The notes under the pieces are model-generated. The model did not search any database and was not told where the DNA came from. It saw only the letters and a list, made by a program, of their open reading frames with translations. Below are positions 1 through 64,000 of a stretch of DNA of 64,000 nt, in pieces; the first letter of the stretch is position 1; every line of letters starts with the position of its first letter. The DNA lies in IMG/VR virus record IMGVR_UViG_3300032050_000004, positions 1 through 64,000 of that record. The stretch is one strand, 5' to 3'. Made by a program: the position numbers and the translations under genes.

Positions 1-414
1 CTTGTAATTGATATTGTAATCACCTTCACCACCATTTATGTTCAGAACTTTATCCTTGATAAACTGAACTTCTTTTTCATCAAGCAACACTTCCATATCG
101 CTTGAAACTCTTTCGCACCATTCACTTTCTGAACTCTTTGAAAATTCTAATTCTTCTTCATCATCACTCAAACGAATTTCCACATTACCTGCTTCACCCA
201 TATAGTGTCCGTCAGACGCTTCGTAAAAATCCACCTTGCGATAAATAACATCATCAATGTAATCTCTAATCTCAACACAATCAATCTCTGAACCTTTATC
301 ATCATAAATCTGAATAGAGGTATCATTCATACTATCTCCACCACAACTGAACTCAAAGTTTGCGTAATCAACCCCTAACTCTTTCCATATTTTAATAATT
401 TCCTTTTCTTCCAT
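1..414 (-). CDS. Conserved phage hypothetical protein, DUF6878-like (3' end runs off the window)
   Basis: ORF not in the track. Starts at ATG 414 and reads MEEKEIIKIWKELGVDYANFEFSCGGDSMND; the F.F.GGDS motif and adjacency to a DUF6915-like gene support the call. Confidence 0.5.
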   Translation of the reverse strand, partial: MEEKEIIKIWKELGVDYANFEFSCGGDSMNDTSIQIYDDKGSEIDCVEIRDYIDDVIYRKVDFYEASDGHYMGEAGNVEIRLSDDEEELEFSKSSESEWCERVSSDMEVLLDEKEVQFIKDKVLNINGGEGDYNINYK

Positions 415-430
415 AGTGTTTATTTTTTTT

Positions 431-841
431 TTATTGTTCTTGTGTAGTTAGTTTAAGTTTATTCATCAATTCCTTTGCGTTTTCAGTCGCTTCGGGGTTC
501 TCTACATCTTTCACTCCGTTACACATCCACGCTTGAACTTCCAAGTGTTTAAGGTAATCTTGTGCCGTAGGAACAAACTTCATTCTAAAATCCTCTGCTA
601 TATGAAGCATAGCAATATCAATCGTATCAACACTCTTTCCATCAGAGTTCACAATGTTATATCCAAAGACCTTTGGAATGATTGTGTAAGCGAACCAAGT
701 GTTGTGGGTTAAGCATCGTGAAGAATTATTATTCATACTTGCTTTTGGACTATCAATCAGTTCGTGAATAGCAATGTAATCTTCTACTTTACCACCCCAG
801 CGTTTTACGCTGGATTTTGAATGAATTAAGGGGTTAGCCAT
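431..841 (-). CDS. DUF6915-like protein
   Basis: N-terminal MANPLIHSKSSVKRWGGKVEDYIAIH matches the H..SS.K.WGG..EDY..IH signature; His-rich core. Confidence 0.65.
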   Translation of the reverse strand: MANPLIHSKSSVKRWGGKVEDYIAIHELIDSPKASMNNNSSRCLTHNTWFAYTIIPKVFGYNIVNSDGKSVDTIDIAMLHIAEDFRMKFVPTAQDYLKHLEVQAWMCNGVKDVENPEATENAKELMNKLKLTTQEQ

Positions 842-862
842 ATTTGTTTTTTGTTTTTTTTA

Positions 863-1156
863 TTAGTCCCATATTTGAGAAATCTCTCTGCGAAAAGGAT
901 TGTATTCAACTTGCTTTCCTAACACCCAATCACCTTTATTAACCTTCAATGTATTGTGTTCAGCAAATTGTCCATTAGGTTGTTCGTGTCGCAAATCACT
1001 ATCTTCCAACACTTCCACTTCTGCAAAGTGTGTATGATTTTCTTCAATTTTGAACTTACCATACAAAGTGTGTTGGTTTGCACCCTCACCTTTGAGGATA
1101 ATCGTTTTCTTTTGGGTTTTTTTCTTTGCTTTCATTTTATCGTGTTTTTTAATCAA
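863..1156 (-). CDS. Conserved phage hypothetical protein with His-rich beta motifs
   Basis: GEGANQHTL, HEQ...EHNTL and QVEYNPF motifs; class-1 promoter immediately upstream. Confidence 0.5.
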   Translation of the reverse strand: MIKKHDKMKAKKKTQKKTIILKGEGANQHTLYGKFKIEENHTHFAEVEVLEDSDLRHEQPNGQFAEHNTLKVNKGDWVLGKQVEYNPFRREISQIWD

Positions 1157-1336
1157 TACTTTTTTTAATTGAAAAGGTTTAAGAAAATTATATTTTTTTT
1201 AATTTTTTTTCTTCAACCTTTATGTTATTCAATACTTTTTTTAATTAAAAAGGTTTAATAAAAAAGATATTTATATGAACCTTTTTTATACATAAATATA
1301 AGTTCTAAAATAATAAATAAAGGTGTAACATAAACC

Positions 1337-1435
1337 AAAAATGTAAATTAGTTTTTGAATATCGTATATCTCTTTGGGATTTGACCCCAGTTTTCCCCGG
1401 GATCGCCTGCGGGAAACATCTTGGATACAGCGGGA
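1337..1435. repeat. Phased intergenic element copy A (right half-site plus arm)
   Basis: ATGTAA 1341, N16, CGTATATCT ending 1371; CAG/CGG/CTG at 1388, 1398, 1407, 1428. Confidence 0.85.
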
Positions 1436-1436
1436 T

Positions 1437-1470
1437 AAAAAAAAAGGGCTCGGAAACCCGAACCCTTTTT
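1437..1470. terminator. Bidirectional intrinsic terminator
   Basis: A-run, GGGCTCGG/CCGAACCC hairpin, T-run. Confidence 0.8.
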
Positions 1471-1841
1471 CATTTAATTTTCTTAATCTAAACACACATT
1501 GTTGTTTTTACAAACTTCCTTGTTTTAAGGAAATTACGAATAATTGTAATTTTAGAGGTAAGTCCATTCACCTTTCGATGATTTCTGACACTCTCCATCA
1601 TTTCTTCGTGTATTCGCAAATTAGCATTGTCATAGTTCGCAGTTTTTAAGTTACTTCCAAACATTGACTTAATAATAATTTCGTTTTGTTCGTCTATGCT
1701 TCTTTTCATTTTAATTATTTTAGTTTGTTTCAATACGGATTTTATTAGAAAAGGTTGAACGAAAATAATAAAATTTTATAATTTATTATAATTTTATTTT
1801 AATTAAATCTAAATCATCTCATTATCAAACTATTTAATTAA

Positions 1842-1935
1842 GAAATGTAAATTACTTTTTTCAATTCGTATATCTGATCGAAAATAACCCCCTGTTTTCA
1901 CCAGACACGGGCTTCTGAGTTCCAGAAACGGGTAG
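1842..1935. repeat. Phased intergenic element copy B (right half plus arm)
   Basis: ATGTAA 1845, N16, CGTATATCT ending 1875; CTG 1892, CAG 1902, CAG 1923; terminator at 1941-1973. Confidence 0.85.
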
Positions 1936-1993
1936 AAAACAAAAAACCCCCAACTTTTCAGTTGAGGGTTTTGTATTCACCTTTGATAAATTA

Positions 1994-2878
1994 CTAATAC
2001 TTTATTTTTTCAGTAATAGGTTTAATGTATTCATACAATTCATACTTAACACATAAGTTTACTAATTTGCCTTTTACCGAATAAAACTTTTCTTCATCTT
2101 CACAATTTTCAAATATACTTTCTAAAAAAGTATCCCTTCTTGTTTCATCAGTAATAATATCTGCAACATCTTCTTCTAATTCATTATCCCATTCTTCGTT
2201 TGAATAATAAGATAAACTCCAACCCAAATGTTCACTCATATCACCATCACTTTTTATACTTAAAGCAAATTTAGTTGCTTCGTAACCATTAGGTAAATAT
2301 TCTTTGACCAAATTACCATTGTCAAATACATAAATCCCACAATTATTTCCAATATCCTCATCAGCAAACTTCACTTCAAATAATAAATCAGGATATAATT
2401 CTGCAAGTTTATGAATGACTGGAAAAGGAGTTGACCACGCAGTATCGAATGAAATTGAATTTTCGCTTATTTGATAGTTGTCATAAGAATTCCATTTAGT
2501 TCCCCAATTAGCAATACTCCAACCATACCAATTAGCGTGTCCATATTTTTCAATGTTATCTAATGATATTTTTGCTTCCTCAAAATCTTGGGGAGAAAGC
2601 CTTTCATTTAAAAGTTGCTTTACACCCTCAACATCAGTAATGCCTTGTTCTTTAATCCAACTCCACTCCAACATTTCAGTAAATCTTTGAGTGTTATTTA
2701 TCAAAATACATATAGCATTATCAACATTACTTCCTGATGTAACCCTCAACGAAGGTGGCATAGGGAGAATTTTGTCAAAGTCAATTAAATTTTCATCTTC
2801 TTTTATGAAATCTAAAACTTCTTTTACCCTTTGCTCACTTCCTTTAATTGTGAGGATATTTGTAATGTGATTAGGCAT
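1994..2878 (-). CDS. DUF1281 / YubB (Api92-like) ferredoxin-like fold protein
   Basis: MPNHITN.L.I.G start, WYGWSIANWGTKWN and FDTAWSTP signatures. Confidence 0.8.
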   Translation of the reverse strand: MPNHITNILTIKGSEQRVKEVLDFIKEDENLIDFDKILPMPPSLRVTSGSNVDNAICILINNTQRFTEMLEWSWIKEQGITDVEGVKQLLNERLSPQDFEEAKISLDNIEKYGHANWYGWSIANWGTKWNSYDNYQISENSISFDTAWSTPFPVIHKLAELYPDLLFEVKFADEDIGNNCGIYVFDNGNLVKEYLPNGYEATKFALSIKSDGDMSEHLGWSLSYYSNEEWDNELEEDVADIITDETRRDTFLESIFENCEDEEKFYSVKGKLVNLCVKYELYEYIKPITEKIKY

Positions 2879-3916
2879 AATTTATTCTATTTTTTAATTA
2901 AAATTATTATTCTTCACTCTCTCCTACACCTACATCAATATAATCTATAACTTCCATACCATCCATTTTGGGGAGAAACAACTCCTCATCAGTATATTTA
3001 TCTTCCTTACGGAAACAAACCACAACTGAACCATCAACATCATCCAAATCAAATTTTGTATCATCAAATTCAATTAATGCTACAATAGTAACTACTGCTC
3101 GTTTAAGTGCCATAATTATTATTTTTTTTTAATCAATACGTTTATATTGAAAAAAGGTTTAAAATCTAATGAATAACCTTGAAATGCTCGTCATCAGTTA
3201 GGTGAACCCAACGAAATTCCATATTGTTATTTGACGCTATTCTCAATCCCAGCCAAACACCCGTTTTATTTTCAAAAAAAACCCGTTCCGTTATTGCTTC
3301 AACCACCCATTTCTCTTCTTTATGAATTGTCTTTTCTTTTGCAATTTCTGATATTGGTTCGAGTTTTACTTTATCACCTGTTCTTATATCTAACATAATT
3401 ATTTATTCTATTATCATTACGGATAAAATATAGAAAGGTCTAAAATAAAATTAATTATCTTTATTTTCAATAATTGAAACCATTTCTTTTAAATGATTTT
3501 CCAAATTGATAAGTTCATTTCTTATGTTTTGAATTTCCTCTAATGCTTTATCATATTTTCTGTTTGAGGTGAAAATGACTATTCTATCGCATTGAACTGG
3601 TATTGTCTTATTTGAAAGAACAATGATGTTTTGTTTAAGCTGATTGCTTCTTGTCATTTTATGTTGAGTTTGGTTTTTGTTTGTTCGATTATTTTTAAGC
3701 AAAAATCCTTCGCACTTTGTGGTGAACCATCAACAAACTCACAAGAGAAAGTATGATAATTAACTTCACTCACATAAACCTCATAAACAATAAATGAAAA
3801 TTTTAACTTCTCTATTTTAAGTGTACCATAATGCAATCTTGAATATCCGTTGAATTTTGACTTATCAAAATTGTCAAATTCAATTTTATAATTATCCATT
3901 TTATAGATTTTGTGTT

Positions 3917-4363
3917 TTACAATTTAGCAAGAAGAACATCCTCGTACTTGTAGTGTTTAGTCCCTTGTGTTTCCAAGAAATCAATCCTGTTCTTGAACCT
4001 TTTATTCATTGTATCCACAATAGTATAAACCCCACTCTTATGTCCTGCACCACTAATATACACCTTATCCCCATAATTGAAAACTCCTCCCCATCTTTTG
4101 AGCAAATCCCTTGAAACTGCAATCCATTTATGTTCCGACGCTTTATTTGGATTGATTTTGTACATACCAGCAGTTACCAAAGGGTCTTCATCACATTGAT
4201 TTACCACAGCATTATACATAGTTGCAGTTACCTTTACTGAATTTTGACTCTTAATTAAATCCTCTAATTGGTTAAGACGCTCATCATTTTCTTGTTGAAC
4301 GACCAACATATAAGTTGTATTTATAGCACTCAATACCATAAGGATATATACGGCTTTTTTCAT
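3917..4363 (-). CDS. 3D-domain (MltA-like) peptidoglycan hydrolase with N-terminal membrane anchor
   Basis: VTATMY, IAVSRDLL, YGDKV and VDTMNKRFKNRIDFL (three-Asp motif); hydrophobic N-terminus. Confidence 0.8.
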   Translation of the reverse strand: MKKAVYILMVLSAINTTYMLVVQQENDERLNQLEDLIKSQNSVKVTATMYNAVVNQCDEDPLVTAGMYKINPNKASEHKWIAVSRDLLKRWGGVFNYGDKVYISGAGHKSGVYTIVDTMNKRFKNRIDFLETQGTKHYKYEDVLLAKL

Positions 4364-4416
4364 AGTGGTTGGTTTTTAATCAATACTGATAAAAAACAAA
4401 AAGGTTTAAGAAAATA

Positions 4417-4525
4417 AAAATGTAAATTATCTTTTTAGGATCGTATATCTTGTCTGGAATTTGACACCTAGGGCCAGCAGTCCCGTCCAGTCAATTTCAG
4501 GATTCCACCAGAGAAAATCAGGACA
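4417..4525. repeat. Phased intergenic element copy C (right half plus arm)
   Basis: ATGTAA 4420, N16, CGTATATCT ending 4450; CAG at 4478, 4488, 4498, 4509, 4519; terminator at 4525-4561. Confidence 0.85.
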
Positions 4526-5513
4526 AAAAAAAAGAGAGCCAATTTCTTGACTCTCCTTTTTGAGATACGCAATGTTTTTCAATTCAAGTAATCAAACCCA
4601 AAGTGAATAAATCCCATTTCAATTAAATCATCATCAGACATCTTTTTAGGGTTTCTCCAAAAGTTAGGTTCTTGTTTATTCTCATCCTCTATAAGTTCAC
4701 TAATCCTTTTCAAAGCACCTTCATAGGTGAATTTCTTATCACCATCCGTTCTTTCAGTTTCAATAAACTCATATTTAATTCTCATATTAATCCATGTTTT
4801 GTTTAGCAAATTCAATCAATTTTTTAGCAAGTTCATCATCCAATTCATCCGTTACATCTTCATTATCCTCATCACGAATTTCAATTTCTTTGACAAAATA
4901 ACTATCGTAATCATCGTTGATAGTTACATGATAACAAGTATCCTCAACTTCAATTTCAAACTTGTGTGTTCTATTGATTACCTTGCTTATCAGTTCCATT
5001 GTTTATACAATTTTATAGTTTGTAATTTCTTCATCACTTATTTGGTCAAAAACATAATCTTTATCCAAACCCCTTACCGAAACCGAATCCACAATTTCTC
5101 CTTGTTTGTTAACCCAAATCTGAATATAAAAAGGTTCAGTATACCAAAGGTTGTTTTTTGCAACAGCACTCCAAGTTGTTTTGTGATGGTCAAATTCCTT
5201 TTTGCTAATGTTCATAGTGTTTGGTTTTTTTAATCAATACGAATAAAAAATAGAAAGGTTTAATTTTTTAGATTATTTTTTAATATATTTGTCATAAAAA
5301 ATTCCAAATCTGCCCAAAGTAGTTTTTCAGGAATCAAATTTGTATCTACACAACTCTTTTCATGTTTTGAATACATATATTCTATGAAATCACTCCAACA
5401 TGATTTGCAAACATTTCCAATAGATTGATAAGTGTTATTACAATTTTTGTTTTCACACCCTATTCTTGAACATTTGTTAAAATCCATATTAATACCAATT
5501 AGGATAGAAAAGG

Positions 5514-5858
5514 TTACTCCTCTTTTGCTTTTTTAAATTTATATTTTTTAATTGTGGTTCTTCCTAAACCAAATTTTTCCATTGTTTTTTTAACAGTGTT
5601 AGTTTTTGTGAACTCATAAATTTGTTCTTTGACCTTTTCAGATACGAACTCTACTTTCATTCCAGTATCAGTCAAATTTTCATTTTGACAATGATAATTA
5701 ATAGTTGATTTTGAACACTTCAATTTTTTTTGAATATCACGATAAGAATAACCTTCGTTTCTTAATTTTAAAATATCTTCTTTAATTCCCCTTCTACCAT
5801 TTTCGTGCAATCGGTCTTTATTGGAATTGTTAATTACAATTACGTGTTTAGTTGCCAT
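5514..5858 (-). CDS. Helix-turn-helix DNA-binding protein
   Basis: ILKLRNEGYSYRDIQKKLKCSKSTINYH is a classic HTH; a second HTH-like segment lies near the C-terminus. Confidence 0.7.
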   Translation of the reverse strand: MATKHVIVINNSNKDRLHENGRRGIKEDILKLRNEGYSYRDIQKKLKCSKSTINYHCQNENLTDTGMKVEFVSEKVKEQIYEFTKTNTVKKTMEKFGLGRTTIKKYKFKKAKEE

Positions 5859-5909
5859 ATTTTGTTTTTTAATTTAAATTAATGTCTAAAATATAAATTA
5901 AGGTTACAA

Positions 5910-6125
5910 TTAAGATTGTAAAAATCTTTTGTCCTTAACAAACTTCAAATGTCTTGCTTCATCCTTTGTCAAACCCACGAACTCACTTGGGGAGAATGAA
6001 ATCTCATCGGGGTAATAGTCAAAGAGATATTCTTCCACCCCATTTTCCAAAGTAACGTGAACTTGGGGCATAGGGTCAAATAAACTTTTAGGCATTGCCG
6101 TAATTCGTGCTGAAATTATTTTCAT
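5910..6125 (-). CDS. Conserved small phage protein
   Basis: LFDPMPQV...LFDYYPDEISF..SEFVGLT pattern; clean ORF behind a class-1 promoter. Confidence 0.55.
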   Translation of the reverse strand: MKIISARITAMPKSLFDPMPQVHVTLENGVEEYLFDYYPDEISFSPSEFVGLTKDEARHLKFVKDKRFLQS

Positions 6126-6467
6126 AGTTATCTTGTTTTTTAATCAATACGTTTTTAGGGAGAAAAGGTTTAAGATTTATAAATTATAAATGAGTAAAAC
6201 TCCCACAACCCATACATTGAATATAAGGTTTACCGCTATCTTTTATGGTAGGACTTTCCTTTGGTAAGATTATCCATTCAGTACCTTTGCAATCGTAACA
6301 CTCGCAATTAGGTAATCTCTCATCAAGGGTAAGCTGGTTAGCTATTCTTTCAGGATATACTGATTTTAACACATCAGCTTCAGGAATTTCTACTAATACC
6401 GATTGATAGAACTTTGACATAATTGATTTTTTAATCAATACGAATCAAAGTAAAAAAGGTTTAATTT

Positions 6468-6731
6468 TTAATTTAAAATTATTTGAAAAAATTGAAATCT
6501 TTCCGACTTAAATGCTTTTATATTATCGGTAGGATTTATTTCATCACCATTTCTATCAACTATGGTAACTGCCATTTCGTTGGTATTTAAGGAATCGGTG
6601 ATATACTTTAACTTATAAACTCTGTTCTTTTGGATCCACCTATCAGGTGTGAATTTTGGTAATGAATCATCTATACAAAATGCGAAAACATTAACGAAAG
6701 AAGCTGGTGCTATTAAATCTGCCATACCCAT
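6468..6731 (-). CDS. Hypothetical protein with late-type TATTTAT upstream
   Basis: ORF track; ATAAATA on + at 6741-6747; divergent from the DUF5856-like gene. Confidence 0.5.
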   Translation of the reverse strand: MGMADLIAPASFVNVFAFCIDDSLPKFTPDRWIQKNRVYKLKYITDSLNTNEMAVTIVDRNGDEINPTDNIKAFKSERFQFFQIILN

Positions 6732-6785
6732 ATGTTTATTATAAATAGTTTTTTTTTCGGTCTATTTATAATAAAATTAAAAAAA

Positions 6786-7157
6786 ATGCACCACAAAAGC
6801 GTAATAAAAATAATGAATTTTCAGCAACAAATGAGAATTCTTCATTGGCAAACCACTTCTTTTGCTCGTCATAATGCCTATGGTGGCATATATGATAGCA
6901 TAGATGATTTATTAGATAGATTTGCTGAAATTTGTATGGGTAAATACGGAAGAATTGAGCTTAATGATGAAATTTCTGAGCTTAAACTTAAAAACATGAA
7001 AGACCTTTCCATAAATTCTTATTTAAATGATTTTTGTGAATTTCTTGTTGAATTAACCGGTGAATTTGACGATGAAAAAGATACTGATGTGTTAAATATC
7101 AGAGATGAAGTTCTTGCTGAAGTAAATAAATTAAAGTATTTACTTACTCTTAAATAA
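6786..7157 (+). CDS. DUF5856 ferritin/Dps-like four-helix protein
   Basis: LHWQTTSFARHNAYGGIYDSIDDLLDRFAEICMGKYGR and C-terminal LNIRDEVLAEVNKLKYLLTLK; TATTTAT at 6763; terminator at 7177-7206. Confidence 0.75.
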   Translation: MHHKSVIKIMNFQQQMRILHWQTTSFARHNAYGGIYDSIDDLLDRFAEICMGKYGRIELNDEISELKLKNMKDLSINSYLNDFCEFLVELTGEFDDEKDTDVLNIRDEVLAEVNKLKYLLTLK

Positions 7158-7587
7158 TACACTATGATTTAAGCTGAAAGGGGAGGAAGTTTTTCCTCCC
7201 TTTTTCATTTTTATATTTTTAATATGATACTATAACCCTTTCAAGTTTTTCTACAACCATACAATTACCAACTTTTTCTGCTTTCATTTTTGCAATCCTT
7301 AATGCTCTTTCATAAGTCATTTTTGCACCGTCAACTTTAATAGTGTCAATTACATCTCTGCGAGTAGTCATTACTGTTTTGACAAGTCGAATTATTTGTA
7401 TCGCTTCACAAACAACTGAAATGTCATTAATAGTTTCATTTTTTGAAACTGCAATCTCTGTAGTTTCCAATTTAGAGCCGAATAAATCAAACGAGTTTTC
7501 CATTTTTTCCTTTTTTTAATCAATACGCTTTTTAATTAAAAAGGTTTAAGCTGAATCGAACTGACTAAACCTAAACTTTTCAAATTT

Positions 7588-7730
7588 AGTTATACGAAAG
7601 AAAAAAGATATTTTACACTTTATAAAAATGTAAATTAGTTTTTTAAGATCGTATATCTGATTATAAATATCCACCAGTTTTCACCGTCGACTGCCAGAAA
7701 TTTCACCGTAAACCAAAATACCGAGTTTGG
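7588..7730. repeat. Phased intergenic element copy D (both halves, 9-bp spacer)
   Basis: TACG 7593, N16, TTACAC 7613; ATGTAA 7628, N16, CGTATATCT ending 7658; CAG 7675, CCG 7684, CAG 7695, CCG 7706. Confidence 0.85.
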
Positions 7731-7824
7731 CACATTTTTACTTCCGAAAATGTCTTGTAAAAGATTAACATAAAAAAGAAAAAGCCGCATCTCTGCGGCT
7801 TTATCAATATAATCATTCCTTTGA

Positions 7825-8418
7825 TTACACAATCTTTATTTTACGATTATCAATGTAAATGAATTTTACATTATCAATCCCCACATTGAAAGTTCCAAAT
7901 GCCTCATCACCTCTAATTCCCAAATTGTAACTTCCTTTTGTAGATTTAATCAAAAATGTTTTTAATTGCTCTAATTGAAATTCAGTCGCCTTAACTCCAT
8001 CAACATAATACTCCGTAAAAGTACTCTCGTTTGAATTAGGATTAGTATAAACCCTCAAATACTTAATTGCAGGATTATCTTTCTTTACAGCAATAACATA
8101 GTTATCTCTGCCGTCAGATGATTCCACATAAGTTGATTCAGGTTTATATTCACCCTCAATACCCTTTTGCTCCCTTTGATTGTTACCTTTAGTAGAAGCA
8201 CTTGTATTGCAACCAAAACCCCACTTTGAAACTTTACGAACTCTACCAATAAAAGGATTACCCCTTTTATTCATTTTAGGTTCAGTGTCCGAAACCATAC
8301 TTCCATAAGTATGACTACCACCACGAACATTTTCCATAAAGGAAATAAATTCATCTTTACTCATTACTTCGTGAGAAATCTGATTGCAGATTTGCTCCAT
8401 TCTTTGTTCTTTGGTCAT
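7825..8418 (-). CDS. Conserved phage hypothetical protein
   Basis: 197-aa ORF containing TEPKMNKRGNPFIGRVRK...NNQREQKG; class-1 promoter at 8443. Confidence 0.6.
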   Translation of the reverse strand: MTKEQRMEQICNQISHEVMSKDEFISFMENVRGGSHTYGSMVSDTEPKMNKRGNPFIGRVRKVSKWGFGCNTSASTKGNNQREQKGIEGEYKPESTYVESSDGRDNYVIAVKKDNPAIKYLRVYTNPNSNESTFTEYYVDGVKATEFQLEQLKTFLIKSTKGSYNLGIRGDEAFGTFNVGIDNVKFIYIDNRKIKIV

Positions 8419-8561
8419 TTTGCGATTTTTTTTAGGTTAATATCAATACGGATTTTTTTGTAAAAGGTTTAATAAAACCCCCACATATATAATACGCAGT
8501 AACACCACCAAATCTTTAGTGTAAAATTAAAATATTTTTTAACTTATTGAAAATCAGTATA

Positions 8562-8593
8562 AAAGAAAAAGTCCCGGACTTCGGGACTTTTTT
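8562..8593. terminator. Bidirectional intrinsic terminator
   Basis: AAAAAGTCCCG-GACTT-CGGGACTTTTTT. Confidence 0.8.
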
Positions 8594-8989
8594 CTAACCA
8601 CTATGAAACACAATAAACAATTATAGAACCGAAACAAATATACACAAATTACTTATTCTTAACACTATAACTGTAAGATGAAAAAATAGTCCTATTGACA
8701 AATTCTTTTGTGCTTTCGCTAAATTCAAAACATTTCAATCCGTGAAGAATATTTTTTTCTCCAATACAATCCACTTCTTTCATAAGAAAGGTAATGAATT
8801 TCTCATACACAATATCTTCTCTCATATTATATCTTTTGCTGATGTGAGCAGAAACCTTTTTTAGAGTTGGATGCTTTGTAACATAATCCTCAATCACTTT
8901 TCTTTGGGTAATCATATTGAGTTTAGTTTTAGTTTTACTTACAATACGGATAATTAAAAAAAAGGTTTAAGAAATTATTTTACAGTTAA

Positions 8990-9203
8990 ATCCTGAAGAA
9001 CAGTAAAAAACTGGATAATTTAATTTTTAGATATACGATTGTTAAAAGTTATTTTACATATTAGGAGCAATTCATTTTACATATTAGGAGCAATTCATTT
9101 TACATATTGTAAAATGTAAATTAGTTTTTTCTTTTCGTATATCTGATCGAAAATGTGCCTGCTGTTCGAGCTGGAGCATCGCCTCAAGTTCAGGAATTAC
9201 AGC
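8990..9203. repeat. Phased intergenic element copy E (both halves; spacer contains a 23-bp tandem duplication)
   Basis: AGATATACGA 9029; TTTTACATATTAGGAGCAATTCA at 9052-9074 and 9075-9097 plus a partial third copy; TCGTATATCT 9135-9144; terminator at 9204-9233. Confidence 0.85.
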
Positions 9204-9257
9204 AAAAAAAAATCCCCGCTGATTTGCGGGGATTCTCAATTCTATAACAATGATATA

Positions 9258-9557
9258 TTATTCTTCTTCTTTGTATTCTCCTAATTCACTTTTAGGAGCC
9301 ACCAAAACATTACCGAGTATTTTAAGATTTTTCAAATTGTTTTTTTCACAATATACCTTACTTGCTATTTCATTTAAAGGTAAGTCAAAATACAAACCCT
9401 TACTATTCATTACCATAAATTCATCTCCGCAAGGCATTATACTAATCGAACCCGATACAATATCTTCTAACTCTTCTTTGGAATATTCCAAATCATTTTC
9501 GGGTGTACTATCAATTATTTTACTTTCACAAGTTATTATTTTTCCCATAGTTTTCAA
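9258..9557 (-). CDS. DUF3846-domain protein (divergent paralogue)
   Basis: YSKEELEDIVSG...MVMNSKG...LPLNEIAS...ILGNVLV parallels the DUF3846 pattern. Confidence 0.55.
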   Translation of the reverse strand: MKTMGKIITCESKIIDSTPENDLEYSKEELEDIVSGSISIMPCGDEFMVMNSKGLYFDLPLNEIASKVYCEKNNLKNLKILGNVLVAPKSELGEYKEEE

Positions 9558-9568
9558 TTTTACTATAT

Positions 9569-9931
9569 TTATTCAGGAATAATTAATTGCATAGCTTGTT
9601 CGTAGGTCATATCCATTTTTGTAATCGTTATTTTTGAAACAATTAACATTTCACCATTATCTTTTGAGGTGGGAAAATATACAAACAAACTATTATTTAT
9701 TTCTGCATCTGATAAAAAACGAGCATAATATGCACTTACATCACTTGCATCTTCCTTGACATCATAGAAATCATTATAACGAATAAAACCGATACGAAAG
9801 ACATTTCCTTGCCCTTGTATCAGTTTAACCATAACTGGATGTTTGAAATCCTTTGGCTTTGAAACGTTTTTATTTTGCCCATACGTATTGGTAGAGAAAA
9901 GCAAAATAAAAATAATAAATAATTTTTTCAT
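9569..9931 (-). CDS. Secreted hypothetical protein
   Basis: Signal peptide MKKLFIIFILLFSTNTYGQ. Confidence 0.55.
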   Translation of the reverse strand: MKKLFIIFILLFSTNTYGQNKNVSKPKDFKHPVMVKLIQGQGNVFRIGFIRYNDFYDVKEDASDVSAYYARFLSDAEINNSLFVYFPTSKDNGEMLIVSKITITKMDMTYEQAMQLIIPE

Positions 9932-11273
9932 ATTTTTTATTTTAACATATAATCCAAATAACTATTGCTGCAAAAATAACTTGTATAAGGGAGAAAGTTA
10001 GGATTGCCTCTAATCCTTCTTTCCAATTTTCTTTGAATGATTCTATCATTTTTATTTAATTTAATTAGGTTTATTTATTGATATTTTTTTTAGGGAGAAA
10101 CCAATCTACATCCTGCTCATAGTATTTTGTAGTTGATAATACTTATCTACAACCTCATTAATCTTGCTCATATCACCATAGTGAATGTTTTTCAAATTAA
10201 TAAAATGTGTCTTATTTGAACCTTTCAAACGATAATTGAATTTTACTTCACTCCCATCCTCAAACTCAATAAACGAAACATCCTTTTTGAAGATTTGCTG
10301 AATAATGTGAGCTGCTTGATATAGTTTCATATAAGTTTTTTTTAGTAAGCTGACAAACTTCTATTTTGTATTTGTTCAAATGTAGTAGCACTCCACTCGT
10401 CGTGCAATTCATTCGTTTTTTTGTGATAATATCTTGCTAAAACCTCTGCTATCTCTTCTAATTTTGAATTTTCTTGCCAATCTGTTATTGTGCAATCATT
10501 TCCAATTCTTGATAACATTCCACCACCTAAATAATTTTGGTATGCCGTCATCTTTTCTCCCTCAAAACCAAATGAAGACAAATCAATTTCAACACCACCA
10601 CCACGATAATCTACTTTTTCACGAAGAATACTGCTTTCTATAATTTCTTTGATTTTATCGTTTTTCATATTATCAATACGAATTAGGGAGAAAAAGGTTT
10701 AAATAATATTTCTCTTTTTTGATACGTCGATCAAATCATCACACTTCTCAATCATCTCTACCATATTCTCGATTTCAATCCCATCACAAATTGTCAACTT
10801 TCTCAATTTATCCAATGATTGTTTTAGGGTATCCTTTGTCTGATTCAGCAAATCCAAATCAACAGCAAGTTTTGATTCCACATCCCTACGAGTTTCACCA
10901 TCATTTGAACAACGTAACTGCAAAGTCCTCAAAGATTTCTCAAACCCATCAGGCCTAAATGAAATTTCACCCACCTTAATCCACGCCTTTGCCTTTATAA
11001 TTTCCGGACACGGTTTCTTGTTCACCATCTCGTAAGCACTCGTGTACTCCGATTTCAACTGCTCAAAATTGTCTGTCTTGTTCATTTTAAATTTAGATTT
11101 ATTTAATTGTTTAGTTTACAATGCTTTAGCTAACTCATCAAATACATAATACCATAGGGCAATAAGTCCACCCCAATAAACTATGCTAATTGTAAAATTA
11201 TAAATAATTCTTTTATGTTCCATCTTTAAAGAGGTTTTTTATAAGTTTTAAAATAAAATATATAATTTTTAAT

Positions 11274-11546
11274 TTAATCTATTTCCCCCTCATCAGCGAG
11301 TAACACGTCCCCAACAATCACATCAGTCATCCCATAGTGTTTTTGGAAAATCTCCGTTGCCTTTGAATTTATCTCAAAACCATTCAATTTACCCTCCTCG
11401 TTCAAAACAAGGAATTTATTTCCCACACCCACAATTTCAATATATCCATCAACGAACCCCTGTAGTTCCTTCAGTGAAAATCCATGCCCCTTTTTGCTGG
11501 GATAAACTTCACTAACATCCCCGTTTGCTTTCATTAATATTCCCAT
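11274..11546 (-). CDS. DUF3846-domain protein
   Basis: SLKELQGFVDGYIEIV...LNEEGKLNG..IN.KAT...DVIVGDV. Confidence 0.8.
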   Translation of the reverse strand: MGILMKANGDVSEVYPSKKGHGFSLKELQGFVDGYIEIVGVGNKFLVLNEEGKLNGFEINSKATEIFQKHYGMTDVIVGDVLLADEGEID

Positions 11547-11588
11547 AGTTTTATCTTTTTAATCAATACGTTTTTTAATTCAAAAGGT

Positions 11589-12044
11589 TTAATTCTTAAC
11601 CCAATTTAATTTATATGTAGGGTTATATCTTCCTTCCGAACAATTTCCACAAGATTGACTTTTGTTTGTTTTTCTGAACCTTGTAAATACTTTGTTGCAA
11701 CCACAACAAGTCGCTGAATAATTTCCTTTGACAGTTTCTACTTCATTTGAACTATAACACCTTTCGCCATCACATCCAATCTGAATTGCTTTCGCTCTCC
11801 AAACTTCATTATGTCCTTCCTTCGGACAAAGTGCGTGAGCAATTTCGTGCAAGATTGTATTCTTAACCCTACTCATTTCGTTTAATTCAGTCAAATACAC
11901 TGATAATGTAATTCGCTTTGAACGATACTTGCAACAACCAAACCTTCTTTTTGCATTGTCAAATTCAAATCTCCAACCCTGCTGAACTATTCCGTGTTTA
12001 GTCATAAGTTGAATTGCCAAATCTTTTGCTTCGTTGAGTTTCAT
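11589..12044 (-). CDS. SprT-like zinc metalloprotease
   Basis: FEFDNAKRRFGCC, TILHEIAHA (HExxH), H...W, and C-terminal CxxC zinc-ribbon motifs. Likely start is MKLNE at 12044. Confidence 0.85.
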   Translation of the reverse strand: MKLNEAKDLAIQLMTKHGIVQQGWRFEFDNAKRRFGCCKYRSKRITLSVYLTELNEMSRVKNTILHEIAHALCPKEGHNEVWRAKAIQIGCDGERCYSSNEVETVKGNYSATCCGCNKVFTRFRKTNKSQSCGNCSEGRYNPTYKLNWVKN

Positions 12045-12121
12045 AATAGGTGGTTTATACATTCAATACGGATAAAATAAAAAAAGGTTTAAGACCACCA
12101 CAAAACTATTTTCAAAAATTT

Positions 12122-12275
12122 AGATATACGAATATGAATATTTAAATTACATTATCAAAAATGTAAATTAGTTTTTTTAATTCGTATATCTTGTTTGGGA
12201 TTTGACCCCTGTAAACGCCAGATCCGGGCTAGGAAACAGGTTCTAGCGGGAGAGATTGGAAATTATGCGGGAGAG
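12122..12275. repeat. Phased intergenic element copy F (both halves, 8-bp spacer)
   Basis: AGATATACGA 12122, TTACAT 12147, ATGTAA 12161, TCGTATATCT 12182-12191; CTG 12209, CAG 12219, CTAG 12229. Confidence 0.85.
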
Positions 12276-12541
12276 ATAAAAACAAAAAACCCACAACTTC
12301 CGTTGCGGGTTTCAAGCGGGGGAGAATCTCAACCCCTATTATTTAAAGTATTTCTCTGTCTTTCATACTTTTTCCATCAGTTTTATTTGAAATTCCACTT
12401 TCTTCATTAATTCTCTTTGACAATCATCACACCTTTCCCTAAAAAACAATTTGAGATTAGGTTTATTATTATCACAATGTTTGCAAGGTTTCTTCCAAGC
12501 CTTGTCAAAGGCATTATCAGTAATCATACCTTTCATATCCT

Positions 12542-12754
12542 TTATTTTTCTTTTTCGTAACCAATTCCTTTGAAATTATAGTTTCCATTCTTTATTTCAG
12601 CAATATCAGCATCTAATGCTTGCTTATAATCGTCCCTTTTCTTTTCTGCATCCTTACAACTCATACAAATTACATCCTCGTTATACATTGACATAATTGT
12701 AACTCCATTTGTTGATTGGTGACATCGGTCACAATTTTCTCGGTACATTGACAT
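12542..12754 (-). CDS. Small Cys-rich (CxxC...CxxC) conserved protein
   Basis: CDRC...IMSMYNEDVICMSCK...GNYNFKGIG. Confidence 0.6.
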   Translation of the reverse strand: MSMYRENCDRCHQSTNGVTIMSMYNEDVICMSCKDAEKKRDDYKQALDADIAEIKNGNYNFKGIGYEKEK

Positions 12755-13290
12755 AGGTTTTGTTTTTTTTATTTATCAATAAATTCTAAACTTTTATAAG
12801 CAATATCCAATACTGCACCATTATCAAATCTTACTGCTACAAATGTATCCCAACTACCCCACATACCTACTTTATAATTTGGTATAGTTTTTCCACTTGA
12901 ACCCTCAATACATCTTGAATCATACCTTGTCAAATCAACTTTAAGTTTCACTTTTTTGGGTTTACCGCCTATTTGCATATTTCTTCTTTTTTGGTTATGC
13001 TATCAATACGAATAAAATTAAAAAAGGTTTAATTAAAAAACACAAATCATTAAAAAAACAATCGCAGCCAAAATTTGCATTCTATTCAATCCTTTTGAAA
13101 CTCCCTCTCTGCTCATAAAACTTGTCTGAACAATCATAACCAATGCTGAAACTGAAATTATCTTGTCAATCAATAAACACTCATCCCAAGGATGTTTTCC
13201 GAAATACAAAATAGAGAAACAATAAGCAAAATATCCTATGATTGAAAGATGAACTCTGAATGTTCTGAATTGAAGGTTTGTAATCATATC

Positions 13291-13731
13291 TTATGAATTA
13301 GAATTGCTCTTGTAAAATATATTGTATTGAATAGGTAGTCCTTGTGTTGAATTACACACATTCACAGTAGCAATAGAATCGTTTATATTGTAAGTAGAGA
13401 TAAATGGGTGTTCAAATAGATTGCCCGAAACTCTTTTTATTCCACCCTCAAAATAATAATTGAAAGTAAGATTTATTGAATTATCCTCATTTTTGAAATA
13501 CACACAATTCCCAAGTGTTCTTTCTTGATAATCTACATAATCCACAATTCTGTTAATCTTGTAAGGTTTGATATTATGTAGTTCATAATTTTGACCTTGA
13601 TAATTTACTTTGAAAAATAGATTAAAATCCAAATTATCTGAACCATAAACTCTTTCAGGACTGGTCAAAGGTTCTTTCTCGCAAGACGAACAAAGAAAGA
13701 CAATAGATAGAATTATTAGTAGGTTTTTCAT
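13291..13731 (-). CDS. Bacteroidota-type lipoprotein
   Basis: Lipobox MKNLLIILSIVFLCSSC-EKE. Confidence 0.7.
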   Translation of the reverse strand: MKNLLIILSIVFLCSSCEKEPLTSPERVYGSDNLDFNLFFKVNYQGQNYELHNIKPYKINRIVDYVDYQERTLGNCVYFKNEDNSINLTFNYYFEGGIKRVSGNLFEHPFISTYNINDSIATVNVCNSTQGLPIQYNIFYKSNSNS

Positions 13732-13778
13732 AGTGGTTATTTTTTAATCAATACTGATTTTTATTAAAAAGGTTTAAT

Positions 13779-14057
13779 TTAATCCCACTTTCTTACCATA
13801 TAAACATACGATGTATCAATATCCTCCAATTTGAAATTGGGGTTAGTCCTTCTTTGATTATCTACAACTTTCAAATCCATAGTATAGCACCAATCTTTTC
13901 TTTCTTGCTCACTCAATTCGTGTCCTACAAAGAATGAACTGCTCGCATAACCGAACTTTGACTTATCCAAAGTGTAGCAATGATTGTAAACATAATCTTC
14001 CTTTGTGCAAGATGAAAGAGTAAAAATTACTCCGATGATGATGATAAGTTTTTTCAT
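13779..14057 (-). CDS. Bacteroidota-type lipoprotein
   Basis: MKKLIIIIGVIFTLSSC-TKED; class-1 promoter at 14075. Confidence 0.7.
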   Translation of the reverse strand: MKKLIIIIGVIFTLSSCTKEDYVYNHCYTLDKSKFGYASSSFFVGHELSEQERKDWCYTMDLKVVDNQRRTNPNFKLEDIDTSYVYMVRKWD

Positions 14058-14464
14058 AGTGGTTGGTTTTTTAATCAATACGTATTTTATTAGAAAAGGT
14101 TTAAAATAAATATGATTAAATATCATATCTACTTATGTCAAATCCATAACCCATCTCACTACAAATTTTATTTACCCTTGAACAAATATGATATTCAGGT
14201 TCAGTATCATTTACCTCACTATGTTTCTCTGAAATCTTTTTCATACCCTCTGAAATCATTTGTATAACCTCTTCTTTTGTTACACGATACTTTCCTTTTA
14301 CTTTCTTTTCAATCTTCACAACAAGCGAATGACACATCTTATCACCCGATTTTGTAAACATTTCATAACTTGGGATTGATTGTTTGGTTGTGGTTTCCAT
14401 TGTGTTTAGGTTTTTCTATCAGTACGGATTGGGGAGAAAAAGGTTTAATTTACATAGATAATTT

Positions 14465-14662
14465 TCCACCAGTCGTCACCCTGAACTCACCAGTCATCCA
14501 CAGGGAGAGAATTAAAAACAGATATACGATCTTTAAAAGTTATTTTACATTTTTAGGGGAGAGATAAAAATGTAATTTAGTTTTTTCTATTCGTATATCT
14601 CTTGTGGAAATTACCACTGCTGTGGAATCAGGTGAATCGCCGCACGAGGCAGGATTAACAGC
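14465..14662. repeat. Phased intergenic element copy G (both halves, 19-bp spacer, two arms)
   Basis: CWG at 14470, 14481, 14491, 14501; AGATATACGA 14520; TCGTATATCT 14591-14600; CNG at 14620, 14629, 14640, 14650, 14659; terminator at 14663-14694. Confidence 0.9.
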
Positions 14663-14890
14663 AAAAAAAAAGACCGAACTTTCGTTCAGTCTTTGTCAAA
14701 CACCATTGGTGCCATTCCTATTGTTGTCGGGTAATCATCTTATTCATATTTGTAGTCCCCTTCGAATTTAAAACCCGAACTGAACCACCATAAAGATAGT
14801 CTTAATGACCAATACATATTCCTTCCGTGCATCCTTCCATTTACATAGCATTCGTATGCTTTCTTGATTCGATAACGATTTATTTTCATA

Positions 14891-15067
14891 TTAATTTTCC
14901 TCCTCCAATAATTGTTTAATTGATTCGATACATAAACTCATTTCGTGTTGAGGTGAACCCCCTTCTTCTATTTCACTTTGACATAATTCTACTAATCCAA
15001 TAACCTCATCTTTAAGGTTTGGGTGTTCGCTAATAAATTGCTTTGCAAATTGAATTACTTCTTTCAT
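14891..15067 (-). CDS. Small hypothetical protein (58 aa, not in the track)
   Basis: MKEVIQFAKQFISEHPNLKDEVIGLVELCQSEIEEGGSPQHE...; class-1 promoter at 15084. Confidence 0.6.
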   Translation of the reverse strand: MKEVIQFAKQFISEHPNLKDEVIGLVELCQSEIEEGGSPQHEMSLCIESIKQLLEEEN

Positions 15068-15481
15068 AGGTTTTATTTTTTAATCAATACGGAAATAAAT
15101 TAAAAAGGTTTAATTATTAAATAAAAAAAGGGTTCGGTAACCAGCCGAACCCCTAACCATAAAAAACCACCTATGAACCACGAACTTTCTTTATTTCCTT
15201 GCCTTTTCTATCAATACTAATTTAATTTGAAAAGGTTTATTTTTTTTTATTTTTTTTATACTTGCTTTTCTAATAATTATATTTTATTTTAGTTAAAGAT
15301 TAAGCATTACTATTATTGTTTGCTTTAGTCATAGTGTTTTGTTTTGTCCGTAGCCCGTTTAGTCACGGGCTATGGTTTTTTTAGAAGGTGTTGATTGTGT
15401 GAATGAATGAACAAATCATAAATCCACCCAACACCATAACCACAAGCAACTCAATGGTGTATTTAATTTTATTTTCCATTT

Positions 15482-15676
15482 TCAATAGAAATTATAACAT
15501 CCATAACTTTTTACACTTTTGTTCCTCGAATACTTCTTAACATTTGAAGATGAATGTTTTTGAGTTTTTTGTTTGAATTTAGTTATGCTTGAATACGCAG
15601 CACATTGCTCTGTTGAACTACAAGAACTCAAAAACCAAACCGAAATAATTGCCGTTACAATAATTAATTTTTTCAT
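15482..15676 (-). CDS. Small lipoprotein with SC....C.AY motif and basic tail
   Basis: MKKLIIVTAIISVWFLSSCSSTEQCAAY. Confidence 0.65.
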   Translation of the reverse strand: MKKLIIVTAIISVWFLSSCSSTEQCAAYSSITKFKQKTQKHSSSNVKKYSRNKSVKSYGCYNFY

Positions 15677-16191
15677 ATATATAAAGTTTTTAGTTTTCAA
15701 ACAAATAAAACATACCAAAATTGTGTATCCCAACAATGCTTACAACCACATTTCCTTTATTGTCTTTGGGAGCATTCTCAACCATAAATTGAACTGCCCT
15801 CATTTCAGCAATCTTTTGAATAAACTCTTTTAGAGAATTGCTAATTTCGTTATTTTCGTTTTCTTCTTTCATAGTTTTAGGTTTTTAATCAATACGGAAA
15901 TAAATTAAAAAGGTTTATTAGAATCGTAAACTAATTTCATATAGAAATCGCTCACTTCATCCATATCATCAGATTGAAATACTACATTATACCAATCTGA
16001 CCGATATTCACCACCCGAAGTCATAAACATTTTATTATCTTCTTTATTAAGATAAATTACAAATTTCTTTTCAGTATTTGATAGAGGAGGATTTGGGTTA
16101 AATTCTTGTTCTTTGGTCTTTTTCATAGTTCTTGGTTCTTACAATCAATACTTATATTATTAGAAAAGGTTTGAATTAAATTGAAATTTTT

Positions 16192-16430
16192 CTCCCTGAT
16201 AAACATCCTGATTTTTACTGGATCAATCCTGAGAACTGGCGTTTTACAGGGGAGAGTTTTATAAAAGATATACGATATTAAATTTCTAATTTACATTTTT
16301 AGGGGAGAGATAAAAATGTATTTTACTTTTTTTAATTCGTATATCTTGTTTGGAATTTTTCCGCCTTCCAGCTCGAGTTCAGGCTGAGGAGAGGCTCAAG
16401 CGGGAGAAGTCAAAGTTCAGCGGGGGAGAA
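16192..16430. repeat. Phased intergenic element copy H (both halves, 19-bp spacer identical to copy G)
   Basis: CWG at 16196, 16208, 16218, 16229, 16247; AGATATACGA 16266; TCGTATATCT 16337-16346. Confidence 0.9.
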
Positions 16431-16725
16431 TAAAAACGAAAACCCCCACCTCTTGCGAAGCGGGGGTCTTATTTTATTTAGCGGGGGGAGTGCCATATAA
16501 GGCGAGTTCCATTTTCCCCTATCGAAGTGCCGTTGGGTCAATTCGGCTTGTCTATATCGGCTCGGATTTTAATGCCCTGCCTATCGGGAACCCTTTTAGT
16601 TTCTATATATTTTATAAAGATAATTATTAAGATTTAATTTCGGGGGGACTCTTGTTCATCTATATTCGGATTAAGCAATGTTTTGATTTTTTTTATCATA
16701 TAGGGTTATTTTGAATTTACTATCG

Positions 16726-16905
16726 CTAATATCGAAGTTTCGCACGTTTCATTCCTTTCGCAGCAGCCACACTTGGTCGATGCTTGTGATTGTTATATTT
16801 ATGTTTTCCCACATCACGATACGCCCAACAAGTTTCAGTAGATGCACAAGAAGTCATTGTAAGACCATATCCGATAATCATTACAGCAAGAAGGAGTTTT
16901 TTCAT
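16726..16905 (-). CDS. Small lipoprotein (59 aa, not in the track), paralogue-like to 15482-15676
   Basis: MKKLLLAVMIIGYGLTMTSCASTETCWAYRDVGKHK...; class-1 promoter at 16931. Confidence 0.65.
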   Translation of the reverse strand: MKKLLLAVMIIGYGLTMTSCASTETCWAYRDVGKHKYNNHKHRPSVAAAKGMKRAKLRY

Positions 16906-16976
16906 AGTGTTTGTTTTTTTTGTTATACTATCAATACTTTTTTAATTTAGAAAGGTTTAAGATATTTCAATTTTAT

Positions 16977-17246
16977 TTACAAATAATCACTTCCGTTATT
17001 GAGTGTTGTTTTACTTTTAATGAACTCCATTACTTTGTCAGCATAATAAGATGAAGTCAATTCGTTCAGATAGCTCAAAGTTTTCCAATAAGCATCATAT
17101 TCATTTGTCATAAAATTTCCTCCAACAACTTCCTTTTTACTATTGTAGTCAAGTGCTTTAATTGAAAGTGCATTTCCGTTCAAGTCAACCTTGATAATTC
17201 CTCCAACCGCATATTCTCCAATCTTAAATGATTTTGTTGCTTTCAT
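16977..17246 (-). CDS. Hypothetical phage protein
   Basis: ORF track; class-1 promoter at 17262. Confidence 0.55.
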   Translation of the reverse strand: MKATKSFKIGEYAVGGIIKVDLNGNALSIKALDYNSKKEVVGGNFMTNEYDAYWKTLSYLNELTSSYYADKVMEFIKSKTTLNNGSDYL

Positions 17247-17756
17247 AAGTTTGTTTTTTAATCAATACGATTTAATTAGAAAAAGGTCTAATTTTTATCA
17301 AAGAATTATAAATTAAACCACTAATCATAATTGATATAATCATATCGAACCAAACAAATAAAAACAAATCATCCCTTGTTGGTGTTTGAAATAATAAGAT
17401 ACTCATACAACAAATTGTATTTATTAGTAAAATACCAATCAAGGTTGCACCAATGTAATTTGACAAAGTTCTTTCCATATTTTTTTATTTTTTAGATTAG
17501 ATTAAAAAAGGGATATTGTTAATACCCCTTTTTATGTTTATCCTTTCTTGAATAAGTTTTTTTATCCCGATACACTTTTTCTTTGTGTATGTTATACATA
17601 CCCATTTCAAGCATAATATCTCGATGGATACCCTTATCCACTTTCACTTTTTCCTTTGCAGTATTTACCTTTTTCATTGTGTTTTAGTTTTTGTTGGTTC
17701 ATAGTTACAATCAATACTAATAAATTGTAAATAGGTTTAAGAAAAACAAAAAAAAT

Positions 17757-17890
17757 CCCCCCCAGAAACCAGCCCGTTTTTCTGGCTATGCTATAATATA
17801 GATATACGATATTAAAAAGGTATTTTACATTTTTTGCGTTATGCATTTTGTGTAATAAAATGTATTTTATTTATTTCAATTCGTATATCT
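17757..17890. repeat. Phased intergenic element copy I (29-bp spacer) at the minus-to-plus strand switch
   Basis: AGATATACGA 17800, TTACAT 17825, ATGTAT 17860, TCGTATATCT 17881-17890. Confidence 0.85.
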
Positions 17891-18016
17891 GAAATTTACA
17901 ATATCCAATTTTCAAGCACAAACACCTCAAAATATAATTTCATTTATTTTAATTTACCTTAAACCTTTTCCTATTAAATAAGTATTGATAATATAACCAA
18001 CAAAAAAACTACGAAA

Positions 18017-18664
18017 ATGAAAACCACCAACAAAACACTTAATGAACTTATCGCAAAGATTGTTTCAGTTTATGGATGTGATGAACAACAAGTATTGCGA
18101 CTAATTGAAATTACAACGGATATGTCAAAGGGTGCAAAATTTGCAACAATCAAAGATTATTCATCGGACAAATCTGAACATTCTGAAATTGCAAATCATT
18201 CTATTATCTTAAACTTTTCATATAAAAATATGAAAAAAGATGATAAAGAAACTTTGAGAACTTTTGATGTTAATTTAGTTGATGTAAATAAATTCAATTA
18301 TGATAGTATTGATACAAAAGGTATGGAATTGAGTGCATATAAAAATGAAGTAAGAAATTCACTACAAAATGCACTTTATGAAATAAATAACCCTAAACAA
18401 GTTGAAAGGGTAAATAATGATGATTACTTGAATGATATTTTAGTGTTTAATTGGAATACTGAAAGATTGTCAATAATTGGTCAAGGGGTAAAAAAAGAAA
18501 CAATAGTTGAAGGAGAATATAAAAAAGTAAAGTCAGCACCTTTGACAATAGCAAAAAAGTTGATAATGAAACAAGCAAATTTAAGAGTTGATAAATATCG
18601 TAGGTATGCAATAGACAATTTAAGTATTGTTAATTTGCAAGGGGAAAATTTGGAAATTCAATAA
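18017..18664 (+). CDS. Hypothetical phage protein
   Basis: 215-aa ORF behind a plus-strand class-1 promoter (17959); terminator at 18678-18705. Confidence 0.65.
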   Translation: MKTTNKTLNELIAKIVSVYGCDEQQVLRLIEITTDMSKGAKFATIKDYSSDKSEHSEIANHSIILNFSYKNMKKDDKETLRTFDVNLVDVNKFNYDSIDTKGMELSAYKNEVRNSLQNALYEINNPKQVERVNNDDYLNDILVFNWNTERLSIIGQGVKKETIVEGEYKKVKSAPLTIAKKLIMKQANLRVDKYRRYAIDNLSIVNLQGENLEIQ

Positions 18665-18774
18665 AACAAGGCAAATTAAAAGGGGAAAAAATTTCCCCTT
18701 TTTTTATATTAAATCTTAAACCTTTTTAATTAAAATAAGTATTGATATTGTAACCAACTAAAAAACTAAACACT

Positions 18775-18975
18775 ATGAGCAAGGTAAGATTAAAAAAATT
18801 CGCAGTAAATTTCTACAACAATCTTTTGAAGGAAGAAAAAAGAATAGAAATCGAAGCGTATCGCGAAAAGGAAGCAATCGAAATTGCAACTTTGGAATTG
18901 GACATCAAATGTTCGCATTGGACTGAAGAATTAGCAGAGTATTTTACACTACAAAAGGTTGAATTGGTCAAGTAG
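18775..18975 (+). CDS. Small hypothetical protein
   Basis: Class-1 promoter at 18716; terminator at 18996-19029. Confidence 0.55.
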   Translation: MSKVRLKKFAVNFYNNLLKEEKRIEIEAYREKEAIEIATLELDIKCSHWTEELAEYFTLQKVELVK

Positions 18976-19030
18976 GTTTGATAGGTTAAACTTGAAAAGG
19001 GGTTGAACGAAAGTTCGCCCCTTTTTTTTG

Positions 19031-19240
19031 TATCCTGAAATTTCCCGTCAAATCCCTGAACCCGACGGTAAAAAAACAGGTACGATAAAAAACAGATATA
19101 CGATATTAAATTTCTTATTTACATTTTTATAAGGGGTTTGAAAATGTATTTTACTTTTTTTTAATCGTATATCTTATTTGGAAATTTCTCGATCAACTGC
19201 CGGTTCCGGGCTGGAAAATTTCAGGATTGAACCCTGAGAA
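19031..19240. repeat. Phased intergenic element copy J (both halves, 19-bp spacer)
   Basis: CNG at 19035, 19045, 19056, 19066, 19077; AGATATACGA 19094; TCGTATATCT 19165-19174. Confidence 0.9.
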
Positions 19241-19397
19241 ATTTTTTTTCAAAAGATGATAAAGATTGGGATAGAAAATACGTATTACTATTATAAGGGG
19301 TTAATGAAAAATAAATTTTCATACCCACCAAAGATTTGGTTAGGTAAATACGTATTACTATTAGAAGAAGTCAAACAATATAAAACTCAAAAACAAA

Positions 19398-19793
19398 ATG
19401 AAAACAAATGTAGAACAACTTGTAAAGTTTGAAAATGAAACAATGAAATCATTAAATGAATTACGACCTATTGTATTTGACCTTTTTGGTAAAGGTGTAT
19501 TGGGGGTAAAAATGTTTCAAGATGAAAATTACCTTCAAATAACCAATTACACTTGGGGTAGTGAAGAATACATTGAGAAGTTGAATAAACTTGTAACTCA
19601 TTATGAATTTGCCAAAACTTTTTGGTACAATAATTTTAATGTACAAGAAGCAATAGACAAGTATAATCATTATTGTTGTGGTGTACTTATGAGAGAAGCA
19701 GAGAAGAAAAGAATTTTAACCTATGTTTATTTTATTTGGATGCTAAATATGGTAAGTGGAGAATTAAGGAATATCATTGTTTCAAGCAATTAA
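19398..19793 (+). CDS. Hypothetical phage protein
   Basis: ORF track; tandem variant promoters AAAGATT...AAATACGTATTACTATT at 19261 and 19330; terminator at 19814-19843. Confidence 0.55.
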   Translation: MKTNVEQLVKFENETMKSLNELRPIVFDLFGKGVLGVKMFQDENYLQITNYTWGSEEYIEKLNKLVTHYEFAKTFWYNNFNVQEAIDKYNHYCCGVLMREAEKKRILTYVYFIWMLNMVSGELRNIIVSSN

Positions 19794-19845
19794 ATGGAGT
19801 TTGGTAATTTGACAAAGGGGTTGAGAAATCAATCCCTTTTTTTAT

Positions 19846-19940
19846 TCCTGCTGTCCTCCTGTATCCGCCGCAGGTTACTGGCTGTTTACAGTAGGTATTT
19901 ATAAACAGATATACGAATACTAATTACTTATTTACATTTT
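19846..19940. repeat. Phased intergenic element copy K (left half plus arm only)
   Basis: CWG-rich arm 19848-19891; AGATATACGA 19907; TTTACATTTT 19931. Confidence 0.8.
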
Positions 19941-19946
19941 GTCTAA

Positions 19947-20028
19947 TAATTAGTACCCTTATTTTATGCTATTAAAGGGGTATATAAAGCCATATAATAA
20001 ATACCCTATTGTATAAGGGTGCTAATTA
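19947..20028. repeat. 16-bp inverted repeat with nested inner inverted repeat
   Basis: TAATTAGTACCCTTAT (19947-19962) versus ATAAGGGTGCTAATTA (20013-20028), one mismatch; inner AAGGGGTAT/ATACCCT. Confidence 0.7.
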
Positions 20029-20195
20029 AGGTTGCTATTTAACCACCCTCGTATCAAAAATTAACCGCTAAATTGCCCCCTTGCGGATGCCGGAGCTACT
20101 AAATTCATGTTTTTTCACCCATTTTTTCCAGAAACTATTTCAACCAATAACTTATTGATAATCAAATAGTTATAAAAAACCTTTCAAAAACTTTA

Positions 20196-20460
20196 AGACC
20201 CCTTTTCAAAAAAATTTTCCGCCCAAAAAAATTTCGTCAAATTCCAAACCAAGAAACCCCTCAAAAATTTTTTCCTAGAAATTTTACTTCAAAAAAAGGA
20301 TCAACCAACAAAAGTTTAAATTTATTTAAATAAAAGTACTCATAGTACCAGAATCAAGAAAAATATAAACTGGTCAAATCCCAATCAAAACTTCAAATCC
20401 AAAAGTGGCTCAAAAATTTTTTTACCCAAAATTTTGTCTGAAAATGGGATCAACCAACGG
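20196..20460. repeat. Imperfect ~50-bp A/T-tract repeats (3 copies here, a 4th at ~24205-24258)
   Basis: Consensus CAAAAATTTTTTCCTAGAAATTTT.(G)TC.AAAAAAGG.TCAACCAA at ~20261, ~20410 and ~24211; weaker copy at ~20205. Confidence 0.7.
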
Positions 20461-21334
20461 CAGACAATAAAGAATTTTTATATATTGTTATCAAAGAGGC
20501 AATTGTAACATCGTGTAATACTCTTTGGTCTTTATTATAATATTTTTTATTATGGAACAATTTTAATTTAGTCTGGTCATAATTTTCTCTACAAAAGACT
20601 TGCCATTTTATTTTTTCAATATATTTTTCTCTTTGAGCAACAGTCATTTTCTTTTTGGAACGTTCCAGATAATTATTAATATATTCTGGGCTAAGTCTTT
20701 GCATGGTGTATGTATTTGCCCATATTAAATATCTAAAATCTAGCTCTGCTATTTCTTCGCATTTTTTACCTGCATATTTTCCTTCTAACATAACGTTTCC
20801 ATCCTTAAATTCAAAAATATCAAATGGAAATAATTCAGATTCGCTTGTTGGTATTTGTTTAAAATCATAAAAATAAATTCTTGGTAATCTACCGGAAAAT
20901 ATAGTCAGTTTAAAAATTTCGTAAATAATTTCTGAAGTGGTATAACCACATAATTTATCATTTTCTTGTTCAAAAAATTCATTATAATAAACATAATTAA
21001 TAAATGGACAACCTTTGTGAAATTTCAAACTAAATTTAGACGTATAGTTATAAATTCCCAAATTTTTAAAAAGATCAATTATAAATTGGTTTTTTTCTAC
21101 ACCTTTACTTACTTCATCAAAAAGAACTCCCATATCGAATCTGAGTCTATTTTTATCTCTTTTATCCTCATAATATTGATCATCGTCCATAAATTCATCA
21201 GTTGTCATAATTTGATAAGGAGCATTATTTTTGGTCAAGACTTCACGGATATAGTTTAATATATCTTCTTCTTTCATTTTAGACAGTTGATATGCTTCAT
21301 CATTAATAAAATAAAATTTTTCAGGATATTCCAT
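20450..21334 (-). CDS. Hypothetical protein with a GKY.GK..E+...D.RYL.W (DUF3820/ExoX C-terminal-like) motif
   Basis: EGKYAGKKCEEIAELDFRYLIW. Confidence 0.4.
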   Translation of the reverse strand: MEYPEKFYFINDEAYQLSKMKEEDILNYIREVLTKNNAPYQIMTTDEFMDDDQYYEDKRDKNRLRFDMGVLFDEVSKGVEKNQFIIDLFKNLGIYNYTSKFSLKFHKGCPFINYVYYNEFFEQENDKLCGYTTSEIIYEIFKLTIFSGRLPRIYFYDFKQIPTSESELFPFDIFEFKDGNVMLEGKYAGKKCEEIAELDFRYLIWANTYTMQRLSPEYINNYLERSKKKMTVAQREKYIEKIKWQVFCRENYDQTKLKLFHNKKYYNKDQRVLHDVTIASLITIYKNSLLSAVG

Positions 21335-21957
21335 TTTGTTTAAAATTAACTGGTTTTAATTGAATTATTTATTTGATTATGTTTATAAGCTTTATCAAAC
21401 AGCCCTTCAATTATTTCTTCATATTCAGGGGATTCAAATTCCGGAATGGTAATAAAACTTTCAAAATCATTTTTATTTAACCAATCTAATTTTTCTGTAT
21501 CAATTTGACCGAGTCCAACAGGACCTAATGCCATTTCAAAATACATTTTGCTACCATTGAAAGACATTTCATCAAATGTGGAATTGGAAAGCCACAATTC
21601 TAATCTTTTTTCTAATTCTTTTTTAATTTGATTTTTTCTTTTTTTTGTCATTTTTTTTTATTTTTTATAAATTATTTAATTTTTCTTTTCTTTTTCCACT
21701 TTTTCAATTTAGGACAATTAAGATCAAGTGTTTGAATTTTGGATTTATAAACTTTTTTTGATTTAGGAATAGAAGATTTCATAGAATTAAGATTTCTATC
21801 AAAATCAGCTTCTAATTTGGTTTTTGACTTTCCTTTCCTATCTCCAATTTTATCAAGAGGGATAATGGATTCGTATATTTTACTTATCATGGTTTTACAA
21901 ATATAATAAAAACTTCATTTCTCTGGAATTTGACCTTTCTTTTTATTATTTTTAAAT

Positions 21958-24177
21958 ATGAAAAAAAGTAAAAAACCGAATGGTTATTGGACTAAGGAAA
22001 GGTGTCATCAAGAAGCTTTAAAATATAATAGCATAAGTGATTTACAGAAGGCAAATGGAAGTGTTTGCCTTATAGCTCGCAAAAATGGTTTCATGGAGGA
22101 AATATGTAGCCACATGGAAAGGCTAATAAAACCTAATGGATATTGGAACAAGGAGAGGTGTCATGAAGTGGCCCTAAAATATGAGAGCAGGGTTGAATTC
22201 CAAAAAAAAGACCATAGTGTTTACCAAGCGGCCAGAAGAAAAGGTTTTCTTGATGATATATGTGGACACATGGAAAAATTAGTTAAACCTAATGGATATT
22301 GGACACAAGAAAAATGTCACGAAGAAGCATTAAAATATAATAGAATAGTAGATTTTCAAAGAGGATCCTCATCGGCCTATCATGCTGCTTTAAAAAAAGG
22401 ATTTTTAGATAAAATATGTGGTCATATAAATTATGTATGTACCCCACATAAAAAGGTTGATTATGAACATCATAAAAAAATTGCTCTAAATTATAATAAT
22501 AGGCGTGATCTTAATAAGAACCATCCTTCTATTTATCAAATGATAATAAAAAGGGGATGGAAAGAACTTTTAGACCACATGGAATATATTTTTTTACCTA
22601 ATGGATATTGGACAAAAGAGAAAATTAGTGAGATTGCATTGAAATATGATAACTTCAAGGATTTTAAAAAAAATGATTTAAGGGCTTATGAGGCTATGTG
22701 TAAAAAAGGTTGGAAGGAGGAGTTGTGTCAACATTTCAAAGAAAATCCAAATGATTGGACAAAAAAAGAAAACTGTATAAGAGTTGCTTTAGAGTGCATA
22801 ACAAGAAGTGAATTATATAAAAAATTTCCCGGTGCATATCATTCAGCATTAAAAAATTGTTGGTTAGATGAAATATGTCAACACATGGGTCCCAAATCTT
22901 CATTAAATTATAGATATATATATGCATTTGAATTTGATGATAATCACGTATATGTTGGGTTGACGCATAACATGAACAAAAGATTATTAGATCACATTTC
23001 TGGAAAAAACTCCAAAAAATCTCAAGCGAATAAGCACTGGGAAAAAACAGAGTCTTGTTTTGAATTTAAACTAGTATACCCTGAAAGCTTTGATATGAAT
23101 GAAGCAGGATTGAAAGAAAATGAGGCTATAGAATTTTACAAAAAAAATAATTGGATTATTTTAAACAAAGCAAAAGCCGGTGGTTTGGGGGGGATGAAAG
23201 AAATCAATACTGAAAAGAATTTTTTAAAGATAGCATCAAAATACAAAACTTATTCAGAATTAAAAAGTAAAATTACCTCCCATTTTTTAACTAAGGCTAT
23301 AAAAAATGGATGGTTAGAAAAAACAGGTCTTATAGATGATAGAGTTAGAAAGTGGAATAAAGAGGATGCTTTTGAAGTTGCAAAAACCTGTAAAAACATT
23401 GCTGATTTACAAAAAAAATATAATGGTTTGTATAAGTATCTTAAAAAAGAGAATTTTTTAGAGGAAGCAATGTCACACAAAGTCATTAGAGTACCTTATT
23501 CGCAGAAATATACTCTTGAACAATGCACCGAAACTTGTGCTAAATTTAACAGTAAAAATGAATTTCGTAAAGCTGAATATGAAATGTATGAATGTTGTAG
23601 ATCAAACAAATGGCTTAAACTTATCAAAACTAAGATCGAAATAGAAAATAAATTGAATTATAAACCAAAATTGGCAATTAAAATAAATAAAAAAATAGAA
23701 TCTTATGATTTTGAGAATATAATAGAAATCGCTAAAAGTTATAATAAAAGATCAGATTTCAAAAATGATTATCCGGATATATTCAAAAAAGTAATTAAAA
23801 GTTGTCATAGAAATTTAAGAAAACAAATAATTGGTCATATGAAAAACGACTTGGATGGAAGAAGTAAGAAAAAATCAATCTGGACTTACGAAAAATGCTT
23901 GGAAGAGTCCAAAAAATACGATAGCAGGTGGGCTTTCCGGAAAGGCAGCAAGACCGCTTATGAACAATCAATTAAGAATGGTTGGGTTGCCGAATTTTTT
24001 CCTGAAATCAAGAAAAACAAATCCAAATGGACCTACGAAAGGTGTTTTGAGGAATCCAAGAAATACAAGACGAGAATCGAATTCATAAAGAGAAGCAAGA
24101 CTGCATATGTTAATGCATTCAAAAACGGATGGATTGACGACTTCATTCCCTCTTTAAGGAAACTAAAAGCAAAATAA
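21958..24177 (+). mobile_element. Free-standing GIY-YIG homing-endonuclease-like gene with 12 tandem helical repeats
   Basis: Central YIYAFEFDDNHVYVGLTHNMNKRLLDH; six W(T/N)KE.C...A.KY....F......Y..A...GW repeats on each side. Confidence 0.8.
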
Positions 24178-24261
24178 AGCTAATAAAAAATCCCAAAACC
24201 CAAAAAGCCCCGAAAATTTTTTCCTAGAATTTTTTTGTCAAAAAAAGGTTCAACCAATTAA

Positions 24262-24699
24262 TTACAACCCATCAACAAAGTATTCAATTTCAAAATCAAT
24301 ACCCAAATGATCAAATTTACCGATTTCCTTATCATTGAGTATATCTTGCATTATATCATCAAAAAGACCTGTGTATTCTGAGTTTACCCTGTCTTTTTCC
24401 TGTTGCGTGGAGTTTGTTTTTTTAGGACCTTCAAGTTGTAATTTAAAGAAAACATTAATATTATTAGAAAAATGAACTTGAGTGGTGATGGACGTACCAA
24501 CACCATTTAGATATTCATTTACAAATCGGTCTTCAGATCTTTTTTTAACAATTCTATTAAATCCCTGCTTTAGTATCTCATCTCCGATTGATTTAGAAAT
24601 AGAAGCTGCTGCCATTTCCAAGTTCTCATTTTCGGAAAATGCATTTTCATTTAAATGTTTCCTGATGGTGTTTTTAATAAATTGTCTTAAATTTCTCAT
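24262..24699 (-). CDS. Tagged hypothetical protein (MRNLRQFIKNTIRKHLNE)
   Basis: Shared N-terminal tag; ATAAATA on + at 24704. Confidence 0.6.
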   Translation of the reverse strand: MRNLRQFIKNTIRKHLNENAFSENENLEMAAASISKSIGDEILKQGFNRIVKKRSEDRFVNEYLNGVGTSITTQVHFSNNINVFFKLQLEGPKKTNSTQQEKDRVNSEYTGLFDDIMQDILNDKEIGKFDHLGIDFEIEYFVDGL

Positions 24700-24755
24700 G
24701 GTTATAAATAGTAAGGAATTTGACAAAATAAAAAAACCCACGTTTTTGGCGTGGT

Positions 24756-25886
24756 TTAAACTTCTCCGTATTCTATATTGCCCAATCTATTTAGCCAACC
24801 TTTACCATGAACGGCAAAAGTATCAGAGGATTTATATCTGATGGCTCTTTGTTTTTTTATTTGTTTGAATAATTCTTCTTGGTTTTGTTTATTGGCTATT
24901 TTGATCCAGATAACAGAAAAGGGATCATCAGCCGAAGAAATATCAACCCCCATATTCATTAGGGCATTTCTAAGGGATTCTTTGGTTCCGGAAGAACCTT
25001 GGTTTACGCAACCATCATATAAAATATTAGCTATGGACTGATTTGAAAAATGATGAAGGTTGTTTTGATCCCAATAATCTTTCTTATAGATTTTCAATGC
25101 ACTGTCATAGGACAGGTTTCTCATATCTTCTGCTTTTGGCAATCTACCAAGGTATTTTGCTAAAATAGGAGCTGAGATACCATATTTGGTTCCGACAAAT
25201 CTTTTACCATAACCTTTAATATTGATCCAGTTTCCTTTATCTTTTCTATCACCTGAATAACCAGCTTCATATATTTTAACATGTTTTTGGGCTTCATTGA
25301 AAGAGGATCTTCTTGTAGATGTTGGTAAAATTCCACTTTTTTCTTTAGTATCTTGGGGTTCTTGTATTTGTTCTTGATCTTGGTTTTGGACAACTTGAAC
25401 AAATTCCTTTGCCATAACCGGATCAATTTTGTTTTGAGGAGATCCAACCAAAGTAGAAAGAGAAGCTACACCCAAAAACACTGCAGCAGTAGAGATTATA
25501 ATTTTCCTTCTAATTTCTTTAGGAAGGTTTTTAATCTTCTCTAAGAACTTATAAAAATACTCTTGGACTTTTTCTTTAGGTAGTTTATCAACGAAGGATT
25601 TAATTTTCTTTGCTAGTTCGTCTGCAAAAGTTTCTTTTGAGGATGCTCCGGACAAATCCCATTGAAAAGTCAAAGGTAATTCATCTGGAGTGCCCTTTTT
25701 AATTTCTGGATCCCATTCATAGGTATTTGGACTTGTCCATTTACCATTTTCTTTAAGGAGGGAATATAAACCGTCAAATATCTGGTTAAATTCTCTTTCC
25801 AGCATTAAACTCTGAAAATCCTTATCCATAGAGATTATATTTTCTCTGATAAGGGATCTTAGTTTATATTCAGAATTTTTTTTCAT
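24756..25886 (-). CDS. Glycoside hydrolase family 108 lysozyme with tagged N-terminal extension and one TM helix
   Basis: EAGYSGDRKDKG, GTKYGIS, IYKKDYWD, LYDGCVNQG, C-terminal GKGWLNRL; likely start is MKKNSEYKLRSLIRE. Confidence 0.85.
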   Translation of the reverse strand: MKKNSEYKLRSLIRENIISMDKDFQSLMLEREFNQIFDGLYSLLKENGKWTSPNTYEWDPEIKKGTPDELPLTFQWDLSGASSKETFADELAKKIKSFVDKLPKEKVQEYFYKFLEKIKNLPKEIRRKIIISTAAVFLGVASLSTLVGSPQNKIDPVMAKEFVQVVQNQDQEQIQEPQDTKEKSGILPTSTRRSSFNEAQKHVKIYEAGYSGDRKDKGNWINIKGYGKRFVGTKYGISAPILAKYLGRLPKAEDMRNLSYDSALKIYKKDYWDQNNLHHFSNQSIANILYDGCVNQGSSGTKESLRNALMNMGVDISSADDPFSVIWIKIANKQNQEELFKQIKKQRAIRYKSSDTFAVHGKGWLNRLGNIEYGEV

Positions 25887-26017
25887 AGTCTCAAATAAAT
25901 AGGATAAAAAACCTTTAAAAAAAAACAAATTTTCATAGAAAAAAAACACAAGATACAATAAAAAAAATTATATTTATTATATAGACAAAACAATTTTCCA
26001 AACACTATAATTTAAAA

Positions 26018-27442
26018 ATGAATAATAATGCAGAGAGCAGGTTAAATGATCTTGAGAGTTTTTTAAGTGAATCAGCGATAATTTCAAAAGCAGATTCAAA
26101 GGGCAAGATAACTTATGTAAATAAAAGGTTTGAAGAAGTTTCTGGATGGAAGCTTGAAGAGGTATTGGGCAAGGACCACAATATTGTAAATTCCGGAAAG
26201 CATCCAAAAGAATTTTGGTCGGAGATGTATAGGGTTGTTACAAAAGAAAAAAAGGTTTGGAATGCAGTATGCACCAATATTTCAAAAAGCGGTGAATTAT
26301 ATTACGTTGATACGTTCATAAAAGGGAGTTTTGATACTGAGGGTAATTTGACTGAATTCATGTCTATTAGACAAGATGTTACAGACCTTAAGAAAAAGGA
26401 ACTAGAAATTCACAATAGAATGAGTGCAATAAATAAATCTAACGCAGTTATTGAGTTTGATTTAGAGGGTAAAATTATTTTTGCCAATAATTTATTTATA
26501 GAAACTATGGGATATTCTTCACAGGATGAAATAATTGGGAAGCATCACAGAATTTTTATAGACGATGAATACGCAAAAAGTGATGATTATTTTCTTTTTT
26601 GGAAAAAGTTAAGAGATGGTATATTTTTTTCTGGTGAAATTTCTAGAATTCGAAAAAATGGGTCTTTAATATATTTACAGGCCACTTACAATCCGATTAT
26701 TGATGTAGACGGTAAGATTTATCGTATTATGAAAATTGCCATTGACATTACTAATTCATATGAGCAAAAGAAAGAAATCGAAAAGAAAAACACTTATTTA
26801 GAACATGCAGCAAAAATATTGAGACATGATATGCATTCTGGTATCAATACTTATATGCCAAGAGGTTTAAGTTCTTTAGAAAGGAGATTAAAACCTGAAG
26901 ATATTATATCATTAAAAATTGAGGCACCAATTAAAATGATTAAAGAAGGTTTAAAACATTCTCAAAAAGTATATAAAGGTGTTTATGAATTTACAAATTT
27001 AGTTAAAAAAGATGTTGTTTTAAACAAATCGGAATGTGATTTAAAAAATATATTATCTGATTACTTATCATCAACAGCCTATAGTAGCCAAGTTATTATT
27101 GATAGTTTACCAACCATTGAAGTTAACGAAGCTTTATTTTGTACTGCAGTTGACAACTTGATTAGAAATGGTTTAAAATATAATGATTCGGATACTAAGT
27201 TTGTTAAAATATATTCAGAGGGAAATTATATTTATATACAAGATAATGGTAGGGGAATCACACAAGAAGATTTTGATCACTTATCTAAACCATATATCAG
27301 AAAAGAAGGGCAAAAAGAATCTGGTACTGGTTTAGGGTTAAATATTTGTGTTGCAATTTTAGAGGAACACGGATTTGTTATTACCTGTGAGAAAAATGAA
27401 ATAGGAACAAAAATGAAAATAAAAACAAAACAAACAAAATAA
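26018..27442 (+). CDS. PAS-PAS sensor histidine kinase
   Basis: Two PAS/PAC domains; H-box ILRHDMHS; N-box DNLIRNGLKY; G1 DNGRGI; G2 GTGLGL. Confidence 0.92.
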   Translation: MNNNAESRLNDLESFLSESAIISKADSKGKITYVNKRFEEVSGWKLEEVLGKDHNIVNSGKHPKEFWSEMYRVVTKEKKVWNAVCTNISKSGELYYVDTFIKGSFDTEGNLTEFMSIRQDVTDLKKKELEIHNRMSAINKSNAVIEFDLEGKIIFANNLFIETMGYSSQDEIIGKHHRIFIDDEYAKSDDYFLFWKKLRDGIFFSGEISRIRKNGSLIYLQATYNPIIDVDGKIYRIMKIAIDITNSYEQKKEIEKKNTYLEHAAKILRHDMHSGINTYMPRGLSSLERRLKPEDIISLKIEAPIKMIKEGLKHSQKVYKGVYEFTNLVKKDVVLNKSECDLKNILSDYLSSTAYSSQVIIDSLPTIEVNEALFCTAVDNLIRNGLKYNDSDTKFVKIYSEGNYIYIQDNGRGITQEDFDHLSKPYIRKEGQKESGTGLGLNICVAILEEHGFVITCEKNEIGTKMKIKTKQTK

Positions 27443-27455
27443 AAAAAACAAAAAA

Positions 27456-27893
27456 ATGATAGAATCAATTTTATTAGTAGATGATGAGGATTTATTCCAC
27501 TTAGTATTTGAGGACGCTTGTTCATTACTTGATATAAGTTTGTCTTTAAACTCATTAAATAGTTCTGACGAAGCTGCTAAACTATTTCAAAAATGGTTTC
27601 AAAGTGGTAATGATAATAATAAGCCTGAATGCGTATTTGTTGACTTAAACATAATTGGTAGTTCTTTTGATGGTATTGAGTTAATTAGAAAAATTAATTT
27701 TGAATATGGCAATAACGTAGTTGTAGGTATTATTTCATCATCAAATGAACCGGAAGAACAAGCAAAAGCAGTTCAGGCTGGTGCTCAATTTTGGATTATT
27801 AAATCTGACGATATTGAGCCACGTTTAGATGAGTTCAGAAAAGATTTTGAAGGTTATAAAAAAAGAACCTTACCATTTAAAGTTTATAAATGA
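27456..27893 (+). CDS. Stand-alone response regulator receiver (CheY-like)
   Basis: LLVDDED; phosphoacceptor VFVDLN; ISSS; conserved K in WIIK; no output domain. Confidence 0.9.
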   Translation: MIESILLVDDEDLFHLVFEDACSLLDISLSLNSLNSSDEAAKLFQKWFQSGNDNNKPECVFVDLNIIGSSFDGIELIRKINFEYGNNVVVGIISSSNEPEEQAKAVQAGAQFWIIKSDDIEPRLDEFRKDFEGYKKRTLPFKVYK

Positions 27894-28564
27894 TAAGATT
27901 AAACCAAAATAGTGAAGATGAGTTAATTAGAATTCTTGATTCCAAAAGTATTGGACTTGAGGGGAATATTATTAAATTATTTGAAACTGATAATGATGAA
28001 TTTAAGTCGTACTTAACTAGGTGTGTAGAAAAGGATAAAGAATCAAGACGTAAAAGATTAGAGATAACAAAAAAAGTTCAAATACAAAATAATGAGTTAT
28101 CTAATTTAAATCTAGAAAATCAAAAAATGTTAGAAAATCTTCAGTCAACATTAAAAGAAGCTGAAGAACAAAAAATAAAAATTAAAGCACAAAACGAAGA
28201 GTTAATTGAATGGAGGGTAGAAAACGAAAAAATTCAACAGGATCTACAGAAGGAAATGATTAAATCTGAAAATGCAAGAATCCAAGCAGAAGAAGCGAAG
28301 AAAAACGCAATAAATGATTTAGATATACTCCAAAAAAGAAACCAAACAGAACTTATTTCCACAATCGTTAAATTTTCCTTATGCATCATTGTTGGTGTTG
28401 GCATTTTTACTACAGGGGTATATATCTTTACTGTTATACAGGGCAAGGATACTCAAATTATAGGTGCCGTTTGGTCAAATACATTTGGGATTCTTTTAAC
28501 CAATGCTTTTTCTATTGTTGGAACCATCATGGGTGTTAAATATGCTTTGGAAAAAAAAGATTAA
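27890..28564 (+). CDS. Coiled-coil protein with two C-terminal TM helices, translationally coupled to the receiver
   Basis: ATGA overlap; heptad-rich E/K/Q core; two hydrophobic segments. Confidence 0.7.
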   Translation: MIRLNQNSEDELIRILDSKSIGLEGNIIKLFETDNDEFKSYLTRCVEKDKESRRKRLEITKKVQIQNNELSNLNLENQKMLENLQSTLKEAEEQKIKIKAQNEELIEWRVENEKIQQDLQKEMIKSENARIQAEEAKKNAINDLDILQKRNQTELISTIVKFSLCIIVGVGIFTTGVYIFTVIQGKDTQIIGAVWSNTFGILLTNAFSIVGTIMGVKYALEKKD

Positions 28565-28610
28565 AGTATAAAAAAATAGAAATTTGGTTGGCGGGGCTTC
28601 GCCTTTTATT

Positions 28611-29582
28611 TTATATACAGGACTTTATGAATTCAACAATTTCAAAAGCAGAGTTATTGAAATTAGAATTATCTGGCTGAGAGAATTTTATCCATTTATC
28701 TAATTTCGATTGGTCAATTTTATTGGTGATATAATATCCTTTATCAGAAAGAGATTTAGCATTAAATTTCTGTTCGAATTGATTTTCAATAGGAATAGAC
28801 CAGATTTTCTTATTTAGATACAGGGCTTCAGAAATAGTAGAAAAACCTGAATTGGTTATGACTCCATAACAATTTTTAAATTCTGAAACAAATGATGTCC
28901 TATTAATCGGCATCAAAACGATGTTATTTTTTTTATATCTATAACTTTTAACGTCAGGGTGAAATACCTGAAATCCAGAAATTTCTTCTGGTAGTTCTAG
29001 ATTTTTAAAGCAATCAATAATATCTTTTAAATTCCAATGAGATAAATAAACTAGAACAAATTTGCTTTGGGATGTATTTTTAGTAAGGTTTAGATCTATT
29101 ATTGGTCCAAATACATTTTTATTTTTATCTGGAAAGAAATCTATTGAAATATTAATATCAGTTGGAGAGAAAAAATTTAGGAAAAACTTTTTAAATGGAT
29201 TTTTGGTTTTCTTTTTTATAAAATTCTGGTTGCTTATACCGATTGATTTGATGTTATTTAATTTAGCTCCGTAAGCAGTTATAGGTTCAAAATCTGAAAT
29301 TACCAAGTCATAATCTTTGAAATTAACTGTTTTTAAATCTTGGGAGAATTGTTGTAAGTCAAAGTTCTTAAAAGATTTGAGATAATTAATTTTACCTGAT
29401 TTTTTAAATAAGAGGTCAAATCCCTTAAATTCATATTTAAGATTTAATATATAGGATAATTTATTTTGCTTACCGGATACCAGAATATCAACTTGATGAT
29501 TTTTTTGTAGAAGGGATATGATTTGGGTACTTCTGGTTATATGACCATTTCCAGTTCCTTGTATTCCATATAATATTTTCAT
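28611..29582 (-). CDS. MJ1255/VC2487-family glycosyltransferase (GT-B)
   Basis: MKILYGIQGTGNGHITRS, VISDFEP, GFSTISEALYL.K, P...QFEQ..NA. Confidence 0.85.
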   Translation of the reverse strand: MKILYGIQGTGNGHITRSTQIISLLQKNHQVDILVSGKQNKLSYILNLKYEFKGFDLLFKKSGKINYLKSFKNFDLQQFSQDLKTVNFKDYDLVISDFEPITAYGAKLNNIKSIGISNQNFIKKKTKNPFKKFFLNFFSPTDINISIDFFPDKNKNVFGPIIDLNLTKNTSQSKFVLVYLSHWNLKDIIDCFKNLELPEEISGFQVFHPDVKSYRYKKNNIVLMPINRTSFVSEFKNCYGVITNSGFSTISEALYLNKKIWSIPIENQFEQKFNAKSLSDKGYYITNKIDQSKLDKWIKFSQPDNSNFNNSAFEIVEFIKSCI

Positions 29583-30328
29583 TTGGGGTGTTTATAAATT
29601 TTCCAATCGGAGTCAATGTTTTCAAGTTCTAAAGAGGTTAAATTTTCAACCCAATCACCGGAGTTCATATAAACAACTTTATGATCTTCGAAAATGTATT
29701 CTTTAATATTTGGTTGATGTATATGGCCATTAACAACGTAGTCAAATTTCTTTTTTGATGCGGTTTCACAGGCAATACTCTCATAGTCTTTTATATATTT
29801 TATTGCAGTTTTTACGTTTCTTTTGACATGTTCAGATAGGGAATATTCTTTAATACCTATTTTTCTGCACAAGTTATTATAAACTTTATTGAATTTAATT
29901 AGATAGTCATAACCTTTTCCTGCTATTTTGGAAATAAATTTTCCAAATTTGTATTGCATAGCGATATCAAAAACATCACCGTGAAATACCCAGTAATATT
30001 TTCCATTTATTTCTAATTCTAAACTATCTAGTTTATGTAAATTATTTATTTCGAGAATATCAAATTTTCTCAAAAATTCATCATGGTTTCCGGTCAAATA
30101 ATAAATTTTTGTACCGTTGTGTAAAAATTTAAGTATTTTTCTAATTACTTCGAAGTGTGAATCTGGAAAATATTTTCTCTTAAAATTCCATCCATCTAAA
30201 AAATCGCCAAGGATGATTAAATTCTTTGGTTCTATGGATTTTAAATATTCACAAAGTTCTTCAGCGTGACAACCGACTGTACCTAAATGGACATCACTTA
30301 TGATACAATACTCTAATTTTCTTTTCAA
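29579..30328 (-). CDS. UDP-2,3-diacylglucosamine diphosphatase-like (LpxH-like) metallophosphoesterase
   Basis: ISDVHLG, GDFLDGW, GNHD, HGD, GHIH, NSGDWVE; TTG start. Confidence 0.85.
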   Translation of the reverse strand: MKRKLEYCIISDVHLGTVGCHAEELCEYLKSIEPKNLIILGDFLDGWNFKRKYFPDSHFEVIRKILKFLHNGTKIYYLTGNHDEFLRKFDILEINNLHKLDSLELEINGKYYWVFHGDVFDIAMQYKFGKFISKIAGKGYDYLIKFNKVYNNLCRKIGIKEYSLSEHVKRNVKTAIKYIKDYESIACETASKKKFDYVVNGHIHQPNIKEYIFEDHKVVYMNSGDWVENLTSLELENIDSDWKIYKHPK

Positions 30329-30467
30329 TTTTTAAGTTTTGTTTTTCGATCATAAATAATAGTTAATAACGGATAACTAATTATATTAACGATAACTTAA
30401 TAAACGAATTTTTCTATAATATAATAGAGATTAAAAAGAAAAGTATTTAAATGAACGGGTATATATT

Positions 30468-31031
30468 TTAAGATTCATTACTAAACCTTAGCATACCTTC
30501 ATCGTCAATATAAAGATCTACTTCTTTTAAGTTATGAGCTGCAGTCATTAATTGATTTTCATTTTCGTAGGTATAGTCAAAAAAACCTGAACCGTGTCTA
30601 TTTCTGGTAAGCCAAATATCATGTCCCAGACGTTCTAAACCATTTTCATTCACAGCTTCATTTACAGCTTCAATTCCTGCTAATTTTATAAACTTTTTAA
30701 TATCAAGATAAGCTTGAATCAAAGAGTCTGTGGTAATATAATCTTTACTAAAAGAATCAACTCCTTTGGATTTAAGTTCTTTTTGCATTCTGATGATTTT
30801 ATCTATTTCGCTTTCATCTTCATCATCGTCGTCATCATCGTCAAAATCATAATCTTTTTCTGAATTCCCTGTATCTTTTAAATTTTCTTCTTCTGTCCAA
30901 AGTGCAGCTTCTAAATAGCCGTTCATAATTTGTTTTATTTCAGATTCGGTCAAATCATTCATATCTTCATTTTCTTTAAGGATACCGGCAAGAACTTGCA
31001 TTCTTTTTATTTCATTGATAAGATTGCTCAT
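30468..31031 (-). CDS. Tagged protein (EIKRMQVLAGI) with GHDIWLTRNRHGSGFFD domain
   Basis: Shared tag, acidic linker, and a conserved phage motif GHD.WLTRN.HG.GF. Confidence 0.65.
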   Translation of the reverse strand: MSNLINEIKRMQVLAGILKENEDMNDLTESEIKQIMNGYLEAALWTEEENLKDTGNSEKDYDFDDDDDDDEDESEIDKIIRMQKELKSKGVDSFSKDYITTDSLIQAYLDIKKFIKLAGIEAVNEAVNENGLERLGHDIWLTRNRHGSGFFDYTYENENQLMTAAHNLKEVDLYIDDEGMLRFSNES

Positions 31032-31258
31032 AAAAATAAATAGGATTCTAAAATACGTTTTACAAAAAATTAAATTTTCATATTATTTATCAAAAAAAAC
31101 AAAACAAAATGGGAAGAAGAATAAAAGAGGGTAAAAAACCCGGAAACAAGAAAAACATAGCAAAAAACGCTAAGAGAATAAAAAGCAATATTGAGATCCT
31201 TAAGGGGTTAAAATAAAAAAAATAAAAGCCGTCCAATGGGATGGCTTTTATAATTTAA

Positions 31259-31765
31259 TTATTTTAATAAATCTTGGATGGTTTTATCTTTTATGTTACT
31301 GCTTCTACTGCTTCCAAAATAATAACCTGCAATAAGCATAAAGATATTTGTAACAGATGTTACTACGCTAAAAGTTATATTTTCGCTGGGTTTAATATTT
31401 CCCGTTAGCACTAAAATAAATAAAACACAAGTAAATACCGTAAAAGTAAGAGCTATAAGTGGTCCAGTATTTTTAGATAACCAACTAGCATCTGGGGATA
31501 CATTTAAAGCAATTTCTTTAGCTCTAGCGTCTTTACGATCTTCCAATTCCAATCTTAAATATTCCAAATCTTGTTCTAAAAATTTTAAAGCAGTTTCTTT
31601 TTGTTCTGGCGACAATTCGTCAGATCCCATTATTATATCTTTTATATTAGAGGCTGCACCAACCCAATTCCCTGTAGCTATTTTTCCAACAGTATCAATT
31701 AATTTAGTTGAATTGGAAGAAGTTAGGAATTTACCTAGTTTGGTTTCTTTAAATGGTTTACTCAT
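31259..31765 (-). CDS. Holin-like membrane protein (GTA 3TM holin-like)
   Basis: ELEDRKDARAKE, two TM helices, YYFGSS; late-type motif upstream. Confidence 0.55.
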   Translation of the reverse strand: MSKPFKETKLGKFLTSSNSTKLIDTVGKIATGNWVGAASNIKDIIMGSDELSPEQKETALKFLEQDLEYLRLELEDRKDARAKEIALNVSPDASWLSKNTGPLIALTFTVFTCVLFILVLTGNIKPSENITFSVVTSVTNIFMLIAGYYFGSSRSSNIKDKTIQDLLK

Positions 31766-31836
31766 GATAAGTTAGTTATATTTATAAATATATTTTAAAA
31801 TAAATTCATATTTATATTTAATATAGATATATTGAA

Positions 31837-32682
31837 ATGAAAAATAAAAACTTATTGTCTGAAATACATAGAATGAAAGAATTGGCTGGGATTATTTCAG
31901 AGTCCAGTATGTTAAATGAGGATTATTTGGAATTAAAGTCCATAGCAAAACAACTATATACTTTATTAAAAAGTAAAGGATATGATGTTCGCTTAGTTGA
32001 GAACAGCAGTAAAAGTAAATATGCTGGTGGCACAACTTTGGCTGGACAAAAGTATCTAAACAACAAAGGTGGCAGTGTGGAGATACATCAATTTTCCGAT
32101 GTTGAACAAATTGGTGTTTTTGTACCTGCTTATACCATAATGTATCAATTTATAAAAAATCCAGCAAACCATAAATATGTAGAATCCGTAATAGCAAAAA
32201 ATCGTCCGGATCTTGTGGGAAAAAACATAGGACTAGATGATACTGAAAAACATTGGACTCATATAAAAAATTTCATGTACGGAAAATCTGGAAAAATTGC
32301 TGAAATTTCAGATTTCATGAAAGATCAAGGAATAAGACAAACCATAGGTGCTTTAGGTAAGGAATTACAAAATGCAATTAAGTCAAAATACCCAACTATG
32401 TTATTCAGTTTTGAAGACGATGCAACTGGGTATTCAATGTATTTTGCTGAACCAAAAACAGCTAAGGGTGGTATTAAAAATCCAAATCAGCGTCCTAATG
32501 CACCGAAGCCTGAGGGCAATGACCAACAAAAAATGGCAGCTGAAGATTCTCAGATAAATGAAAGAGGTTTGGCTTTTAACCAAAAGACTTTGACTCCTAG
32601 GACTGACGGAAGTGATTTACCATATCATGCACCAGTAACAACAAACAAACCTCATCCAAATAGAAAAAATAGATTCAAATGA
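31837..32682 (+). CDS. Tagged hypothetical protein (MKNKNLLSEIHRMKELAGIISE)
   Basis: Tag; TATTTAT at 31809. Confidence 0.65.
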   Translation: MKNKNLLSEIHRMKELAGIISESSMLNEDYLELKSIAKQLYTLLKSKGYDVRLVENSSKSKYAGGTTLAGQKYLNNKGGSVEIHQFSDVEQIGVFVPAYTIMYQFIKNPANHKYVESVIAKNRPDLVGKNIGLDDTEKHWTHIKNFMYGKSGKIAEISDFMKDQGIRQTIGALGKELQNAIKSKYPTMLFSFEDDATGYSMYFAEPKTAKGGIKNPNQRPNAPKPEGNDQQKMAAEDSQINERGLAFNQKTLTPRTDGSDLPYHAPVTTNKPHPNRKNRFK

Positions 32683-33089
32683 AAAATAAAAATTTATTAA
32701 GCGAAATACGCAGGATGCAAGAACTTGCCGGAATAATTACTGAGGGTAATGTAAATGAAAATTGGTATAGTGTAAAAAAATGGGATGATGCAGGTCAAAA
32801 GTATGTTAGTCATTTAGGTGGAAATATTGATGGCTTGAAAGAACAGCCCAAGTTCAAAGTAAAAGATGTTGTAAAAATCAAAGCATATCAAAAAGAGTAT
32901 ATGGCTCAAATCATAGGAATTTTTGCGAATTATGATACTCAGGAAATATTATATGGAGTGAGGATTTTTTCAGATCCTACAATTCCAACAAGTAGTACAT
33001 CGCTTGATAAAATCGAAGAAGTTGATATAATTGAAAAATTGTCTGAGATACCAGATAATATAAAAAACAATCCAAAATTCGAGAAATAG
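32679..33089 (+). CDS. Tagged hypothetical protein (MKNKNLLSEIRRMQELAGIITE)
   Basis: First 22 aa nearly identical to the upstream gene, remainder unrelated; start overlaps the upstream stop. Confidence 0.65.
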   Translation: MKNKNLLSEIRRMQELAGIITEGNVNENWYSVKKWDDAGQKYVSHLGGNIDGLKEQPKFKVKDVVKIKAYQKEYMAQIIGIFANYDTQEILYGVRIFSDPTIPTSSTSLDKIEEVDIIEKLSEIPDNIKNNPKFEK

Positions 33090-33186
33090 TATAATAATAC
33101 ATACATTATAATAATTTGTATAAAACCCTGTATTTTACAGGGTTTTTTTTATTAGATATTTTTATTAATTTAATAAAAAAAATATT

Positions 33187-33738
33187 ATGTATAATCCTTG
33201 GAAAACCATTAAAACAAAAAATGTTTATGAAAATAATTGGATAAAGGTTGAGGAGAGTGATGTTATTGCTCCGTCTGGTAAAGACGGTATTTATGGGGTG
33301 GTTAGACCTAAGAATTATGCGATTGCTATTTTACCTTTGGACGAAGAATATAATACATGGATTGTAGGTCAATACAGATATACAACAAATAGTTACGAAT
33401 GGGAATTACCTAAAGGTGGCTGTCCTATTGATGAAGAGGGACCAATGGAAGCAGGGAAAAGAGAATTATTAGAGGAAACTGGTATATCTGCAAAAACTTG
33501 GCAAAGGGTATTGGTTTCTAACCTTTCAAATTGTTTTACGGATGAGGTTTCATTTTCATATGTGGCAAAGCATTTAAGTTTTGGTGAATCAAATCCAGAC
33601 GATAGTGAAATATTAGAGGTTATAAAAGTAAAATTTGAAGATTTGGTTAATATGGCATTAAACGGGGAAATAAACTGTGCTCTTTCACAAGCAACAATTT
33701 TTGCAGTAAAAATAATGATTGATAAAAAAGAAATATAA
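33187..33738 (+). CDS. NUDIX hydrolase (ADP-ribose pyrophosphatase-like)
   Basis: Nudix box GGCPIDEEGPMEAGKRELLEETG; GQYRY...WELP. Confidence 0.9.
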   Translation: MYNPWKTIKTKNVYENNWIKVEESDVIAPSGKDGIYGVVRPKNYAIAILPLDEEYNTWIVGQYRYTTNSYEWELPKGGCPIDEEGPMEAGKRELLEETGISAKTWQRVLVSNLSNCFTDEVSFSYVAKHLSFGESNPDDSEILEVIKVKFEDLVNMALNGEINCALSQATIFAVKIMIDKKEI

Positions 33739-34051
33739 AAAATTTTAAATATGAAAATAGTTTACGGAGAAAAATCCTATATGTCTGGAGGAGACAATCA
33801 TCTTATGGAAGATGGATATGATTATATGTTATTTCGTCAGGATTGGAACGGATCTGAAAAAATTTATTTTAACAAAGGGGATATAGATCATATTTATGAA
33901 AAGATAAATGAAGGAACCATATTAATTCATCGTAATTATTCGATATTATACTGTAAGAACGATGAATTGTTTAATGAAATTGAAGATCTTGGATGTTTCA
34001 GTATGGTTGTAGATTGAGAAAAATTTATATTGGCGAAATTAATATAATATT

Positions 34052-34390
34052 TTATTTTTCATCACAATCATTTTCTTTTGATTTTTTATTTGTAGCTGCA
34101 TTGAATTGATATCCGAAAATAATCAATACTATATTTTTTATAAGCTCAAACAAATTATCGCTCATTTCTGGGGTAAGAAGTGGCTTTTCTGATATAATCA
34201 GCTTATCAGCAACAAAAAGTCCTGTAAGAGTTGTAAGTAAAAGTGAAACGAATCTGGTCAACCATTCTTTATCATCAAATTTATGGATTTTTGTATTCAT
34301 ATATCTGACTAGAAAAACTATGAAAGCAAGGGAAATTATAATTCCTATATGATCAAATATTAATTTGTGATAAGATGGTTCCATTAACAA
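34052..34390 (-). CDS. Three-TM membrane protein
   Basis: Three hydrophobic segments; IIFGYQF; late-type motif upstream. Confidence 0.55.
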   Translation of the reverse strand: MLMEPSYHKLIFDHIGIIISLAFIVFLVRYMNTKIHKFDDKEWLTRFVSLLLTTLTGLFVADKLIISEKPLLTPEMSDNLFELIKNIVLIIFGYQFNAATNKKSKENDCDEK

Positions 34391-34432
34391 TAAATAGATT
34401 TATTTTAATATTTATTTAAAAATATAGATAAT

Positions 34433-34858
34433 ATGTCAAATAAAATTACATTAAGCGAATTAAGAAAACTTATAAAACAAGTAATAAATGAAGGTCCATA
34501 TGATGATATAGATTTCGGTTTTTTAGATCAAGAAGATCAAGAAAAAAATGCTTTGAGGATTCAGGCATCTGAAGAATTTTATAATAAAATGGTTAAGGAT
34601 TTAGATATTTTGAAAGAAATATATCGTTTGTTCACTTCTTCTAATGGTGAAGAAAATGCATTTTCAAAGTTTAAAGATTCACAATACTATAGCAGGGTTG
34701 AACATTATATGGAAGATTTATATAAAAATGTTGAATACAGAAAAAAATTTGGAGATGGGCAGTTATTAAAAATATGTGAATCAACTTTTGAAAAATTCTT
34801 TAGTGCTGCTTATGAAGCTGCCAAAAAGAGACACGAAAGAAAACAAAGTGAATTATAA
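34433..34858 (+). CDS. Tagged hypothetical protein (ELRKLIKQVINE)
   Basis: Tag; TATTTAT at 34409. Confidence 0.6.
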   Translation: MSNKITLSELRKLIKQVINEGPYDDIDFGFLDQEDQEKNALRIQASEEFYNKMVKDLDILKEIYRLFTSSNGEENAFSKFKDSQYYSRVEHYMEDLYKNVEYRKKFGDGQLLKICESTFEKFFSAAYEAAKKRHERKQSEL

Positions 34859-34888
34859 GAAAACCCCTCAAATTGAGGTATTTTTTAT

Positions 34889-35740
34889 TTAAGATCCAGA
34901 AACCCAAAAATCTATTTTAGATACTTTTTCACCTGTTGTTTTTTCAAACCATCTTTTTACTACTTCTTTAATATCTTTATCGCTCATGGTAAAATTCATT
35001 TTGACAAGTCTAAAAAGAGTGTCATCAGCATATAAATAATTATTTTCCTTTTTTATACCCAGAACTTCAGATTCTACTTCGAGGTCAAAAACAAATTCGT
35101 CATTCTTATCGAAGTATTGTATTCCGTAAACTTTTTTACCCAATTTATCAACTGCATATGATTTGGATTTTAGTTCACCCAAGTCAAAATCTAAGAAATC
35201 ATAAACAAGATCTTCATCACTTTGTATTTCTAATTCTCCAGAAGAAATTCTATCTAAAACACTCTTTTCGTGAGGTTGCAGACTCTTTTCTCCATATTTT
35301 GCCACCTTGTCTAATATATCATCAAGTAAATCATCTTGATAACCTTCGTTTATGGATTTTTGTTTTTTTAATCTCTCTGTTTTCTTTTTAGATTCTTCTT
35401 TTTTACTTTCTGCATATTCCAAAGCTCTTTTCAATCTACTTTTAGTTTCCGGATCTTTTGCGTTTTCAAAAGCAGCTCTTACTCTTTGGTGAATAAGATT
35501 TATTATTTGAGATTGTCTTTTGTGTGATTTGGACTTAAAACTAGGTTTATTAAGTGTATCGGCTATATCTTCTTTTGTTCTAAATTTTATTGAAACTGTA
35601 TCATTAGGATTTTCATCTGTATATAATCTTCTACCAGAACCTTTTGGTTTTTTGCCTGTACCTACTTCAGGATCAGATTCATTTAATTCAAATGATTCTT
35701 TAATAATTTGTCGTATATATTCTCTTAAATTTGACTCCAT
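34889..35740 (-). CDS. Tagged hypothetical protein (LREYIRQIIKES)
   Basis: Tag; conserved phage motif PEVGTGKKPKGSGRRLYTDENP.DTVSIKF. Confidence 0.65.
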   Translation of the reverse strand: MESNLREYIRQIIKESFELNESDPEVGTGKKPKGSGRRLYTDENPNDTVSIKFRTKEDIADTLNKPSFKSKSHKRQSQIINLIHQRVRAAFENAKDPETKSRLKRALEYAESKKEESKKKTERLKKQKSINEGYQDDLLDDILDKVAKYGEKSLQPHEKSVLDRISSGELEIQSDEDLVYDFLDFDLGELKSKSYAVDKLGKKVYGIQYFDKNDEFVFDLEVESEVLGIKKENNYLYADDTLFRLVKMNFTMSDKDIKEVVKRWFEKTTGEKVSKIDFWVSGS

Positions 35741-35780
35741 AGTAATAAATATTAAATAAAATTAAACTATTTATTTCTGT

Positions 35781-37703
35781 ATGAATTTACGTTTAGAAAT
35801 AAGAGAGATAATAAAATCCATTTTAAATGAGGGAAAAAACCCATTTGAAGTAATGGATTATTATTTAAAAAATGAACCTGCTCTTATAAAAAAACTTACC
35901 ACAAAAGACAATGCTTTATTAAAGAGATTAGCTTATTTGGATATTGAATACAATCCGGAAAAATTAGAAGTTGGTAAAATATTTCCTTGGATATTAAACT
36001 TATGGAAAAAGGGCGATCCTGTTATTTTAAATTTAATATCTGGTACTCCAGATGCCAATTTACTTAACAAGTTTAAATCCTCTCAGGAATTATTTAATAA
36101 AGGTTCTTTTAAAAAATCTATAGGTGTTACTGATATTCAAAAATTCAAGAATGTAAATGATTTTATAGAAAAGGTAAGTGCAGCATTTATTGAACCTACT
36201 GAACTACCGGCTTTTGCAAATTTTAATGCTGATGAGATTAATAAAGATATTAAGGAAGGTATAATTGCAAGAACTAATTTATCTAATGACAATTTCTTTA
36301 TCATAACTCCATTAAAGAAAAAAGGAGCTTGTAAATATGGAAATGTTCATAATAAAGAAAATCAATGGTGTACTTCTAAGGTTGAAAACAACGCTTTTGA
36401 TTCTTACAAAGATGGTATTCTTTATATTTTTATGGATAAAAAAGATAATCTTAAATCTAAGTATCAGTTATTTTACAAAGAGGGAAGATTTCAATTCATG
36501 GATGAATTTAACAGACCTTTTAATTATGAAGGGTTTTTTGATGAAAACATAGATGTTTTTCAAAAGTTGTTTCCAAGCGTAGTAAAAAATTTAGAAAACA
36601 AAGAAGAAGGAGATCCAAAACTATTTAGTCAAATTATTAATTATTTTCCAAGATATTATAAAGAAATTTATTTTACGAATATAGAGAAATTTTCAAAAGG
36701 ATTATTAGCAGATTTAATTCAAATAAATCAAGGTAAAATAAATCCTGAAGAATTCTTCTCAAGTGAAAAAGTTGAGGAAATAGCGGGATTTGAATATGAT
36801 GATTTTACAGTATACAAAGATAGAATTGTTTTTGATTGTAGTTTAGATTCTATTAATGATGTATTACCAAATTATTTTTGGGCTTATAAAAATGGATATC
36901 AGTACTATGAATTTAATTCGGAAGAATTTGATTATATGTACAATTACATAAAAGAAGAAGATAAACCCAAATGGATAAGTGTCATAAAAATTTTTGATAA
37001 AGATTTTAAAGATGATGAATTCAACGATGATGGGACACTATATAGATCAATTACTGACGGGGTTACTGAAAAATACTTTGATAAACTTTTATACAATTTT
37101 TCTGGAGCATATGAAGAGGCAGTAAATAACGCACAATCAACATGGATTGATGGGGTTATGGATAAATGTCCTTTTGGAATTAGAAATGATTCGATAACTT
37201 TTGAATATAAAAAAGTAGCAGAATATTGTTTGCAAAGTAGCTATCTAAATCCAGAAAAATTTTTTGATATTATAGAGCGATGGATGGACAAAGAAGGAAT
37301 AACTGATGATAATTATTATGATTATTTTAATAATCAAATAGATTATAGTGAGGCAGAAAAAGCACTATCAGATGGTATAGATGAAATTATTGAAAATATA
37401 AAAGACGATGAAGAGCTTCAAGGAAGTTTAATAAACAAGGAAAAATTGGATAAGTTTATTAAAGATCTTAAATTTATAAAAGGATACAATGAATATTATT
37501 TAGATACAGAATTTGCTAGGATTAAAATTAAAAAAATAGATTTAGAAAATGACAGAATATTTATTCAATATTTTGAATTAAAAAATGATAAAAAACATGA
37601 AGGTTGGATAGGTATAGATGATTTACCTAGATATTCTACAACTCCAATGTTATTTGAAATTAAAAAAATAAGAGAAATTATAAGAGAATTATTAAATAAA
37701 TAA
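35781..37703 (+). CDS. Large tagged protein with tag-like helices at both ends
   Basis: N-terminal LRLEIREIIKSILNE; C-terminal EIKKIREIIRELLNK; internal ACKYG...QWCTS...KYQL...QFMD block. Confidence 0.65.
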   Translation: MNLRLEIREIIKSILNEGKNPFEVMDYYLKNEPALIKKLTTKDNALLKRLAYLDIEYNPEKLEVGKIFPWILNLWKKGDPVILNLISGTPDANLLNKFKSSQELFNKGSFKKSIGVTDIQKFKNVNDFIEKVSAAFIEPTELPAFANFNADEINKDIKEGIIARTNLSNDNFFIITPLKKKGACKYGNVHNKENQWCTSKVENNAFDSYKDGILYIFMDKKDNLKSKYQLFYKEGRFQFMDEFNRPFNYEGFFDENIDVFQKLFPSVVKNLENKEEGDPKLFSQIINYFPRYYKEIYFTNIEKFSKGLLADLIQINQGKINPEEFFSSEKVEEIAGFEYDDFTVYKDRIVFDCSLDSINDVLPNYFWAYKNGYQYYEFNSEEFDYMYNYIKEEDKPKWISVIKIFDKDFKDDEFNDDGTLYRSITDGVTEKYFDKLLYNFSGAYEEAVNNAQSTWIDGVMDKCPFGIRNDSITFEYKKVAEYCLQSSYLNPEKFFDIIERWMDKEGITDDNYYDYFNNQIDYSEAEKALSDGIDEIIENIKDDEELQGSLINKEKLDKFIKDLKFIKGYNEYYLDTEFARIKIKKIDLENDRIFIQYFELKNDKKHEGWIGIDDLPRYSTTPMLFEIKKIREIIRELLNK

Positions 37704-38108
37704 TTATTTTTTTGACGAGAAAAAAATATCTTTAGCAACAAAAAATCCTTTCTTTTTTTCAAGGTATGTAACTTGCCTTCCTTTGTCAAAGTCAAAATGC
37801 CATACGTTTTCTTCATCTTTTAAATATATAACATCAAAATAATTATGAACTTTTTCATAATCGGTTTCTATTTGGTATGTTGTATGGACTTCGTAGCATT
37901 TATTGTTCTCTAAAAAAAATATGATATTGTTCAGCTTTACACCATCAACAGTATGAATATAATCTGGAAGATCATCCATTATCTCTATGTTCTTATTTAA
38001 TTTGACTGAACTTATTATCTCATCATGTGATTTTCCAAAATATTTATAGCCTTGAGATATTGATAAATAGGGGATTATGATAAAAAGAATAATAAATATT
38101 TTTTTCAT
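37704..38108 (-). CDS. Secreted hypothetical protein
   Basis: Signal peptide MKKIFIILFIIIPYLSISQ. Confidence 0.55.
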   Translation of the reverse strand: MKKIFIILFIIIPYLSISQGYKYFGKSHDEIISSVKLNKNIEIMDDLPDYIHTVDGVKLNNIIFFLENNKCYEVHTTYQIETDYEKVHNYFDVIYLKDEENVWHFDFDKGRQVTYLEKKKGFFVAKDIFFSSKK

Positions 38109-38188
38109 TTCTTAATTTATTTAGGAGACTAAATTAATAAAAAAATGATAATAAAAAAACATATAATATTTATTTAAAAGTTAAATAA

Positions 38189-38476
38189 ATGAATAAAATA
38201 GAATTAGAATATAAATTAAGAAATCAGATTAGGTCTATTTTAAGAGAATCTGTATCAGAAAATAGAGAAATTGCTTTAGGTCATGAAGAAATTGATGCTT
38301 TAGAAAAAACTCTAAAACCAGATGAGTATGTTTGGTTAGATGACAGAACCGGTAATTTAACTGGTGAAAAAGTAACAAAAAAAGAATATCTAAAAAGGAT
38401 GTTGAGACGTGCAGTAGATGATAAAAAGTGGGACAAAGTCCAATCTGCTATTTTATTTTTAGATACTCAAATTTAA
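38189..38476 (+). CDS. Tagged small protein (KLRNQIRSILRES)
   Basis: Tag; TATTTAT at 38167. Confidence 0.6.
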   Translation: MNKIELEYKLRNQIRSILRESVSENREIALGHEEIDALEKTLKPDEYVWLDDRTGNLTGEKVTKKEYLKRMLRRAVDDKKWDKVQSAILFLDTQI

Positions 38477-38580
38477 GAAAAAAATTTTTTTTAACAAATT
38501 GCGGTTTTTAAAAATTGGTTCATATTTATGTCCAATTATGTTGAAAAGACCTAGCCGACACACGAAGATTTATAAACCAA

Positions 38581-38620
38581 AAAAAGAAGAATCCCTTCCT
38601 AAAAGAAGGGATTTTTTTTT
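38581..38620 (+). terminator. Intrinsic terminator
   Basis: AATCCCTTC-CTAAAA-GAAGGGATT followed by a T-run. Confidence 0.75.
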
Positions 38621-38653
38621 GTCAAATTGTAACCTTTAAAAAAAATAAATTAT

Positions 38654-39484
38654 ATGAAAAACACAGAAATCTACAATGAATTAGTCCAAAAGATGAGAGA
38701 ATTCTTTTTGGCAAAGAACTTCAAAGAAGTTCCTGCACAGTCACGTCTGTCAATTTTAGCAGCGTGTGAAAATCCACATTCAGTAAAAACATTTGAATAT
38801 GGTGGTTTATTATGGCCCTTACCACAAACAGGTCAAATGTGGTTGGAATATGAACTTCTTAAAAATCCAGATTGGAATGGTGTTTTTTGTATTTCTACTT
38901 CTTATAGAGAAGAAAAAAATCCAATTCCCGGAAGACATGAATTGATTTTCCCAATGTTTGAATTTGAATCTAAGGGTGATATGAAAGTTCTTTTAAAATT
39001 AGAGAGTGAATTATTAGCACATTTAGGATTTGATTCTCCAATAGAAGTTAATTATGAAGATGTTTGCGAGGAATATGGTGGAGTAAAAATTTTAGAAAAT
39101 GAGCATGAAACAAAAATGTGGGAAGAAAAAGGATCTGTAATTTCACTTCAAAATTTCCCTTTAAGAACAAATCCTTTCTGGAACATGAAACATAATTCAG
39201 AGGGTATTTTCAATAAAGTCGATGTTATATTATACGGTCAAGAGACAATAGGATCTGCAGAGAGAAGTTGTGATGTAGAAAAAATGAGAGAGATGTTTTA
39301 TACCATTGAAAATGGTGGTTATTGCAATAAACTTTTTGAATTATTCGGTAAAGAGAGAGTAGAAAATGAATTAGAAGAGTTCTTAAATTTATATTTCTTT
39401 CCGAGATTTGGTGCTGGAATTGGTATGACTAGATTGGCAAGAGCATATCAATTAATGAAGGAAGAGAAATTAGTTATGGCATAA
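38654..39484 (+). CDS. Class II aaRS (Asn/Asp/Lys) catalytic-domain-only paralogue, asparagine-synthetase/EpmA-like
   Basis: Motif 1 MREFF...F.EV; motif 2 YREE...RH...F.M.EFE; motif 3 RFGAGIGMTRL; 276 aa with no anticodon OB domain. Confidence 0.85.
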   Translation: MKNTEIYNELVQKMREFFLAKNFKEVPAQSRLSILAACENPHSVKTFEYGGLLWPLPQTGQMWLEYELLKNPDWNGVFCISTSYREEKNPIPGRHELIFPMFEFESKGDMKVLLKLESELLAHLGFDSPIEVNYEDVCEEYGGVKILENEHETKMWEEKGSVISLQNFPLRTNPFWNMKHNSEGIFNKVDVILYGQETIGSAERSCDVEKMREMFYTIENGGYCNKLFELFGKERVENELEEFLNLYFFPRFGAGIGMTRLARAYQLMKEEKLVMA

Positions 39485-39534
39485 TAAATAATCCCCCCCA
39501 AGAAATTGGGGGGTTTTTTTATCTATTTATTTGT

Positions 39535-40104
39535 ATGAATTTATTGCGTAAAAAAATTAAGGAGATTATTCAGGAAATTTATTTGAATGAATTTACTGAC
39601 GATGAATATGCAACTATAAAATCCCAATATTCTGATAAAAGAATAATTTTAAGTCATGAAAATGAAATTGACTTTTATCCAAGAGATGAACATCAAAGAA
39701 TAACTTATAAACCCAAAGGTTTGTGGTATGGATTCGGAACTTCTTGGCTAGAGTGGGTCAGATCCGAAATGCCAGACTGGGAAAAAGATTATAAAAGTAT
39801 TTTCTTATTGGAAATTAATGAAAGTTCGGTTTTAAAATTAAGCAGTAAGGAAGAATTGATAGAATTTACTAAAAACTATTCTCCTTCACACAATTCAATA
39901 GGACCATCTTCAACATCTTATTCTGAAAGAAATTTGATTGATTGGTCAATGGTTGCAAATAAATATGCTGGCATAGAAATAAATCCTTATATCTATTCAG
40001 CAAGGATGGATGAATTTACAAATTGGTATTATCCATGGGACGTTGCTTCAGGATGTATTTGGAGAAAAAGTGGTATAAAATCAATTAATAAAATTGATTT
40101 ATAA
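39535..40104 (+). CDS. Tagged protein with conserved KP.GLWY / IDW..VA.KY.GIEI / WDVASGCIW domain
   Basis: Tag LRKKIKEIIQE; TATTTAT at 39524. Confidence 0.6.
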   Translation: MNLLRKKIKEIIQEIYLNEFTDDEYATIKSQYSDKRIILSHENEIDFYPRDEHQRITYKPKGLWYGFGTSWLEWVRSEMPDWEKDYKSIFLLEINESSVLKLSSKEELIEFTKNYSPSHNSIGPSSTSYSERNLIDWSMVANKYAGIEINPYIYSARMDEFTNWYYPWDVASGCIWRKSGIKSINKIDL

Positions 40105-40105
40105 T

Positions 40106-42514
40106 TTATTTTTCAATAACAAATCTTGATTGAAGAGTTTTTTCATCACCCAATATTACTAATTGATATAATCCATTACTTAATTTATTGAGGTCAAAAA
40201 CTAAATAATTTATATCTTTCAATAAATTTAAATTTTGACTAAACACCTCTCTTTGATTAGTATCATAAATTTTTAACAAATAATTTTCTTCTTTTTCACT
40301 AAAAATATTTATTTGAACTAGACCGGTAGAAGGATTGGGAAATAATTCCAAATGTTCTTTTGGGGTACTTTTTATTTCTCTGCAACTAAAATTTATAGGT
40401 AATGCTTTATTGAAACTTTGACCACAATCGTTTTTACTTTTTACTCTAATTCCATTTGTAGAATTTGAACCGAAATTTACATTTACATTTGTAAATGGAG
40501 TTGTCAATTTATTTGTGGTGGATGTAATTCCACCAGCAGTTATAGTTGATCCGAAAGGAGCTATCCACTCGTAATTAATTGCATTATAAACTGGTAGAAT
40601 TGAATATTGAACATTTTGTTGACCGGCACATGGATTTGCATTTCCTGTAATTACTCCGGGTAATTGAGGTATTGATTTTATTAATTGAATTCGATTGCTA
40701 CTAGATCCACATACATTACTTCCGTTTACTTGCAATGTAACATCAGTAAAATTATTATCAAAATTGATATAGACGGAATCTGTTCCTTGTCCAAATGCAA
40801 TAATTCCTCCATTACCTATAAAACTCCAATTATACTGAACTCCTCCAACTTCATTTACGCTATAAATCTCAGCAGAATTACAAACTCCATAAAAATTGCC
40901 TTTAATTTTACTCGGAGTAGATGGTGCAGTTTTTACCCAAACAAAAAGGGATTCAGCAGGAGAAGTTCCACAAGAGTTATTTGCTGTAACTACCAAATGT
41001 CCATTGGTAGTTCCAGCATTTACGCTAATTGAATTTGTATTTGAATTTCCGACCCAACCACTAGGTAAAATCCAAGTATAAGAAGTTGCTCCGGGAACAG
41101 CAGTACAAGTATATGTAGCTGTATTACTAATATTTAAACAAATAGTTCTCGGTCCTAATATTGTATCTGGTTTAGTTGGACATGGTAAACAAGGCGACAA
41201 ACAACTTGATGTGTTAATGTTGTTTAACATTAAATTTGTTGGTTGTGGACCGAATCCGTTATTAAAATTAATTCCAACACTACTTAACAAATGACAATAA
41301 GACATTATTGTTCCACCATTGCTTGGTATTGGTCCCACTAAACACGAACCACTAGAATAACCAGCTGTTGGACCACATCCATCTATTGCGGTGTTATTAC
41401 CATTCCAAACACAATCATGTGTGTGTCTTGAACCTAATAGATGACCTTGTTCATGACTTAAAACATTTACTGTCCAAGAATAAGTTGGAACCACTTGATA
41501 AGTTGTATTGATATCGGAATATGCCATTTTGTATCTCGATTGAGATGAGCATAAGCCATCGACGTAAGCAATTCCTCCACTACCTGTATATCCAACTAAA
41601 TGTGCAAGATCACCATTGAAAGAAGTTCTATAGTTTCCAAATTGATTTAAGAAGTCACCAGTACTTGGTCCTGTATAAGGATCTGTTGTTGTCCAAACGA
41701 AAATAGTTGATAAATTAATATTTATTCCATCGTTTGCATACAGTGTTGCAACTTGGTTAAAAGCTCCTTGAATATATGTGTTTACGTTTGCAACATTTCC
41801 TTTATTTAAAAAAATATCATAATCAACCTCATAATAAAAATCTACACAATTTATTGAAGTCGTATTTATTGGATATTTAGATATTTGATTATTTGAAATT
41901 TTTCCGGGAACATTCAAATAATCACAATTATAATTTGGGATGTCGACTAAATTTACATCTCCATACATAATATATCGATCTTCTTTTAATAATTTACCTA
42001 TTGTTACATTATCAAAATCGTCGCTATAAAATCCAATAATTTCATTATTAGAAAATGTAAATGATGCAATTGAATAATAATTTCCATTCACTATGCCACG
42101 ATAGTGAACAATAGTATCTTTAATTTCAAAACAAGAGTTTTTATCTGTACTTAAATAAAAATCATCAGATAAAATATCTGTTTTATATAATAATAATTCA
42201 ATACAATAATTTTCTACTACAGGTATTTTTAATCTCAGTAAATCAGGTTGAGATTCTATTATTTGATTTTTTACAGAGTTGTCAATGCTTAATAATGTAT
42301 AATCTCCAAGTTCATTGAAAATGTTTTCTGGCTCTCTTTCCCTAGACAATTGAAAGGGTTCAAAAGTTTGAAAATAATTATTTGCATCTACCAGAGTATT
42401 AATTTTCTTTGACACTTGTCCAATCTGTTCTCTATCTTTAGAATATGAATCTATTGGTAAAAAGACAATAAATATCCATGCAATTAAATTGCTAAGAAGA
42501 CTAAAATTTTTCAT
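40106..42514 (-). CDS. Secreted M12/reprolysin-like zinc metalloprotease with PKD-like repeats and a T9SS type A C-terminal domain
   Basis: Signal peptide; HEQGHLLGSRH followed by Met-turn IMSY; three Ig-like repeats; CTD LFPNPSTG...YDTNQREV...LNKLSNGLYQL...RFVIEK. Confidence 0.88.
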   Translation of the reverse strand: MKNFSLLSNLIAWIFIVFLPIDSYSKDREQIGQVSKKINTLVDANNYFQTFEPFQLSREREPENIFNELGDYTLLSIDNSVKNQIIESQPDLLRLKIPVVENYCIELLLYKTDILSDDFYLSTDKNSCFEIKDTIVHYRGIVNGNYYSIASFTFSNNEIIGFYSDDFDNVTIGKLLKEDRYIMYGDVNLVDIPNYNCDYLNVPGKISNNQISKYPINTTSINCVDFYYEVDYDIFLNKGNVANVNTYIQGAFNQVATLYANDGININLSTIFVWTTTDPYTGPSTGDFLNQFGNYRTSFNGDLAHLVGYTGSGGIAYVDGLCSSQSRYKMAYSDINTTYQVVPTYSWTVNVLSHEQGHLLGSRHTHDCVWNGNNTAIDGCGPTAGYSSGSCLVGPIPSNGGTIMSYCHLLSSVGINFNNGFGPQPTNLMLNNINTSSCLSPCLPCPTKPDTILGPRTICLNISNTATYTCTAVPGATSYTWILPSGWVGNSNTNSISVNAGTTNGHLVVTANNSCGTSPAESLFVWVKTAPSTPSKIKGNFYGVCNSAEIYSVNEVGGVQYNWSFIGNGGIIAFGQGTDSVYINFDNNFTDVTLQVNGSNVCGSSSNRIQLIKSIPQLPGVITGNANPCAGQQNVQYSILPVYNAINYEWIAPFGSTITAGGITSTTNKLTTPFTNVNVNFGSNSTNGIRVKSKNDCGQSFNKALPINFSCREIKSTPKEHLELFPNPSTGLVQINIFSEKEENYLLKIYDTNQREVFSQNLNLLKDINYLVFDLNKLSNGLYQLVILGDEKTLQSRFVIEK

Positions 42515-42625
42515 TATTAAAAATATTAAATTATTAAATACAAATATACAAATACAAATTCAAACAAAGAACAAATGAAGTTCTAAGTTACGACACATAT
42601 ATAATGAAAAATACCCTAAAAAAAA

Positions 42626-42925
42626 TTATAACGATTCTTCTCCAGAACCAGAGTTGTTCTCGTTTTTGTTTTTAGAAGTCAGATATTTGTCGACAGATGC
42701 AATTCCGAATGCACCTAGTGTAATCCACAAAAATCCGTCATAAATAAATTCATTAATGTGTAATTGTTGTCCCATTGCTCCTGTAACTATGTCTACAACG
42801 AAGCAAACAACCATCATGATGAAAGAACTAAATCCAACAACTGATTTTTCATTAATATCGTTGTCATCCATAAACATTTTCTTGAAGAAGTTTTCTACTT
42901 TCTTCTGATTTTCTTTAGTAGTCAT
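42626..42925 (-). CDS. Two-TM membrane protein
   Basis: Two hydrophobic helices; late-type motif upstream. Confidence 0.55.
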   Translation of the reverse strand: MTTKENQKKVENFFKKMFMDDNDINEKSVVGFSSFIMMVVCFVVDIVTGAMGQQLHINEFIYDGFLWITLGAFGIASVDKYLTSKNKNENNSGSGEESL

Positions 42926-42991
42926 TGTGTTTTGTTTTGTTTTGTTTTGTTTAAATAAATATAGAGAAATAATTAAAAAAAAATATGTAAA

Positions 42992-43618
42992 TTAAGCAGA
43001 GTAGCCAAATTCCATAATACTATCTCCGTTACCGTAAATGTTTTTTGCTTTTACTTTTTTAGACAATATTTTAAAATTATTACCTAAATGTGCTTTTCCG
43101 TGATCGACAGCATATTGCCTTACAGTTGTAACCCAGTCTCCATCATTTATTACAGATAGTTTTTCATCTTGTTTTGGAGTTTCCTTGAGTCTTTTTAATT
43201 CATCATAAATGAAATCATAATATTGGGAAGAATTTTGCCAATTACCTACACCATTGGGTAACTTTCCATATTTAAGTATAAAAGCTTTATGTTTTTCTAA
43301 TTCATCTATTTTTTCCGATATTGTCAAAATTCTTGGAATAGATCTATAAATAGTAACAGTAGCATTGGGTTTATCTTTCAAAGATTGAATTATGCTTACT
43401 GCCAATTGATCGTTTGGATCTCCTGTACCAAAATATCTTGCTGCATTCGAAGTGTAAATATCTTCACCAAAAGAGTTGGTCATATTATAAATTGGACTGG
43501 AGTATGAATCGCTGGCATGTGGTGCCTGATGTTCTCCTCTATAATCAAAAGGTCCAAGATTACTATAAACTTCTTTTATAGTAGAACGTATTAAATTTAT
43601 TAATTTAATTTTAGACAT
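42992..43618 (-). CDS. Tagged protein with TIYR...GDWVT...YA domain (possible ART-like fold)
   Basis: Tag LINLIRSTIKE; VTIYRSIP, INDGDWVT..RQYA..HG, GDSIMEFGY. Confidence 0.5.
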   Translation of the reverse strand: MSKIKLINLIRSTIKEVYSNLGPFDYRGEHQAPHASDSYSSPIYNMTNSFGEDIYTSNAARYFGTGDPNDQLAVSIIQSLKDKPNATVTIYRSIPRILTISEKIDELEKHKAFILKYGKLPNGVGNWQNSSQYYDFIYDELKRLKETPKQDEKLSVINDGDWVTTVRQYAVDHGKAHLGNNFKILSKKVKAKNIYGNGDSIMEFGYSA

Positions 43619-43647
43619 CTCAAATAAATAGTGTCTTAAATATTAAA

Positions 43648-44028
43648 TCAATATGTGCTCAAGTTAAATTCCTGAGAATAATTTCCGGATGTTGATAGTA
43701 TTATACAACGATAATTTCGGTATGGAAACAAGGAATTATAATCAACATAAGTTGTAATTGGGGTATTAAAAAACATGGGGGTAACAATTTTCCACCATCT
43801 TCCATTTATAAATTCTGTTCCAAAACTATTATCTTGAACCAATAAATAATAACCATTGTTTTGTGGACAAAAAAGATAAAAATTAACCCTTACAATAGCT
43901 GGTGAATAAAATTTATTAATAGTATAGTTATTGTAATCTACTCTTTCGTTGCAATAATAATCATCATCTATGTAACATGAATTTACAAACACAGATAAGA
44001 ATAATAATATACCAAATAATCTTTTCAT
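43648..44028 (-). CDS. Lipoprotein
   Basis: MKRLFGILLFLSVFVNSC. Confidence 0.6.
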   Translation of the reverse strand: MKRLFGILLFLSVFVNSCYIDDDYYCNERVDYNNYTINKFYSPAIVRVNFYLFCPQNNGYYLLVQDNSFGTEFINGRWWKIVTPMFFNTPITTYVDYNSLFPYRNYRCIILSTSGNYSQEFNLSTY

Positions 44029-44062
44029 TTTTTTACTAAATATAACTATAAAAATAAAAAAA

Positions 44063-44329
44063 TCATCTAATAGTATCTCCTTCTTGCCAGTAACTGGAAA
44101 GCCAAGTTGGAATTTTCACATAAACATATCTTTTCTTTTCATAGTTATACATAGAGACATTAGAGAAATTTTTATCACCTTCATTAATGGATATGATTAC
44201 ATATTCTCTGTATTCATCTACCCTGAATTCATCTAAAAGTTTATTTGATGTTTTTAACCCTTTAGTATCTCTACAACTAAAAGAAATCAATAAAAAAATA
44301 AAAAAACTTATTAATATTTTGTATTTCAT
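44063..44329 (-). CDS. Lipoprotein
   Basis: MKYKILISFFIFLLISFSC. Confidence 0.6.
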   Translation of the reverse strand: MKYKILISFFIFLLISFSCRDTKGLKTSNKLLDEFRVDEYREYVIISINEGDKNFSNVSMYNYEKKRYVYVKIPTWLSSYWQEGDTIR

Positions 44330-44527
44330 TTTGAATAGATTTGATAGAATTTAGGACAATAATTTGTTTAAGTAAGTATGATTATGTGATTGATTTACAA
44401 ATAAATAGTTTAATATTATAATTATTTCCAAAATAAAATGATATTTATAGGTGTCAAATTTGGGTGAACAATAGTTTATTGTAGGCGAATAGTTTATTAT
44501 CTTTGACTAAACTTTAAAAAAAAGACC

Positions 44528-45388
44528 ATGAAAAACAAATTAATTCTTTTCGGCTTAATTACTATGATTTATAGTTGTGGGCCAGATTATAAACTCGAAG
44601 TTGAAAATTTAAAAAACGAACAAGACAGTTTATTATCTATTCAAATGCAAAAGGATTCTCTTATGAATTCTTATATAAATGATTTTAATGAAATACAATT
44701 AAGTATAGAATCTTTAGCTCAACAAGAAAAATTACTGGTTGAACAATCTAAAAGCAATGAACTTAAGCTAGATGCAAAAACTAAAATATTAAACAACATT
44801 GAATCATTTAGAAAGATTATTGATCAGAATAAGAATAAAATTTCATCACTTCAACGAAAAATTAAGAATTATAGTTTAAAAATTGATGAGCTAGATAAGA
44901 TGATAGCAAATTTAAATTTACAACTATTAGAGAGAGATTCTAGCATAGCTTTATTATCTGAAAACATAAATAAATTAAACTCAAAAATTGCTAGTGTTGA
45001 ATTAGAACTCACAAATTCAAAGAATGATAATGAGCAAAAGAAGCAAGAAATAGCTGACAAGACAATAAAATTACACACTGCTTATTATACAGTTGGTACT
45101 TACAGGGAATTAAAAGACAAGAAGGTATTATCTAAAGAAGGTGGTATTCTAGGTTTAGGTTCCAGCAAATCTTTCACTAGTGATTTGAATAATGAATCAT
45201 TTACAAAAATTGATTATACCTCTACTAAATTAATAGATATTATTTCTAAGAAAATAGAGATAATTAGTATACACCCATCTGATTCCTACAAAATAATAAA
45301 CAATGGCAAACAAATAATGGCTATTGAAATATTGGATCCGGAAAGATTTTGGCAAGCATCTAAATATTTAGTGGTTGTCAAAAGTTAA
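44528..45388 (+). CDS. Bacteroidota coiled-coil lipoprotein (Cbp1-adhesin-like)
   Basis: Lipobox IYSC; long coiled coil; AYYTVGT..ELK...V..KEGG.LG and HP..SY...D...FW..SKYLVV tail. Confidence 0.65.
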   Translation: MKNKLILFGLITMIYSCGPDYKLEVENLKNEQDSLLSIQMQKDSLMNSYINDFNEIQLSIESLAQQEKLLVEQSKSNELKLDAKTKILNNIESFRKIIDQNKNKISSLQRKIKNYSLKIDELDKMIANLNLQLLERDSSIALLSENINKLNSKIASVELELTNSKNDNEQKKQEIADKTIKLHTAYYTVGTYRELKDKKVLSKEGGILGLGSSKSFTSDLNNESFTKIDYTSTKLIDIISKKIEIISIHPSDSYKIINNGKQIMAIEILDPERFWQASKYLVVVKS

Positions 45389-45773
45389 AATAAAAAAAAT
45401 TTTTTTTATCCCCCCTACACAAAATAGGGGGATTTTTTTTTGATATTTATTTCCGTGAACGAATTTTTAAGAACAAAAATCAGAGATATAGTTTATAATG
45501 ATTACAATCATTTGATAATTGATTCTGCCAGATATCTAGAGTTCGAGGATTTAATTATAAAAGAATTATATCACAACCATTATTTAGAGGAAGGTTTTTC
45601 AATTGAAACAATTGTAAGGTCAATCTCTAATAATATAAAAAAATATTAAATTCAAATTATTTGGTTTTTATTGATAATCAATATTTTATGTAAAACTTTG
45701 ATTTTCTGTAAAAAAACAATAATTTTGGGTTCATATTTATAATCAATTTACAATCAAATTAAAAACATTTAAG

Positions 45774-46895
45774 ATGAAAAAACTTATTTTATTATTATTT
45801 GCATTTTGTCTATATCAAACTGCAAATGCTCAAACAGAAACCCTTGTATTAAAGAAATTTGACAAATGGTCATTTGGTTTTAACATAGGTGCAACAAACC
45901 CTAATTCTGACGCAACAGACAAAAAAACTTCTTTTAATGTTTTGAGTCCGAAATTTGCCTATGGATTTACACTCAGCAAACAGATTTCTCATTTCAGTGG
46001 ATTTGAAATTAATTACACTACTGGGAAAATGGGAGTTGACTATTCTCCATATACATTCGAGTCTAAATTTCAACAGATTGACGGGAGATTTAGATTAAAC
46101 TTTACAAATGGTCAAATATTAGCTAACTACAAAAAAACTCAGATATACGGATTTGTAGGTGTAGGTATGATCAACTATCAAACCTCATTGTTTAATGATT
46201 CCTCTGTAACAGAGTTAAAATCTGACTGGGTACACGTTATTCCATTTGGTTTCGGTTTTAAGAAAAGGATGGGACAAAAATCATCTTTGAATCTTGAATT
46301 CGCATATAATGGGATGAATACAGACATTTTAGATGGAAATAAAGTTGCTGGTAGTGAAAAAGACGGATACACAAATGTTAAGTTGGGATATCAATATACT
46401 TTTGGAAAGAAAAAGAAACCACTTGAGTGGGATGAGCCATTATCATATTTTAAACCACTTGCTGAACACAGTGTTGATACTTTAGTTATCATAAAAAAAG
46501 AAACTGTAGTTGTTGGTGATACATCTGGAAAACAACCGATAAATTCTTTGACTATTTTTTACGACACTGGTGATCATTTGATAAATGGAATATATTCTCA
46601 GGACCTTAATAAGATTTTAAGTCAGCTAAAACAAAACAAAGATGGCTGGATAGAAATTCTTGCTTTCTGTGATTCCACTGGCTCTGAAAAGACCAACAAC
46701 AAACTAGTAGTGCAGAGATCAAGAATTATAAAAGATTATTTTATAAATAACGACATTGATGATGATAGAATCAAGGTATATAATTATGGAATGGAGTTTG
46801 CAAAAGATCCCATACTGTCAAAAGATAGAAAGGTTATCATTAGATATTGGAAAAGCCTAGGAGAAAAAACCAACAGCAGTTGGTACAGAAAATAA
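45774..46895 (+). CDS. OmpA-family outer membrane protein (beta-barrel plus peptidoglycan-binding domain)
   Basis: Signal peptide; beta strands ending KLGYQYTFG; C-terminal FYDTG...FCDSTGSEKTN.KL..QR..I..YF...DRKV. Confidence 0.8.
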   Translation: MKKLILLLFAFCLYQTANAQTETLVLKKFDKWSFGFNIGATNPNSDATDKKTSFNVLSPKFAYGFTLSKQISHFSGFEINYTTGKMGVDYSPYTFESKFQQIDGRFRLNFTNGQILANYKKTQIYGFVGVGMINYQTSLFNDSSVTELKSDWVHVIPFGFGFKKRMGQKSSLNLEFAYNGMNTDILDGNKVAGSEKDGYTNVKLGYQYTFGKKKKPLEWDEPLSYFKPLAEHSVDTLVIIKKETVVVGDTSGKQPINSLTIFYDTGDHLINGIYSQDLNKILSQLKQNKDGWIEILAFCDSTGSEKTNNKLVVQRSRIIKDYFINNDIDDDRIKVYNYGMEFAKDPILSKDRKVIIRYWKSLGEKTNSSWYRK

Positions 46896-47475
46896 AAATT
46901 GATTGTTATTGATTATTTGATTTAAATTGGTTCGAATAAAGGGTGGAATTCCACCCTTTATTTTTTTATATATTTTATTATTTTTTTTAAATGTTTTTAT
47001 TAAATGAAATTATAAATACCAATAAAAGTGAATTAAAAATATCTGAAATACTTTGTCTTTATGACATCGATCATAATTGTGAATTCAAGAAAGGAGATTT
47101 AGTCTATTTTGATGATTATGAATTATTGGATTTATATAAATTTTTTCAAACCTTGAAATATGAAGGTAATAATTATCTTGATTTTATCAATTTTGGTGCA
47201 TTATTTAACTTATCCAAATCCATGTTTGATTACATAAATTGTATCGGTGAAATAAAAAAAATTTCTTTTAATAAGTTAAAATACACAAAAGGGAAACAAT
47301 TGAAAAAAAAATATACTGTTGAAATAAATTATCCAGATGGTAAAGTTCTAAAGTTCAACAATATAAAATATCTTAAAATCTTTCCAAATCTGTAATTGAT
47401 TTAGTAAATTTGAACTGTTGCCTGTTTATTTGTTTTTGAAAAGGACCGGGAGTTAATGCTTTCTCCCGGTTTTTT

Positions 47476-47504
47476 TGTAACTTTATTTCAACTATTTACG
47501 TTTA
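47476..47504 (+). promoter_or_regulatory. Class-3 ECF-like promoter TGTAAC-N17-CGTTTA
   Basis: Directly after a terminator and 5 nt before an ATG; second copy (N16) at 55939-55966. Confidence 0.5.
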
Positions 47505-47509
47505 AAGTT

Positions 47510-47605
47510 ATGATAAAAGTTCTAAAAAAAATCTACCGTTATCTTGAATTCATTGAGAATGAAAGAATTAAAGCTATGATCTATTCTGGTCGTGGCTGGG
47601 GTTGA
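47510..47605 (+). CDS. 31-aa small ORF (not in the track)
   Basis: MIKVLKKIYRYLEFIENERIKAMIYSGRGWG, lying between the class-3 promoter and the next gene. Confidence 0.45.
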   Translation: MIKVLKKIYRYLEFIENERIKAMIYSGRGWG

Positions 47606-47617
47606 TAAAAAGAAAAT

Positions 47618-48379
47618 ATGCACAATTTTAACGATTTCGATCAAATAATCAACAAGGTTGATTTATTTGTTCTTGAGCCTTCATTTTCTCAAGAAAAATC
47701 AAGAAGACTTAATAAACTACCAAGTGATTATATTGATGATAGGGGCATTTTAAGATTATGTTCTTATCTCATAGCTTTTAGCCAAAATTCAAATTCTGAA
47801 TTAGTTGATAAACTCATCAAGTCCGGAAACATTGATAAGGTTTTTCAGAACTTTGAGATCGATGAAGTTATCAAAATGAATCCTTGTGATATTGTTGAAC
47901 AGCAATGGGATTTGATTAAAGTTATGAGACAACAGGGTAAAATTTTTCACATTATCATGTTGGCTAGAAAAATTAAAAAAATAGGTAATTTATCAGATAT
48001 TTTTAACAATAACAGAATACCAAAAAGAATAGAATCAAAATCTGACATTGAAGAATTCTGGAAAGGATTTAATGAATTACAGAATATATTAAAAGATAAT
48101 AAAATTCCTTTTTTTCAATCAACTACCTCATTACTTCATTTTTTATTAGAGAGTGGATATGATTGTGTAAAGCCAGATCTTGTTGTAATGAAGGTTGGTA
48201 AAAAATTAGGAATTGTTGAGAGCGTAGAATCAGATGAAAATTTGAGGACAGTTGTAAGAACAATACAAGAATATTCTCTTGATCGTGGATTACGTCCCTC
48301 AGTAGTTGATTTTTATTTTTTAATTGATGAAGGTCAAAAATGGGCTAAGAATTTCGTCAGAAATGAGTTTTATAAGTAA
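47618..48379 (+). CDS. HhH/3-methyladenine-glycosylase-like DNA-binding or repair protein
   Basis: TSLLHFLLESGYDCVKPDLVVMKVGKKLG (KPD motif) and a helical N-terminal half. Confidence 0.5.
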   Translation: MHNFNDFDQIINKVDLFVLEPSFSQEKSRRLNKLPSDYIDDRGILRLCSYLIAFSQNSNSELVDKLIKSGNIDKVFQNFEIDEVIKMNPCDIVEQQWDLIKVMRQQGKIFHIIMLARKIKKIGNLSDIFNNNRIPKRIESKSDIEEFWKGFNELQNILKDNKIPFFQSTTSLLHFLLESGYDCVKPDLVVMKVGKKLGIVESVESDENLRTVVRTIQEYSLDRGLRPSVVDFYFLIDEGQKWAKNFVRNEFYK

Positions 48380-48382
48380 TAT

Positions 48383-49237
48383 TTAATTTTTTATTTTAAT
48401 TGCTATAGAATTTAATCTTTCTCCTTTTATGTTTACATAACCCTTTTGACCTAAATTATAGTTTAATTCATTATATTTATCATCGTTCATCAATTGATGT
48501 TCGTAAATAATTATTTCAGGATGTAAATGATCATATTTAATTATTTCATTAACAATATCAAAATCAAGACCCTCTAAATCTAAGTGAAACCACCTTGGTT
48601 TATAATTTTCCAGTATTGAAAATACGCTTTCTGAATCTATTTTTTGTTCAATAAAATTATCAAAAGACATAGCTGAGTTTTTGGCCTGATCTAATAAAGT
48701 TGTGCTGCAATATCCTCCACAATTTTGCTCTGCAAAAAAACTAATTTGACCACCGTTTGTCGTTAAAGCTTTATTTACTATTTTAACATTTTTTTTATTT
48801 ATATAAAATGAATTCAATTCTTTAAAAGCATAATCTAAAGGTTCGAATAAAATAGCATTTAATTTATTATTTAAAATCATATCAACCCATTCTCCACTTG
48901 TTCCATCATGAGCTCCAGCAACTACACCTAATGCGTTGTTGTTTATATGTGACCAAATATCAAAATAATTTTGTACTGTATCACCATCAACAAAATTATC
49001 CACATCTCTTTTTAAGAGAATATTTTCATTTTTATCTGTTATTACAACATAGCATTCCTCTAGAAAACTATGACTTTGTGCCCACATATTAGCTATCATT
49101 TCTACTTCCCAAGTAATTTTATTGCTTATTCTATTTATAGCTTTAACTTTTATTGGATAAATATCTATACCATAACTATCTTTTGTTTCTATTCTAACAC
49201 CTCCGGTCAAAATTGAATAGTAATTTATTAGTTTCAT
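48383..49237 (-). CDS. FkbM-family methyltransferase with N-terminal extension
   Basis: VAGAHDG, ILFEP, NKALT, HLDLEGLDFDIV, PEIIIYEH. Confidence 0.8.
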   Translation of the reverse strand: MKLINYYSILTGGVRIETKDSYGIDIYPIKVKAINRISNKITWEVEMIANMWAQSHSFLEECYVVITDKNENILLKRDVDNFVDGDTVQNYFDIWSHINNNALGVVAGAHDGTSGEWVDMILNNKLNAILFEPLDYAFKELNSFYINKKNVKIVNKALTTNGGQISFFAEQNCGGYCSTTLLDQAKNSAMSFDNFIEQKIDSESVFSILENYKPRWFHLDLEGLDFDIVNEIIKYDHLHPEIIIYEHQLMNDDKYNELNYNLGQKGYVNIKGERLNSIAIKIKN

Positions 49238-49282
49238 ATTTATTATTTAAATATATATTATTAGTAAGTCATTTTGCATTAC

Positions 49283-49648
49283 TCAGTATTGCAAATCGTC
49301 TGTATCAATAGTGCAATTTGCAACACTGACACTTTCATTTTGTATTTGAACATTTGGTAACTGACTATATTCAAAAAAGGTATAATTTACTTCTCTTTTG
49401 CTTATTTTTTCTTTTTTACAATATCCCTTCTCAATCAATTCATTTATAGCAGTTCTTAATCTTCTTTCTCCGAATTTTATCTCAATTGAGAATTTGCTAA
49501 GGTAGAACTTCCAGTAATCTGGTTTTTTTAATACTTGAACCATTACATAAATTGAATCTGCTGACAGATCAGAATTTAGGAGGCTATTGCTTATTAAAGT
49601 AAAATTATCAGCGTTTTTTCCTTTTTTCGTTCTAAAGATCCTTTTCAT
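49283..49648 (-). CDS. Winged-HTH resembling a phage replication-initiator N-terminus, probably truncated
   Basis: NFTLISNSLL..LS...L.KPDYWKF...GERRLRTAINELIEKGY; no C-terminal domain. Confidence 0.55.
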   Translation of the reverse strand: MKRIFRTKKGKNADNFTLISNSLLNSDLSADSIYVMVQVLKKPDYWKFYLSKFSIEIKFGERRLRTAINELIEKGYCKKEKISKREVNYTFFEYSQLPNVQIQNESVSVANCTIDTDDLQY

Positions 49649-49712
49649 TCATCTAATATAATAAAAAAATAACTTCTTTAAAAACTTCTTTTTAATTCTA
49701 TATTTATATTAA

Positions 49713-50594
49713 ATGAAAAGAAAAATTTTAGAAGCCGTTATATCAAGTGCTAAATCAAAGCCCTTTTTGGAAGAATTGAGATTTTTTTTTGAGGACAATG
49801 ATAAAATTAGTTTTAATCAACTAGCTTCAATGGCAGCAAAATATGGTATTGAAGTGGTGAATTATGATACATTTTATGATGAGTTACCGGAATTGTGGAA
49901 AAAAGGTCAAATACCACATAAAGGTATAGAGATATTCGGACTAGCTAATCCAGTAACAAAGAGACCTAGATTGGTTGTTACAATTGACTCAATTAATAAA
50001 AAAAAATATAGTTTTATTTCAATAGTTGTAAGTCATGAATTTGTTCATGCTGGTCAAATGGATAGATTAAAACCGGGATTTATATATATTCCACCCAAAA
50101 CAGTTTATGATTTAAATGTTTACTATTCTGACAAACAAGAAATAATGGCATGGTCTAAAACAATAGTTGATGATTTGATTCAAACCTTCAAACCACAAAC
50201 TTTTGAGGAGGCTATGGAAAAATTACCTAAAGGACATTATTATAAAAAAATAAAAGAAGTTTTTAAGGATGATCCAAAGGTATGGAACAAATATTTAAAG
50301 AACATTTATAATTATTTAAGAATGGAATTCGAACCAGTAGAAGAAAAATCTGATTTAAGTGAATTAAGAAAAAAAATCAGAGAAATCCTTTCAGAGGATG
50401 AAAAAATGAAAATTAACTATGCTTATTTTCAACAATTACTTGACAAGAGTAGGACTGATTTAAAAAATAGAAATTATTTACAAGGAATTTTAAATTCAAT
50501 ACGTAAAGCTGGTGGTATGGGAACCAAAAGACAATATGCAGTATTGAAAAGGTTTGAAACTGGTGATACAACTCCTTATTCATCTAAAAATTAA
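49713..50594 (+). CDS. Zincin-like (HEFVH) protein with an internal tag and C-terminal module
   Basis: VVSHEFVHAGQ...QEIMAW; internal SELRKKIREILSE; TATTTAT at 49701. Confidence 0.6.
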   Translation: MKRKILEAVISSAKSKPFLEELRFFFEDNDKISFNQLASMAAKYGIEVVNYDTFYDELPELWKKGQIPHKGIEIFGLANPVTKRPRLVVTIDSINKKKYSFISIVVSHEFVHAGQMDRLKPGFIYIPPKTVYDLNVYYSDKQEIMAWSKTIVDDLIQTFKPQTFEEAMEKLPKGHYYKKIKEVFKDDPKVWNKYLKNIYNYLRMEFEPVEEKSDLSELRKKIREILSEDEKMKINYAYFQQLLDKSRTDLKNRNYLQGILNSIRKAGGMGTKRQYAVLKRFETGDTTPYSSKN

Positions 50595-50599
50595 AAATT

Positions 50600-51220
50600 A
50601 TGTACCACTCAATGTCAGGACAAGATAAATGGGTTCTTGAAACTTTAAATTTCAAGACTAATGGTTTTTTTGTTGATTTGGGTGCTCTTGGAGGAATTGT
50701 CAATAGTAATACTTATACCATGGAAAGTGAATATGGGTGGAGCGGTATCTGCGTAGATAATAGTTTAGATCATTGGAATAGTCTTGTAACTGGTAGAACA
50801 AGCAATAATTTTTATACTACAATCTATAATTATCATGGTCAATGTTTGATAGATGAAAACGGAAAAATTATTACCGATGAATTTGCTACAGGCACTACGG
50901 TAGATTGTGTAACTTTTGATGATATTATGACTCAAGATGGTTATGCTGGTTTGATTGATTATTTATCCGTAAATGTTGGTGGAAGAGAAGAAGAAGTAAT
51001 TCTCTCAATTGACTTAAATAAATACGAATTTCAATTGATATCTGTACAAATAAATAAACACAAAACACCTCATAAATCCGTAGATGATACATTTTTATAT
51101 CTATGGAATAATGGATATGAACGAATGGTCGTAGGGGCATTAGGACAAGATTCTACCAGAGATTGCTATTGCAACCCATATGAAGACTGGTACTTTAATA
51201 AAAAATATATTACAATTTAA
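50600..51220 (+). CDS. FkbM/Methyltransf_21-family methyltransferase
   Basis: SGQDKWV, GFFVDLGA, SNTY.ME..YGWSGICV, IDYLSVNVGG.E. Confidence 0.8.
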   Translation: MYHSMSGQDKWVLETLNFKTNGFFVDLGALGGIVNSNTYTMESEYGWSGICVDNSLDHWNSLVTGRTSNNFYTTIYNYHGQCLIDENGKIITDEFATGTTVDCVTFDDIMTQDGYAGLIDYLSVNVGGREEEVILSIDLNKYEFQLISVQINKHKTPHKSVDDTFLYLWNNGYERMVVGALGQDSTRDCYCNPYEDWYFNKKYITI

Positions 51221-51224
51221 AAAT

Positions 51225-51704
51225 ATGAAAAGTTTAAACAATACAATCAGAAAAATAATTAAGGAAACTATAGATACTGCAGGTAATTTTGAAACTAAAA
51301 TTACTAAAGGTGTTTATATCCGTGGTTTAGAGAAATTTTTTGATATTGAAAAGAGTGATCTGGATTATGATTGCGACTTTTCAATACTTTGGAGTTTGGA
51401 TATTGAATCTAGGTCTTGGGGTTTAAAATCAATTATACCAAATGTTTCAAGTATAAGAGGTACTATTAAATGGAGAGTAATAAAAGATCTTTTAGAGAAA
51501 GAAGTTTACGATTTTATTAAAAGTAAAAGCAATTATGAGGATGAAGATTATTTGGAGGGTGAAATGGAATTTAACTCACTAAATAAATTCGAAGGAAAAG
51601 AATGGATAATTTTAGATGAAGATTTTAAAATTAAAGATAGTGGTGAGCTTTTTCCTTCAGAAATAGATATAGATTTCTATAAAATGGAAATAACCATCTC
51701 TTGA
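51225..51704 (+). CDS. Tagged hypothetical protein (LNNTIRKIIKET)
   Basis: Tag at the likely start; W.LDIE.RSWGLK motif. Confidence 0.6.
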   Translation: MKSLNNTIRKIIKETIDTAGNFETKITKGVYIRGLEKFFDIEKSDLDYDCDFSILWSLDIESRSWGLKSIIPNVSSIRGTIKWRVIKDLLEKEVYDFIKSKSNYEDEDYLEGEMEFNSLNKFEGKEWIILDEDFKIKDSGELFPSEIDIDFYKMEITIS

Positions 51705-52402
51705 TTATAATTGTAAATTAATTAAATTTATTTTATGTTATTAATCAGTTTTGCTATAATAAGCCCACTTATTTGTTTGTTGTTATTATTTTGGCACAAA
51801 ACCAATTTTTTTACCACTTATGGTAAACTTTTTGGTTTAACAAAATTTTTAAAAATTGATTTATACGAGGAAAAGAAATTAAGAAATTTGGATTTAACAT
51901 ATCCTCTTTTTTTGGCTACTAGTTATACTGGTTTTTTTATAAGATTGATTTCTTGCGTAGTGTGTTTAACAACTTGGTTGTCTATAATATTTAGTTTTAT
52001 TTTTTATTTAATATTTTTAGATATATACATTTTACTACTTATACCACTAAACACTTTACTTGGTTTAGTATTTTATTTAAAAATTAAAAAATTGATATAG
52101 TATGGTCATAGAAAATTGTAACTCATTTAACTATTTGATTCTAGCTATGAGTCCTGAAATTAGACAGATAGACGTAATTAAGGAATTTCAAAATTGTATT
52201 AACGAATTTGCTGGAATGTGTGGTTGTGAAGGAGAAGCAAAAACTATAAAAAGAAATGAATGTGAATTAAAGTATCAAGATATAATTCTTAATAACATGT
52301 CAGAAATAAAACAAGCATTATTAGATTTTGATAATGAATTTACTTTTAATACGACTTATCCAGAACAAAAACTTTTGGCTTTTATTTCAAAAATAAATTA
52401 AC

Positions 52403-52819
52403 TTATTTTATGTTAATATGGTCTCTTTTATTCCAATAAGAAGCAGGACCATAATAAGTGCAAATTTCTTCTCCGGGTAAAATCTTTCTTTTAGCTTTAT
52501 ATTTAAAGGTTCCTCTATTTTCATCTGTTTCCCAATAAGCATTAGAATCTTCCGAGTGATTGTAAATGCATCCACAACCAAAAGGAATTACTTGTTCTTT
52601 CCAATCTATTGATGCTGGGAATAAAAATCTATAATCATTCAATAATTCTTTATTACAATCCTTCTTTTCTTCTCCTCTTTGAAATAGAGTGAAATAAGGA
52701 GTTTCCTCTATTAATTCATCTTTTTCAATTGTTTCTGATGCAAAAACGCCCCAACCATGAATGGGTGATCTATCGATATAGATTTTAGTCGGTAATTTTA
52801 TCATTTTTATAAAAAACAC
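52403..52819 (-). CDS. SET-domain lysine methyltransferase
   Basis: SPIHGWGVFA, IYNHS..SNA, A.R.I..GEEI..YYG..YW. Confidence 0.9.
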   Translation of the reverse strand: MFFIKMIKLPTKIYIDRSPIHGWGVFASETIEKDELIEETPYFTLFQRGEEKKDCNKELLNDYRFLFPASIDWKEQVIPFGCGCIYNHSEDSNAYWETDENRGTFKYKAKRKILPGEEICTYYGPASYWNKRDHINIK

Positions 52820-52849
52820 ATATTTATAATAAAAATACAGTAAAATTTA

Positions 52850-54373
52850 ATGTATTCAAAAAATCAAATAAAAAAATTAATTAAGGAACAAGTCAAATTC
52901 ATATTTGAAAATGATTTGCTTTTGGAGGCTGATTATAAAAGAAAAATATTAAGTAAATTTACAATACCAGAATCTACAGCTGAATATGTATCCGAAAGAT
53001 TAGGTAAATTATCATTATGGTTTTTAAATGCTTTAGAAAAAGAAGTATTTGACTCTAAGGAGGATTTTATAAAATATATAAATGAAAGACCTTTTTGGAT
53101 TAGATCTAATTATGATAATACTATAATAAAAATTTTAGATTGGCTTAGACACCCTTTAATTGCTGGTACGGTTGATTTGAAGAATTTGACATTACAACAA
53201 GCTATAGAAAATTCAGAAAAATTTCATGATGAATTAAAGACTTTAGGTGGTGAAATAGATTATAAAGAAGAGAATAAAAAATTAGTTCAGTATGATAATA
53301 AGTTTTATTGGGCTGAAATACCCGGAAATTATTCTGATGAAGAATGCAAAAGAATGGGTCACTGCGGAAGAACATCAAGAGGAGATATGTTATTTTCTTT
53401 AAGATCTGACATACCTTATGGAAAAGGACACACATTAAATGATTCACATTTGACTGTTGCGTATAATTCAACAGATGGAATAATTTATCAAAGTAAGGGA
53501 AAGAAAAATGCTAAACCATCTCAAAAATATTTTCCTTATTTTTTCGATTTGATTATGAGGTTGCCAGAATTTAACGGTTTTGGAAGAGAGTATGCAAGTT
53601 CTGAAGATATAAATTTTGATGATTTCTCAAATGATCAATTAATAAAATTGTACAACAAATTTCCCAAAGCATTCAGTACCTATAAGTCACAAAAAATTTT
53701 ATTTGATAGGGGAATAATTAAAGAAATTACAGCTAAGAGTAAAATAATTTTAGATCTTGATGTGGATGATATTGATAGTTATATTCAAACTGGAAGAGAT
53801 TTAAGGAATGATATAATAAAATTAATACTTCAAGATCCTTATGATTTATATGATCCTTATTATGAACACTCTAATTGGAAGTATTCTATTGATTATGTCG
53901 ATGAAAAAAATAAAAAAACAATATTAGAATACATTGAAAAGAAATTCCCTAATATAGATATAAGTTCAAATGATATTGAAGAAATAATAAAAGAAAATGA
54001 GGATGAGCTTGATGATATAATTAGAGCAATCAATAGAGCCTCTGGAGATTGTGAATCATCAGACTATCAAAATTATTGTTATAAACAATTGAAGAATACT
54101 TTAGAATTTTGGGGTAATGTAGAGGAACTAGATGATACTGGTGCTAAAATTGAAGTTGATATTGAACAAATTCTTGATAATGTTGATGCAGAATATGTTT
54201 CTGATGCTATGGAAAGATGTGATGATGACAGAGAATGTGCTTTTCACGAATTAGTTTCAAATGGAGATATAGATAAACCTAGATTTTATTTAGATGATAG
54301 ATATACACCATCTTGTAATAGAGAAGATTTTAATTCTTATCTAGTAGATTCATTAGATTTTGAACTTTCATAA
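52850..54373 (+). CDS. Large tagged protein with a PcfJ-like domain
   Basis: Tag IKKLIKEQV; EECKRMGHCGR...LFSLR...HLTV; acidic C-terminal half; TATTTAT at 52821. Confidence 0.55.
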   Translation: MYSKNQIKKLIKEQVKFIFENDLLLEADYKRKILSKFTIPESTAEYVSERLGKLSLWFLNALEKEVFDSKEDFIKYINERPFWIRSNYDNTIIKILDWLRHPLIAGTVDLKNLTLQQAIENSEKFHDELKTLGGEIDYKEENKKLVQYDNKFYWAEIPGNYSDEECKRMGHCGRTSRGDMLFSLRSDIPYGKGHTLNDSHLTVAYNSTDGIIYQSKGKKNAKPSQKYFPYFFDLIMRLPEFNGFGREYASSEDINFDDFSNDQLIKLYNKFPKAFSTYKSQKILFDRGIIKEITAKSKIILDLDVDDIDSYIQTGRDLRNDIIKLILQDPYDLYDPYYEHSNWKYSIDYVDEKNKKTILEYIEKKFPNIDISSNDIEEIIKENEDELDDIIRAINRASGDCESSDYQNYCYKQLKNTLEFWGNVEELDDTGAKIEVDIEQILDNVDAEYVSDAMERCDDDRECAFHELVSNGDIDKPRFYLDDRYTPSCNREDFNSYLVDSLDFELS

Positions 54374-54399
54374 AAAAACCGGATATTACTCCGGTTTTT
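54372..54399. terminator. Bidirectional terminator between convergent genes
   Basis: AAAAAAACCGG-ATATTACT-CCGGTTTTT. Confidence 0.75.
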
Positions 54400-54470
54400 G
54401 CTGAGGTTACCCTTCAGCGTTTCGTCAAGCAGCAGTAGCGATTGCTCTTGACAGGTCCTAAGACAAATTC

Positions 54471-55340
54471 TTAATTACCACCCATGGTAACACTAAAACC
54501 AGATTTAGTCATCGTTTCTTCACCACCTGCTTTATCAACTATTTTTATAGTTTCTTCAAAAGAACCTGAACTTTGTGCTTTTGAATAAGTGGCAGAAACA
54601 ACACTCCTGCCCTTTTCCAATAGATCTTGCCATACATTAAAAACACTTTCCTTGTATTCTGGACCTGCTTCTGAATCTATAACAGTTCTTGTGTTTGCAT
54701 GTATGTTTTGAGCTTTTTGTAAAGCTGTTTGAACAACATCTTGAACATCATTACCAAAACCATTCATAGTTGTTGTGTGACCATCTCTCAAATCAACTAA
54801 TATTTTAATTGCTTTCATTCTTTGCATATCATCACTAGTATTGACCCATATTTTTTTTGTATCTTCTAATATTCCGATAGCAATGTTTAATTCATGTTTC
54901 GGTATTGGGGTTCCGGTTGCTGCTGCTTTAGCAACTGTGCAAAATACTATCAATAAAACAAAAACTATAATTGTTATAATTATCAACTTGAAAAGTAAAG
55001 GATATTTATTTGAGAAATTCTTTAATAACTTTACTGCTGCACCTATTGTCCAACTTATGAATTGTTTTACTTTTGAAAGTATACTAAATCCAACAGAATA
55101 AGCTTGTAATAAAAAAGTGTTAAGATAATTAGCTATCTTATCTACAAAATTTGTTTTTAAATCTGTAAATATGTTTTCACTAATTAATTCAGAATCCAAT
55201 ATTTCATAAAATTCTTTTTCAGTAATTTTGTTTTCACAAAATAAATTTACAGACTTAACAGGAACAAAATTTTCATTATTTAACCTAATTCCAGCTAATT
55301 CTTGCATTCTGCGTATTTCTTTCAATAAAACCTTATCCAT
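54471..55340 (-). CDS. Tagged protein (EIRRMQELAGI) with a central TM segment
   Basis: Tag; hydrophobic LIIITIIVFVLLIVF; ATAAATA on + at 55345. Confidence 0.6.
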   Translation of the reverse strand: MDKVLLKEIRRMQELAGIRLNNENFVPVKSVNLFCENKITEKEFYEILDSELISENIFTDLKTNFVDKIANYLNTFLLQAYSVGFSILSKVKQFISWTIGAAVKLLKNFSNKYPLLFKLIIITIIVFVLLIVFCTVAKAAATGTPIPKHELNIAIGILEDTKKIWVNTSDDMQRMKAIKILVDLRDGHTTTMNGFGNDVQDVVQTALQKAQNIHANTRTVIDSEAGPEYKESVFNVWQDLLEKGRSVVSATYSKAQSSGSFEETIKIVDKAGGEETMTKSGFSVTMGGN

Positions 55341-55403
55341 ACTGATAAATATTAATAAATAAATGGTTTTTTACTTATATTTATATTATATAAATTTTGA
55401 ACA

Positions 55404-55892
55404 ATGGATTTAAGAAAAATTGTTAGACAAATAATTAAAGAAGAGGCTGAATCCCAAGAATTACAAACAGATTTTGGGGATAAAGACAAAGCTAGAAGAG
55501 CTCTAATAGCTCTTTCAAAGGGTTTGATACCTGATCAAGAAATAAAAGTACAAGGAAGCTTAAGTCCTGAATATCCTGATGAATCAGGTCATTACAGTGA
55601 AGATGGAGAAGTTGAGATTGAATATAGTTTTGAGGGTTCTAAATATTTATTAATATTATCAATAACTGGAGATTACTATTATAAAGAGGGTTTTGGAGGT
55701 GATTATTGGCAACCACCTGATGAAGGTGAATGGTCTGACGAAGACATTACATTAAATGATGATGAATTTAGTGTAGGAGATCAAGACGATAACGAATATA
55801 ATTTCAATGTAGATGAATTGGGGTCAACATTTAAGAGGGATATGGAGAAATTTCTTTTAGGATTTTACGACGCAATGGATTCTTCACTATAG
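55404..55892 (+). CDS. Tagged acidic protein (MDLRKIVRQIIKEE)
   Basis: Tag; TATTTAT at 55378. Confidence 0.6.
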   Translation: MDLRKIVRQIIKEEAESQELQTDFGDKDKARRALIALSKGLIPDQEIKVQGSLSPEYPDESGHYSEDGEVEIEYSFEGSKYLLILSITGDYYYKEGFGGDYWQPPDEGEWSDEDITLNDDEFSVGDQDDNEYNFNVDELGSTFKRDMEKFLLGFYDAMDSSL

Positions 55893-55982
55893 ACAATTTA
55901 CAATCAATTGATTATCAATAAGTTACAATTTTAATAATTGTAACTTTTTTTTTATTTTTTCGTTTAAATTGAAAAAATTGGA

Positions 55983-56837
55983 ATGAAGTTAAATAAAAAT
56001 TTTATTGGTATAAATTACTTTCAAACTACAGCTATTCAAGAGAAACTTATAGAGATTCTGATGGATAAGAAAATGCTTCAACCTGTTTTAGAGATTGCTA
56101 ACTGGGATGAGCAAGATATTATTACTAGAGAAAAAAGCTTAAAAGAACTTCATAATAATACAAATCATAAATTTTTTTATATCACCAAAAAAGTTCAAGA
56201 ACACAGTGAGCTAATAAAATTTGAAAAAGTTAATTTAGGTTGGTTTAGAAATCTAAAAAGCCAAATGTCAACTTATATTCTAAACAGACATGAGTTTTTT
56301 AGATTTAAAGTTGTAGAGAAAAAAGAAATCTATATTTTACATTTCTATAAAGATCCACATTTATCGGATGAGGAATTTGATTTCTATAGAAATATGAATT
56401 TTCCACTTGCTGAATTCAATGGTTATAAATTTGATACTTTTAAAATTTATATTGATGAAGAAAAGTATCCAGATGGATTTATGCCAGAAAATGAATTGTG
56501 GGGTCAAAATCCAATAAATAAACAGAGATTTGTAAAATTACTTTTGTTTGTAGAATTGTCAGAACCTACAATTGAAATTGTAAAAGATAATCAAAAAGTT
56601 AAATTAGACGATTCATGGGAAAAATCCATGGATGGTAAAGTAAAGAATGAATCTGGAGTGAATGTAATTTTGGTAAACACTATGTGGAACAAAGTTATTA
56701 TTAATGATTCTGGATTTTCAGTAAAAGGTCACATCAGAATTCAACCTTATGGACCCGGAAGAACTCTTTATAAACCAATATGGATTGACGAGTTTCAAAA
56801 AAGTGGATATATCAGAGGTATTGAAAAACTTAAATAA
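55983..56837 (+). CDS. Conserved phage protein with C-terminal VKGH.R.Q..G...K.IWI motif
   Basis: ORF track; class-3 promoter at 55939. Confidence 0.55.
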   Translation: MKLNKNFIGINYFQTTAIQEKLIEILMDKKMLQPVLEIANWDEQDIITREKSLKELHNNTNHKFFYITKKVQEHSELIKFEKVNLGWFRNLKSQMSTYILNRHEFFRFKVVEKKEIYILHFYKDPHLSDEEFDFYRNMNFPLAEFNGYKFDTFKIYIDEEKYPDGFMPENELWGQNPINKQRFVKLLLFVELSEPTIEIVKDNQKVKLDDSWEKSMDGKVKNESGVNVILVNTMWNKVIINDSGFSVKGHIRIQPYGPGRTLYKPIWIDEFQKSGYIRGIEKLK

Positions 56838-56838
56838 T

Positions 56839-57624
56839 ATGATAAAGCTAGAAGAAGTATTGCAAATTCCTACTTATACAGGTAGCGAGGAATTAATGGT
56901 AGAATTTATTAGGGGATTCTGTGTTGAAAATGGTTTTGAACACTATCTTGATAAAAAAAACAACATTTATGTTACTAAAGGAAAAATAAATGAAGATGAG
57001 TACTATCCTTGTATAGTTGCTCACACAGATACAGTCCATCGAGATCAAGAAGATCTCATATTGAATGGTGAAAATATTACAATTAAAAATTTGTTGACCT
57101 CTGAAGGTAAAACAAAACTTATGGGATGGAATTCATTGAGAGATGTACCAACTGGTATAGGTGGTGATGACAAATGCGGTGTTTATATTTGCCTTAAGAT
57201 GTTATTGGAACTTGATACAATTAAGGTAGCATTTTTTGTGGAAGAGGAAACTGGTATGCATGGTTCAAAAAATGCCGATAAAGATTTCTTTAAAAATGTT
57301 GGATATGCTATTCAATTTGATGCTCCTACAGCAAATTGGTTTTCCCAAACTTTATTGGGAGAAAAACTTTGGACACAAGATTTTTTTGATGTGGTTAAAC
57401 CAGTTCTTGAAAGTAATTTAATTGATAATATATCAAAAGATCCTTACACCGATGTTTATCAATTGAGAAAGAAGTTTAATATTTGCTGTGCGGTTTTTCC
57501 AACAGGATATTACAATCAACACACTGTAAGAGAATACGTAATTCCTGAAGAAACTGAAAACTGTGTAAAAATTGGCTTAGAGGCTGTAAAATCCTTGGGT
57601 AATAAAAAATATATATATTCCTAA
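56839..57624 (+). CDS. M28/M20-family zinc peptidase
   Basis: AHTDTV, GGDDKCG, EEETG, QFD, GYYNQH metal ligands; likely start is MIKLEE. Confidence 0.85.
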   Translation: MIKLEEVLQIPTYTGSEELMVEFIRGFCVENGFEHYLDKKNNIYVTKGKINEDEYYPCIVAHTDTVHRDQEDLILNGENITIKNLLTSEGKTKLMGWNSLRDVPTGIGGDDKCGVYICLKMLLELDTIKVAFFVEEETGMHGSKNADKDFFKNVGYAIQFDAPTANWFSQTLLGEKLWTQDFFDVVKPVLESNLIDNISKDPYTDVYQLRKKFNICCAVFPTGYYNQHTVREYVIPEETENCVKIGLEAVKSLGNKKYIYS

Positions 57625-57830
57625 CTATTTTCTTGGACCATAATGATTGTTATGGTTACAATTCCTACTATGTATGTGATTTTTTTTAGGATAATAACTA
57701 TGCCAGTAATTGCTGTTACTTAATCTCCACTCAATACGTAAATATCTTTTAGGTTTTTTTATAGATGTTTTATTTTCAGCAACACAACCTGAAAAAAAAA
57801 TTACAAATAAAAAAAATAAAAAAAACTTCA

Positions 57831-58616
57831 TTAAGCAATGTATTGATTCAATTCATATCTACCAGATTCCATTCTATAAATCTGAATATGCAATTTTTTT
57901 CTAGATGGTTTACCATCTTTTTCTAAATCAAAACTCGCTTTTTTTGTATCTCCGTAATTTATTCCACCAATGCCAAAAAGAAAAAATTCTCTTTCTTGAT
58001 CGACGATCTCAAATCCCTTTTTAGTCGTTTTTTCAAGAACACTATCTAGTGCTTGAGCTAAACTTTCAAAATAAATCTCTTCAGATTTAATTTCTTTGAA
58101 CAATGCTTGACCTTGAGTGGCAGCAGCTTGAGCACCAGATGCTGCAGCAGCTGGATCAGCCAAATTAGGTTTGAAAATATAAGCCTTGAATTTGTCGTTT
58201 CTTTTTTGAACTTGCTTAGATTGAGGATCTGTGATTTGATAAGCTAATTGAAAATCTTTTATTTCACCGTCTTTAGGTCCAACTAATTTGCTACCAGCTA
58301 CAAATTTTTGTATATCTCCGGCAAAAACCGGATTAACTAAAATATTAAAACCACCAACTGGATTTCCATTATAAAACATTATTACATTTTTTGCTTTTGG
58401 ATTTGATGCCATGGCAAATTTTGCAAGGTTAGTAGTTGCATCATTAAGGTTTTTAGAGATAGCTATTTTATATCCTAATGTTTTAAAATATTTCTGTATT
58501 GCTGGAAATGTTTGCGTATCGAACTTCTGTTTAAATGCAGCAGCATCGACTTCTTGTAAAATTCCAGCCAATTCTTGTAATTTTTTCTTAAAATTTTCAG
58601 TTAATTTCATTTTCAT
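57831..58616 (-). CDS. Tagged hypothetical protein (KKLQELAGILQE)
   Basis: Tag; Ala-rich linker followed by a second FKE-like site; ATAAATA on + at 58631. Confidence 0.6.
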   Translation of the reverse strand: MKMKLTENFKKKLQELAGILQEVDAAAFKQKFDTQTFPAIQKYFKTLGYKIAISKNLNDATTNLAKFAMASNPKAKNVIMFYNGNPVGGFNILVNPVFAGDIQKFVAGSKLVGPKDGEIKDFQLAYQITDPQSKQVQKRNDKFKAYIFKPNLADPAAAASGAQAAATQGQALFKEIKSEEIYFESLAQALDSVLEKTTKKGFEIVDQEREFFLFGIGGINYGDTKKASFDLEKDGKPSRKKLHIQIYRMESGRYELNQYIA

Positions 58617-58675
58617 AATACCTTATGAAAATAAATAGTATAAAAAAAGAGGAATTTCTTCCTCTTTTCTGTTAT

Positions 58676-58957
58676 TCAAACATATTGATTGTCTCCGAAA
58701 TAGGTATCTAAGAATGTCTGGTATTCCATAATTTTTAGATTGGGATATTTAGATAATTCCCTTTTTGATATGGATGGATTTTCTCCTAAAACCAAACAAT
58801 CAATTCTTTCATCTAATGTATTAAATATCCTACCACCAAAAGCAAATATATATGGTGTCATTTTGCTTAGTAGAGGATTTTTAATCTTTCCATCAAAATG
58901 AATTCTAAGATCCTTTAGACCATCTGTAGAATGAGTTTTTACTTTTTTCTTGGACAT
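58676..58957 (-). CDS. Small BRCT-like protein
   Basis: IHFDGKI...FGGRI...IDCLVLGENP..SK...L.I; likely start is MSKKK. Confidence 0.55.
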   Translation of the reverse strand: MSKKKVKTHSTDGLKDLRIHFDGKIKNPLLSKMTPYIFAFGGRIFNTLDERIDCLVLGENPSISKRELSKYPNLKIMEYQTFLDTYFGDNQYV

Positions 58958-58958
58958 T

Positions 58959-60077
58959 TTAATAGAAATAAACGTCAACATCGAATCCTTTTCCAGTTGA
59001 GCTTTGACATCCTTCATCATCCAAAATGCCGTAATCACCGTAACAGATATCCCAAACGAATTGCTGATTAAAAACCTTACCAACAATAATGCTCAATTTT
59101 TTTTCATCGAAAACTTCACCGGGATCCAACTCAAAAGATCCTTCAGAATATGCACCCCTGTCTACGGAACCCGTGTATAGATAACCTTTTCCCTTGTTGT
59201 CTTTCTTGTTTGGAACAAACTCGTCGTAAAAGCTTTTTTCCAGTCCCTTATATGTAACATTCCTTGTAATCTCCTCAACATAATCTCCATTCTTATATAC
59301 TGTGACATTTAACACAGAACTGTCAGAGTAGCATGCTTTTTCTTCGTGTAGAACATCATCTTGATCATACCATTTTCCAAAGTGAGTGTCTTCAGCCTCT
59401 TCATCATAATCAAAGTTCCAAAGATGATCCGAAAGTTCTGACTGAGCATCTGAATCTTCATCAGCGAATTTTGCCTTCCAGTACTTATATTGAGTATCGG
59501 TCATTTCAGCTACGCAGTTTTCCTTGCCGTAACCATAAACATGGAAGTCGATTTTGTAAACATCTGTTGAGGTATCAGAATTACTATTGTTATCATTTGA
59601 TAACATAGAATTAAATTCTTTTTCATCAATAATGTTGATACTAGAAATCTTTTTTGCTTCTTTCAATTTACTTCCAGCTTTTTCGCCAATAACAAGATAA
59701 TTTAGCTTATCACTTACACCACTAAGAATCTTGCCACCAAGGTCTTTAACTTTTTGCTCTGCATCTTTACGTTGCATAGTTGTCAAAGTTCCCGTAAAAA
59801 GAAAGTTTTTACCCGAAATTAAATTAGATACATTTTCAGCTTTAGTATCTAAAGTATTTTTTTTCTTGGTCGTAGTTTTAGAAACAGTTTTTTTCACCAC
59901 TTTTTTAGCAGGTTTTTTTACGACCTTCTTTGCTACCTTCTTAGCAACTTTTTTAGCAGGTTTTTTTACGACCTTCTTTGCTACCTTTTTAGCAACTTTT
60001 TTCGCTGGTTTTTTTACTGCTTTTTTTGCTGGTTTCTTAGCAACTTTTTTCGCTGGTTTTTTTGTTGTTTTAGCCAT
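58959..60077 (-). CDS. Histone-H1-like tail + BRCT + acidic domain protein
   Basis: KKPAKKVAKK repeats; FLFTGTL...RKDAEQKVKDLGGK..SGVS.KLNYLVIGEKAGSKL; acidic C-terminal domain. Confidence 0.8.
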   Translation of the reverse strand: MAKTTKKPAKKVAKKPAKKAVKKPAKKVAKKVAKKVVKKPAKKVAKKVAKKVVKKPAKKVVKKTVSKTTTKKKNTLDTKAENVSNLISGKNFLFTGTLTTMQRKDAEQKVKDLGGKILSGVSDKLNYLVIGEKAGSKLKEAKKISSINIIDEKEFNSMLSNDNNSNSDTSTDVYKIDFHVYGYGKENCVAEMTDTQYKYWKAKFADEDSDAQSELSDHLWNFDYDEEAEDTHFGKWYDQDDVLHEEKACYSDSSVLNVTVYKNGDYVEEITRNVTYKGLEKSFYDEFVPNKKDNKGKGYLYTGSVDRGAYSEGSFELDPGEVFDEKKLSIIVGKVFNQQFVWDICYGDYGILDDEGCQSSTGKGFDVDVYFY

Positions 60078-60115
60078 TTTGTCTATTTGTTTTTGGATTT
60101 GTTTTTTCTGTTTTT

Positions 60116-61009
60116 TTAAAAGAAATGTATTTCTGCATAGAAACCTTTTCCGGTTGAATCATAGCAACCTTCATCATCTAAATATTCTCCGTCATATATA
60201 ATTCCCCAAACAAACCTATCGTCAATAATTCGACCAATATTCAAACTTATTTTAGAAACATCAAAATTCTGTCCTTCGGGCAATTCAAACTCTCCATAAC
60301 TATACATGCCACGATCTGATGAATGAGTATAAAGATATGCTTGACCTTTATCATTTTTTTTATTTATTACAAATTCATCATAAAATTCTTTTTTTATCTT
60401 ATCATCTGTAACATCAATTTCAATTTCTTCTATTTCCTGATCATTCTTGAAGACGTTTATTACAAGTCTGGTACCTTCAGTATAATATGCTCTTTCAGCA
60501 TGAACTATAGAATCTTGATCATACCATTTACCAAAATGAGTTTCTGGTATTTCTGAGTCGTAATCATAATTCCACAAATGATCCTTCAATTCCTGTTGAG
60601 CATCATAAGAATCTTTTTTATATTTCTTTTTCCAATATTTTATCTGTGTATCATTCAAGCTGGTCACACAATTTTCGGCACCATAACCACCAATATGGAA
60701 TTTTATTTTATACTTGTCTTGTGTTTTGATTTCTGGAGTAATTATTTTTTTCTTAGCAACAGGTTTTTTATTTACAGTCTTTACAACTTTTTTGGAAACT
60801 TTTTTTGCTGTTTTTTTTACATTTTTTTTTGCTGTCTTAGTAGCTTTTTTTACTGTTTTCTTAACAGTTTTTTTTGCCGTTTTTTTTACGGGTTTAACTG
60901 TTTTCTTAACTGCTTTTTTTGTAGTTTTTTTAGCTGGTTTTGCCTTTTTAGCTGGCGAAGCTTTTTTTGCCGGTTTAGTTTTTTTCGGCATTGTTGCTTT
61001 TGTTGTCAT
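60116..61009 (-). CDS. Histone-H1-like tail + acidic domain (paralogue of 58959-60077 lacking BRCT)
   Basis: KKAKPAKK/KKTVKK repeats; shares FH..GYG.ENC...Q.KYWK...DHLWN.DYD...HFGKWYDQD with the neighbour. Confidence 0.8.
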   Translation of the reverse strand: MTTKATMPKKTKPAKKASPAKKAKPAKKTTKKAVKKTVKPVKKTAKKTVKKTVKKATKTAKKNVKKTAKKVSKKVVKTVNKKPVAKKKIITPEIKTQDKYKIKFHIGGYGAENCVTSLNDTQIKYWKKKYKKDSYDAQQELKDHLWNYDYDSEIPETHFGKWYDQDSIVHAERAYYTEGTRLVINVFKNDQEIEEIEIDVTDDKIKKEFYDEFVINKKNDKGQAYLYTHSSDRGMYSYGEFELPEGQNFDVSKISLNIGRIIDDRFVWGIIYDGEYLDDEGCYDSTGKGFYAEIHFF

Positions 61010-61013
61010 GGTT

Positions 61014-61499
61014 TTATTTTGTTTGAGAATAGTATGGATTAACAATTGGATTCATACTTGCTTTATTATAAGAGATATTTGCAACTGATATTTCTTCAAT
61101 TTTAGTATAATCAAAATTAATGTTTTGATTTTTTATAAATTTTACAATGTGATAAAAATTGTGGTGATCTGAAGGCGTTTTGTCTTCAATAGATGTTATG
61201 TAAGGTATGTTAGAATTTGCTTCGGAAACGACTGGTACCATACCAACTAGTTCAATGTTTTCAAAATTTTTTGACTTATAAACAACATAATATCCAGAAA
61301 CAGTATCTCCTGAAATTTTCCAACTGATTAATAAATTATTTCCAATATCTGAAATTTTTGCACTTCTTACAAATGTTTGATTAGGATTTATTATGTGATA
61401 TTGATTCAATATAGACATTATACTGCCCTGATTGTATTGGGCAAATGAATTATAGAAACTACCTACTAATAATAAAAAAATTATAAATGTTTTTTTCAT
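61014..61499 (-). CDS. Secreted hypothetical protein
   Basis: Signal peptide MKKTFIIFLLLVGSFYNSFAQ; Ig-like strands. Confidence 0.55.
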   Translation of the reverse strand: MKKTFIIFLLLVGSFYNSFAQYNQGSIMSILNQYHIINPNQTFVRSAKISDIGNNLLISWKISGDTVSGYYVVYKSKNFENIELVGMVPVVSEANSNIPYITSIEDKTPSDHHNFYHIVKFIKNQNINFDYTKIEEISVANISYNKASMNPIVNPYYSQTK

Positions 61500-61595
61500 G
61501 ATTCAATTACTTATTTGTAAGGGCTAAATTAGTAATTTTTCACAATAGAGCCAAATATATTAAAAATGGGCTATTTATATTAAAGGTACAAAATT

Positions 61596-62321
61596 ATGAA
61601 CTTGAAAATAGTTGATATTTTAAGAGAAGGTTTAAAAGACAAAAATAATTCACAAGTTGCTGATTTTAAACCAGTTAAGTTGGGTTATAAATACGATGAA
61701 TTAAAAGAATTTATTGATAGTGAAACTATGGATATTCATTATAACAAACATTATAAAGGATATGTAAAAAAATTGAATGAGCTTTTGAAGGAAAAGGGTT
61801 TTAAATTAAAAAAGGATGATGGAATAATCAGTTTAATATCTAGGGTTAATGGCTTGGGGAAAAAAATAAAAAATCAAGCTGGTGGTGTATATAATCATGA
61901 ATTTCTTTGGGAAATCATGACCCCTGATAAAGAAAAGAGAATTTTTGATGGTGAGATTAAAAAAATTATAGAGAATCAATATGGATCATTAGAAAAGTTT
62001 ATAGAAGAATTCTCTAATGAGTCAAAAAGCAAATTTGGTTCTGGTTGGTGTTGGGCAATTTTGAAATCTAACAACAGAATAAAAATAATGACCACGTCCA
62101 ATCAGGATAATCCAAAAATGAATATTTTTCTAACTAAGGATAAAAACGAAGAAGGTAATATTATTTACAAACCAATAACAGGTAAAATAATTTTAGGTCT
62201 AGATCTTTGGGAACATTCATATTATCTTAAATACAGAAATAAACGAGATGACTATATTAAAAATTTTTGGAAAGTAGTTAATTGGAAATACATAAACGAT
62301 CTAATAAAAAAAGAGTCCTAA
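61596..62321 (+). CDS. sodA: Fe/Mn superoxide dismutase (Mn-type signature) with tag-like N-terminus
   Basis: ETMDIHYNKH, AGG..NH, FGSGW.W, NQD, DLWEHSYYLKY.N.R.DY. Confidence 0.92.
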   Translation: MNLKIVDILREGLKDKNNSQVADFKPVKLGYKYDELKEFIDSETMDIHYNKHYKGYVKKLNELLKEKGFKLKKDDGIISLISRVNGLGKKIKNQAGGVYNHEFLWEIMTPDKEKRIFDGEIKKIIENQYGSLEKFIEEFSNESKSKFGSGWCWAILKSNNRIKIMTTSNQDNPKMNIFLTKDKNEEGNIIYKPITGKIILGLDLWEHSYYLKYRNKRDDYIKNFWKVVNWKYINDLIKKES

Positions 62322-62357
62322 AATTAGGACTCTTTTTATTATAATAAAATCTATAAT

Positions 62358-63602
62358 TTATCTAACGTTTACAGCAGGATTACCAGACGTTGTTTCTGAA
62401 GATGTACCAGCAGAATTTACAGCTTTTACTTTGAATCTGAATTTTAGATTTTTCTTATCAGTGGATAACATCTGATTTACTTCTTGTGCAGACCTTAATT
62501 GTTGCCCAGAGAATGTTGCATTGGTTCCAGCGACTGTTTGTGCCATAGAATTGATTGCTTTCTCAGCACTTCCAGAAATTAAAAGATATGGAGTTACTAC
62601 ATATGAAGTAGCACTTGATGAGGCATCCCAATTAACAGATACGGTTTGTGTGGTTGTATTAGATCCTGAACCCACATTGTTTGAAGTTGTAGTAACATTA
62701 GATGGGGCAGAAGGAAAAATTGGTGTTGAGCAAGGTCCAAAACCAGAAGATAAGTAAGTTATACCATTTGCAAAATAAGGATAAGTGGTACTTTGACCAG
62801 TTGCACCATTCCAATTAAATGGTATTACCAATGAATCTTTAAAACAATTAGAACCTTGATTCAACATGTAAAAATTAGCCGATATTGCTAAATAATAATT
62901 TCCGGGTGTTAGATTTGCTGGTAATTGTACTATACTTTGATCGTTAGATACATAATTTGGAAATATAACTAGACTATCACATACAATACAATTGTTATAA
63001 TAATTATCCATTAAATTTCTCCCGAATTGAGCTATTGTTGTATCAAGTGTTCCACATTGAGAAACTAACCAATCTTTCAATACATTAGGTGCAGTCCCTG
63101 TTGTTGGTGGTGCTCCAAAATATTGAGTGATATATGTTGTTTGACCATTATAAAAGGAAACTGCATATTCAGAGTTGTTTTGAATATTCCAATCTGTTTT
63201 TTTGTTCCAGTTTATTACATTTCCACAAGAATCTAAAATGTAAGCAGTAACAAAATTTGGTATATTATTGAAATCTAAATTGTTTGTGAATTGTGGATTA
63301 TAGCATGGATCGTGAGTAATACCATTTTGACCATAAGTTCCAAAATATGCTACACTAGAACCCATGTTGGCTAAATTGATTGGAAATCTAGCAAGCAAAT
63401 AAGGTTGTCCAACCACAAAATTTGCATTTGAACTTCCGCAATTTAAATAAAAAGAATCTTGAGATGTAACAACACCAGATTCAAATCTTAGTCCCCAATA
63501 AGGACTTACAATGTAAACAGAGTCTATAAGTACATCTGGGTTTTGAGCTTTACCAACAATACCTGTTAATAAAAGCATGAAGATTGATATTAATTTTTTC
63601 AT
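62358..63602 (-). CDS. Secreted protein with a degenerate lysyl-oxidase-like domain and a C-terminal FN3 domain
   Basis: Signal peptide; LARF...AN.G...; DQS...LP..L.PG.YYL.I.AN; PSAPSNV...W.....ATSY...Y.FRVKAVNSAG. Confidence 0.45.
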   Translation of the reverse strand: MKKLISIFMLLLTGIVGKAQNPDVLIDSVYIVSPYWGLRFESGVVTSQDSFYLNCGSSNANFVVGQPYLLARFPINLANMGSSVAYFGTYGQNGITHDPCYNPQFTNNLDFNNIPNFVTAYILDSCGNVINWNKKTDWNIQNNSEYAVSFYNGQTTYITQYFGAPPTTGTAPNVLKDWLVSQCGTLDTTIAQFGRNLMDNYYNNCIVCDSLVIFPNYVSNDQSIVQLPANLTPGNYYLAISANFYMLNQGSNCFKDSLVIPFNWNGATGQSTTYPYFANGITYLSSGFGPCSTPIFPSAPSNVTTTSNNVGSGSNTTTQTVSVNWDASSSATSYVVTPYLLISGSAEKAINSMAQTVAGTNATFSGQQLRSAQEVNQMLSTDKKNLKFRFKVKAVNSAGTSSETTSGNPAVNVR

Positions 63603-63718
63603 TTTTAAATTTTTAATTAAGTTTTCAAATACAAATTACACTTGTTTGAAAAAATAATCAATATTAAATTATTATATATTTTTTATTATATATAATTATT
63701 TTTAAAGAAAATAAAATT

Positions 63719-64000
63719 ATGTCATTGGAAGTAAACACAACAAATTTTGAAGAAATTATAAAAAATAAAGAAGAGTTAGTTTTAGTTGATTTCTGGGCTC
63801 CTTGGTGTGGACCTTGCAAAATTATCGGCCCTTTTTTAGACGAATTATTAATTCAATTCGAAAATAATTTGATAGTAGCTAAAGTAAATGTAGATGAAAA
63901 TCCAGAATTAGCAGCTCAATTCGGAATAAGAAATATTCCAACTATACTTTTTTTCAAGAAAGGTGAAATAGTTGATAAAAGTGTTGGAGTTAGCAATAAA
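63719..64000 (+). CDS. trxA: Thioredoxin (3' end runs off the window)
   Basis: LVDFWAPWCGPCK, KVNVDENPELAAQFGIRNIPT; not in the track. Confidence 0.95.
   Translation, partial: MSLEVNTTNFEEIIKNKEELVLVDFWAPWCGPCKIIGPFLDELLIQFENNLIVAKVNVDENPELAAQFGIRNIPTILFFKKGEIVDKSVGVSNK

What the first reader, a model, noticed from the sequence alone, without database searches (positions are those of the whole stretch)
1153..18746. About 29 ECF-sigma-type promoters drive the early region instead of the Bacteroidota housekeeping promoter
Seen: TTAAAC-CTTTT-N11-(C/A)GTATTGAT before nearly every small ORF, with a fixed 16-nt gap (checked at 3137-3162, 11567-11592 and 17959-17984). Variants with CGTATTACTATT are duplicated at 19261 and 19330. 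Established: the Bacteroidota primary sigma uses TTTG/TAnnTTTG, whereas AAC-N16-CGT with a T-tract is the ECF (SigW/M/X) pattern. Inference: early transcription relies on a phage-supplied or co-opted ECF sigma. It shares the CGTA -10 and N16 gap with the phased element, hinting at one polymerase with interchangeable -35 readers. One promoter per gene also makes each ORF a portable cassette.
Basis: partly seen in the sequence, partly recalled or inferred. Interest (0 to 1): 0.62.

Follow-up and report, generated by a model that had tools for sequence, protein, structure and literature searches.

The report
Phage ECF-sigma promoter array
A very large phage of Bacteroidota-type bacteria carries about 50 near-identical promoters of the ECF (SigW-like) type in front of its small genes, and just outside the window it encodes its own SigW-like sigma factor that most likely reads them: a tidy new example of a known phage strategy, not a new mechanism.

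Summary
The motif is real. A weight-matrix scan finds 28 sites in the window (26 on the minus strand, 2 on the plus strand), all between 1152 and 18746. None occurs elsewhere in the 222-kb record.

The consensus is TTAAACCTTTTt-N10-cGTAtTGAt, with an invariant AAC-N16-(C/A)GTA geometry. A start codon lies a median 16 nt downstream.

The window starts inside the array. An overlapping contig continues it 27.5 kb to the left, giving 50 sites over 46 kb. That contig also links this record to a second 217-kb contig, so the genome is about 450 kb.

The leftmost site heads an operon that encodes a 225-aa ECF sigma. Its best specific matches are B. subtilis SigW, whose promoters are tGAAACnTTTt/CGTA. 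Directly upstream of the sigma gene sits a conserved Bacteroidota housekeeping-type promoter (TTG…TAnnTTTG).

Relatives with 45-79% identical sigmas keep the synteny, but each carries its own variant of the motif.

Most likely model: host sigmaA makes the phage ECF sigma, which then redirects host RNA polymerase to these promoters and to its own operon.

Not shown: transcription start sites, timing, sigma-promoter binding. "One promoter per gene" is overstated (28 sites per 47 ORFs). This is a new member of a known kind.

The parts
1152..1182 (-). ECF-type promoter (class 1)
   Evidence: PWM 42 bits; ATG 16 nt on; 90-aa ORF
1228..1258 (-). ECF-type promoter, tandem with the one at 1152
   Evidence: 39 bits; same ORF, ATG 92 nt on
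1729..1759 (-). ECF-type promoter, weaker -35 (TCAACC)
   Evidence: 28 bits; ATG +19; 73 aa
3132..3162 (-). ECF-type promoter
   Evidence: 38 bits; ATG +18; 68 aa
3413..3443 (-). ECF-type promoter, variant TTAGACC / GTAATG
   Evidence: 28 bits; ATG +16; 76 aa
4379..4409 (-). ECF-type promoter, E2 element just upstream
   Evidence: 40 bits; ATG +15; 148 aa
5233..5263 (-). ECF-type promoter
   Evidence: 38 bits; ATG +17; 70 aa
6143..6173 (-). ECF-type promoter
   Evidence: 40 bits; ATG +17; 71 aa
6434..6464 (-). ECF-type promoter
   Evidence: 38 bits; ATG +13; 78 aa
7519..7549 (-). ECF-type promoter
   Evidence: 39 bits; ATG +15; 94 aa
8442..8472 (-). ECF-type promoter
   Evidence: 34 bits; ATG +23; 197 aa
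8940..8970 (-). ECF-type promoter, GTATTGTA variant
   Evidence: 33 bits; ATG +24; 88 aa
10672..10702 (-). ECF-type promoter
   Evidence: 34 bits; ATG only 3 nt on; 108 aa
11562..11592 (-). ECF-type promoter
   Evidence: 38 bits; ATG +15; 90 aa
12062..12092 (-). ECF-type promoter before SprT-like gene
   Evidence: 38 bits; ATG +17; Pfam SprT-like
13002..13032 (-). ECF-type promoter
   Evidence: 38 bits; ATG +23; 69 aa
13747..13777 (-). ECF-type promoter
   Evidence: 41 bits; ATG +15; 146 aa
14074..14104 (-). ECF-type promoter
   Evidence: 42 bits; ATG +16; 92 aa
14418..14448 (-). ECF-type promoter, GTACTG variant
   Evidence: 30 bits; ATG +17; 94 aa
15083..15113 (-). ECF-type promoter
   Evidence: 40 bits; ATG +15; 58 aa
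15210..15240 (-). ECF-type promoter with no ORF behind it
   Evidence: 36 bits; followed by terminator 15154-15128; candidate ~85-nt RNA
15888..15918 (-). ECF-type promoter, same 32 nt as site 15083
   Evidence: 37 bits; ATG +15; 60 aa
16144..16174 (-). ECF-type promoter
   Evidence: 36 bits; ATG +17; 73 aa
16930..16960 (-). ECF-type promoter
   Evidence: 39 bits; ATG +24; 59 aa
17261..17291 (-). ECF-type promoter, TTAGACC variant
   Evidence: 32 bits; ATG +14; 89 aa
17710..17740 (-). ECF-type promoter, last of the minus-strand series
   Evidence: 35 bits; ATG +32; 52 aa
17959..17989 (+). ECF-type promoter, first of two on the plus strand (divergent point 17740/17959)
   Evidence: 38 bits; ATG +27; 215 aa; this ORF is absent in relatives
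18716..18746 (+). ECF-type promoter, right-hand end of the array
   Evidence: 38 bits; ATG +28; 66 aa
1..17846 (-). Block of about 40 small minus-strand ORFs (median ~94 aa) served by the promoters, cut into units by hairpin terminators
   Evidence: ORF calls. Terminator-like hairpins: 30 found against 6.8 expected. Pfam finds only DUF6915, DUF1281_C, SprT-like and a resolvase-type HTH

Best explanation
The repeats are promoters read by the host's RNA polymerase core carrying a phage-encoded ECF (group 4) sigma factor.

That sigma is a 225-aa SigW-like protein. Its gene lies outside the window, about 26.4 kb to the left on the same phage genome (G003:69882-70556).

Proposed order of events:
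1. Host sigmaA polymerase transcribes the sigma gene from a conserved TTG-N17-19-(G/T)ATATTTG promoter directly upstream of it.
2. The new sigma binds core polymerase. It fires about 50 promoters of the form TTAAACCTTTT-N11-(C/A)GTATTGAT, spread over 46 kb; 28 of them are in this window.
3. Each promoter drives a short unit of one to three small genes, with a 10-20 nt A-rich leader and frequent hairpin terminators.
4. One of these promoters heads the operon that contains the sigma gene, which gives positive feedback.

Shown: the motif, its statistics, its placement, the sigma gene, the synteny, and the lineage-specific motif variants.
Inferred: that this sigma reads this motif, where transcription starts, and the timing.
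For: 1. The motif is far beyond chance and confined to one region.
2. It is asymmetric and bipartite with fixed spacing. It is always co-oriented with an ORF whose ATG follows at a median 16 nt, and nothing else conserved lies between motif and ATG.
3. Its form, AAAC-n-TTTT then CGTA 16 nt after the AAC, equals the published sigmaW form tGAAACnTTTt / CGTA, including the -35-proximal T-tract (PMC5758882).
4. The phage encodes an ECF sigma: Pfam Sigma70_r2 36 bits and Sigma70_r4_2 46 bits with no region 3; NCBIfam sigma70-ECF 90 bits. The best specific models are SigW (80.5 and 69.6 bits). The best solved structure by sequence is B. subtilis SigW 5WUQ at E 1e-14, against 1e-8 for sigmaE.
5. The leftmost motif copy sits before the ORF283-sigma operon. 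The same placement is seen in three diverged lineages.
6. Relatives with 79, 63, 56 and 45% identical sigmas keep the synteny but carry lineage-specific variants of the motif, consistent among sites within a lineage. Examples are TACC/AGAATTGAT, TGTAACC/GGTATTAA and TGTAACT/CGTATTAAA.
7. A sigmaA-type promoter directly upstream of the sigma ATG is conserved in all five lineages.
8. No RNA polymerase beta or beta-prime, or T7-type polymerase, was found in any of the three contigs.
Against: - No transcription start site, expression timing or binding data exist. The only runs that hold the sequence are probably DNA, and only as contigs.
- The C of CGTA is A in 14 of 50 sites. The conserved -10 block (GTATTGAT) is longer than classical ECF -10 elements.
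- A second ECF-like class, tGTAAC-N16-CGTTTAAA with about 13 sites, also exists. It could be the true target of this sigma.
- The sigma in the 79%-identity lineage has almost the same recognition helices, although its motif differs at core positions. The specificity change is therefore not explained.
- No anti-sigma partner is recognisable; the neighbours are an unknown 283-aa protein and a cREC_REC protein.
- Two giant virion-type ORFs (2505 and 2580 aa) have no detectable homology, so a cryptic polymerase is not excluded.
Confidence: 0.75

Rival explanations
1. A host ECF sigma is co-opted. The promoters are read by a host envelope-stress ECF sigma, activated for example by infection itself. 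The phage sigma would then serve another promoter class, or only amplify the response.
For: The motif is a good general ECF (SigW-type) promoter. A second ECF-like class exists that is nearly invariant between phage lineages, as expected for a host reader. It could equally be the other way round.
Against: The class 1 motif changes at core positions between phage lineages, which fits a reader carried by the phage. The motif heads the phage sigma operon in four lineages. No bacterial genome among 185,579 species encodes a relative above about 26% identity by the word-limited scan. The host is unknown, so its promoters could not be examined.
Confidence: 0.1
2. A phage-encoded or virion-packaged polymerase of unrecognised type, as in N4 or crAss-like phages, reads the motif. 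The resemblance to ECF promoters would then be coincidental.
For: Two adjacent giant ORFs (2580 and 2505 aa), next to a 1739-aa protein with an amidase domain, have no Pfam or PHROG match. The arrangement resembles ejected cargo proteins. The crAss virion polymerase was also invisible to sequence searches (own knowledge).
Against: No DxDxD triad in the giant ORFs. No polymerase family hits in six-frame searches. The motif matches the ECF geometry base for base, and an ECF sigma gene sits behind a copy of it.
Confidence: 0.05
3. The motif is chiefly an operator for a repressor or a recombination site, not the promoter itself.
For: In three runs of related strains, a joint lies exactly at the two plus-strand copies (17989 to 18714). 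So the copies can act as recombination homology.
Against: The motif has no dyad symmetry and keeps strict co-orientation and a fixed short distance to start codons. No other conserved element that could serve as promoter lies between it and the ATG. E. coli-type sigma70 matches are not enriched: 102 against 106 expected.
Confidence: 0.03

Closest known systems
Bacillus subtilis sigmaW and its regulon (ECF sigma; promoters tGAAACnTTTt ... CGTA)
   Same: The sigma is the best specific match by NCBIfam and by PDB sequence search. The promoters share the AAC core, the -35-proximal T-tract, the CGTA -10 and the spacing (the N16 spacing of sigmaW promoters is from my own knowledge).
   Different: - About 25-30% identity, and scores far below the SigW equivalog cut-offs (80.5 against 209 bits).
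- Encoded by a phage of a Bacteroidota-type host.
- No RsiW-like anti-sigma.
- The -10 block extends to GTATTGAT.
- The regulon consists of phage genes of unknown function.
Phage-encoded sigma factors that redirect host polymerase (phiEco32 gp36, phage 7-11, SPO1 gp28, T4 gp55)
   Same: A phage gene for a sigma-family protein. Cognate promoters are spread over the phage genome. The sigma itself is made first by the host holoenzyme (PMC12276001, PMC8948821; SPO1 and T4 from own knowledge).
   Different: - Those sigmas drive middle or late genes from a short -10-like element (AATGTA for gp36).
- Here a canonical two-block ECF promoter drives about 50 units of small accessory genes.
- The sigma sits in an operon behind its own promoter.
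- No gp79-like helper has been identified.
'RNA polymerase sigma-W factor' genes annotated in crAss-like phages (cr1_1, cr10_1 and others)
   Same: ECF-type sigmas in phages of Bacteroidota, 25-30% identical to this one. In cr1_1, about six GAAC-N16-ACGTTATAG sites precede genes.
   Different: - Only a handful of sites, and they lie before structural-region genes on the other strand.
- Genome of about 100 kb with a virion polymerase.
- No paper in the searchable library describes their promoters.
T4-type early promoter arrays and PeSL mobile regulatory cassettes
   Same: Dozens of strong near-identical promoters before small early genes. The units are bounded by hairpins. Gene gain or loss occurs between repeated promoter copies (T4 and PeSL from own knowledge).
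   Different: - T4 early promoters use the host primary sigma.
- Only one recombination joint has been seen.

Membership tests
ECF (group 4) sigma-70 family, for the phage protein P0001 | Sigma region 2 and region 4 present, regions 1.1 and 3 absent, about 200 aa | tested here: met
   Pfam Sigma70_r2 36.1 bits and Sigma70_r4_2 46.1 bits, with no region 3 hit; 225 aa; NCBIfam TIGR02937 at 90.1 bits against a cut-off of 42.9
ECF (group 4) sigma-70 family, for the phage protein P0001 | Gene preceded by its own target promoter (autoregulation) | tested here: met
   Sequence level only. A class 1 site lies 25 nt before ORF283, the first gene of the sigma operon. The same placement is seen in lineages L039, L041 and L042, but not in L044
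ECF (group 4) sigma-70 family, for the phage protein P0001 | Co-transcribed anti-sigma factor | tested here: inconclusive
   The neighbours are a 283-aa protein with no Pfam, NCBIfam or PHROG hit and a cREC_REC protein. No known anti-sigma domain was found
SigW orthologue (NCBIfam equivalog NF007223 / TIGR02948) | Score above the equivalog cut-off | tested here: not met
   80.5 bits against 209, and 69.6 against 243. SigW-like, not SigW
ECF-type promoter | AAC in the -35 block | tested here: met
   A 50/50 and C 50/50; the preceding A is present in 48/50
ECF-type promoter | CGT in the -10 block at a fixed 16-17 nt from the AAC | tested here: met
   Spacing is 16 in all 50 sites. G and T are 50/50. 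The C is present in 36/50 and is A in 14/50
ECF-type promoter | Transcription starts 5-10 nt after the -10 block and depends on the sigma | not testable with these tools
   No RNA runs hold the sequence. The runs laid are probably DNA, and only as contigs
Bacteroidota sigmaA promoter (-33 TTTG, -7 TAnnTTTG) | TAnnTTTG about 7 nt before the start site | tested here: not met
   The motif holds no TAnnTTTG. Such boxes occur elsewhere in the phage: before the sigma gene, before an intron-bearing tRNA, and as TATATTTG, 12 against 0.9 expected, upstream of other genes
Phage sigma cascade (SPO1 / phiEco32 type) | Phage sigma made by the host holoenzyme, then directing a later gene class | tested here: inconclusive
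   The sequence logic fits, with a sigmaA-type promoter before the sigma gene. There are no temporal data
PeSL-like mobile regulatory cassette | Gene exchange by recombination between repeated promoter or hairpin units | tested here: inconclusive
   One joint, 17989 to 18714, in three runs of one study

The most novel reading that the evidence does not exclude
Sigma and promoter co-diversify between closely related phage lineages. The core positions change (AAC to TAC, GTA to GAA or GGTA) while the sigmas remain 63-79% identical. Each lineage would then run a private, mutually orthogonal transcription channel. This would shield its accessory genes from co-infecting relatives and from host control. 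The nearly invariant tGTAAC-N16-CGTTTAAA class would be the shared, or host-read, channel.
Probability: 0.2. Interest if true: 0.65.

Novelty: new member of a known kind. Interest (0 to 1): 0.45.

Why it matters
- It gives a concrete, testable transcription programme for an uncultured phage of about 450 kb. The programme has three phage sigmas, no phage polymerase, and one sigma matched to a 50-promoter regulon.
- It offers a set of natural ECF sigma/promoter pairs from Bacteroidota-type phages. If they are orthogonal, they would be useful expression parts for Bacteroidota, whose promoters differ from the E. coli type.
- For annotation, the promoters mark true gene starts and unit boundaries in a region where almost nothing has a known function.

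Tried and rejected
- **Nearest deposited phages.** DNA search of the phage collection gave only two short hits to 634-636-kb uncultured phages.
- **114-aa ORF at 5514-5858.** It gave a weak Sigma70_r4_2 hit but is a generic resolvase-type HTH, not a sigma.
- **Giant ORFs as a virion polymerase.** No family hit and no aspartate triad. This cannot be fully excluded.
- **RNA evidence.** The only runs holding the stretch are labelled RNA-Seq but are probably DNA. They are kept as contigs of 90-99% relatives, so they give no start sites.
- **Close viral relatives of the sigma.** The single-protein scan found only the same phage.
- **Bacterial relatives.** The alignment scan found nothing above about 26% identity, so there is no host clue and no host promoter to compare.
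- **E. coli-type sigma70 promoters.** Not enriched.
- **TAnnTTTG upstream of genes in general.** Only weakly enriched: 32 sense against 27 antisense.
- **Rfam.** No family for the ORF-less unit at 15240-15120.
- **Mistaken call.** One call with a too-short reference.
- **Complex prediction.** None was run, because no protein-protein binding is claimed.


Full report
**Observation**

The window has about 29% G+C. It is the first 64 kb of a 222,069-bp IMG/VR virus record.

I built a weight matrix from the AAACC-N16-GTATT seeds and scanned the whole record. It gave 28 sites, all above 27 bits, with nothing between 12 and 27 bits. All lie between 1152 and 18746: 26 on the minus strand and two on the plus strand at 17959 and 18716.

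The consensus over all 50 sites of the phage is TTAAACCTTTTt, ten variable A/T-rich bases, then cGTAtTGAttaa. A3, C4, T6, G22, T23, A24, T26 and G27 are invariant. The spacing never varies.

Forty-eight of the 50 sites are followed on the same strand by an ATG ORF of at least 50 aa. That ORF begins 3-32 nt after the GAT (median 16). The A-rich leader has no Shine-Dalgarno sequence: only 6 of 283 genes have GGAG-like words in the last 20 nt.

'Nearly every ORF' is not: there are 28 sites for 47 ORF calls. The ACGTATTACTATTA copies at 19280 and 19350 exist but lack the AAC block, so they are not members of this class.

**The array and the genome are larger than the window**

A scan of viral contigs for the motif found three contigs.

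- Contig G003 (108,663 bp) matches window 1-12366 at 99.96% with its positions 96295-108663. It continues to the left.
- Its positions 49904-86581 equal the right end of G001 (216,699 bp) at 99.8%.
- So G001, a 9.7-kb bridge and this record are one genome of at least 448 kb.
- The free ends of G000 and G001 both stop inside the same 9-nt-periodic Gly/Ser-coding repeat. The circle probably closes there.

On the composite, the matrix finds 50 sites between window coordinates -27509 and +18746. Forty-seven are on the minus strand and serve about 90 small ORFs (median 94 aa). Three are on the plus strand, at the two edges. None occurs in the other ~400 kb.

Terminator-like hairpins are enriched in the window part: 30 against 6.8 expected. 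They cut the block into units.

**The reader of the motif**

Six-frame family searches found no sigma region 2 in the 222-kb record. They did find an ECF-type gene at G003:69882-70556, about 26.4 kb left of the window start.

The protein (P0001, 225 aa) has these properties:

- It has Sigma70_r2 and Sigma70_r4_2, and no region 3.
- It passes the NCBIfam sigma70-ECF model.
- It ranks SigW first among specific models, though far below the equivalog cut-offs.
- The closest solved structure by sequence is B. subtilis SigW, at E 1e-14 against 1e-8 for sigmaE.

Published sigmaW promoters read tGAAACnTTTt with a CGTA -10, and the T-tract next to the -35 is functional (PMC5758882). The phage motif has the same AAC, the same C/n-TTTT, the same CGTA and, from my own knowledge of sigmaW promoters, the same N16 spacing.

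The leftmost motif copy (plus strand, window coordinate -27509) lies 25 nt before a 283-aa ORF. That ORF is followed by the sigma gene and a cREC_REC gene. This is the autoregulatory layout typical of ECF sigmas.

**Relatives**

The word search found a family of 45-100% identical sigmas, all from metagenomes. Contigs for four lineages (79, 63, 56 and 45% identity) keep the synteny: ORF~283, sigma, cREC_REC, then a convergent block of small genes that includes GP88 and DUF932 genes.

Each lineage has its own form of the motif, and the form is consistent among sites within the lineage:

| Lineage | Sigma identity | -35 form | -10 form |
|---|---|---|---|
| L039 | 79% | TGATACCTTTTT | AGAATTGAT |
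| L041 | 63% | TGTAACCTTTT | GGTATTAA (five sites) |
| L042 | 56% | AGAAACCTTTTT | AGTATTAAT |
| L044 | 45% | TTGTAACTTTCT | CGTATTAAA |

A copy precedes the operon that holds the sigma in L039, L041 and L042. Another precedes the orthologous GP88 gene in all lineages. A motif that keeps its place but changes its letters with the phage lineage fits a reader encoded by the phage.

Directly upstream of the sigma start codon, all five lineages share TTGTC, 17-19 nt, then (G/T)ATATTTGT. This is the Bacteroidota housekeeping pattern, TTG and TAnnTTTG (the consensus is from my own knowledge).

**Model**

1. Host sigmaA polymerase makes the sigma.
2. The sigma then turns core polymerase to the 50 promoters and to its own operon.

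On this model the array is delayed-early or middle rather than immediate-early, unless the sigma is packaged in the virion. That could not be tested. The phage also encodes two RpoD/RpoS-like sigmas of 287 and 285 aa. It has no detectable RNA polymerase subunit or T7-type enzyme. It therefore depends on host core polymerase.

**What remains open**

- No start site, timing or binding data exist. The runs that hold the stretch are probably DNA, and are kept only as contigs.
- A second ECF-like class, tGTAAC-N16-CGTTTAAA, has about 13 sites spread over the genome. It is almost unchanged between lineages, and its reader is unknown. It could be a host ECF sigma, or the same phage sigma.
- A third repeat, E2 (AGATATACGA, 11-13 nt, AATTTACATTTTT), has about 27 copies confined to the same region. 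It occurs singly or as inverted pairs, usually between a terminator and a class 1 promoter. Read backwards it looks like TGTAAA-N15-CGTATATCT. In that orientation the single copies point against the genes, so I do not accept it as evidence for interchangeable -35 readers.
- Two giant ORFs without any homology leave a small chance of a cryptic polymerase.

**Cassette idea**

In contigs of related strains from one study, window 17989 joins 18714 with 32 other letters between. The 215-aa ORF and its terminator, which lie between the two plus-strand promoter copies, are absent. This is one case consistent with gain or loss of units between promoter repeats, as described for T4-type phages (own knowledge).

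**Comparison and novelty**

- Phage sigmas that redirect host polymerase are well known (phiEco32 gp36, PMC12276001; phage 7-11, PMC8948821; jumbo phages of group 2, PMC7824862).
- Huge phages of Bacteroidetes are known (PMC7162821). The only DNA hits of this window in the phage collection are to the 634-636-kb genomes of that kind.
- ECF genes annotated 'sigma-W factor' exist in crAss-like phages at 25-30% identity. In one of them I see only about six GAAC-N16-ACGTTATAG sites, and they lie before structural-region genes.
- I found no paper on promoters of such phage ECF sigmas.

The finding is thus a new and unusually large member of a known kind, not a new mechanism.

**Host**

The host is unknown. 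Several observations point to a freshwater member of the Bacteroidota:

- the leaders lack a Shine-Dalgarno sequence;
- TTG/TAnnTTTG promoters precede the sigma gene and a tRNA;
- one homologue sits on a contig binned as Bacteroidota;
- the sigma is related to those of crAss-like phages;
- the samples are lake or aquatic.

Noticed in passing
whole record; G003 96295-108663 = window 1-12366; G001 180001-216699 = G003 49904-86581: Three IMG/VR contigs tile one genome of at least 448 kb. The free ends of G000 (about 219.4-222.07 kb) and G001 (1-500) both stop in the same 9-nt-periodic Gly/Ser-coding repeat. That repeat probably broke the assembly and closes the circle. CheckV's 83-87% completeness figures are therefore misleading.
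   Followed up: partly
window 1371, 1875, 4450, 7588/7658, 9029/9144, 12122/12191, 14520/14600, 16266/16346, 17800/17890, 19094/19174, 19907; further copies left of the window: Repeat E2: (a)ACAGG, about 15 nt, AGATATACGA, 11-13 nt, AATTTACATTTTT. About 27 copies occur only in the promoter-array region, single or as inverted pairs, usually between a terminator and a class 1 promoter. Its function is unknown. Backwards it reads TGTAAA-N15-CGTATATCT.
   Followed up: partly
window 47477(+), 55940(+); record 73580, 101368, 153765, 184499, 189651, 198574 (all -); composite -27603, -25128, -18513, -15941: A second ECF-like promoter class, tGTAAC-N15/16-(A)CGTTTAAAtt, lies 12-25 nt before start codons. 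It is scattered over the genome and is nearly unchanged before the DUF932 gene in four diverged relatives.
   Followed up: partly
many sites from 24.7 kb onward, e.g. window 24711(-), 35767(+), 39523(+), 43631(-): CTATTTAT(A) is strongly enriched just upstream of genes outside the array (23 against 1.2 expected), often right after a terminator. It is probably another promoter class, perhaps late. It resembles a T4-late-like single -10 box.
   Followed up: no
window 15240-15120 (-): A class 1 promoter is followed after about 55 nt by a strong hairpin terminator with no ORF, making a candidate small RNA of about 85 nt. It has no Rfam match, and its fold is only mildly better than shuffles (z -1.7).
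   Followed up: partly
L019:17666-17858 (-) = G003 85666-85858, about 10.5 kb left of the window: A tRNA gene is interrupted in its anticodon loop by a group I intron (Rfam RF00028, 54.3 bits, above gathering). ARAGORN misses the tRNA. The gene sits behind a textbook Bacteroidota TTG-N19-TACATTTG promoter.
   Followed up: yes
G001 about 67.8-69.6 kb (L026:1006-1866 and 1975-2829, both -): Two adjacent RpoD/RpoS-like sigma genes (287 and 285 aa, with regions 1.2, 2, 3 and 4). With the ECF sigma, the phage carries three sigmas and no detectable RNA polymerase.
   Followed up: partly
window 17989 to 18714: In contigs of 90-99% related strains (three runs, one study), the 215-aa ORF between the two plus-strand promoters is replaced by 32 nt. 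The breakpoints are at the promoter copies.
   Followed up: partly
record 132155-153032 (-): Three giant ORFs lie in a row (1739, 2580 and 2505 aa). Only the first has a recognisable domain, a C-terminal Amidase_2. They are possibly ejected virion proteins. Two tail-sheath paralogues at 208.4-213.5 kb show the phage is a myovirus.
   Followed up: partly
MT774380.1 (crAss-like phage cr1_1), L053 11221, 23956, 26677, 28395, 37398 (all -): This crAss-like phage has an annotated sigma-W-like gene (39317-39883). It also has about six GAAC-N16-ACGTTATAG sites before minus-strand genes. This hints that its ECF sigma has a small regulon of its own.
   Followed up: partly

What the first reader, a model, noticed from the sequence alone, without database searches (positions are those of the whole stretch)
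1362..19916. The retained half-site faces a terminator: a possible family of ~80-110-nt antisense-oriented small RNAs
Seen: where only one clear half exists (A, B, C in the minus-gene zone; K in the plus-gene zone), it points against gene flow, through its GC arm and into the hairpin ending the neighbouring gene (1437-1470, 1941-1973, 4525-4561, 19814-19843). Paired copies E, G, H and J show the same. Several of these hairpins have both A-runs and T-runs, so they could terminate in both directions. Many rightward arms begin GG(A/G)A(A/T)TT. Inference: if the half-sites are promoters, ~10 short non-coding transcripts are made. Candidate roles are R-loop primers (T4 ori-like), sponge or decoy RNAs against host defence, or transcription used to pull DNA in.
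Basis: inference. Interest (0 to 1): 0.72.

Follow-up and report, generated by a model that had tools for sequence, protein, structure and literature searches.

The report
Phage promoters making short gene-opposing RNAs
A giant freshwater phage carries about a dozen copies of a strongly conserved promoter-like element that point against the neighbouring genes and run through a short GC-rich stretch into those genes' terminator, so they most likely make a family of roughly 90-140-nt non-coding RNAs, though no transcript data exist.

Summary
The "CGTA half-sites" are copies of a 35-bp two-block element, P1 (AAAAATGTAAATTA-N11-TCGTATATCT). There are 18 copies in the window, all within 1.3-20 kb, and none in the other 202 kb of the contig.

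Overlapping contigs show a genome of about 450 kb. They extend the region to about 48 kb, holding 23 P1 and about 49 copies of a second gene-proximal class, P2. In this phage P2 matches the ECF/sigmaW-type consensus (AAACnTTTT-N-CGTA). The phage encodes an ECF sigma at the left edge of the region, plus two sigma70-type factors elsewhere.

Ten P1 in the window (13 in the region) are "orphans". They oppose the gene flow, cross 60-115 bp of non-coding DNA and reach the convergent operon's terminator hairpin. That stretch averages 48% GC across the family, against 29% for the genome. This layout recurs in about 75-86 distinct units from related metagenomic phages.

Best reading: these are sigma-dependent small-RNA genes that share a terminator with the facing operon. 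The evidence is weak in four ways:
- No RNA data are available.
- There is essentially no covariation.
- The GC-rich bodies are mosaic and poorly conserved.
- The hairpin's U-tract is good on the orphan strand in only about half the units.

R-loop primers and DNA pull-in are not supported.

The parts
1342..1470 (+). Orphan unit A: P1 1342-1370, GC-rich body 1371-1436, A-run plus shared terminator hairpin 1437-1470. It converges on the minus-strand gene ending at 1488.
   Evidence: MFE z -2.4
1846..1973 (+). Orphan unit B: P1 1846-1874, body 1875-1940, hairpin 1941-1973. It converges on gene 1994-2878(-).
   Evidence: z -2.2
4421..4561 (+). Orphan unit C: P1 4421-4449, body 4450-4524, hairpin 4525-4561. 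P2(-) at 4380-4407 lies back-to-back 13 nt away.
   Evidence: z -0.4
7629..7805 (+). Orphan unit: P1 7629-7657, long body 7658-7772 (partly AT-rich), hairpin about 7778-7805. It is paired back-to-back with gene-facing P1 7589-7617(-).
   Evidence: z -2.9
9115..9237 (+). Orphan unit: P1 9115-9143, body 9144-9203, hairpin 9208-9237. Its partner is P1 9030-9058(-).
   Evidence: z -3.5
12162..12313 (+). Orphan unit: P1 12162-12190, body 12191-12277 (two GCGGGAGAGAU repeats), hairpin 12286-12313. Its partner is P1 12123-12151(-).
   Evidence: z -1.6
14571..14694 (+). Orphan unit: P1 14571-14599, body 14600-14662, hairpin 14669-14694. Its partner is P1 14521-14549(-).
   Evidence: z -2.2
16317..16470 (+). 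Orphan unit: P1 16317-16345, body 16346-16431, hairpin 16439-16470. Its partner is P1 16267-16295(-).
   Evidence: z +0.35
18995..19123 (-). Orphan unit in the plus-gene zone: P1 19095-19123(-), body 19030-19094, hairpin about 18995-19025. It converges on gene 18775-18975(+). Its partner is P1 19145-19173(+).
   Evidence: z -4.0
19814..19936 (-). Orphan unit K: P1 19908-19936(-), body 19844-19907, hairpin 19814-19843. It converges on gene 19398-19793(+). No divergent partner promoter was found.
   Evidence: z -2.6
7589..7617 (-). Gene-facing P1, followed by a short AT-rich leader, then P2 7520-7547, then the gene.
9030..9058 (-). Gene-facing P1, followed by a 61-nt leader, P2 8941-8968 and the gene.
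12123..12151 (-). Gene-facing P1, followed by a 32-nt leader, P2 12063-12090 and the gene.
14521..14549 (-). Gene-facing P1 with a GC-rich leader, then P2 14419-14446 and the gene.
16267..16295 (-). Gene-facing P1 with a GC-rich leader closed by CUCUCCCCUG/CAGGGAGA, then P2 16145-16172 and the gene.
17801..17889 (.). Divergence point of the region. P1 17801-17829(-) and P1 17861-17889(+) both face genes. The minus leader carries a terminator-like hairpin plus U-run before P2 17711-17738.
19145..19250 (+). Gene-facing P1 19145-19173. Its 75-nt GC-rich leader ends in a sense-strand intrinsic terminator (19219-19239 plus T8) before gene 19256. This is a possible eleventh short RNA, or an attenuator.
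1153..18745 (.). P2 promoter class (tTAAACCTTTT-N11-CGTATTGAT). There are 27 copies in the window (25 minus, 2 plus), each 14-25 nt upstream of an ATG. None occur outside the early region.

Best explanation
The 'half-sites' are a class of phage promoters, P1: an A-tract, TGTAAATTA, an 11-nt AT-rich spacer, then TCGTATATCT. P1 works alongside a second class, P2, inside a host-takeover region of about 48 kb made of small genes. The phage is about 450 kb, infects a Bacteroidota-like host and brings its own sigma factors.

Thirteen of the 23 P1 copies (10 of 18 in the window) drive no gene. Each lies upstream of, and divergent from, the next operon's promoter. Each points at the 3' end of the previous operon. 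Each is followed by 60-115 nt of GC-rich non-coding sequence, an A-run, and that operon's terminator hairpin.

The most likely product is a family of about 90-145-nt non-coding RNAs. Each would have a short single-stranded 5' end (often GGAAUUUGACCCCUG), a variable body containing repeats that folds locally, an A-rich linker, and the shared hairpin as its 3' end.

Shown here: the motif, its confinement to one region, the layout, its conservation in relatives, the lack of ORFs, and the phage sigma genes.

Inferred: that P1 fires, and that transcripts stop at the hairpin. That inference is likely for the half of the units with at least 5 U; the others probably run on as antisense RNA into the facing gene.

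Also inferred: that the RNA rather than the act of transcription is the functional output. The likely mode of action is a conserved 5' seed acting in trans, as in FopS or RybB-type sRNAs, or a decoy role.
For: - P1 is confined to the region and far above chance.
- Eight P1 sit correctly upstream of operons.
- P1 and P2 share a CGTAT block. Their upstream blocks lie 15 and 16 nt from it.
- P2 equals the sigmaW-type consensus tGAAACnTTTt/CGTA (PMC5758882).
- An ECF sigma gene lies at the left edge of the region. It is conserved in relatives at 62-79% identity.
- Two more sigma70-type genes are present.
- The layout holds across relatives. In 61/66 orphans a convergent ORF ends within 90 nt of the hairpin. 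Only 2/66 have a same-strand ORF. In 51/73 a divergent P1 or P2 lies within 220 nt.
- The distance from the end of P1 to the hairpin end is constrained: median 101 nt, range 83-148. Body GC is 48% against 29% for the genome.
- Folding: whole units in the window have a mean z of about -2.1. Bodies alone have a mean z of -0.73, p = 1e-4.
- The 5' segment is semi-conserved.
- Internally repeated 6-mers occur in 29/46 bodies against 11.2 +/- 2.8 in shuffles.
- P1 is invariant across lineages in which P2 has diverged.
- Precedents for phage and Bacteroidota multicopy sRNAs: PMC11512511 and PMC11697453.
Against: - No transcript evidence exists. The runs laid on 14000-19999 were flagged probably DNA and were contigs of related strains.
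- RNAalifold on eight ortholog groups gives weak consensus structures and 0-2 compensatory pairs.
- A family-wide closing-helix test is only marginal (permutation p = 0.036).
- In orthologous positions the body is usually the least conserved segment: 45-72%, against P1 62-100% (mostly 76-100%), terminator 64-100% and gene 63-100%.
- The U-tract on the orphan strand is weak in about half the units.
- No Rfam family matches.
- No complementary targets of 12 nt or more were found in the phage beyond chance.
- The P1 -35-like block (TGTAAA) lacks the AAC hallmark of ECF promoters, and which sigma reads P1 is unknown.
- P1 invariance is partly an ascertainment effect, because relatives were found by scanning for P1.
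Confidence: 0.5

Rival explanations
1. Boundary or insulator element: the act of convergent transcription matters, not the RNA. An orphan P1 placed head-on behind each operon's terminator stops read-through polymerases by collision or occupancy. Firing divergently from the next operon's promoter, it may also supply local negative supercoiling. The GC-rich spacer is then only a collision or buffer zone.
For: - Orphans sit behind 10 of 13 strong terminators in the window.
- 70% have a divergent gene promoter within 220 nt, often only 10-23 nt away.
- The body sequence is poorly conserved and cassette-like, while P1 and the hairpin are conserved.
- The hairpins are optimised for the gene strand.
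Against: - It does not explain why a fast-changing spacer is held at 48% GC in a 29% GC genome.
- It does not explain the conserved 5' segment and shared words.
- It does not explain the internal repeats or the excess folding.
- GC bodies also follow some gene-facing P1.
- Unit K has no divergent partner.
- Three terminators do without an orphan.
Confidence: 0.22
2. Cis-antisense regulators. Orphan transcripts largely read through the weak orphan-strand terminator. They then act as antisense RNA, or by transcriptional interference, against the last gene(s) of the facing operon, for example to shut off part of the early programme.
For: - Orphan-strand U-tracts are at least 6 of 8 in only 13% of units.
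- Every orphan faces a gene 3' end.
- ECF-dependent antisense RNAs and the lambda OOP RNA are established precedents (general knowledge).
Against: - It does not explain a dedicated GC-rich segment of 60-115 nt before the hairpin.
- It does not explain why the units are so uniform in length up to the hairpin.
- About half of the hairpins do have at least 5 U on the orphan strand.
Confidence: 0.12
3. PeSL-like recombination cassettes. P1 and the hairpins are conserved landing pads for homologous recombination that shuffles small early genes. Orphan orientation and variable bodies are by-products, tolerated only where a terminator follows.
For: - Orthologous loci carry unrelated bodies between conserved P1 and hairpin.
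- The same hairpin types recur with different bodies.
- The region consists of small genes; only one of them was scanned against protein families.
- PeSL precedent: PMC2839356 and PMC4122927.
Against: - 13 of 23 P1 being by-products is too many.
- The layout is uniform in many lineages.
- GC-richness and length constraint point to selection on the unit itself.
- This rival is compatible with the main explanation and would add to it rather than replace it.
Confidence: 0.08
4. P1 is not a promoter. It is an operator or other protein-binding site (for example for a regulator, replication or partition protein), and the paired copies are inverted-repeat binding sites. Alternatively, the orphans prime replication through R-loops.
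For: - Copies often occur as inverted pairs with discrete spacings (10-11, 21, 56-58 nt).
- P1 does not match the Bacteroidota sigmaA consensus recalled from the literature (by eye).
- The bodies contain G clusters.
Against: - P1 is directional, and eight copies are placed like promoters, upstream of leaders and genes.
- It shares its CGTAT block and near-identical block spacing with P2.
- Six orphan copies in the region (A, B, C, -1117, -5031, -18420), plus unit K, are single rather than paired.
- Thirteen dispersed origins in 48 kb would be without precedent.
Confidence: 0.06

Closest known systems
PeSLs (promoter-early stem-loop cassettes) of T4-type phages (PMC2839356, PMC4122927)
   Same: Both are repeated intergenic cassettes of about 100 bp that combine a strong early promoter with a terminator stem-loop. 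Both are concentrated in a plastic region of small genes. Both are associated with mosaic exchange between related phages.
   Different: In a PeSL the stem-loop and promoter serve the same gene direction: terminator first, then the promoter for the next gene. Here the promoter points into the hairpin, against the genes, with a dedicated GC-rich segment of 60-115 nt between them. The promoters are not host sigma70-type. Mini-circles and recombination were not tested.
FopS multicopy sRNA family of Bacteroides (PMC11697453)
   Same: Both are families of a dozen or more paralogous sRNA-like units in a Bacteroidota setting. Each has its own promoter, a conserved 5' stretch, variable downstream sequence and a terminator hairpin.
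   Different: There is no sequence or Rfam match. The units here are longer (90-145 nt against about 65-70 nt) and have a GC-rich folded body. They are phage-encoded, driven by a non-sigmaA motif, and always convergent with a gene. No targets or binding protein are known.
ECF-sigma-dependent sRNAs (RybB, MicA, MicL of the E. coli sigmaE regulon); general knowledge, not tested here
   Same: In both, an alternative sigma regulon includes short terminated non-coding RNAs with 5' seeds. These give an activator-only sigma a repressing arm.
   Different: It is not known which sigma reads P1. The copy number is far higher. No Hfq-type chaperone is expected in the host.
sigmaW-type ECF promoters (tGAAACnTTTt-N-CGTA; PMC5758882)
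   Same: P2 of this phage is tTAAACCTTTT-N11-CGTAT, with 16 nt between AAAC and CGTA. P1 has the CGTA block and a TGTAAA block 15 nt upstream. The phage sigma scores best against SigW models among named equivalogs.
   Different: P1 lacks the AAC of the -35 element. In related phages P2 reads GGTATTAAT or AGAAYTGAT instead of CGTATTGAT, so CGTA is a lineage state and not a fixed hallmark.
Lambda OOP RNA and short intergenic or 5'UTR-derived sRNAs of jumbo phages (OOP from general knowledge; PMC11512511)
   Same: Both are short phage transcripts with their own promoter, running against or between genes and ending at a nearby terminator.
   Different: OOP overlaps the coding end of cII and is a single copy. 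Here the overlap with the facing mRNA would be limited to the shared hairpin unless read-through occurs, and the unit is present in 13 copies.

Membership tests
PeSL cassette | Composite of an early promoter and a terminator stem-loop in one conserved intergenic unit | tested here: met
   P1 plus a hairpin is present in 10 window units and 75 units in relatives.
PeSL cassette | Stem-loop ends upstream transcription and the promoter drives the next gene in the same direction | tested here: not met
   Orphan P1 points into the hairpin. 61/66 face a convergent ORF and 2/66 have a same-strand ORF.
PeSL cassette | Sites of modular exchange between related phages | tested here: inconclusive
   Bodies differ between conserved P1 and hairpin at orthologous loci. 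Breakpoints were not mapped.
FopS / known Rfam RNA family | Match to the family covariance model | tested here: not met
   Nothing reached the gathering score in 64 kb. Only sub-threshold terminator-like hits appeared in 1-20.5 kb.
ECF (sigmaW-type) promoter | -35 AAC followed by a T-tract, -10 CGTA, spacer 14-17 | tested here: met
   This holds for P2: AAAC-C-TTTT, with 16 nt to CGTA, in about 49 copies. Consensus from PMC5758882.
ECF (sigmaW-type) promoter | The same features applied to P1 | tested here: inconclusive
   CGTA is present, and TGTAAA lies 15 nt upstream, but the final C of AAC is replaced by A.
ECF sigma regulon | A cognate sigma encoded with the promoters | tested here: met
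   A 225-aa ORF has Sigma70_r2 and r4_2 domains and matches TIGR02937 at E = 1e-25. It lies at the left edge of the region and is present in relatives. Which promoter class it reads was not tested.
Bidirectional intrinsic terminator | GC hairpin with a U-tract on both transcripts | tested here: inconclusive
   Gene strand: at least 6 of 8 U in 100% of units. Orphan strand: at least 5 of 8 in 52% and at least 6 of 8 in 13%.
Structured ncRNA family | Conserved secondary structure supported by compensatory changes | tested here: not met
   0-2 compensatory pairs in eight ortholog groups. Only modest excess folding.
CsrB/RsmZ-type protein sponge | Many GGA motifs exposed in loops, and a CsrA partner | tested here: not met
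   GGA is enriched (z = 7.1) but more paired than average (0.36 unpaired against 0.49). There is no CsrA (PF02599) or RRM (PF00076) in the phage contigs. A host partner was not testable.
Cis-antisense RNA (OOP type) | Transcript overlaps the coding region of the facing gene | not testable with these tools
   This depends on read-through of the hairpin, and no transcript data exist.

The most novel reading that the evidence does not exclude
A roughly 450-kb Bacteroidota megaphage uses one invariant promoter class to make a battery of more than 10 paralogous, rapidly diversifying, repeat-bearing small RNAs during host takeover. These RNAs act as decoys or sponges for a host RNA-binding or defence factor, or as seed-based silencers of host mRNAs. 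They would be an RNA arm of a phage sigma cascade, with each gene nested head-on behind an operon terminator.
Probability: 0.2. Interest if true: 0.8.

Novelty: new variant of a known kind. Interest (0 to 1): 0.55.

Why it matters
If the orphans are transcribed as predicted, this phage group devotes more than half of one promoter class to non-coding RNAs. That would be an unusually large sRNA family for a phage, in a host phylum whose RNA biology differs from the model bacteria: no Shine-Dalgarno use, and no Hfq or CsrA according to the literature.

The finding also yields a clean, testable system: two promoter classes confined to one 48-kb region, three phage sigma factors, and lineage-specific variants of one class. 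This is well suited to working out a sigma cascade in an uncultured megaphage. It could also supply orthogonal promoter/sigma parts for Bacteroidota.

If instead the orphans act only through transcription, they would be a compact natural design for insulating adjacent operons.

Tried and rejected
- Rfam at gathering and E-value thresholds gave nothing meaningful. tRNA/tmRNA search found none in the window.
The 'RNA-Seq' runs were flagged probably DNA and held contigs of 90-99% relatives, so they were unusable.
- Cultured relatives: there is no nucleotide match in the phage collection. The DnaE-type polymerase is at most 33% identical to anything there.
- One IMG/VR scan was wasted on a mis-counted spacer. 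The corrected scans found only this phage in IMG/VR.
- The genome-collection scan for P1 gave only single chance hits, so it gave no host clue.
- Phage RNA polymerase: no Rpb2_6 match in G000. No DxD[GA]D motif in ORFs of at least 150 aa in G000 or in G001 36-96 kb. The giant ORFs have no family hits.
- Structure: single-sequence folds show no common shape. Alifold on eight groups was weak. The cognate versus non-cognate 5'/3' pairing test was marginal.
- Trans targets in the phage: antisense 12-mer matches were not above shuffles. GGAATTTGAC occurs elsewhere only as scattered copies.
- CsrA-type sponge: GGA is enriched but not loop-exposed, and there is no CsrA or RRM gene.
- Restriction-site decoy idea: the bodies hold no CCWGG at all, like the rest of the genome.
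- Mini-ORF reading of UUGUUUGGAAUUUGA: rejected because the start codon is not conserved.
- SD-like reading of GGGAGAG: rejected because 0 of 142 long ORFs have an SD.

Full report
**Observation**

Reading 1200-5000 and extracting every CGTATA site shows that the "half-site" is part of a longer directional element. I call it P1: AAAAA-TGTAAATTA, an 11-nt AT-rich spacer, then TCGTATATCT.

At 2 or fewer mismatches the 222,069-bp contig holding the window has 18 copies. All lie between 1342 and 19936, and the reversed-pattern control gives 0. At 3 or fewer mismatches there are 25 matches against 6.6 +/- 2.5 in shuffles.

Ten copies oppose the local gene direction: 1342+, 1846+, 4421+, 7629+, 9115+, 12162+, 14571+, 16317+, 19095- and 19908-. 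Each runs through a GC-rich stretch into the hairpin that ends the facing gene. Eight copies face genes.

**Context**

The window is the start of a viral contig with 29% GC. A second IMG/VR contig (G001) is 100% identical to window 1-12366 and extends about 96 kb to the left. A third (G002) overlaps G001 at 99.65-100%. The outer ends of G000 and G002 both break inside the same Gly/Ser-repeat gene. The three contigs therefore tile at least 448 kb. This is probably a megaphage of about 450 kb, and CheckV's figure of 87% complete for G000 is misleading.

None of 142 long ORFs has a Shine-Dalgarno core, and the region upstream of start codons is A-rich. This fits a Bacteroidota-type host. No cultured relative exists.

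**Two promoter classes and the phage's own sigma factors**

A second motif, P2 (tTAAACCTTTT-N11-CGTATTGAT), lies 14-25 nt upstream of the ATG of nearly every small gene in the region. Across the tiled genome both P1 (23 copies) and P2 (about 49) are confined to one stretch of about 48 kb. In window coordinates it runs from about -27.6 kb to +20 kb.

In this phage P2 is a letter-for-letter fit to the sigmaW-type ECF consensus, tGAAACnTTTt for -35 and CGTA for -10. It has 16 nt between AAAC and CGTA (PMC5758882). P1 shares the CGTAT block. Its upstream block, TGTAAA, lies 15 nt away.

At the left edge of the region the phage encodes a 225-aa ECF sigma. It has Sigma70_r2 and r4_2 domains and matches TIGR02937 at E = 1e-25. 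Among named models it scores best against SigW, though below the cut-off. Two sigma70-type ORFs of 285 and 287 aa lie elsewhere in G002. No phage RNA polymerase was detected.

The promoter reading of the CGTA elements therefore gains real support. Which sigma reads which class remains untested.

P2 has diverged into three lineage-specific forms in related phages: TAAACC/CGTATTGAT, GTAACC/GGTATTAAT and GATACC/AGAAYTGAT. P1 is unchanged in those phages, and their ECF sigma is 62-79% identical. This suggests that P1 and P2 are read by different factors. The invariance of P1 is partly an ascertainment effect, because the relatives were found by scanning for P1.

**The orphan units**

A metagenome scan returned more than 100 loci from related phages. 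After removing duplicates there are 86 orphan and 25 gene-facing P1 units. Of the orphans, 75 have a clear A-run plus hairpin.

The layout is uniform:
- In 61 of 66 units a convergent ORF of at least 50 codons ends within 90 nt of the hairpin. Only 2 of 66 have a same-strand ORF.
- In 51 of 73 units a divergent P1 or P2 lies within 220 nt upstream, often only 10-23 nt away.
- The distance from the end of P1 to the end of the hairpin has a median of 101 nt (range 83-148).
- Body GC is 48% against 29% for the genome.

The hairpins are primarily the terminators of the protein-coding operons. The U-tract is at least 6 of 8 on the gene strand in all 75 units. On the orphan strand it is at least 5 of 8 in 52% and at least 6 of 8 in 13%. 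About half of the orphan transcripts may therefore read on as antisense RNA.

Two gene-facing P1 (19145+ and 17801-) also have GC-rich leaders that end in sense-strand terminator-like hairpins before the gene. "P1, then body, then terminator" thus looks like the basic unit. Other gene-facing P1 have short AT-rich leaders, so the GC body is a payload rather than part of the promoter.

**Is the RNA itself under selection?**

The evidence is mixed.

For selection:
- GC-rich islands are maintained in an AT-rich genome.
- Whole units in the window fold better than dinucleotide shuffles. Z-scores run from -4.0 to +0.35, with a mean of about -2.1.
- Bodies alone have a mean z of -0.73, p = 1e-4.
- The usual predicted shape has four parts: a free 5' end, one closed body domain, an A-rich linker, then the terminator hairpin.
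- The first 25 nt or so are semi-conserved: GGAAUUUGAC in 41/86 units, followed by a C-rich box.
- Shared words are strongly enriched: AAACGCC(A/G)G, GUUCAGGA, CCAGAAA, CGGGCU and GGGAGAG.
- Internally repeated 6-mers occur in 29/46 bodies against 11.2 +/- 2.8 in shuffles.

Against selection:
- No Rfam family matches.
- RNAalifold on eight ortholog groups gives weak structures with 0-2 compensatory pairs.
- A family-wide test of a 5'/3' closing helix is marginal, p = 0.036.
- At orthologous loci the body is usually the least conserved segment (45-72%). P1 is 62-100% (mostly 76-100%) and the terminator 64-100%. Whole bodies are sometimes replaced.
- No complementary targets of 12 nt or more appear in the phage.
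- A CsrB-like sponge reading fails. GGA is enriched but not loop-exposed, and the phage has no CsrA or RRM gene.

**Interpretation**

I commit to sigma-dependent small-RNA genes that share a terminator with the convergent operon, at confidence 0.5. In this reading the conserved 5' end is the likely functional seed, or the repeat-bearing body acts as a decoy. The layout keeps a strong promoter from reading into genes, and it lets two promoters share one upstream region.

The main rival is that only the act of convergent or divergent transcription matters, acting as an insulator or through supercoiling (0.22). It explains the poor conservation of the body but not the body's GC content, words, repeats and length constraint. 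Read-through antisense regulation (0.12) and PeSL-like recombination cassettes (0.08) are partly compatible additions. Non-promoter or R-loop-origin readings are unlikely (0.06). Transcription-driven DNA entry does not fit promoters that fire against the gene flow.

**Comparison with known systems**

- PeSLs of T4-type phages are the closest known cassettes, but the promoter orientation test fails.
- FopS of Bacteroides is the closest functional analogue. It is a multicopy family with a conserved 5' seed, variable downstream sequence and a terminator. There is no sequence or model match.
- SigmaE-dependent sRNAs and the lambda OOP RNA are analogies from general knowledge.
- Short transcription units in which a start site is followed directly by a terminator have been reported as sRNAs in jumbo phage 201phi2-1.

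I rate this as a new variant of a known kind. The individual parts are familiar. The systematic head-on nesting of a multicopy promoter-plus-RNA unit behind operon terminators is not, and neither is its setting in a phage with its own sigma set.

**Limits**

Everything about transcription is inferred. The host is unknown. Alignments of mosaic bodies are poor, so covariation may be under-detected. The relatives were collected through P1 itself.

Noticed in passing
whole contig G000 (window included), plus 100 kb of G001/G002: CCWGG occurs 0 times, against a Markov expectation of about 156 in G000 and about 64 in the other 100 kb. GCGC also occurs 0 times (expected 34 and 19), and CGCG is strongly depleted. 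Yet the half-words CCAG, CAGG, CCTG and CTGG are 5-9 sd enriched in the GC bodies. This looks like complete avoidance of two restriction-type sites.
   Followed up: partly
G000 1-222069, G001 (L012, L016-L018), G002 (L154-L156): Three near-identical contigs tile at least 448 kb, and both outer ends break in the same Gly/Ser-repeat gene (G000 219288-222069). The window probably belongs to a megaphage of about 450 kb, not a 222-kb genome that is 87% complete.
   Followed up: partly
L149:1393-2070 (+), which is G001 69882-70559, about 26.4 kb left of window position 1: A phage-encoded ECF sigma factor (225 aa) sits at the left edge of the P1/P2 region. It lies downstream of the leftmost P2 and of a 283-aa ORF with no Pfam match. 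The next gene carries a cREC_REC domain (PF20274).
   Followed up: partly
L148:1003-1866 (-) and L148:1972-2829 (-), i.e. G002 about 67.8-69.6 kb: Two adjacent sigma70-family ORFs (287 and 285 aa) with RpoD/RpoS-like regions 1.2, 2, 3 and 4 lie in the far part of the same genome.
   Followed up: partly
loci of related phages, e.g. L029, L058, L092, L097: The gene-proximal promoter class P2 exists in three lineage-specific versions with identical geometry (TAAACC/CGTATTGAT, GTAACC/GGTATTAAT, GATACC/AGAAYTGAT). P1 is unchanged in those lineages. This is a possible case of promoter and sigma co-evolution.
   Followed up: partly
window 19940-20450: A non-coding stretch of about 500 bp lies just right of the last P1. 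It holds repeated A5-T5-rich words and two copies of GGATCAACCAAC. It also has two GGAATTTGAC-like words on the minus strand without a P1. Its function is unknown.
   Followed up: no
window 19145-19250 (+) and 17740-17829 (-): Two gene-facing P1 have leaders that end in sense-strand terminator-like hairpins with U-runs before the gene. These are possible attenuators or further short RNAs.
   Followed up: partly
G000 132155-153032 (-): Three adjacent giant ORFs (1739, 2580 and 2505 aa) have no meaningful family hit. PHROGs was run on the first two and Pfam on the last two. None contains a DxDxD motif.
   Followed up: partly
window 5514-5858 (-): A 114-aa early protein has a resolvase/sigma-4-like helix-turn-helix (HTH_7 E = 8e-8; a weak Sigma70_r4_2 match). 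It is a candidate small DNA-binding regulator inside the region.
   Followed up: no
G000 193094-193392 (-) and 162498-165908 (-): There is a tRNA-Arg/Met/Asn cluster. There is also a DnaE-type (Pol III alpha-like) DNA polymerase that is at most 33% identical to any deposited phage.
   Followed up: no

What the first reader, a model, noticed from the sequence alone, without database searches (positions are those of the whole stretch)
1337..19940. Eleven-copy intergenic element: inverted 29-bp half-sites with spacers stepping by one helical turn
Seen: 18 half-sites ATGTA(A/T)-N16-CGTATATCT (one variant, D left), each with an exact 16-nt gap, found only between genes in 1.3-19.9 kb. At seven loci two halves sit back to back pointing outward. 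The spacers between TTACAT and ATGTAW are 8 (F), 9 (D), 19 (G, H, J), 29 (I) and 54 (E, due to a 2x23-bp duplication). Spacer sequence varies, but length moves in ~10-bp steps, so rotational phase appears to be selected. Established: ECF promoters such as B. subtilis SigW use TGAAAC-N16-CGTA, and back-to-back promoters negatively supercoil the DNA between them. Inference: a repeated, stereospecific nucleoprotein platform, such as multiple replication origins, DNA-entry or segregation anchors, or paired polymerase-loading sites. I know no described phage element with this architecture.
Basis: partly seen in the sequence, partly recalled or inferred. Interest (0 to 1): 0.92.

Follow-up and report, generated by a model that had tools for sequence, protein, structure and literature searches.

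The report
Back-to-back phage promoters, not a platform
The repeated inverted "half-sites" are most likely stand-alone promoters of an uncultured giant phage that carries its own alternative sigma factor; many are set back to back, and those facing against the genes probably make only short non-coding RNAs.

Summary
There are 17 exact ATGTAW-N16-CGTATATCT sites and one variant (0 expected by chance), all intergenic. Seven form outward-facing pairs with spacers of 8, 9, 19, 19, 19, 29 and 54 bp.

Each site looks like a complete promoter, which I call P1. Eight of the 18 are followed on their own strand by a gene, seven of them through a second promoter. Nine run 67-122 nt into a terminator hairpin that also ends the converging gene block, and one meets a weak hairpin with a T-run before its genes.

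The second motif, P2 (TTAAACCTTTT-N11-CGTATTGA), has 28 copies in the window and sits 15-30 nt before the start codons. It has the same 16-bp gap and the same CGTAT block, and it matches SigW-type ECF promoters.

In near-identical contigs of the same ~220-kb Bacteroidota phage, the P1/P2 block extends about 27 kb left of the window. It ends at a phage ECF sigma gene (best PDB match SigW) that sits behind a P2.

The ~10.5-bp spacing steps also appear in P1/P2 pairs (conservative n=11, p about 0.002).

The RNA segments downstream of P1 are a GC-rich paralogous family with no demonstrable consensus structure. Overall this is a new variant of a known kind, of moderate interest.

The parts
1341..1371 (+). 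P1 promoter, locus A. A divergent P2(-) lies 82 bp away at 1258.
   Evidence: Exact motif.
1372..1471 (+). Short RNA unit A: a 65-nt GC-rich body (GC 0.55), an A-run, then a terminator hairpin.
1845..1875 (+). P1 promoter, locus B. A divergent degenerate P2(-) lies 85 bp away at 1759.
1876..1974 (+). Short RNA unit B, ending at the bidirectional terminator at 1943-1972.
4380..4409 (-). P2 promoter back to back with P1 at locus C (10-bp spacer). It drives the gene at 4363..3917.
4420..4450 (+). P1 promoter, locus C.
4451..4562 (+). Short RNA unit C, ending at the terminator at 4528-4561.
7588..7618 (-). P1 variant (GTGTAA...CGTATAACT), locus D left. It is followed by a 38-nt leader, P2 at 7549 and the gene at 7503..7219.
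   Evidence: The variant and the 9-bp spacer are kept in relative L138.
7628..7658 (+). P1 promoter, locus D right.
7659..7805 (+). RNA unit D, ending at the terminator at 7781-7802. Relative L138 has a copy about 50 nt shorter.
9029..9059 (-). P1, locus E left. It is followed by a 58-nt leader, P2 at 8970 and the gene at 8915..8649.
9060..9113 (.). E spacer of 54 bp: 2 x 23-bp tandem units, each with an orphan TTACAT, followed by the 8-bp 'attgtaaa'.
9114..9144 (+). P1, locus E right.
9145..9237 (+). RNA unit E, ending at the terminator at 9208-9237. No real + strand gene lies beyond it.
12122..12152 (-). P1, locus F left. It is followed by a 29-nt leader, P2 at 12092 and the SprT-like gene at 12062..11589.
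   Evidence: The relatives carry a diverged copy with the same N16 and the same 8-bp spacer.
12161..12191 (+). P1, locus F right.
12192..12316 (+). RNA unit F, ending at the terminator at 12286-12313.
14520..14550 (-). P1, locus G left. It is followed by a 71-nt leader, P2 at 14448 and the gene at 14400..14116.
14570..14600 (+). P1, locus G right.
14601..14697 (+). RNA unit G, ending at the terminator at 14669-14694.
16266..16296 (-). P1, locus H left. It is followed by a 91-nt leader, P2 at 16174 and the gene at 16126..15905.
16316..16346 (+). P1, locus H right.
16347..16475 (+). RNA unit H, ending at the terminator at 16439-16470.
17800..17830 (-). P1, locus I left. It is followed by a 59-nt leader, P2 at 17740 and leftward genes.
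17860..17890 (+). P1, locus I right. It is followed by a 68-nt AT-rich leader, P2(+) at 17959 and the gene at 18017..18664.
19094..19124 (-). P1, locus J left.
18994..19093 (-). RNA unit J-left, the best-folding body (z = -3.45), followed by a terminator hairpin.
19144..19174 (+). P1, locus J right. It is followed by a 76-nt hairpin-plus-T-run leader and then the + strand genes at 19256..19793.
19907..19937 (-). P1, locus K. It is single, with no partner promoter found.
19811..19906 (-). RNA unit K, ending at the terminator at 19814-19839 that also closes the + strand genes.
1153..18745 (.). Array of 28 P2 promoters (TTAAAC-N16-CGTATTGA): 26 on the - strand and 2 on the + strand (17959, 18716). 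Each lies 15-30 nt before the ATG of a small gene.

Best explanation
Each 'half-site' is a complete, autonomous promoter, here called class P1. Its consensus is aAAA-ATGTAAATTA-(N12)-TCGTATATCT, that is, a -35-like block and a -10-like block with a fixed 16-bp gap. It belongs to an uncultured ~220-kb jumbo phage that most likely infects Bacteroidota.

P1 is one of two related promoter classes that run a ~47-kb block of small genes. The other class, P2 (TTAAACCTTTT-N11-CGTATTGA), is a textbook SigW-type ECF promoter and sits in front of almost every gene. P1 sits at the borders of gene modules. The phage carries its own ECF sigma factor at the left border of the block, behind a P2. The likely cascade is host RNA polymerase plus phage ECF sigma acting on P2, and on P1 either through the same sigma or through a second, unidentified specificity factor.

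A P1 that points with the genes feeds through a 29-91-nt leader into a P2 and the gene. A P1 that points against the genes transcribes only a GC-rich segment and then meets the bidirectional terminator that closes the neighbouring converging module. This should yield short non-coding RNAs of about 90-150 nt.

An 'inverted pair' is simply two such promoters back to back. The shortest spacers (8-10 bp) equal the two A-rich upstream tracts abutting each other. The tendency of longer spacers to add about 10.5 bp would keep two bound polymerases on compatible faces of the helix, or preserve upstream A-tract bending.

Shown: the motifs, their fixed geometry, their orientation relative to genes and terminators, the conservation pattern, and the sigma gene. 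Inferred: that transcription starts there, which sigma reads which class, that the short RNAs accumulate and act, and why the spacing is phased.
For: Motif reality.

Orientation: searches cover all 23 P1 sites.
- Ten point with genes, eight of them in tandem with a P2 29-91 nt downstream. J-right and the site next to the sigma operon reach their genes without a detected P2.
- Thirteen point against the genes and reach a stable hairpin 67-122 nt downstream that is preceded by an A-run of 6-8 of 8 bases.
- Terminator-like sites number 30 against 6.8 expected in 1-20 kb.

Second class: searches find P2 in 49 copies with the same fixed N16 and the same CGTAT block, 15-30 nt before start codons. 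In relative L129 a P2 precedes a tRNA-like gene, so P2 is a transcription signal rather than a translation signal.

Literature: PMC5758882 gives ECF promoters as -35 'AAC' and -10 'CGT' with a 14-17-bp spacer, and SigW-type as tGAAACnTTTt ... CGTA.

Sigma factor. A 225-aa sigma70-ECF protein (TIGR02937, E 1e-25; best PDB match B. subtilis SigW 5wuq, E 1e-14) is encoded in a contig 99.5% identical to the window's phage, about 26 kb left of window position 1. A P2 lies upstream of its operon and a P1 diverges from it. Neither motif occurs further left.

Conservation. In relatives at 74-94% identity the two blocks stay fixed while the N16 and the inter-promoter spacers change in sequence but keep their length (D 9->9, F 8->8, A 82->82).

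Autonomy. Nine of 23 P1 sites have no P1 partner. Seven of these sit back to back with a P2: six at 10, 10, 20, 40, 82 and 85 bp, and one upstream of the sigma operon at 42 bp.
Against: There are no transcript data, so no start site is demonstrated.

P1 lacks the ECF hallmark AAC in its -35 block (ATGTAA, or TGTAAA with a 15-bp gap), so the sigma that was found may not read it. No second sigma turned up in the ~130 kb inspected.

On the P1 strand the terminators often have a poor T-run (0-6 T of 8). The 'short RNAs' could therefore partly read through as antisense transcripts.

The RNA bodies are no more stable than dinucleotide shuffles (mean z -0.6). RNAalifold finds no consensus structure. 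The bodies diverge about as fast as their flanks.

The sigmaA-like promoter proposed in front of the sigma gene is an imperfect match, and that motif is not enriched in the window.
Confidence: 0.75

Rival explanations
1. One reading: the inverted pair is one stereospecific nucleoprotein platform bound as a unit, such as a replication origin, a DNA-entry site or a segregation anchor.
For: Spacer lengths cluster at one helical phase. A ParB-HTH protein is encoded in the block. The cumulative GC skew turns near 17-21 kb.
Against: Nine of 23 sites have no P1 partner, and seven of those pair with a different motif. Every site has a strand-specific downstream partner, either a gene or a terminator. 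There are 23 copies spread over 47 kb, always at gene-module borders. Conservation is limited to two blocks with a free N16. The GC-skew turn coincides with the switch in gene direction at 17.8 kb. E (54 bp) is off phase.
Confidence: 0.05
2. The pairs are miniature inverted-repeat mobile elements (Correia/MITE-like) whose terminal repeats happen to carry outward promoters.
For: Inverted ~31-bp arms flank a short variable core. There are many intergenic copies. The H and J pairs are near-identical paralogues and the G and H cores are identical.
Against: The arm interiors (N16) vary while only two blocks are fixed, which is unlike terminal inverted repeats. Single arms are common. No flanking target duplications are visible by eye. 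Loci A, D and F are all occupied in the diverged relatives, with no empty sites seen. No transposase was found.
Confidence: 0.05
3. P1 is an operator, not a promoter. It would be a bipartite binding site for a phage regulator that controls the neighbouring P2 promoters or the terminators.
For: P1 lacks the ECF AAC. It always lies next to a P2, another P1 or a terminator. HTH proteins are encoded in the block, for example 5514-5858.
Against: P1 has the same 16-bp geometry and the same CGTAT block as P2. P1 sites that point against the genes have their own A-run, hairpin and downstream GC-rich segment. That segment occurs nowhere else (nhmmer), which is hard to explain for a pure operator. Sites such as K have no promoter nearby to regulate.
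Confidence: 0.1
4. P1 is a true promoter but is read by a different enzyme from P2, such as a host ECF sigma induced by infection or an unidentified phage factor. P1 and P2 would then be separate temporal classes, and the P1 sites facing against the genes would make antisense transcripts that shut the block down.
For: The -35 blocks and the extended -10 blocks differ (ATGTAAATTA / TCGTATATCT against TTAAACCTTTT / CGTATTGAT), and each is invariant within its class. The T-runs on the P1 strand are weak. P1 lies outside P2 in every tandem arrangement.
Against: No second sigma or polymerase was found in about 130 kb, although about 90 kb of the genome was not examined. This is a refinement of the best explanation rather than a contradiction of it.
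Confidence: 0.3

Closest known systems
ECF (group 4) sigma-dependent promoters, SigW type (tGAAACnTTTt-N-CGTA; PMC5758882)
   Same: The layout is bipartite with a fixed 16-bp gap. There is a CGTA -10 block and a T-tract just 3' of the -35. Adherence to consensus is very close. The sigma operon sits behind its own promoter type. P2 meets all of these.
   Different: P1 replaces AAC with ATGTAA/TGTAAA. Its T-tract lies 6 bp further downstream, and it has an invariant TCT after CGTATA. Both classes carry 9-11 conserved bases per block, more than is usual. The regulon is viral and covers about 70 promoters in 47 kb.
Phage-encoded sigma cascades using host RNA polymerase. Group 2 jumbo phages, including Bacteroidetes phages, lack their own polymerase but encode sigma factors (PMC7824862). 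From memory: SPO1 gp28/gp33-34, T4 gp55, phiEco32 gp36.
   Same: A phage sigma redirects host polymerase to a dedicated promoter class in front of blocks of phage genes.
   Different: Here the sigma is a full ECF type closest to SigW, and two sister promoter classes share one -10 block. Homologues at 25-30% identity are annotated 'sigma-W factor' in crAss-like and Lak phages. As far as I found, their promoters have not been described.
Topologically coupled divergent promoters (PMC5175336, PMC4469952)
   Same: The promoters are back to back and non-overlapping, and may belong to different sigma classes. Transcription from one can stimulate the other through negative supercoiling.
   Different: Coupling is not shown here. 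The spacers are much shorter (8-85 bp between the -35 blocks), and one arm often makes only a ~100-nt RNA.
Phage small RNAs with their own promoter and terminator (review PMC12197685; from memory, the 77-nt lambda OOP RNA)
   Same: These are short, terminator-bounded transcripts set against the neighbouring genes in an early region.
   Different: Here there are at least 14 paralogous copies behind one dedicated promoter class. The bodies do not overlap the converging coding sequences, and neither a target nor a structure could be shown.

Membership tests
ECF sigma-dependent promoter | -35 element containing AAC | tested here: not met
   P1 has ATGTAA (or TGTAAA if read with a 15-bp gap) in 31 unique variants. 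P2 has TTAAAC in 72 unique variants, so P2 meets this feature.
ECF sigma-dependent promoter | -10 element CGT(A/C) | tested here: met
   CGTAT is invariant in all P1 and in nearly all P2.
ECF sigma-dependent promoter | Fixed spacer of 14-17 bp between the blocks | tested here: met
   The gap is exactly 16 bp in all 23 P1 and all 49 P2. It is also kept in the diverged relatives.
ECF sigma-dependent promoter | T-tract proximal to the -35 (frequent, not obligatory) | tested here: met
   P2 has CTTTTT directly after AAAC. P1 has a T5-7 run, but it starts 6 bp later.
ECF sigma-dependent promoter | A cognate ECF sigma is present, usually behind its own promoter | tested here: inconclusive
   An ECF sigma (TIGR02937 1e-25; SigW 5wuq 1e-14) lies in the same phage species behind a P2, with a P1 diverging from it. 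The gene is outside the window. This fits P2. Whether this sigma reads P1 is unknown.
ECF sigma-dependent promoter | Transcription start 5-9 nt after the -10, dependent on the sigma | not testable with these tools
   This needs 5'-end mapping or in vitro transcription.
Terminator-bounded small RNA gene | Own promoter plus an intrinsic terminator within about 50-300 nt | tested here: met
   Fourteen P1 units have a hairpin (-6 to -15 kcal/mol) 44-122 nt downstream. The T-run on that strand is variable.
Terminator-bounded small RNA gene | Conserved secondary structure or covariation | tested here: not met
   Mean MFE z is -0.6 and only 2 of 22 bodies fall below -2.5. RNAalifold predicts 0 consensus pairs on 22 paralogues. 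There is no Rfam match.
Terminator-bounded small RNA gene | The copies form a homologous family | tested here: met
   The copies share positional words: CCxG at +15, GTTTTC/GTAAAC at +18 and TTCAGGAT near +45, all above shuffle maxima. They can be aligned. The profile finds only P1-linked copies in about 150 kb.
Replication origin / iteron array | Clustered directly repeated initiator sites beside an AT-rich unwinding element, at one or a few loci | tested here: not met
   The sites are inverted or single, number 23, are scattered over 47 kb at module borders, and each faces a gene or a terminator.
MITE / Correia-like element | Terminal repeats conserved along their length, target-site duplication, and presence/absence between strains | tested here: not met
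   The N16 inside the arms is variable. No duplications are seen by eye. Loci A, D and F are occupied in all relatives available, though few relatives exist.

The most novel reading that the evidence does not exclude
P1 may be a dedicated promoter class that drives a family of at least 14 short non-coding RNAs. One sits at the upstream border of almost every early-gene module of a giant Bacteroidota phage. Each is placed back to back, in helical register, with the module's own promoter. Firing of the short unit could then activate or time its neighbour through local supercoiling. Alternatively, the RNAs themselves could act as decoys against host defence or as antisense shut-off signals. This would be an RNA-plus-promoter module that has not been described for phages.
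Probability: 0.25. Interest if true: 0.7.

Novelty: new variant of a known kind. Interest (0 to 1): 0.45.

Why it matters
If confirmed, this would be a near-complete, sequence-defined regulon of a phage-encoded ECF sigma factor in an uncultured Bacteroidota jumbo phage: about 50 canonical promoters plus a sister class of 23.

Homologous 'sigma-W' genes are annotated in crAss-like and Lak phages. I found no description of their promoters, so this locus offers a template for reading the transcription programmes of that large group.

The strict consensus, the two classes that share one -10 block, and the phased back-to-back arrangement make it a clean natural test bed. It could show how ECF promoters discriminate at the -35 and how closely packed divergent promoters interact.

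The P1-linked RNA family is a candidate set of phage non-coding RNAs in a phylum where little is known about small-RNA biology.

Tried and rejected
- Rfam: window 1-22 kb at E<=5, and nine related loci at gathering score. This returned only noise and two tRNAs outside the window.
- A megablast of 1-20 kb against GenBank phages found nothing.
- A collection scan with the bare 14-base site gave 120 chance singletons and was useless.
- More specific P1, P2 and pair patterns hit only this phage species in IMG/VR and in metagenomes. There was one chance hit each in bacterial genomes and in another viral contig. No distant relatives were therefore available to test spacing.
- No sigma factor was found among 62 window ORFs or 33 ORFs of the left extension with Pfam and PHROGs, nor in 10 kb to the right of the window. 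It was found only by walking left.
- The Bacteroidota sigmaA motif TTG-N18-21-TAnnTTTG is not enriched in the window: 8 found against 7.4 expected.
- The idea that the RNA bodies are hypervariable cassettes was rejected, because they diverge about as fast as their flanks.
- The idea that unit E leads into a + strand gene (9250-9582) was rejected, because that ORF is antisense junk to a real - strand gene.
- CRISPR-repeat mimicry, CsrA-type GGA sponges and R-loop primers were considered for the RNA bodies from their appearance. Nothing in the data supports any of them.
- The HTH protein at 5514-5858 was checked as a possible -35 specificity factor. It has no informative match in the PDB.

Full report
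**Observation.** The pattern ATGTAW-N16-CGTATATCT occurs 17 times exactly in the window. None of 100 dinucleotide-preserving shuffles contains it. One variant, GTGTAA...CGTATAACT, lies at 7588-7618 on the minus strand. The other matches allowed at 3 mismatches are at chance level.

All 18 sites lie between 1341 and 19937 and between ORFs. Seven loci are outward-facing pairs, with spacers of 9, 54, 8, 19, 19, 29 and 19 bp. The 54-bp spacer is an 8-bp spacer plus two tandem 23-bp units, each of which copies the TTACAT block.

**What follows each site.** I read 170 nt downstream of every site on its own strand.

- Minus-strand sites in the minus-strand gene block (7618, 9059, 12152, 14550, 16296, 17830) are followed after 29-91 nt by a second conserved motif and then by the start codon of a small gene. 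The plus-strand site at 17860, which heads a plus-strand block, does the same.
- Sites that point against the local gene direction are followed by a segment of 45-125 nt, an A-run, and a stable hairpin. These are nine plus-strand sites from 1341 to 16316 and the minus-strand sites at 19124 and 19937. The segment has 0.46-0.55 G+C in most copies, against a background of 0.31.
- Terminator-like sites are enriched in 1-20 kb, 30 against 6.8 expected.
- In my own table all 14 such units have a hairpin of -6 to -15 kcal/mol 44-122 nt downstream. It is always preceded by 6-8 A in 8 bases, while the T-run on the P1 strand is variable at 0-6 of 8.

These hairpins are therefore the bidirectional terminators of the converging gene modules, and they are stronger for the gene strand.

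**The second motif.** TTAAACCTTTT-N11-CGTATTGA, here called P2, occurs 28 times in the window. Twenty-six copies are on the minus strand, and each lies 15-30 nt before an ATG.

Logos from 31 unique P1 and 72 unique P2 variants each carry about 46 bits. The information sits in two blocks, and most of the N16 is free. In relative L129 a P2 lies 13 nt before a tRNA-like gene, so P2 is a transcription signal and not a translation signal.

A published analysis of Bacillus ECF promoters gives a -35 'AAC', a -10 'CGT' and spacers of 14-17 bp. For SigW-type promoters it gives tGAAACnTTTt with CGTA (PMC5758882). P2 matches this closely. P1 shares the geometry and the -10 block but lacks AAC.

**Source and extension.** The window is the first 64 kb of IMG/VR contig 3300032050_000004, which is 222,069 bp long. 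Near-identical contigs of 108, 216, 216 and 58 kb from other samples tile the region to the left of window position 1.

On the joined map the P1/P2 block runs from about -27.6 kb to +19.9 kb. It holds 23 P1 and at least 50 P2, and neither motif occurs further left.

The cargo points to a jumbo phage of Bacteroidota. It includes two proteins with type IX secretion tails, a PAS histidine kinase with a receiver, OmpA, SOD and a SET domain, together with phage PHROG families.

**The sigma factor.** No sigma was found among the window's ORFs. Walking left from the GP88-like gene produced a 225-aa protein with Sigma70_r2 and r4_2 domains. It matches TIGR02937 sigma70-ECF at E 1e-25. Its best named profiles are SigW, SigY and a Bacteroidetes ECF subfamily, and its best solved structure is B. 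subtilis SigW at E 1e-14.

The contig carrying it is 99.5% identical to the window's phage over 13 kb. The gene sits about 26 kb left of window position 1 and is second in an operon headed by a P2. A P1 diverges from that P2 at 42 bp. This is the usual autoregulated layout of ECF sigma genes.

Homologues at 25-30% identity are annotated as 'sigma-W factor' in crAss-like phages and occur in Prevotella Lak megaphages. A comparative study notes that jumbo phages of the T4-like group, including Bacteroidetes phages, lack an RNA polymerase but encode sigma factors (PMC7824862).

**Autonomy of the sites.** Nine of the 23 P1 have no P1 partner. Seven of these sit back to back with a P2, at spacers of 10, 10, 20, 40, 42, 82 and 85 bp. 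Site K at 19937 and the site at -10755 have no divergent partner that I could find.

In relatives at 74-94% identity the two blocks are unchanged. The N16 and the inter-promoter spacers change in sequence but keep their length: D 9 to 9, F 8 to 8, A 82 to 82, and one case of 20 to 19. This is the pattern expected of promoters. It is not the pattern expected of the arms of one palindromic binding site or of transposon ends.

**Spacing.** A Rayleigh test was used, with the maximum taken over periods of 10-11 bp and a null of uniform spacers.

| Set | n | p |
|---|---|---|
| All divergent pairs | 14 | <0.0001 |
| Conservative de-duplicated set | 11 | 0.002 |
| Conservative set without the minimal 8-10-bp class | 8 | 0.027 |

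De-duplication is needed because the G and H spacers are identical and the H and J pairs are paralogues. The best period is 10.7-10.8 bp. E (54) and one P1/P2 pair (85) are off phase.

The minimal class equals two abutting A-rich upstream tracts (aAAA before ATGTAA). So there is a real but modest tendency to one helical register. My reading is that it keeps two polymerases sterically compatible, or preserves A-tract bending upstream of both promoters. Topological coupling of back-to-back promoters is documented elsewhere (PMC5175336, PMC4469952) but is not shown here.

**The RNA segments.** The segments downstream of P1 share positional words above shuffle maxima: CCxG near +15, GTTTTC or GTAAAC near +18, and TTCAGGAT near +45. 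They can be aligned. A profile built from them finds only P1-linked copies in about 150 kb. They are therefore a paralogous family tied to P1.

Evidence for function is weak, however.

- Their folding energies are not better than dinucleotide shuffles. The mean z is -0.6, and only two copies fall below -2.5.
- RNAalifold predicts no consensus pairs.
- Rfam has no match.
- They diverge about as fast as their flanks.
- By eye, some copies start with a 3-4-bp hairpin whose stem changes in a compensating way (GGG/CCC, GTGG/CCAC, GGAA/TTCC). I did not test this statistically.

Whether these RNAs act, are by-products of a promoter whose role is topological or insulating, or read through as antisense transcripts cannot be decided from sequence.

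**Rivals.**

- A replication or segregation platform is unlikely. There are 23 copies, they sit at module borders, they are directional, and some stand alone.
- A MITE-like element is unlikely. The arm interiors vary, no target duplications are visible, and no empty sites are seen among the relatives.
- A pure operator is possible but does not explain the dedicated downstream segment and terminator.
- A refinement in which P1 is read by another factor than the sigma found here is quite possible. It would make P1 and P2 separate temporal classes.

**Novelty and limits.** Phage-encoded sigma cascades and ECF promoters are known, and P2 is an ordinary new member of that kind. Three things look new: a sister class without AAC, its systematic back-to-back and phased placement, and its linked RNA family. 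I file the finding as a new variant of a known kind.

Everything about transcription is inferred. The sigma gene is outside the window. About 90 kb of the genome was not inspected. No independent lineage carries the motifs, so the spacing result cannot yet be replicated.

Noticed in passing
window 1153-18745 (28 copies); also L051, L124, L125 and L153: A second promoter-like motif, TTAAACCTTTT-N11-CGTATTGA (SigW-type ECF consensus), lies 15-30 nt before almost every small gene.
   Followed up: yes
L153 15817-16494 (-), about 26 kb left of window position 1 in the same phage species: A phage ECF sigma factor (225 aa, closest to SigW) is followed by a cREC_REC receiver-like protein and preceded by a 231-aa protein of unknown family. 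The operon is headed by a P2 with a divergent P1.
   Followed up: yes
L125 888-1007(-) and ~1100-1250(-); L129 991-1127(+): These are tRNA-like genes with good acceptor, D and T arms but a 60-85-nt insert where the anticodon arm should be. Rfam scores one at 37 bits, and ARAGORN either misses them or calls only a part. The one in L129 sits right behind a P2.
   Followed up: partly
window 19938-20450: This is a 510-bp non-coding stretch at the right border of the promoter block. It is G-poor on the + strand and has several A5-7T4-7 palindromes and an inverted repeat (19947-19962 / 20013-20028). Its role is unknown. It is a better candidate for an origin-like or boundary element than the P1 sites.
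   Followed up: partly
window 15128-15240 (-): A P2 here is followed by about 85 nt and a strong terminator instead of an ORF. P2 can therefore also head a short non-coding unit.
   Followed up: no
window 15348-15375 (+): A strong + strand terminator lies inside the - strand gene block, about 650 nt beyond RNA unit G. It may catch read-through from P1 at 14570.
   Followed up: no
window 12246-12325, 16420-16429, 14551-14569, 16297-16315: The word GCGGG(A/G)GAGA occurs four times in RNA units F and H (0.02 expected). GGGGAGAGATAAAA forms the identical G and H spacers, and its complement CTCCC recurs in several P2 spacers.
   Followed up: partly
window 26018-27893, 40106-42514, 45774-46895, 52403-52819, 61596-62321, 38654-39484: The phage carries host-like cargo: a PAS histidine kinase with an adjacent receiver domain, an M12 metalloprotease with PKD domains and a type IX secretion tail, an OmpA-like protein, a SET-domain protein, Fe/Mn superoxide dismutase, and a class II aminoacyl-tRNA-synthetase-like protein.
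   Followed up: partly
window 21958-24177 (+): A 739-aa protein has a GIY-YIG nuclease domain and five repeats of PHROG 20046. Distant relatives occur in Vibrio, Rhizobium and huge uncultured phages.
   Followed up: partly
window 31259-31837 and other upstream regions in 20-64 kb: Words like TATAAATA and ATATTTATA recur before genes outside the P1/P2 block. They may represent a third (late) promoter class.
   Followed up: no

What the first reader, a model, noticed from the sequence alone, without database searches (positions are those of the whole stretch)
1388..19891. GC-rich arms carry CWG/CNG triplets every 10-11 bp, phased to the core
Seen: the arms are not alignable, yet CAG/CTG/CCG recur with helical period. 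C: 4478, 4488, 4498, 4509, 4519. G left: 14470, 14481, 14491, 14501. J left: 19035, 19045, 19056, 19066, 19077. D: 7675, 7684, 7695, 7706. F: 12209, 12219, 12229. The first triplet lies 15-18 bp outside the TATCT end in nearly all copies. Inference: the signal is read on one face of double-stranded DNA, by an oligomeric protein array or by wrapping as in Mu strong-gyrase-site arms, rather than as RNA structure. Alternatives are clustered primase start sites (E. coli DnaG uses 5'-CTG-3') or methylation/restriction decoy sites on first-injected DNA.
Basis: partly seen in the sequence, partly recalled or inferred. Interest (0 to 1): 0.82.

Follow-up and report, generated by a model that had tools for sequence, protein, structure and literature searches.

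The report
Helically phased CWG lattice beside phage cores
In the early-gene region of a freshwater jumbo phage, about twenty conserved promoter-like boxes are each followed by about 60 bp in which almost only a C-N-G word once per DNA helical turn is kept, which looks like a docking or wrapping track on DNA rather than a folded RNA.

Summary
Beside each conserved core (AAAAATGTAAATTA-N11-TCGTATATCT; 18 copies in window 1341-19937) the next 55-70 bp carry CAG/CTG/CCG/CGG at +16/17, +27, +37, +47, +58 from the core end. The period is 10.2-10.6, it is phase-locked to the core, and it far exceeds shuffles. It holds in 109 distinct arms from related metagenomic phages. CTG and CAG are the two most over-represented trinucleotides, equally frequent, and interchangeable at the same lattice points.

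No conserved RNA fold was found. MFE z is -0.7 on both strands, RNAalifold gives 0 pairs on 54 arms, there is no arm-specific covariation, and Rfam and tRNA scans are empty.

The gyrase (Mu SGS) analogy fits the geometry poorly. The primase and restriction-decoy alternatives get no support: CWG is not depleted genome-wide, and CCWGG is absent everywhere, arms included.

The elements sit at the borders of early gene cassettes, just behind the previous cassette's terminator, as PeSLs do in T4-like phages. The closest mechanistic analogue is the P2 Cox box array. Transcription of the arms could not be tested.

The parts
1341..1436 (+). Element A: core 1341-1371 (ATGTA..TCGTATATCT), arm 1372-1436, then A9 and a terminator hairpin
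1845..1940 (+). Element B: core 1845-1875, arm 1876-1940; CWG at +17, +27, +40, +48
4420..4524 (+). Element C: core 4420-4450, arm 4451-4524; CAG at 4478, 4488, 4498, 4509, 4519; best phased stretch of the window
7550..7618 (-). Element D-left: degenerate core (TCGTATAACT) 7588-7618, short arm 7550-7587 that runs into a class-1 promoter box
7628..7710 (+). Element D-right: core 7628-7658, lattice part of the arm 7659-7710
8971..9059 (-). Element E-left: core 9029-9059, arm 8971-9028 (CWG at +16, +26, +34, +44), then a class-1 box
9114..9203 (+). Element E-right: core 9114-9144, arm 9145-9203, then A9 and terminator 9208-9237
12086..12152 (-). Element F-left: core 12122-12152, 36-nt arm without any CNG (an exception)
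12161..12283 (+). Element F-right: core 12161-12191, arm 12192-12283 with two GCGGGAGAG units 21-22 nt apart, terminator 12286-12313
14449..14550 (-). Element G-left: core 14520-14550, arm 14449-14519 (CWG at +17, +27, +37, +48), then a class-1 box and gene 14116-14400
14570..14662 (+). Element G-right: core 14570-14600, arm 14601-14662, terminator 14669-14694
16191..16296 (-). Element H-left: core 16266-16296, arm 16191-16265 (CWG at +17, +28, +35, +46, +56, +68)
16316..16436 (+). Element H-right: core 16316-16346, arm 16347-16436, terminator 16439-16470
17756..17830 (-). Element I-left: core 17800-17830, short arm 17756-17799
17860..17958 (+). Element I-right: core 17860-17890, A/T-rich arm without lattice (an exception), runs into the class-1 box at 17962
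19030..19124 (-). Element J-left: core 19094-19124, arm 19030-19093 (CNG at 19077, 19066, 19056, 19045, 19035)
19144..19241 (+). Element J-right: core 19144-19174, arm 19175-19241, which ends in its own hairpin plus T-run
19844..19937 (-). Element K: core 19907-19937, arm 19844-19906, terminator 19814-19839

Best explanation
Each element has two parts. The first is a conserved bipartite core, about 45 bp long. It is probably a phage-specific promoter and in any case a sequence-specific nucleation site. The second is 55-70 bp of DNA on one fixed side of the core. In that stretch selection keeps only a lattice of C-N-G words, mostly CCWG near the core and CWGG further out, once per helical turn, with A/T-rich half turns between them.

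I read the lattice as a signal on double-stranded DNA. It would be a track of five or six weak boxes on one face, and at the same time anisotropically bendable DNA. An oligomeric protein nucleated at the core would line up on it or wrap it, in the way P2 Cox or lambda Xis filaments and ParR arrays use boxes spaced 10-11 bp next to promoters.

The elements sit at the borders of early gene cassettes. They lie directly behind the terminator of the upstream cassette and, in paired copies, in front of the next cassette's promoter. The nucleoprotein complex would there gate firing from the core and/or block read-through between cassettes.

Shown: the lattice, its period, its phase lock to the core, its restriction to these elements, the lack of a shared RNA fold, and the position at cassette borders. 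Inferred: that a protein reads it, which protein, and the regulatory outcome.
For: - Period 10.2-10.6, above all shuffles and coherent with the core.
- CTG (2.8x) and CAG (2.3x) are the most over-represented trinucleotides. Counts are 173 and 167, and they peak at the same positions, as expected for a word that reads the same on both strands.
- Information content beyond +20 is near zero except at lattice positions.
- Arms are swapped between strains while core and terminator stay.
- The lattice is present both in arms that end at terminators and in arms that run into promoters.
- The top six phased stretches of the window are all arms.
- No RNA fold: z -0.68 on both strands, no column covariation forming helices, site-1 type does not predict downstream complement (p 0.30), RNAalifold gives 0 pairs, Rfam empty.
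- The terminators next to the arms have their long U-run on the strand of the convergent protein gene, not of the arm.
- Analogue: P2 Cox protects at least 70 bp through six or more boxes 10-11 bp apart, in either orientation, next to promoters (PMC3936717).
Against: - No binding protein was identified. Pfam on about 40 window ORFs found no Cox/Xis/RHH family. The only HTH protein (5514-5858) is missing in some strains.
- The recognised word is only 3-4 bp, far shorter than known boxes.
- There is strand asymmetry. C is more periodic than G, and CCWG dominates at site 1 while CWGG dominates at sites 4-6. This could also mean a single-strand or RNA reading.
- The Fourier peaks cannot exclude 11 nt for G+C.
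- Arm lengths are not quantised in helical turns.
- No local dyad symmetry.
- Whether the arms are transcribed is unknown. The only holder runs are probably DNA.
Confidence: 0.4

Rival explanations
1. The arms are transcribed from the core, either as ~100-nt small RNAs that stop at the adjacent hairpin or as leaders of the next cassette. The periodic C-N-G or YC words are then read on unfolded RNA by a multimeric RNA-binding protein. One candidate is a hexameric Rho-like ring that takes one pyrimidine-C per subunit roughly every 10 nt; another is a phage RNA-binding oligomer. The effect would be to trap, terminate or titrate that factor.
For: - The core has a -35/-10-like layout (TGTAAA-N17-TATATC) at fixed spacing in both orientations. 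Minus-strand copies point into genes.
- 70 of 109 arms end at an A-run plus GC hairpin, and body length is tightly set at 63-67 nt, about six lattice points.
- On the sense strand C is the most periodic base. The base before the lattice C is a pyrimidine in 57-71%. The first half of the arm is C 31% against G 23%.
- TCAGGA occurs 8 times in the window arms, always in sense orientation.
Against: - CTG and CAG are interchangeable at the same positions.
- The second half of the arms has G above C.
- The hairpins are better terminators for the opposite strand.
- The sigma-70-type scan does not call the cores, and the host phylum uses other promoter motifs.
- No transcript evidence exists.
- An RNA-level reader has less reason to keep the phase relative to the DNA core, although the 5' end of the RNA would be set by it.
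Confidence: 0.27
2. No dedicated protein reads the lattice. Phased A/T tracts and flexible CWG steps make intrinsically curved or anisotropically flexible DNA. Such DNA would absorb or pin supercoils between convergent and divergent early transcription units, or tune the neighbouring promoter, as helically phased A-tracts do at many bacterial and phage promoters.
For: - A/T and G+C alternate with a 10.4-10.6 period.
- AAATTT outnumbers TTTAAA 16 to 3 in the arms.
- The rough wedge model gives more bend than shuffles in 84% of arms.
- Phased A-tracts coupled to promoters are documented (PMC9825172).
Against: - The predicted bend is modest: 34 degrees per 60 bp, against 27 for random genome pieces.
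- The specific over-representation of CWG above every other G+C-rich triplet, including GNC types, is more than a composition wave.
- The conserved CC at +15/+16 is likewise more than a composition wave.
Confidence: 0.15
3. The lattice has no present function. It is the remnant of a common ancestor built from 10-21-nt tandem units, kept in register by a low indel rate and by gene conversion among the ~20 paralogous copies.
For: - Several arms contain two or three tandem ~21-nt units, for example 12236-12283 and 4485-4524.
- Identity autocorrelation peaks at 10-12, 21 and 31 nt.
- Arms are exchanged between loci and strains.
Against: - Non-lattice positions have decayed to background while lattice positions have not.
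- The pattern holds across 109 distinct arms from many strains and several related phages.
- The triplets themselves are 2.3-2.8x over expectation.
Confidence: 0.08
4. The triplets are clustered primase start sites (CTG-type), or methylation or restriction decoy sites.
For: CTG and CAG are strongly enriched in the arms. The genome clearly evolves under restriction pressure: CCWGG is 0 against 34.5 expected and GCGC is 0 against 10.3.
Against: - Neither idea predicts a helical period or a phase lock to the core.
- CWG is at expectation elsewhere in the genome (O/E 0.98 and 1.09).
- The arms contain CCWG and CWGG but never the avoided CCWGG, so they offer no cognate site to that system.
- The primase specificity of the unknown host or phage is not known.
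Confidence: 0.03

Closest known systems
P2 Cox / lambda Xis box arrays (winged-helix filaments that wrap DNA next to promoters and att sites)
   Same: Five to six sites with 10-11 bp start-to-start spacing cover about 60-70 bp. The sites occur in either orientation and lie directly beside promoter elements. One protomer per helical turn is the proposed reading (PMC3936717).
   Different: Cox boxes are 9-bp words (TTAAAG/CNCA). Here only C-N-G plus one flanking C or G is kept. There are about 20 copies per genome in an early region of a lytic-looking jumbo phage, not at an immunity switch or att site. No Cox/Xis-like protein was found in the ORFs scanned.
PeSLs, the composite promoter-terminator motifs of T4-like phages (PMC2839356, PMC4122927)
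   Same: These are repeated conserved promoter-like motifs joined to terminator stem-loops. They flank small ORFan genes in a hyperplastic early region and coincide with insertions, deletions and replacements between close relatives.
   Different: PeSLs are about 50-60 bp with no phased arm. Here the core points back towards the terminator, often in back-to-back pairs. A second, different promoter box (class 1) sits in front of almost every gene.
DNA gyrase wrapping motif / Mu strong gyrase site
   Same: A G+C/A+T wave of about 10.5 bp flanks a core and is taken as the mark of DNA wrapped on a protein.
   Different: A gyrase site is two-sided within about +/-65 bp of the cleavage point. Here single copies have one arm only, and in pairs the lattice lies about 60-115 bp from the centre. 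There is a strongly conserved 45-bp A/T-rich core, and there are about 20 copies.
ParR/parC-type and omega-type repeat arrays around a promoter (general knowledge)
   Same: Short repeats at 10-11 bp (or contiguous heptads) flank promoter hexamers and are bound cooperatively by small dimers. This gives a superhelical nucleoprotein complex that also represses the promoter.
   Different: Those repeats are alignable iterons of one sequence, and there are one or two loci per replicon. Here the arms are hypervariable and only a 3-4 bp word persists.
CsrB/RsmZ-type protein-sponge RNAs
   Same: Some arms carry two or three (U)UCAGGA(U) words ahead of a terminator.
   Different: CTG is as common as CAG at the lattice. 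The words are not presented in hairpin loops. No CsrA signature occurs in any DNA held. The likely host phylum (Bacteroidota) is not known to use CsrA (general knowledge).

Membership tests
Gyrase wrap motif / Mu strong gyrase site | Two periodic arms placed symmetrically within about 65 bp of a central cleavage core | tested here: not met
   Three single copies have one arm only. In pairs the lattice starts about 60 bp from the pair centre.
Gyrase wrap motif / Mu strong gyrase site | Gyrase cleavage at the centre | not testable with these tools
   Needs cleavage mapping with a quinolone.
Cox/Xis-type box array | At least five or six boxes with 10-11 bp start-to-start spacing over about 60-70 bp | tested here: met
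   Lattice at +16.5, +27, +37, +47.5, +58 and +68.5; period 10.2-10.6.
Cox/Xis-type box array | Boxes may face either way | tested here: met
   CCWG against CWGG is 59:2 at site 1, about 1:1 at sites 2-3 and 8:35 at site 4. This may partly be forced by the genome-wide ban on CCWGG.
Cox/Xis-type box array | A box of about 9 bp with a recognisable consensus | tested here: not met
   Only C-N-G plus one flank is conserved.
Cox/Xis-type box array | A small winged-helix (Cox/Xis) protein encoded by the phage | tested here: inconclusive
   None was found among about 40 window ORFs scanned with Pfam, nor in the precomputed Pfam of the early genes. Only 64 of 222 kb was available, and most small ORFs have no family.
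PeSL (promoter-early stem-loop cassette) | A repeated conserved promoter motif joined to a terminator stem-loop, in a hyperplastic region of small ORFs | tested here: met
   Cores lie 65-110 bp from terminator hairpins. There are 30 terminator-like sites against 6.8 expected. Small ORFs without families fill the region.
PeSL (promoter-early stem-loop cassette) | Association with indels and replacements between close relatives | tested here: met
   Cassette 16301-17852 is absent in one strain, and arms are replaced between core and terminator. Breakpoints also occur at nearly every gene border.
PeSL (promoter-early stem-loop cassette) | Near-consensus host promoter that drives the downstream ORF | tested here: inconclusive
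   TGTAAA-N17-TATATC is not called by the sigma-70 scan. Most copies point at a terminator, not at an ORF. Promoter activity was not testable.
Small regulatory RNA gene | Conserved secondary structure with covariation | tested here: not met
Small regulatory RNA gene | A transcript with defined ends | not testable with these tools
   The runs that hold the sequence are probably DNA. The true metatranscriptomes hold none of it.
Small regulatory RNA gene | Match to a described RNA family | tested here: not met
   Rfam at gathering score gives 0 matches. In E-value mode there are only sub-threshold terminator-like matches. No tRNA or tmRNA.
Rho utilisation (rut) site | C-rich, G-poor RNA of about 60-80 nt with spaced YC dimers | tested here: inconclusive
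   First half is C 31% and G 23% with a phased YC. Second half is C 16% and G 23%.
Restriction or methylation decoy | The arms carry a site that the rest of the genome avoids | tested here: not met
   CWG O/E is about 1 outside the arms. The avoided CCWGG and GCGC are absent from the arms too.

The most novel reading that the evidence does not exclude
The arms are positioning sequences for a DNA-wrapping oligomer, either a phage early protein or a host nucleoid protein. It would be nucleated at the core and would wrap about 60 bp in a left-handed, nucleosome-like path; the 10.2-10.3 bp CWG period and the known liking of histone-type wraps for CTG/CAG point that way. The result would be about twenty positioned nucleoprotein insulators that separate and time the early gene cassettes of a jumbo phage. 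This would be a promoter-anchored chromatin-like device not described in phages.
Probability: 0.12. Interest if true: 0.85.

Novelty: new variant of a known kind. Interest (0 to 1): 0.6.

Why it matters
If the lattice is a protein track, it would be a compact and highly repeated regulatory device of uncultured freshwater Bacteroidota jumbo phages. A conserved nucleation core would sit next to a sequence-free, phase-only signal. That would show how a phage can keep a structural DNA code while letting the sequence drift or recombine freely.

It also gives a clean test bed for how much of protein-DNA recognition can rest on helical phasing of a 3-bp word. About 100 natural variants are available.

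Even on the ordinary reading it maps the transcription-unit borders of an unannotated 222-kb phage. It also exposes two restriction specificities (CCWGG and GCGC) of its unknown host.

Tried and rejected
1. The first collection scan used a wrong gap length and returned only chance single hits. It was corrected.
2. Distant relatives found through the DUF1281_C protein (32-45% identity) have no such elements.
3. INPHARED holds no relative at the DNA level.
4. RNA evidence: the four holder runs are labelled RNA-Seq but behave as DNA of 90-99% similar strains. The true metatranscriptomes hold nothing.
5. Structured sRNA: rejected on z-scores, column covariation, own-versus-swapped pairing (only -6.7 against -6.2 kcal/mol) and RNAalifold.
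6. Palindromic 14-bp operators (CCWGAAATTTCWGG): seen in a few arms, but there is no general dyad symmetry at fixed centres.
7. CsrA sponge: no CsrA signature in window or loci, and CTG is as common as CAG.
8. Arm lengths quantised in helical turns: not significant.
9. Breakpoints between relatives specific to the cores: no, they occur at nearly every gene border.
10. Canonical Bacteroidota promoter motif TTTG-N19-21-TAnnTTTG: only 4 matches in the window, none at the cores.
11. SNP pattern inside near-identical clusters: lattice C/G is less variable (2.0 against 4.1%), but the counts are too few.

Full report
WHAT THE WINDOW IS. The window is about 28% G+C. It is the first 64 kb of a 222-kb viral contig from a freshwater metagenome, IMGVR_UViG_3300032050_000004. 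Near-identical and 90-95% similar strains occur in many lake samples. A protein with a type IX secretion sorting domain points to a Bacteroidota host. INPHARED holds no DNA relative.

Positions 1-20000 are a dense run of small, mostly minus-strand ORFs without known families. Almost every ORF is preceded by a class-1 box, AACCTTTTT-N10-16-TAYTGA. There are 22 copies, all in this region and all in gene orientation.

THE ELEMENTS. The finding's core is a second, different box: AAAAATGTAAATTA-N11-TCGTATATCT. TCGTATATCT with at most one mismatch occurs 26 times against 3.6 expected. There are 17 exact copies plus one one-mismatch copy between 1362 and 19916.

Three copies are single and point rightwards. 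One points leftwards at the right border. Seven pairs stand back to back. Conservation continues for 16 nt past the core (nnTTTrrAATTTnnCC), so the arms are not wholly unalignable.

After 55-70 nt, 70 of 109 distinct arms reach an A6-9 run and a G+C hairpin. Another 28 run into a class-1 box. The commonest arm length is 63-67 nt. The terminator scan calls these hairpins on the strand of the convergent protein gene, whose U-run is the long one.

Read in the direction of the genes, a cassette border therefore has this order: gene, terminator, arm (antisense), core (antisense), short spacer, then optionally core, arm, class-1 box and next gene.

THE OBSERVATION.

In the window arms, CWG pairs 10-11 nt apart number 20 against 1.3 in dinucleotide shuffles (0 of 1000). 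Pairs at 20-22 nt number 16 against 1.5.

To gain power I scanned IMG/VR and the JGI metagenomes with the core pattern. This gave 350 elements, which reduce to 109 distinct arms after removing chance loci.

- In the 94 arms of at least 50 nt, base identity autocorrelates at 10-12, 21 and 31 nt.
- The Fourier peak is at 10.2 for CNG and CWG, 10.4 for C and 10.6 for G+C. It is above all shuffles.
- The peak is as strong when the arms are summed in register with the core, so the phase is locked to the core.
- A CNG lies within 1.5 nt of +16.5, +27, +37, +47.5, +58 and +68.5 in 83, 76, 51, 54, 31 and 22% of arms. At the half-turn points the figure is 24 to 5%.
- The lattice is present in terminator-ending and in promoter-ending arms.
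- A scan of the whole 64 kb for phased CWG stretches puts six arms in the top six places.

WHAT THE WORD IS. Against a first-order Markov expectation, CTG (2.8x) and CAG (2.3x) are the two most over-represented trinucleotides in the arms. Their counts are almost equal, 173 and 167. They peak at the same positions.

Site 1 is usually CCCCTG, and sites 4-6 are usually (T)CAGG(A). CCWG against CWGG runs 59:2 at site 1, about 1:1 at sites 2-3 and 8:35 at site 4.

CCWGG itself never occurs. This turned out to be genome-wide. The window has 0 against 34.5 expected. About 650 kb of family loci have 0, because all 38 hits lie in unrelated chance loci. GCGC is also 0, against 10.3 expected.

The ban on CCWGG forces each lattice word to be one-sided. 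This tempers any reading of the orientation flip.

RNA OR DNA. The RNA reading was tested in several ways.

- Minimum free energies of the arm bodies are only slightly below dinucleotide shuffles. Mean z is -0.68 sense and -0.70 antisense, with no strand difference.
- Pairing of the 5' segment with its own 3' part is barely better than with other arms' 3' parts: -6.7 against -6.2 kcal/mol, p 0.008.
- The site-1 hexamer finds a complement in its own arm about as well as in others: 4.16 against 4.00 nt.
- Whether site 1 is CTG or CAG does not predict the downstream triplets (p 0.30).
- In the ungapped register no stacked column pairs stand out.
- RNAalifold on a MAFFT alignment of 54 arms predicts no pair at all.
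- Rfam and ARAGORN find nothing.

The complementarity that exists is generic (C-rich words first, G-rich words later), not arm-specific. That is what a set of boxes predicts and not what a conserved helix predicts.

Beyond +20 the information content is close to zero except at lattice positions. Strains differ by wholesale replacement of the arm between an unchanged core and an unchanged terminator (loose ends at 14663, 16352 and 16358).

AAATTT outnumbers TTTAAA 16:3.

These results favour a signal on the duplex. The favoured form is one weak contact or one flexible step per turn on one face, anchored at the core.

LIMITS. Nothing here shows a protein.

- Pfam scans of about 40 ORFs and the precomputed domains of the early genes show no Cox/Xis, RHH or histone family. 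The single HTH protein (5514-5858) is absent from some strains.
- There is strand asymmetry: C is more periodic than G, and pyrimidines precede the lattice C. An unfolded RNA read by a ring-shaped binder is therefore not excluded. The arm length of about 65 nt equals six lattice steps.
- Whether the core fires is unknown. Its TGTAAA-N17-TATATC layout is promoter-like, but the sigma-70 scan does not call it. The canonical Bacteroidota motif is not there.
- The only public runs holding the sequence behave as DNA.
- Arm lengths are not quantised in helical turns, and fixed dyad centres are absent.

- The Mu strong-gyrase-site comparison fails on geometry. Arms are one-sided in single copies. In pairs the lattice lies 60-115 bp from the centre.
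- Primase start sites do not predict a helical period.
- Restriction or methylation decoys are contradicted. CWG is at expectation outside the arms, and the arms avoid the sites the genome avoids.

COMPARISON WITH KNOWN SYSTEMS. For the layout, the closest described things are the PeSLs of T4-like phages. These are repeated promoter-terminator motifs that flank ORFans in hyperplastic regions and mark indels (PMC2839356, PMC4122927). Here too a whole cassette (16301-17852) is present or absent between strains, although breakpoints occur at nearly every gene border.

For the mechanism, the closest is the P2 Cox array: six or more boxes 10-11 bp apart, in either orientation, at least 70 bp protected, beside promoters, on a left-handed filament with six protomers per turn (PMC3936717). 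The differences are the very short word, the hypervariable arms, the roughly twenty copies and the early-region setting.

VERDICT. The periodic, core-phased CWG lattice is real. It is specific to these elements and conserved across a phage family. It is not explained by an RNA fold.

The best-supported reading is a DNA-level track for an oligomeric or wrapping protein at cassette borders (confidence about 0.4). The rivals are an RNA-level periodic binding site (0.27) and protein-free curvature (0.15). I file it as a new variant of known kinds: phased box arrays and PeSL-like border elements.

Noticed in passing
whole window; family loci L012-L019 and L025-L128: CCWGG is completely absent: 0 against 34.5 expected in the window, and 0 in about 650 kb of related phage DNA. 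GCGC is also absent (0 against 10.3 expected). This is strong restriction avoidance and hints at CCWGG- and GCGC-specific systems in the unknown host.
   Followed up: partly
window 1117-18765, e.g. 14398-14451, 17955-18008: There is a second repeated box, AACCTTTTT-N10-16-TAYTGA, in 22 copies. It lies 15-25 nt before the start codon of nearly every small early ORF and always in gene orientation. It is probably the promoter class that actually drives the early genes. It matches neither sigma-70 nor the Bacteroidota consensus.
   Followed up: partly
window 16301-17852: A whole cassette, from core H-right through the genes to core I-left, is missing in one related strain, which joins H-left directly to I-right. 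In other strains the arm between an unchanged core and an unchanged terminator is replaced by a different arm (loose ends at 14663, 16352 and 16358).
   Followed up: partly
window 14556-14566, 16302-16312, 14503-14511, 14420-14430, 12246-12254, 12267-12275: The word CTCTCCC (GGGAGAG on the other strand) recurs on the gene-sense (minus) strand whatever the orientation of the arm. It occurs in the spacers of pairs G and H, at site 1 of minus-strand arms, inside class-1 box spacers, and twice in the F-right arm. No explanation.
   Followed up: no
window 9034-9101: About three tandem copies of a 23-nt unit (CATTTTACATATTAGGAGCAATT) lie between the two cores of pair E. Each copy repeats the TTTTACAT part of the core.
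   Followed up: no
window 26018-27442, 38654-39484, 40106-42514, 45774-46895: The phage carries host-like genes: a PAS-domain histidine kinase, a class II aminoacyl-tRNA-synthetase-like protein, an M12B metalloprotease with PKD domains and a type IX secretion sorting tail, and an OmpA-like outer-membrane protein.
   Followed up: no
window 21958-24177: A 739-aa protein has a GIY-YIG nuclease domain and five matches to one PHROG of unknown function. Its relatives occur in Vibrio schizoT4-like phages and in a 636-kb uncultured phage.
   Followed up: no
window 4497-4523, 16205-16232, 19032-19058, 19220-19227: (T)TCAGGA(T) occurs eight times in the arms, always in sense orientation, and is about 25 times denser there than elsewhere. 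It resembles the CsrB repeat, but no CsrA-like gene was found in any held DNA.
   Followed up: partly
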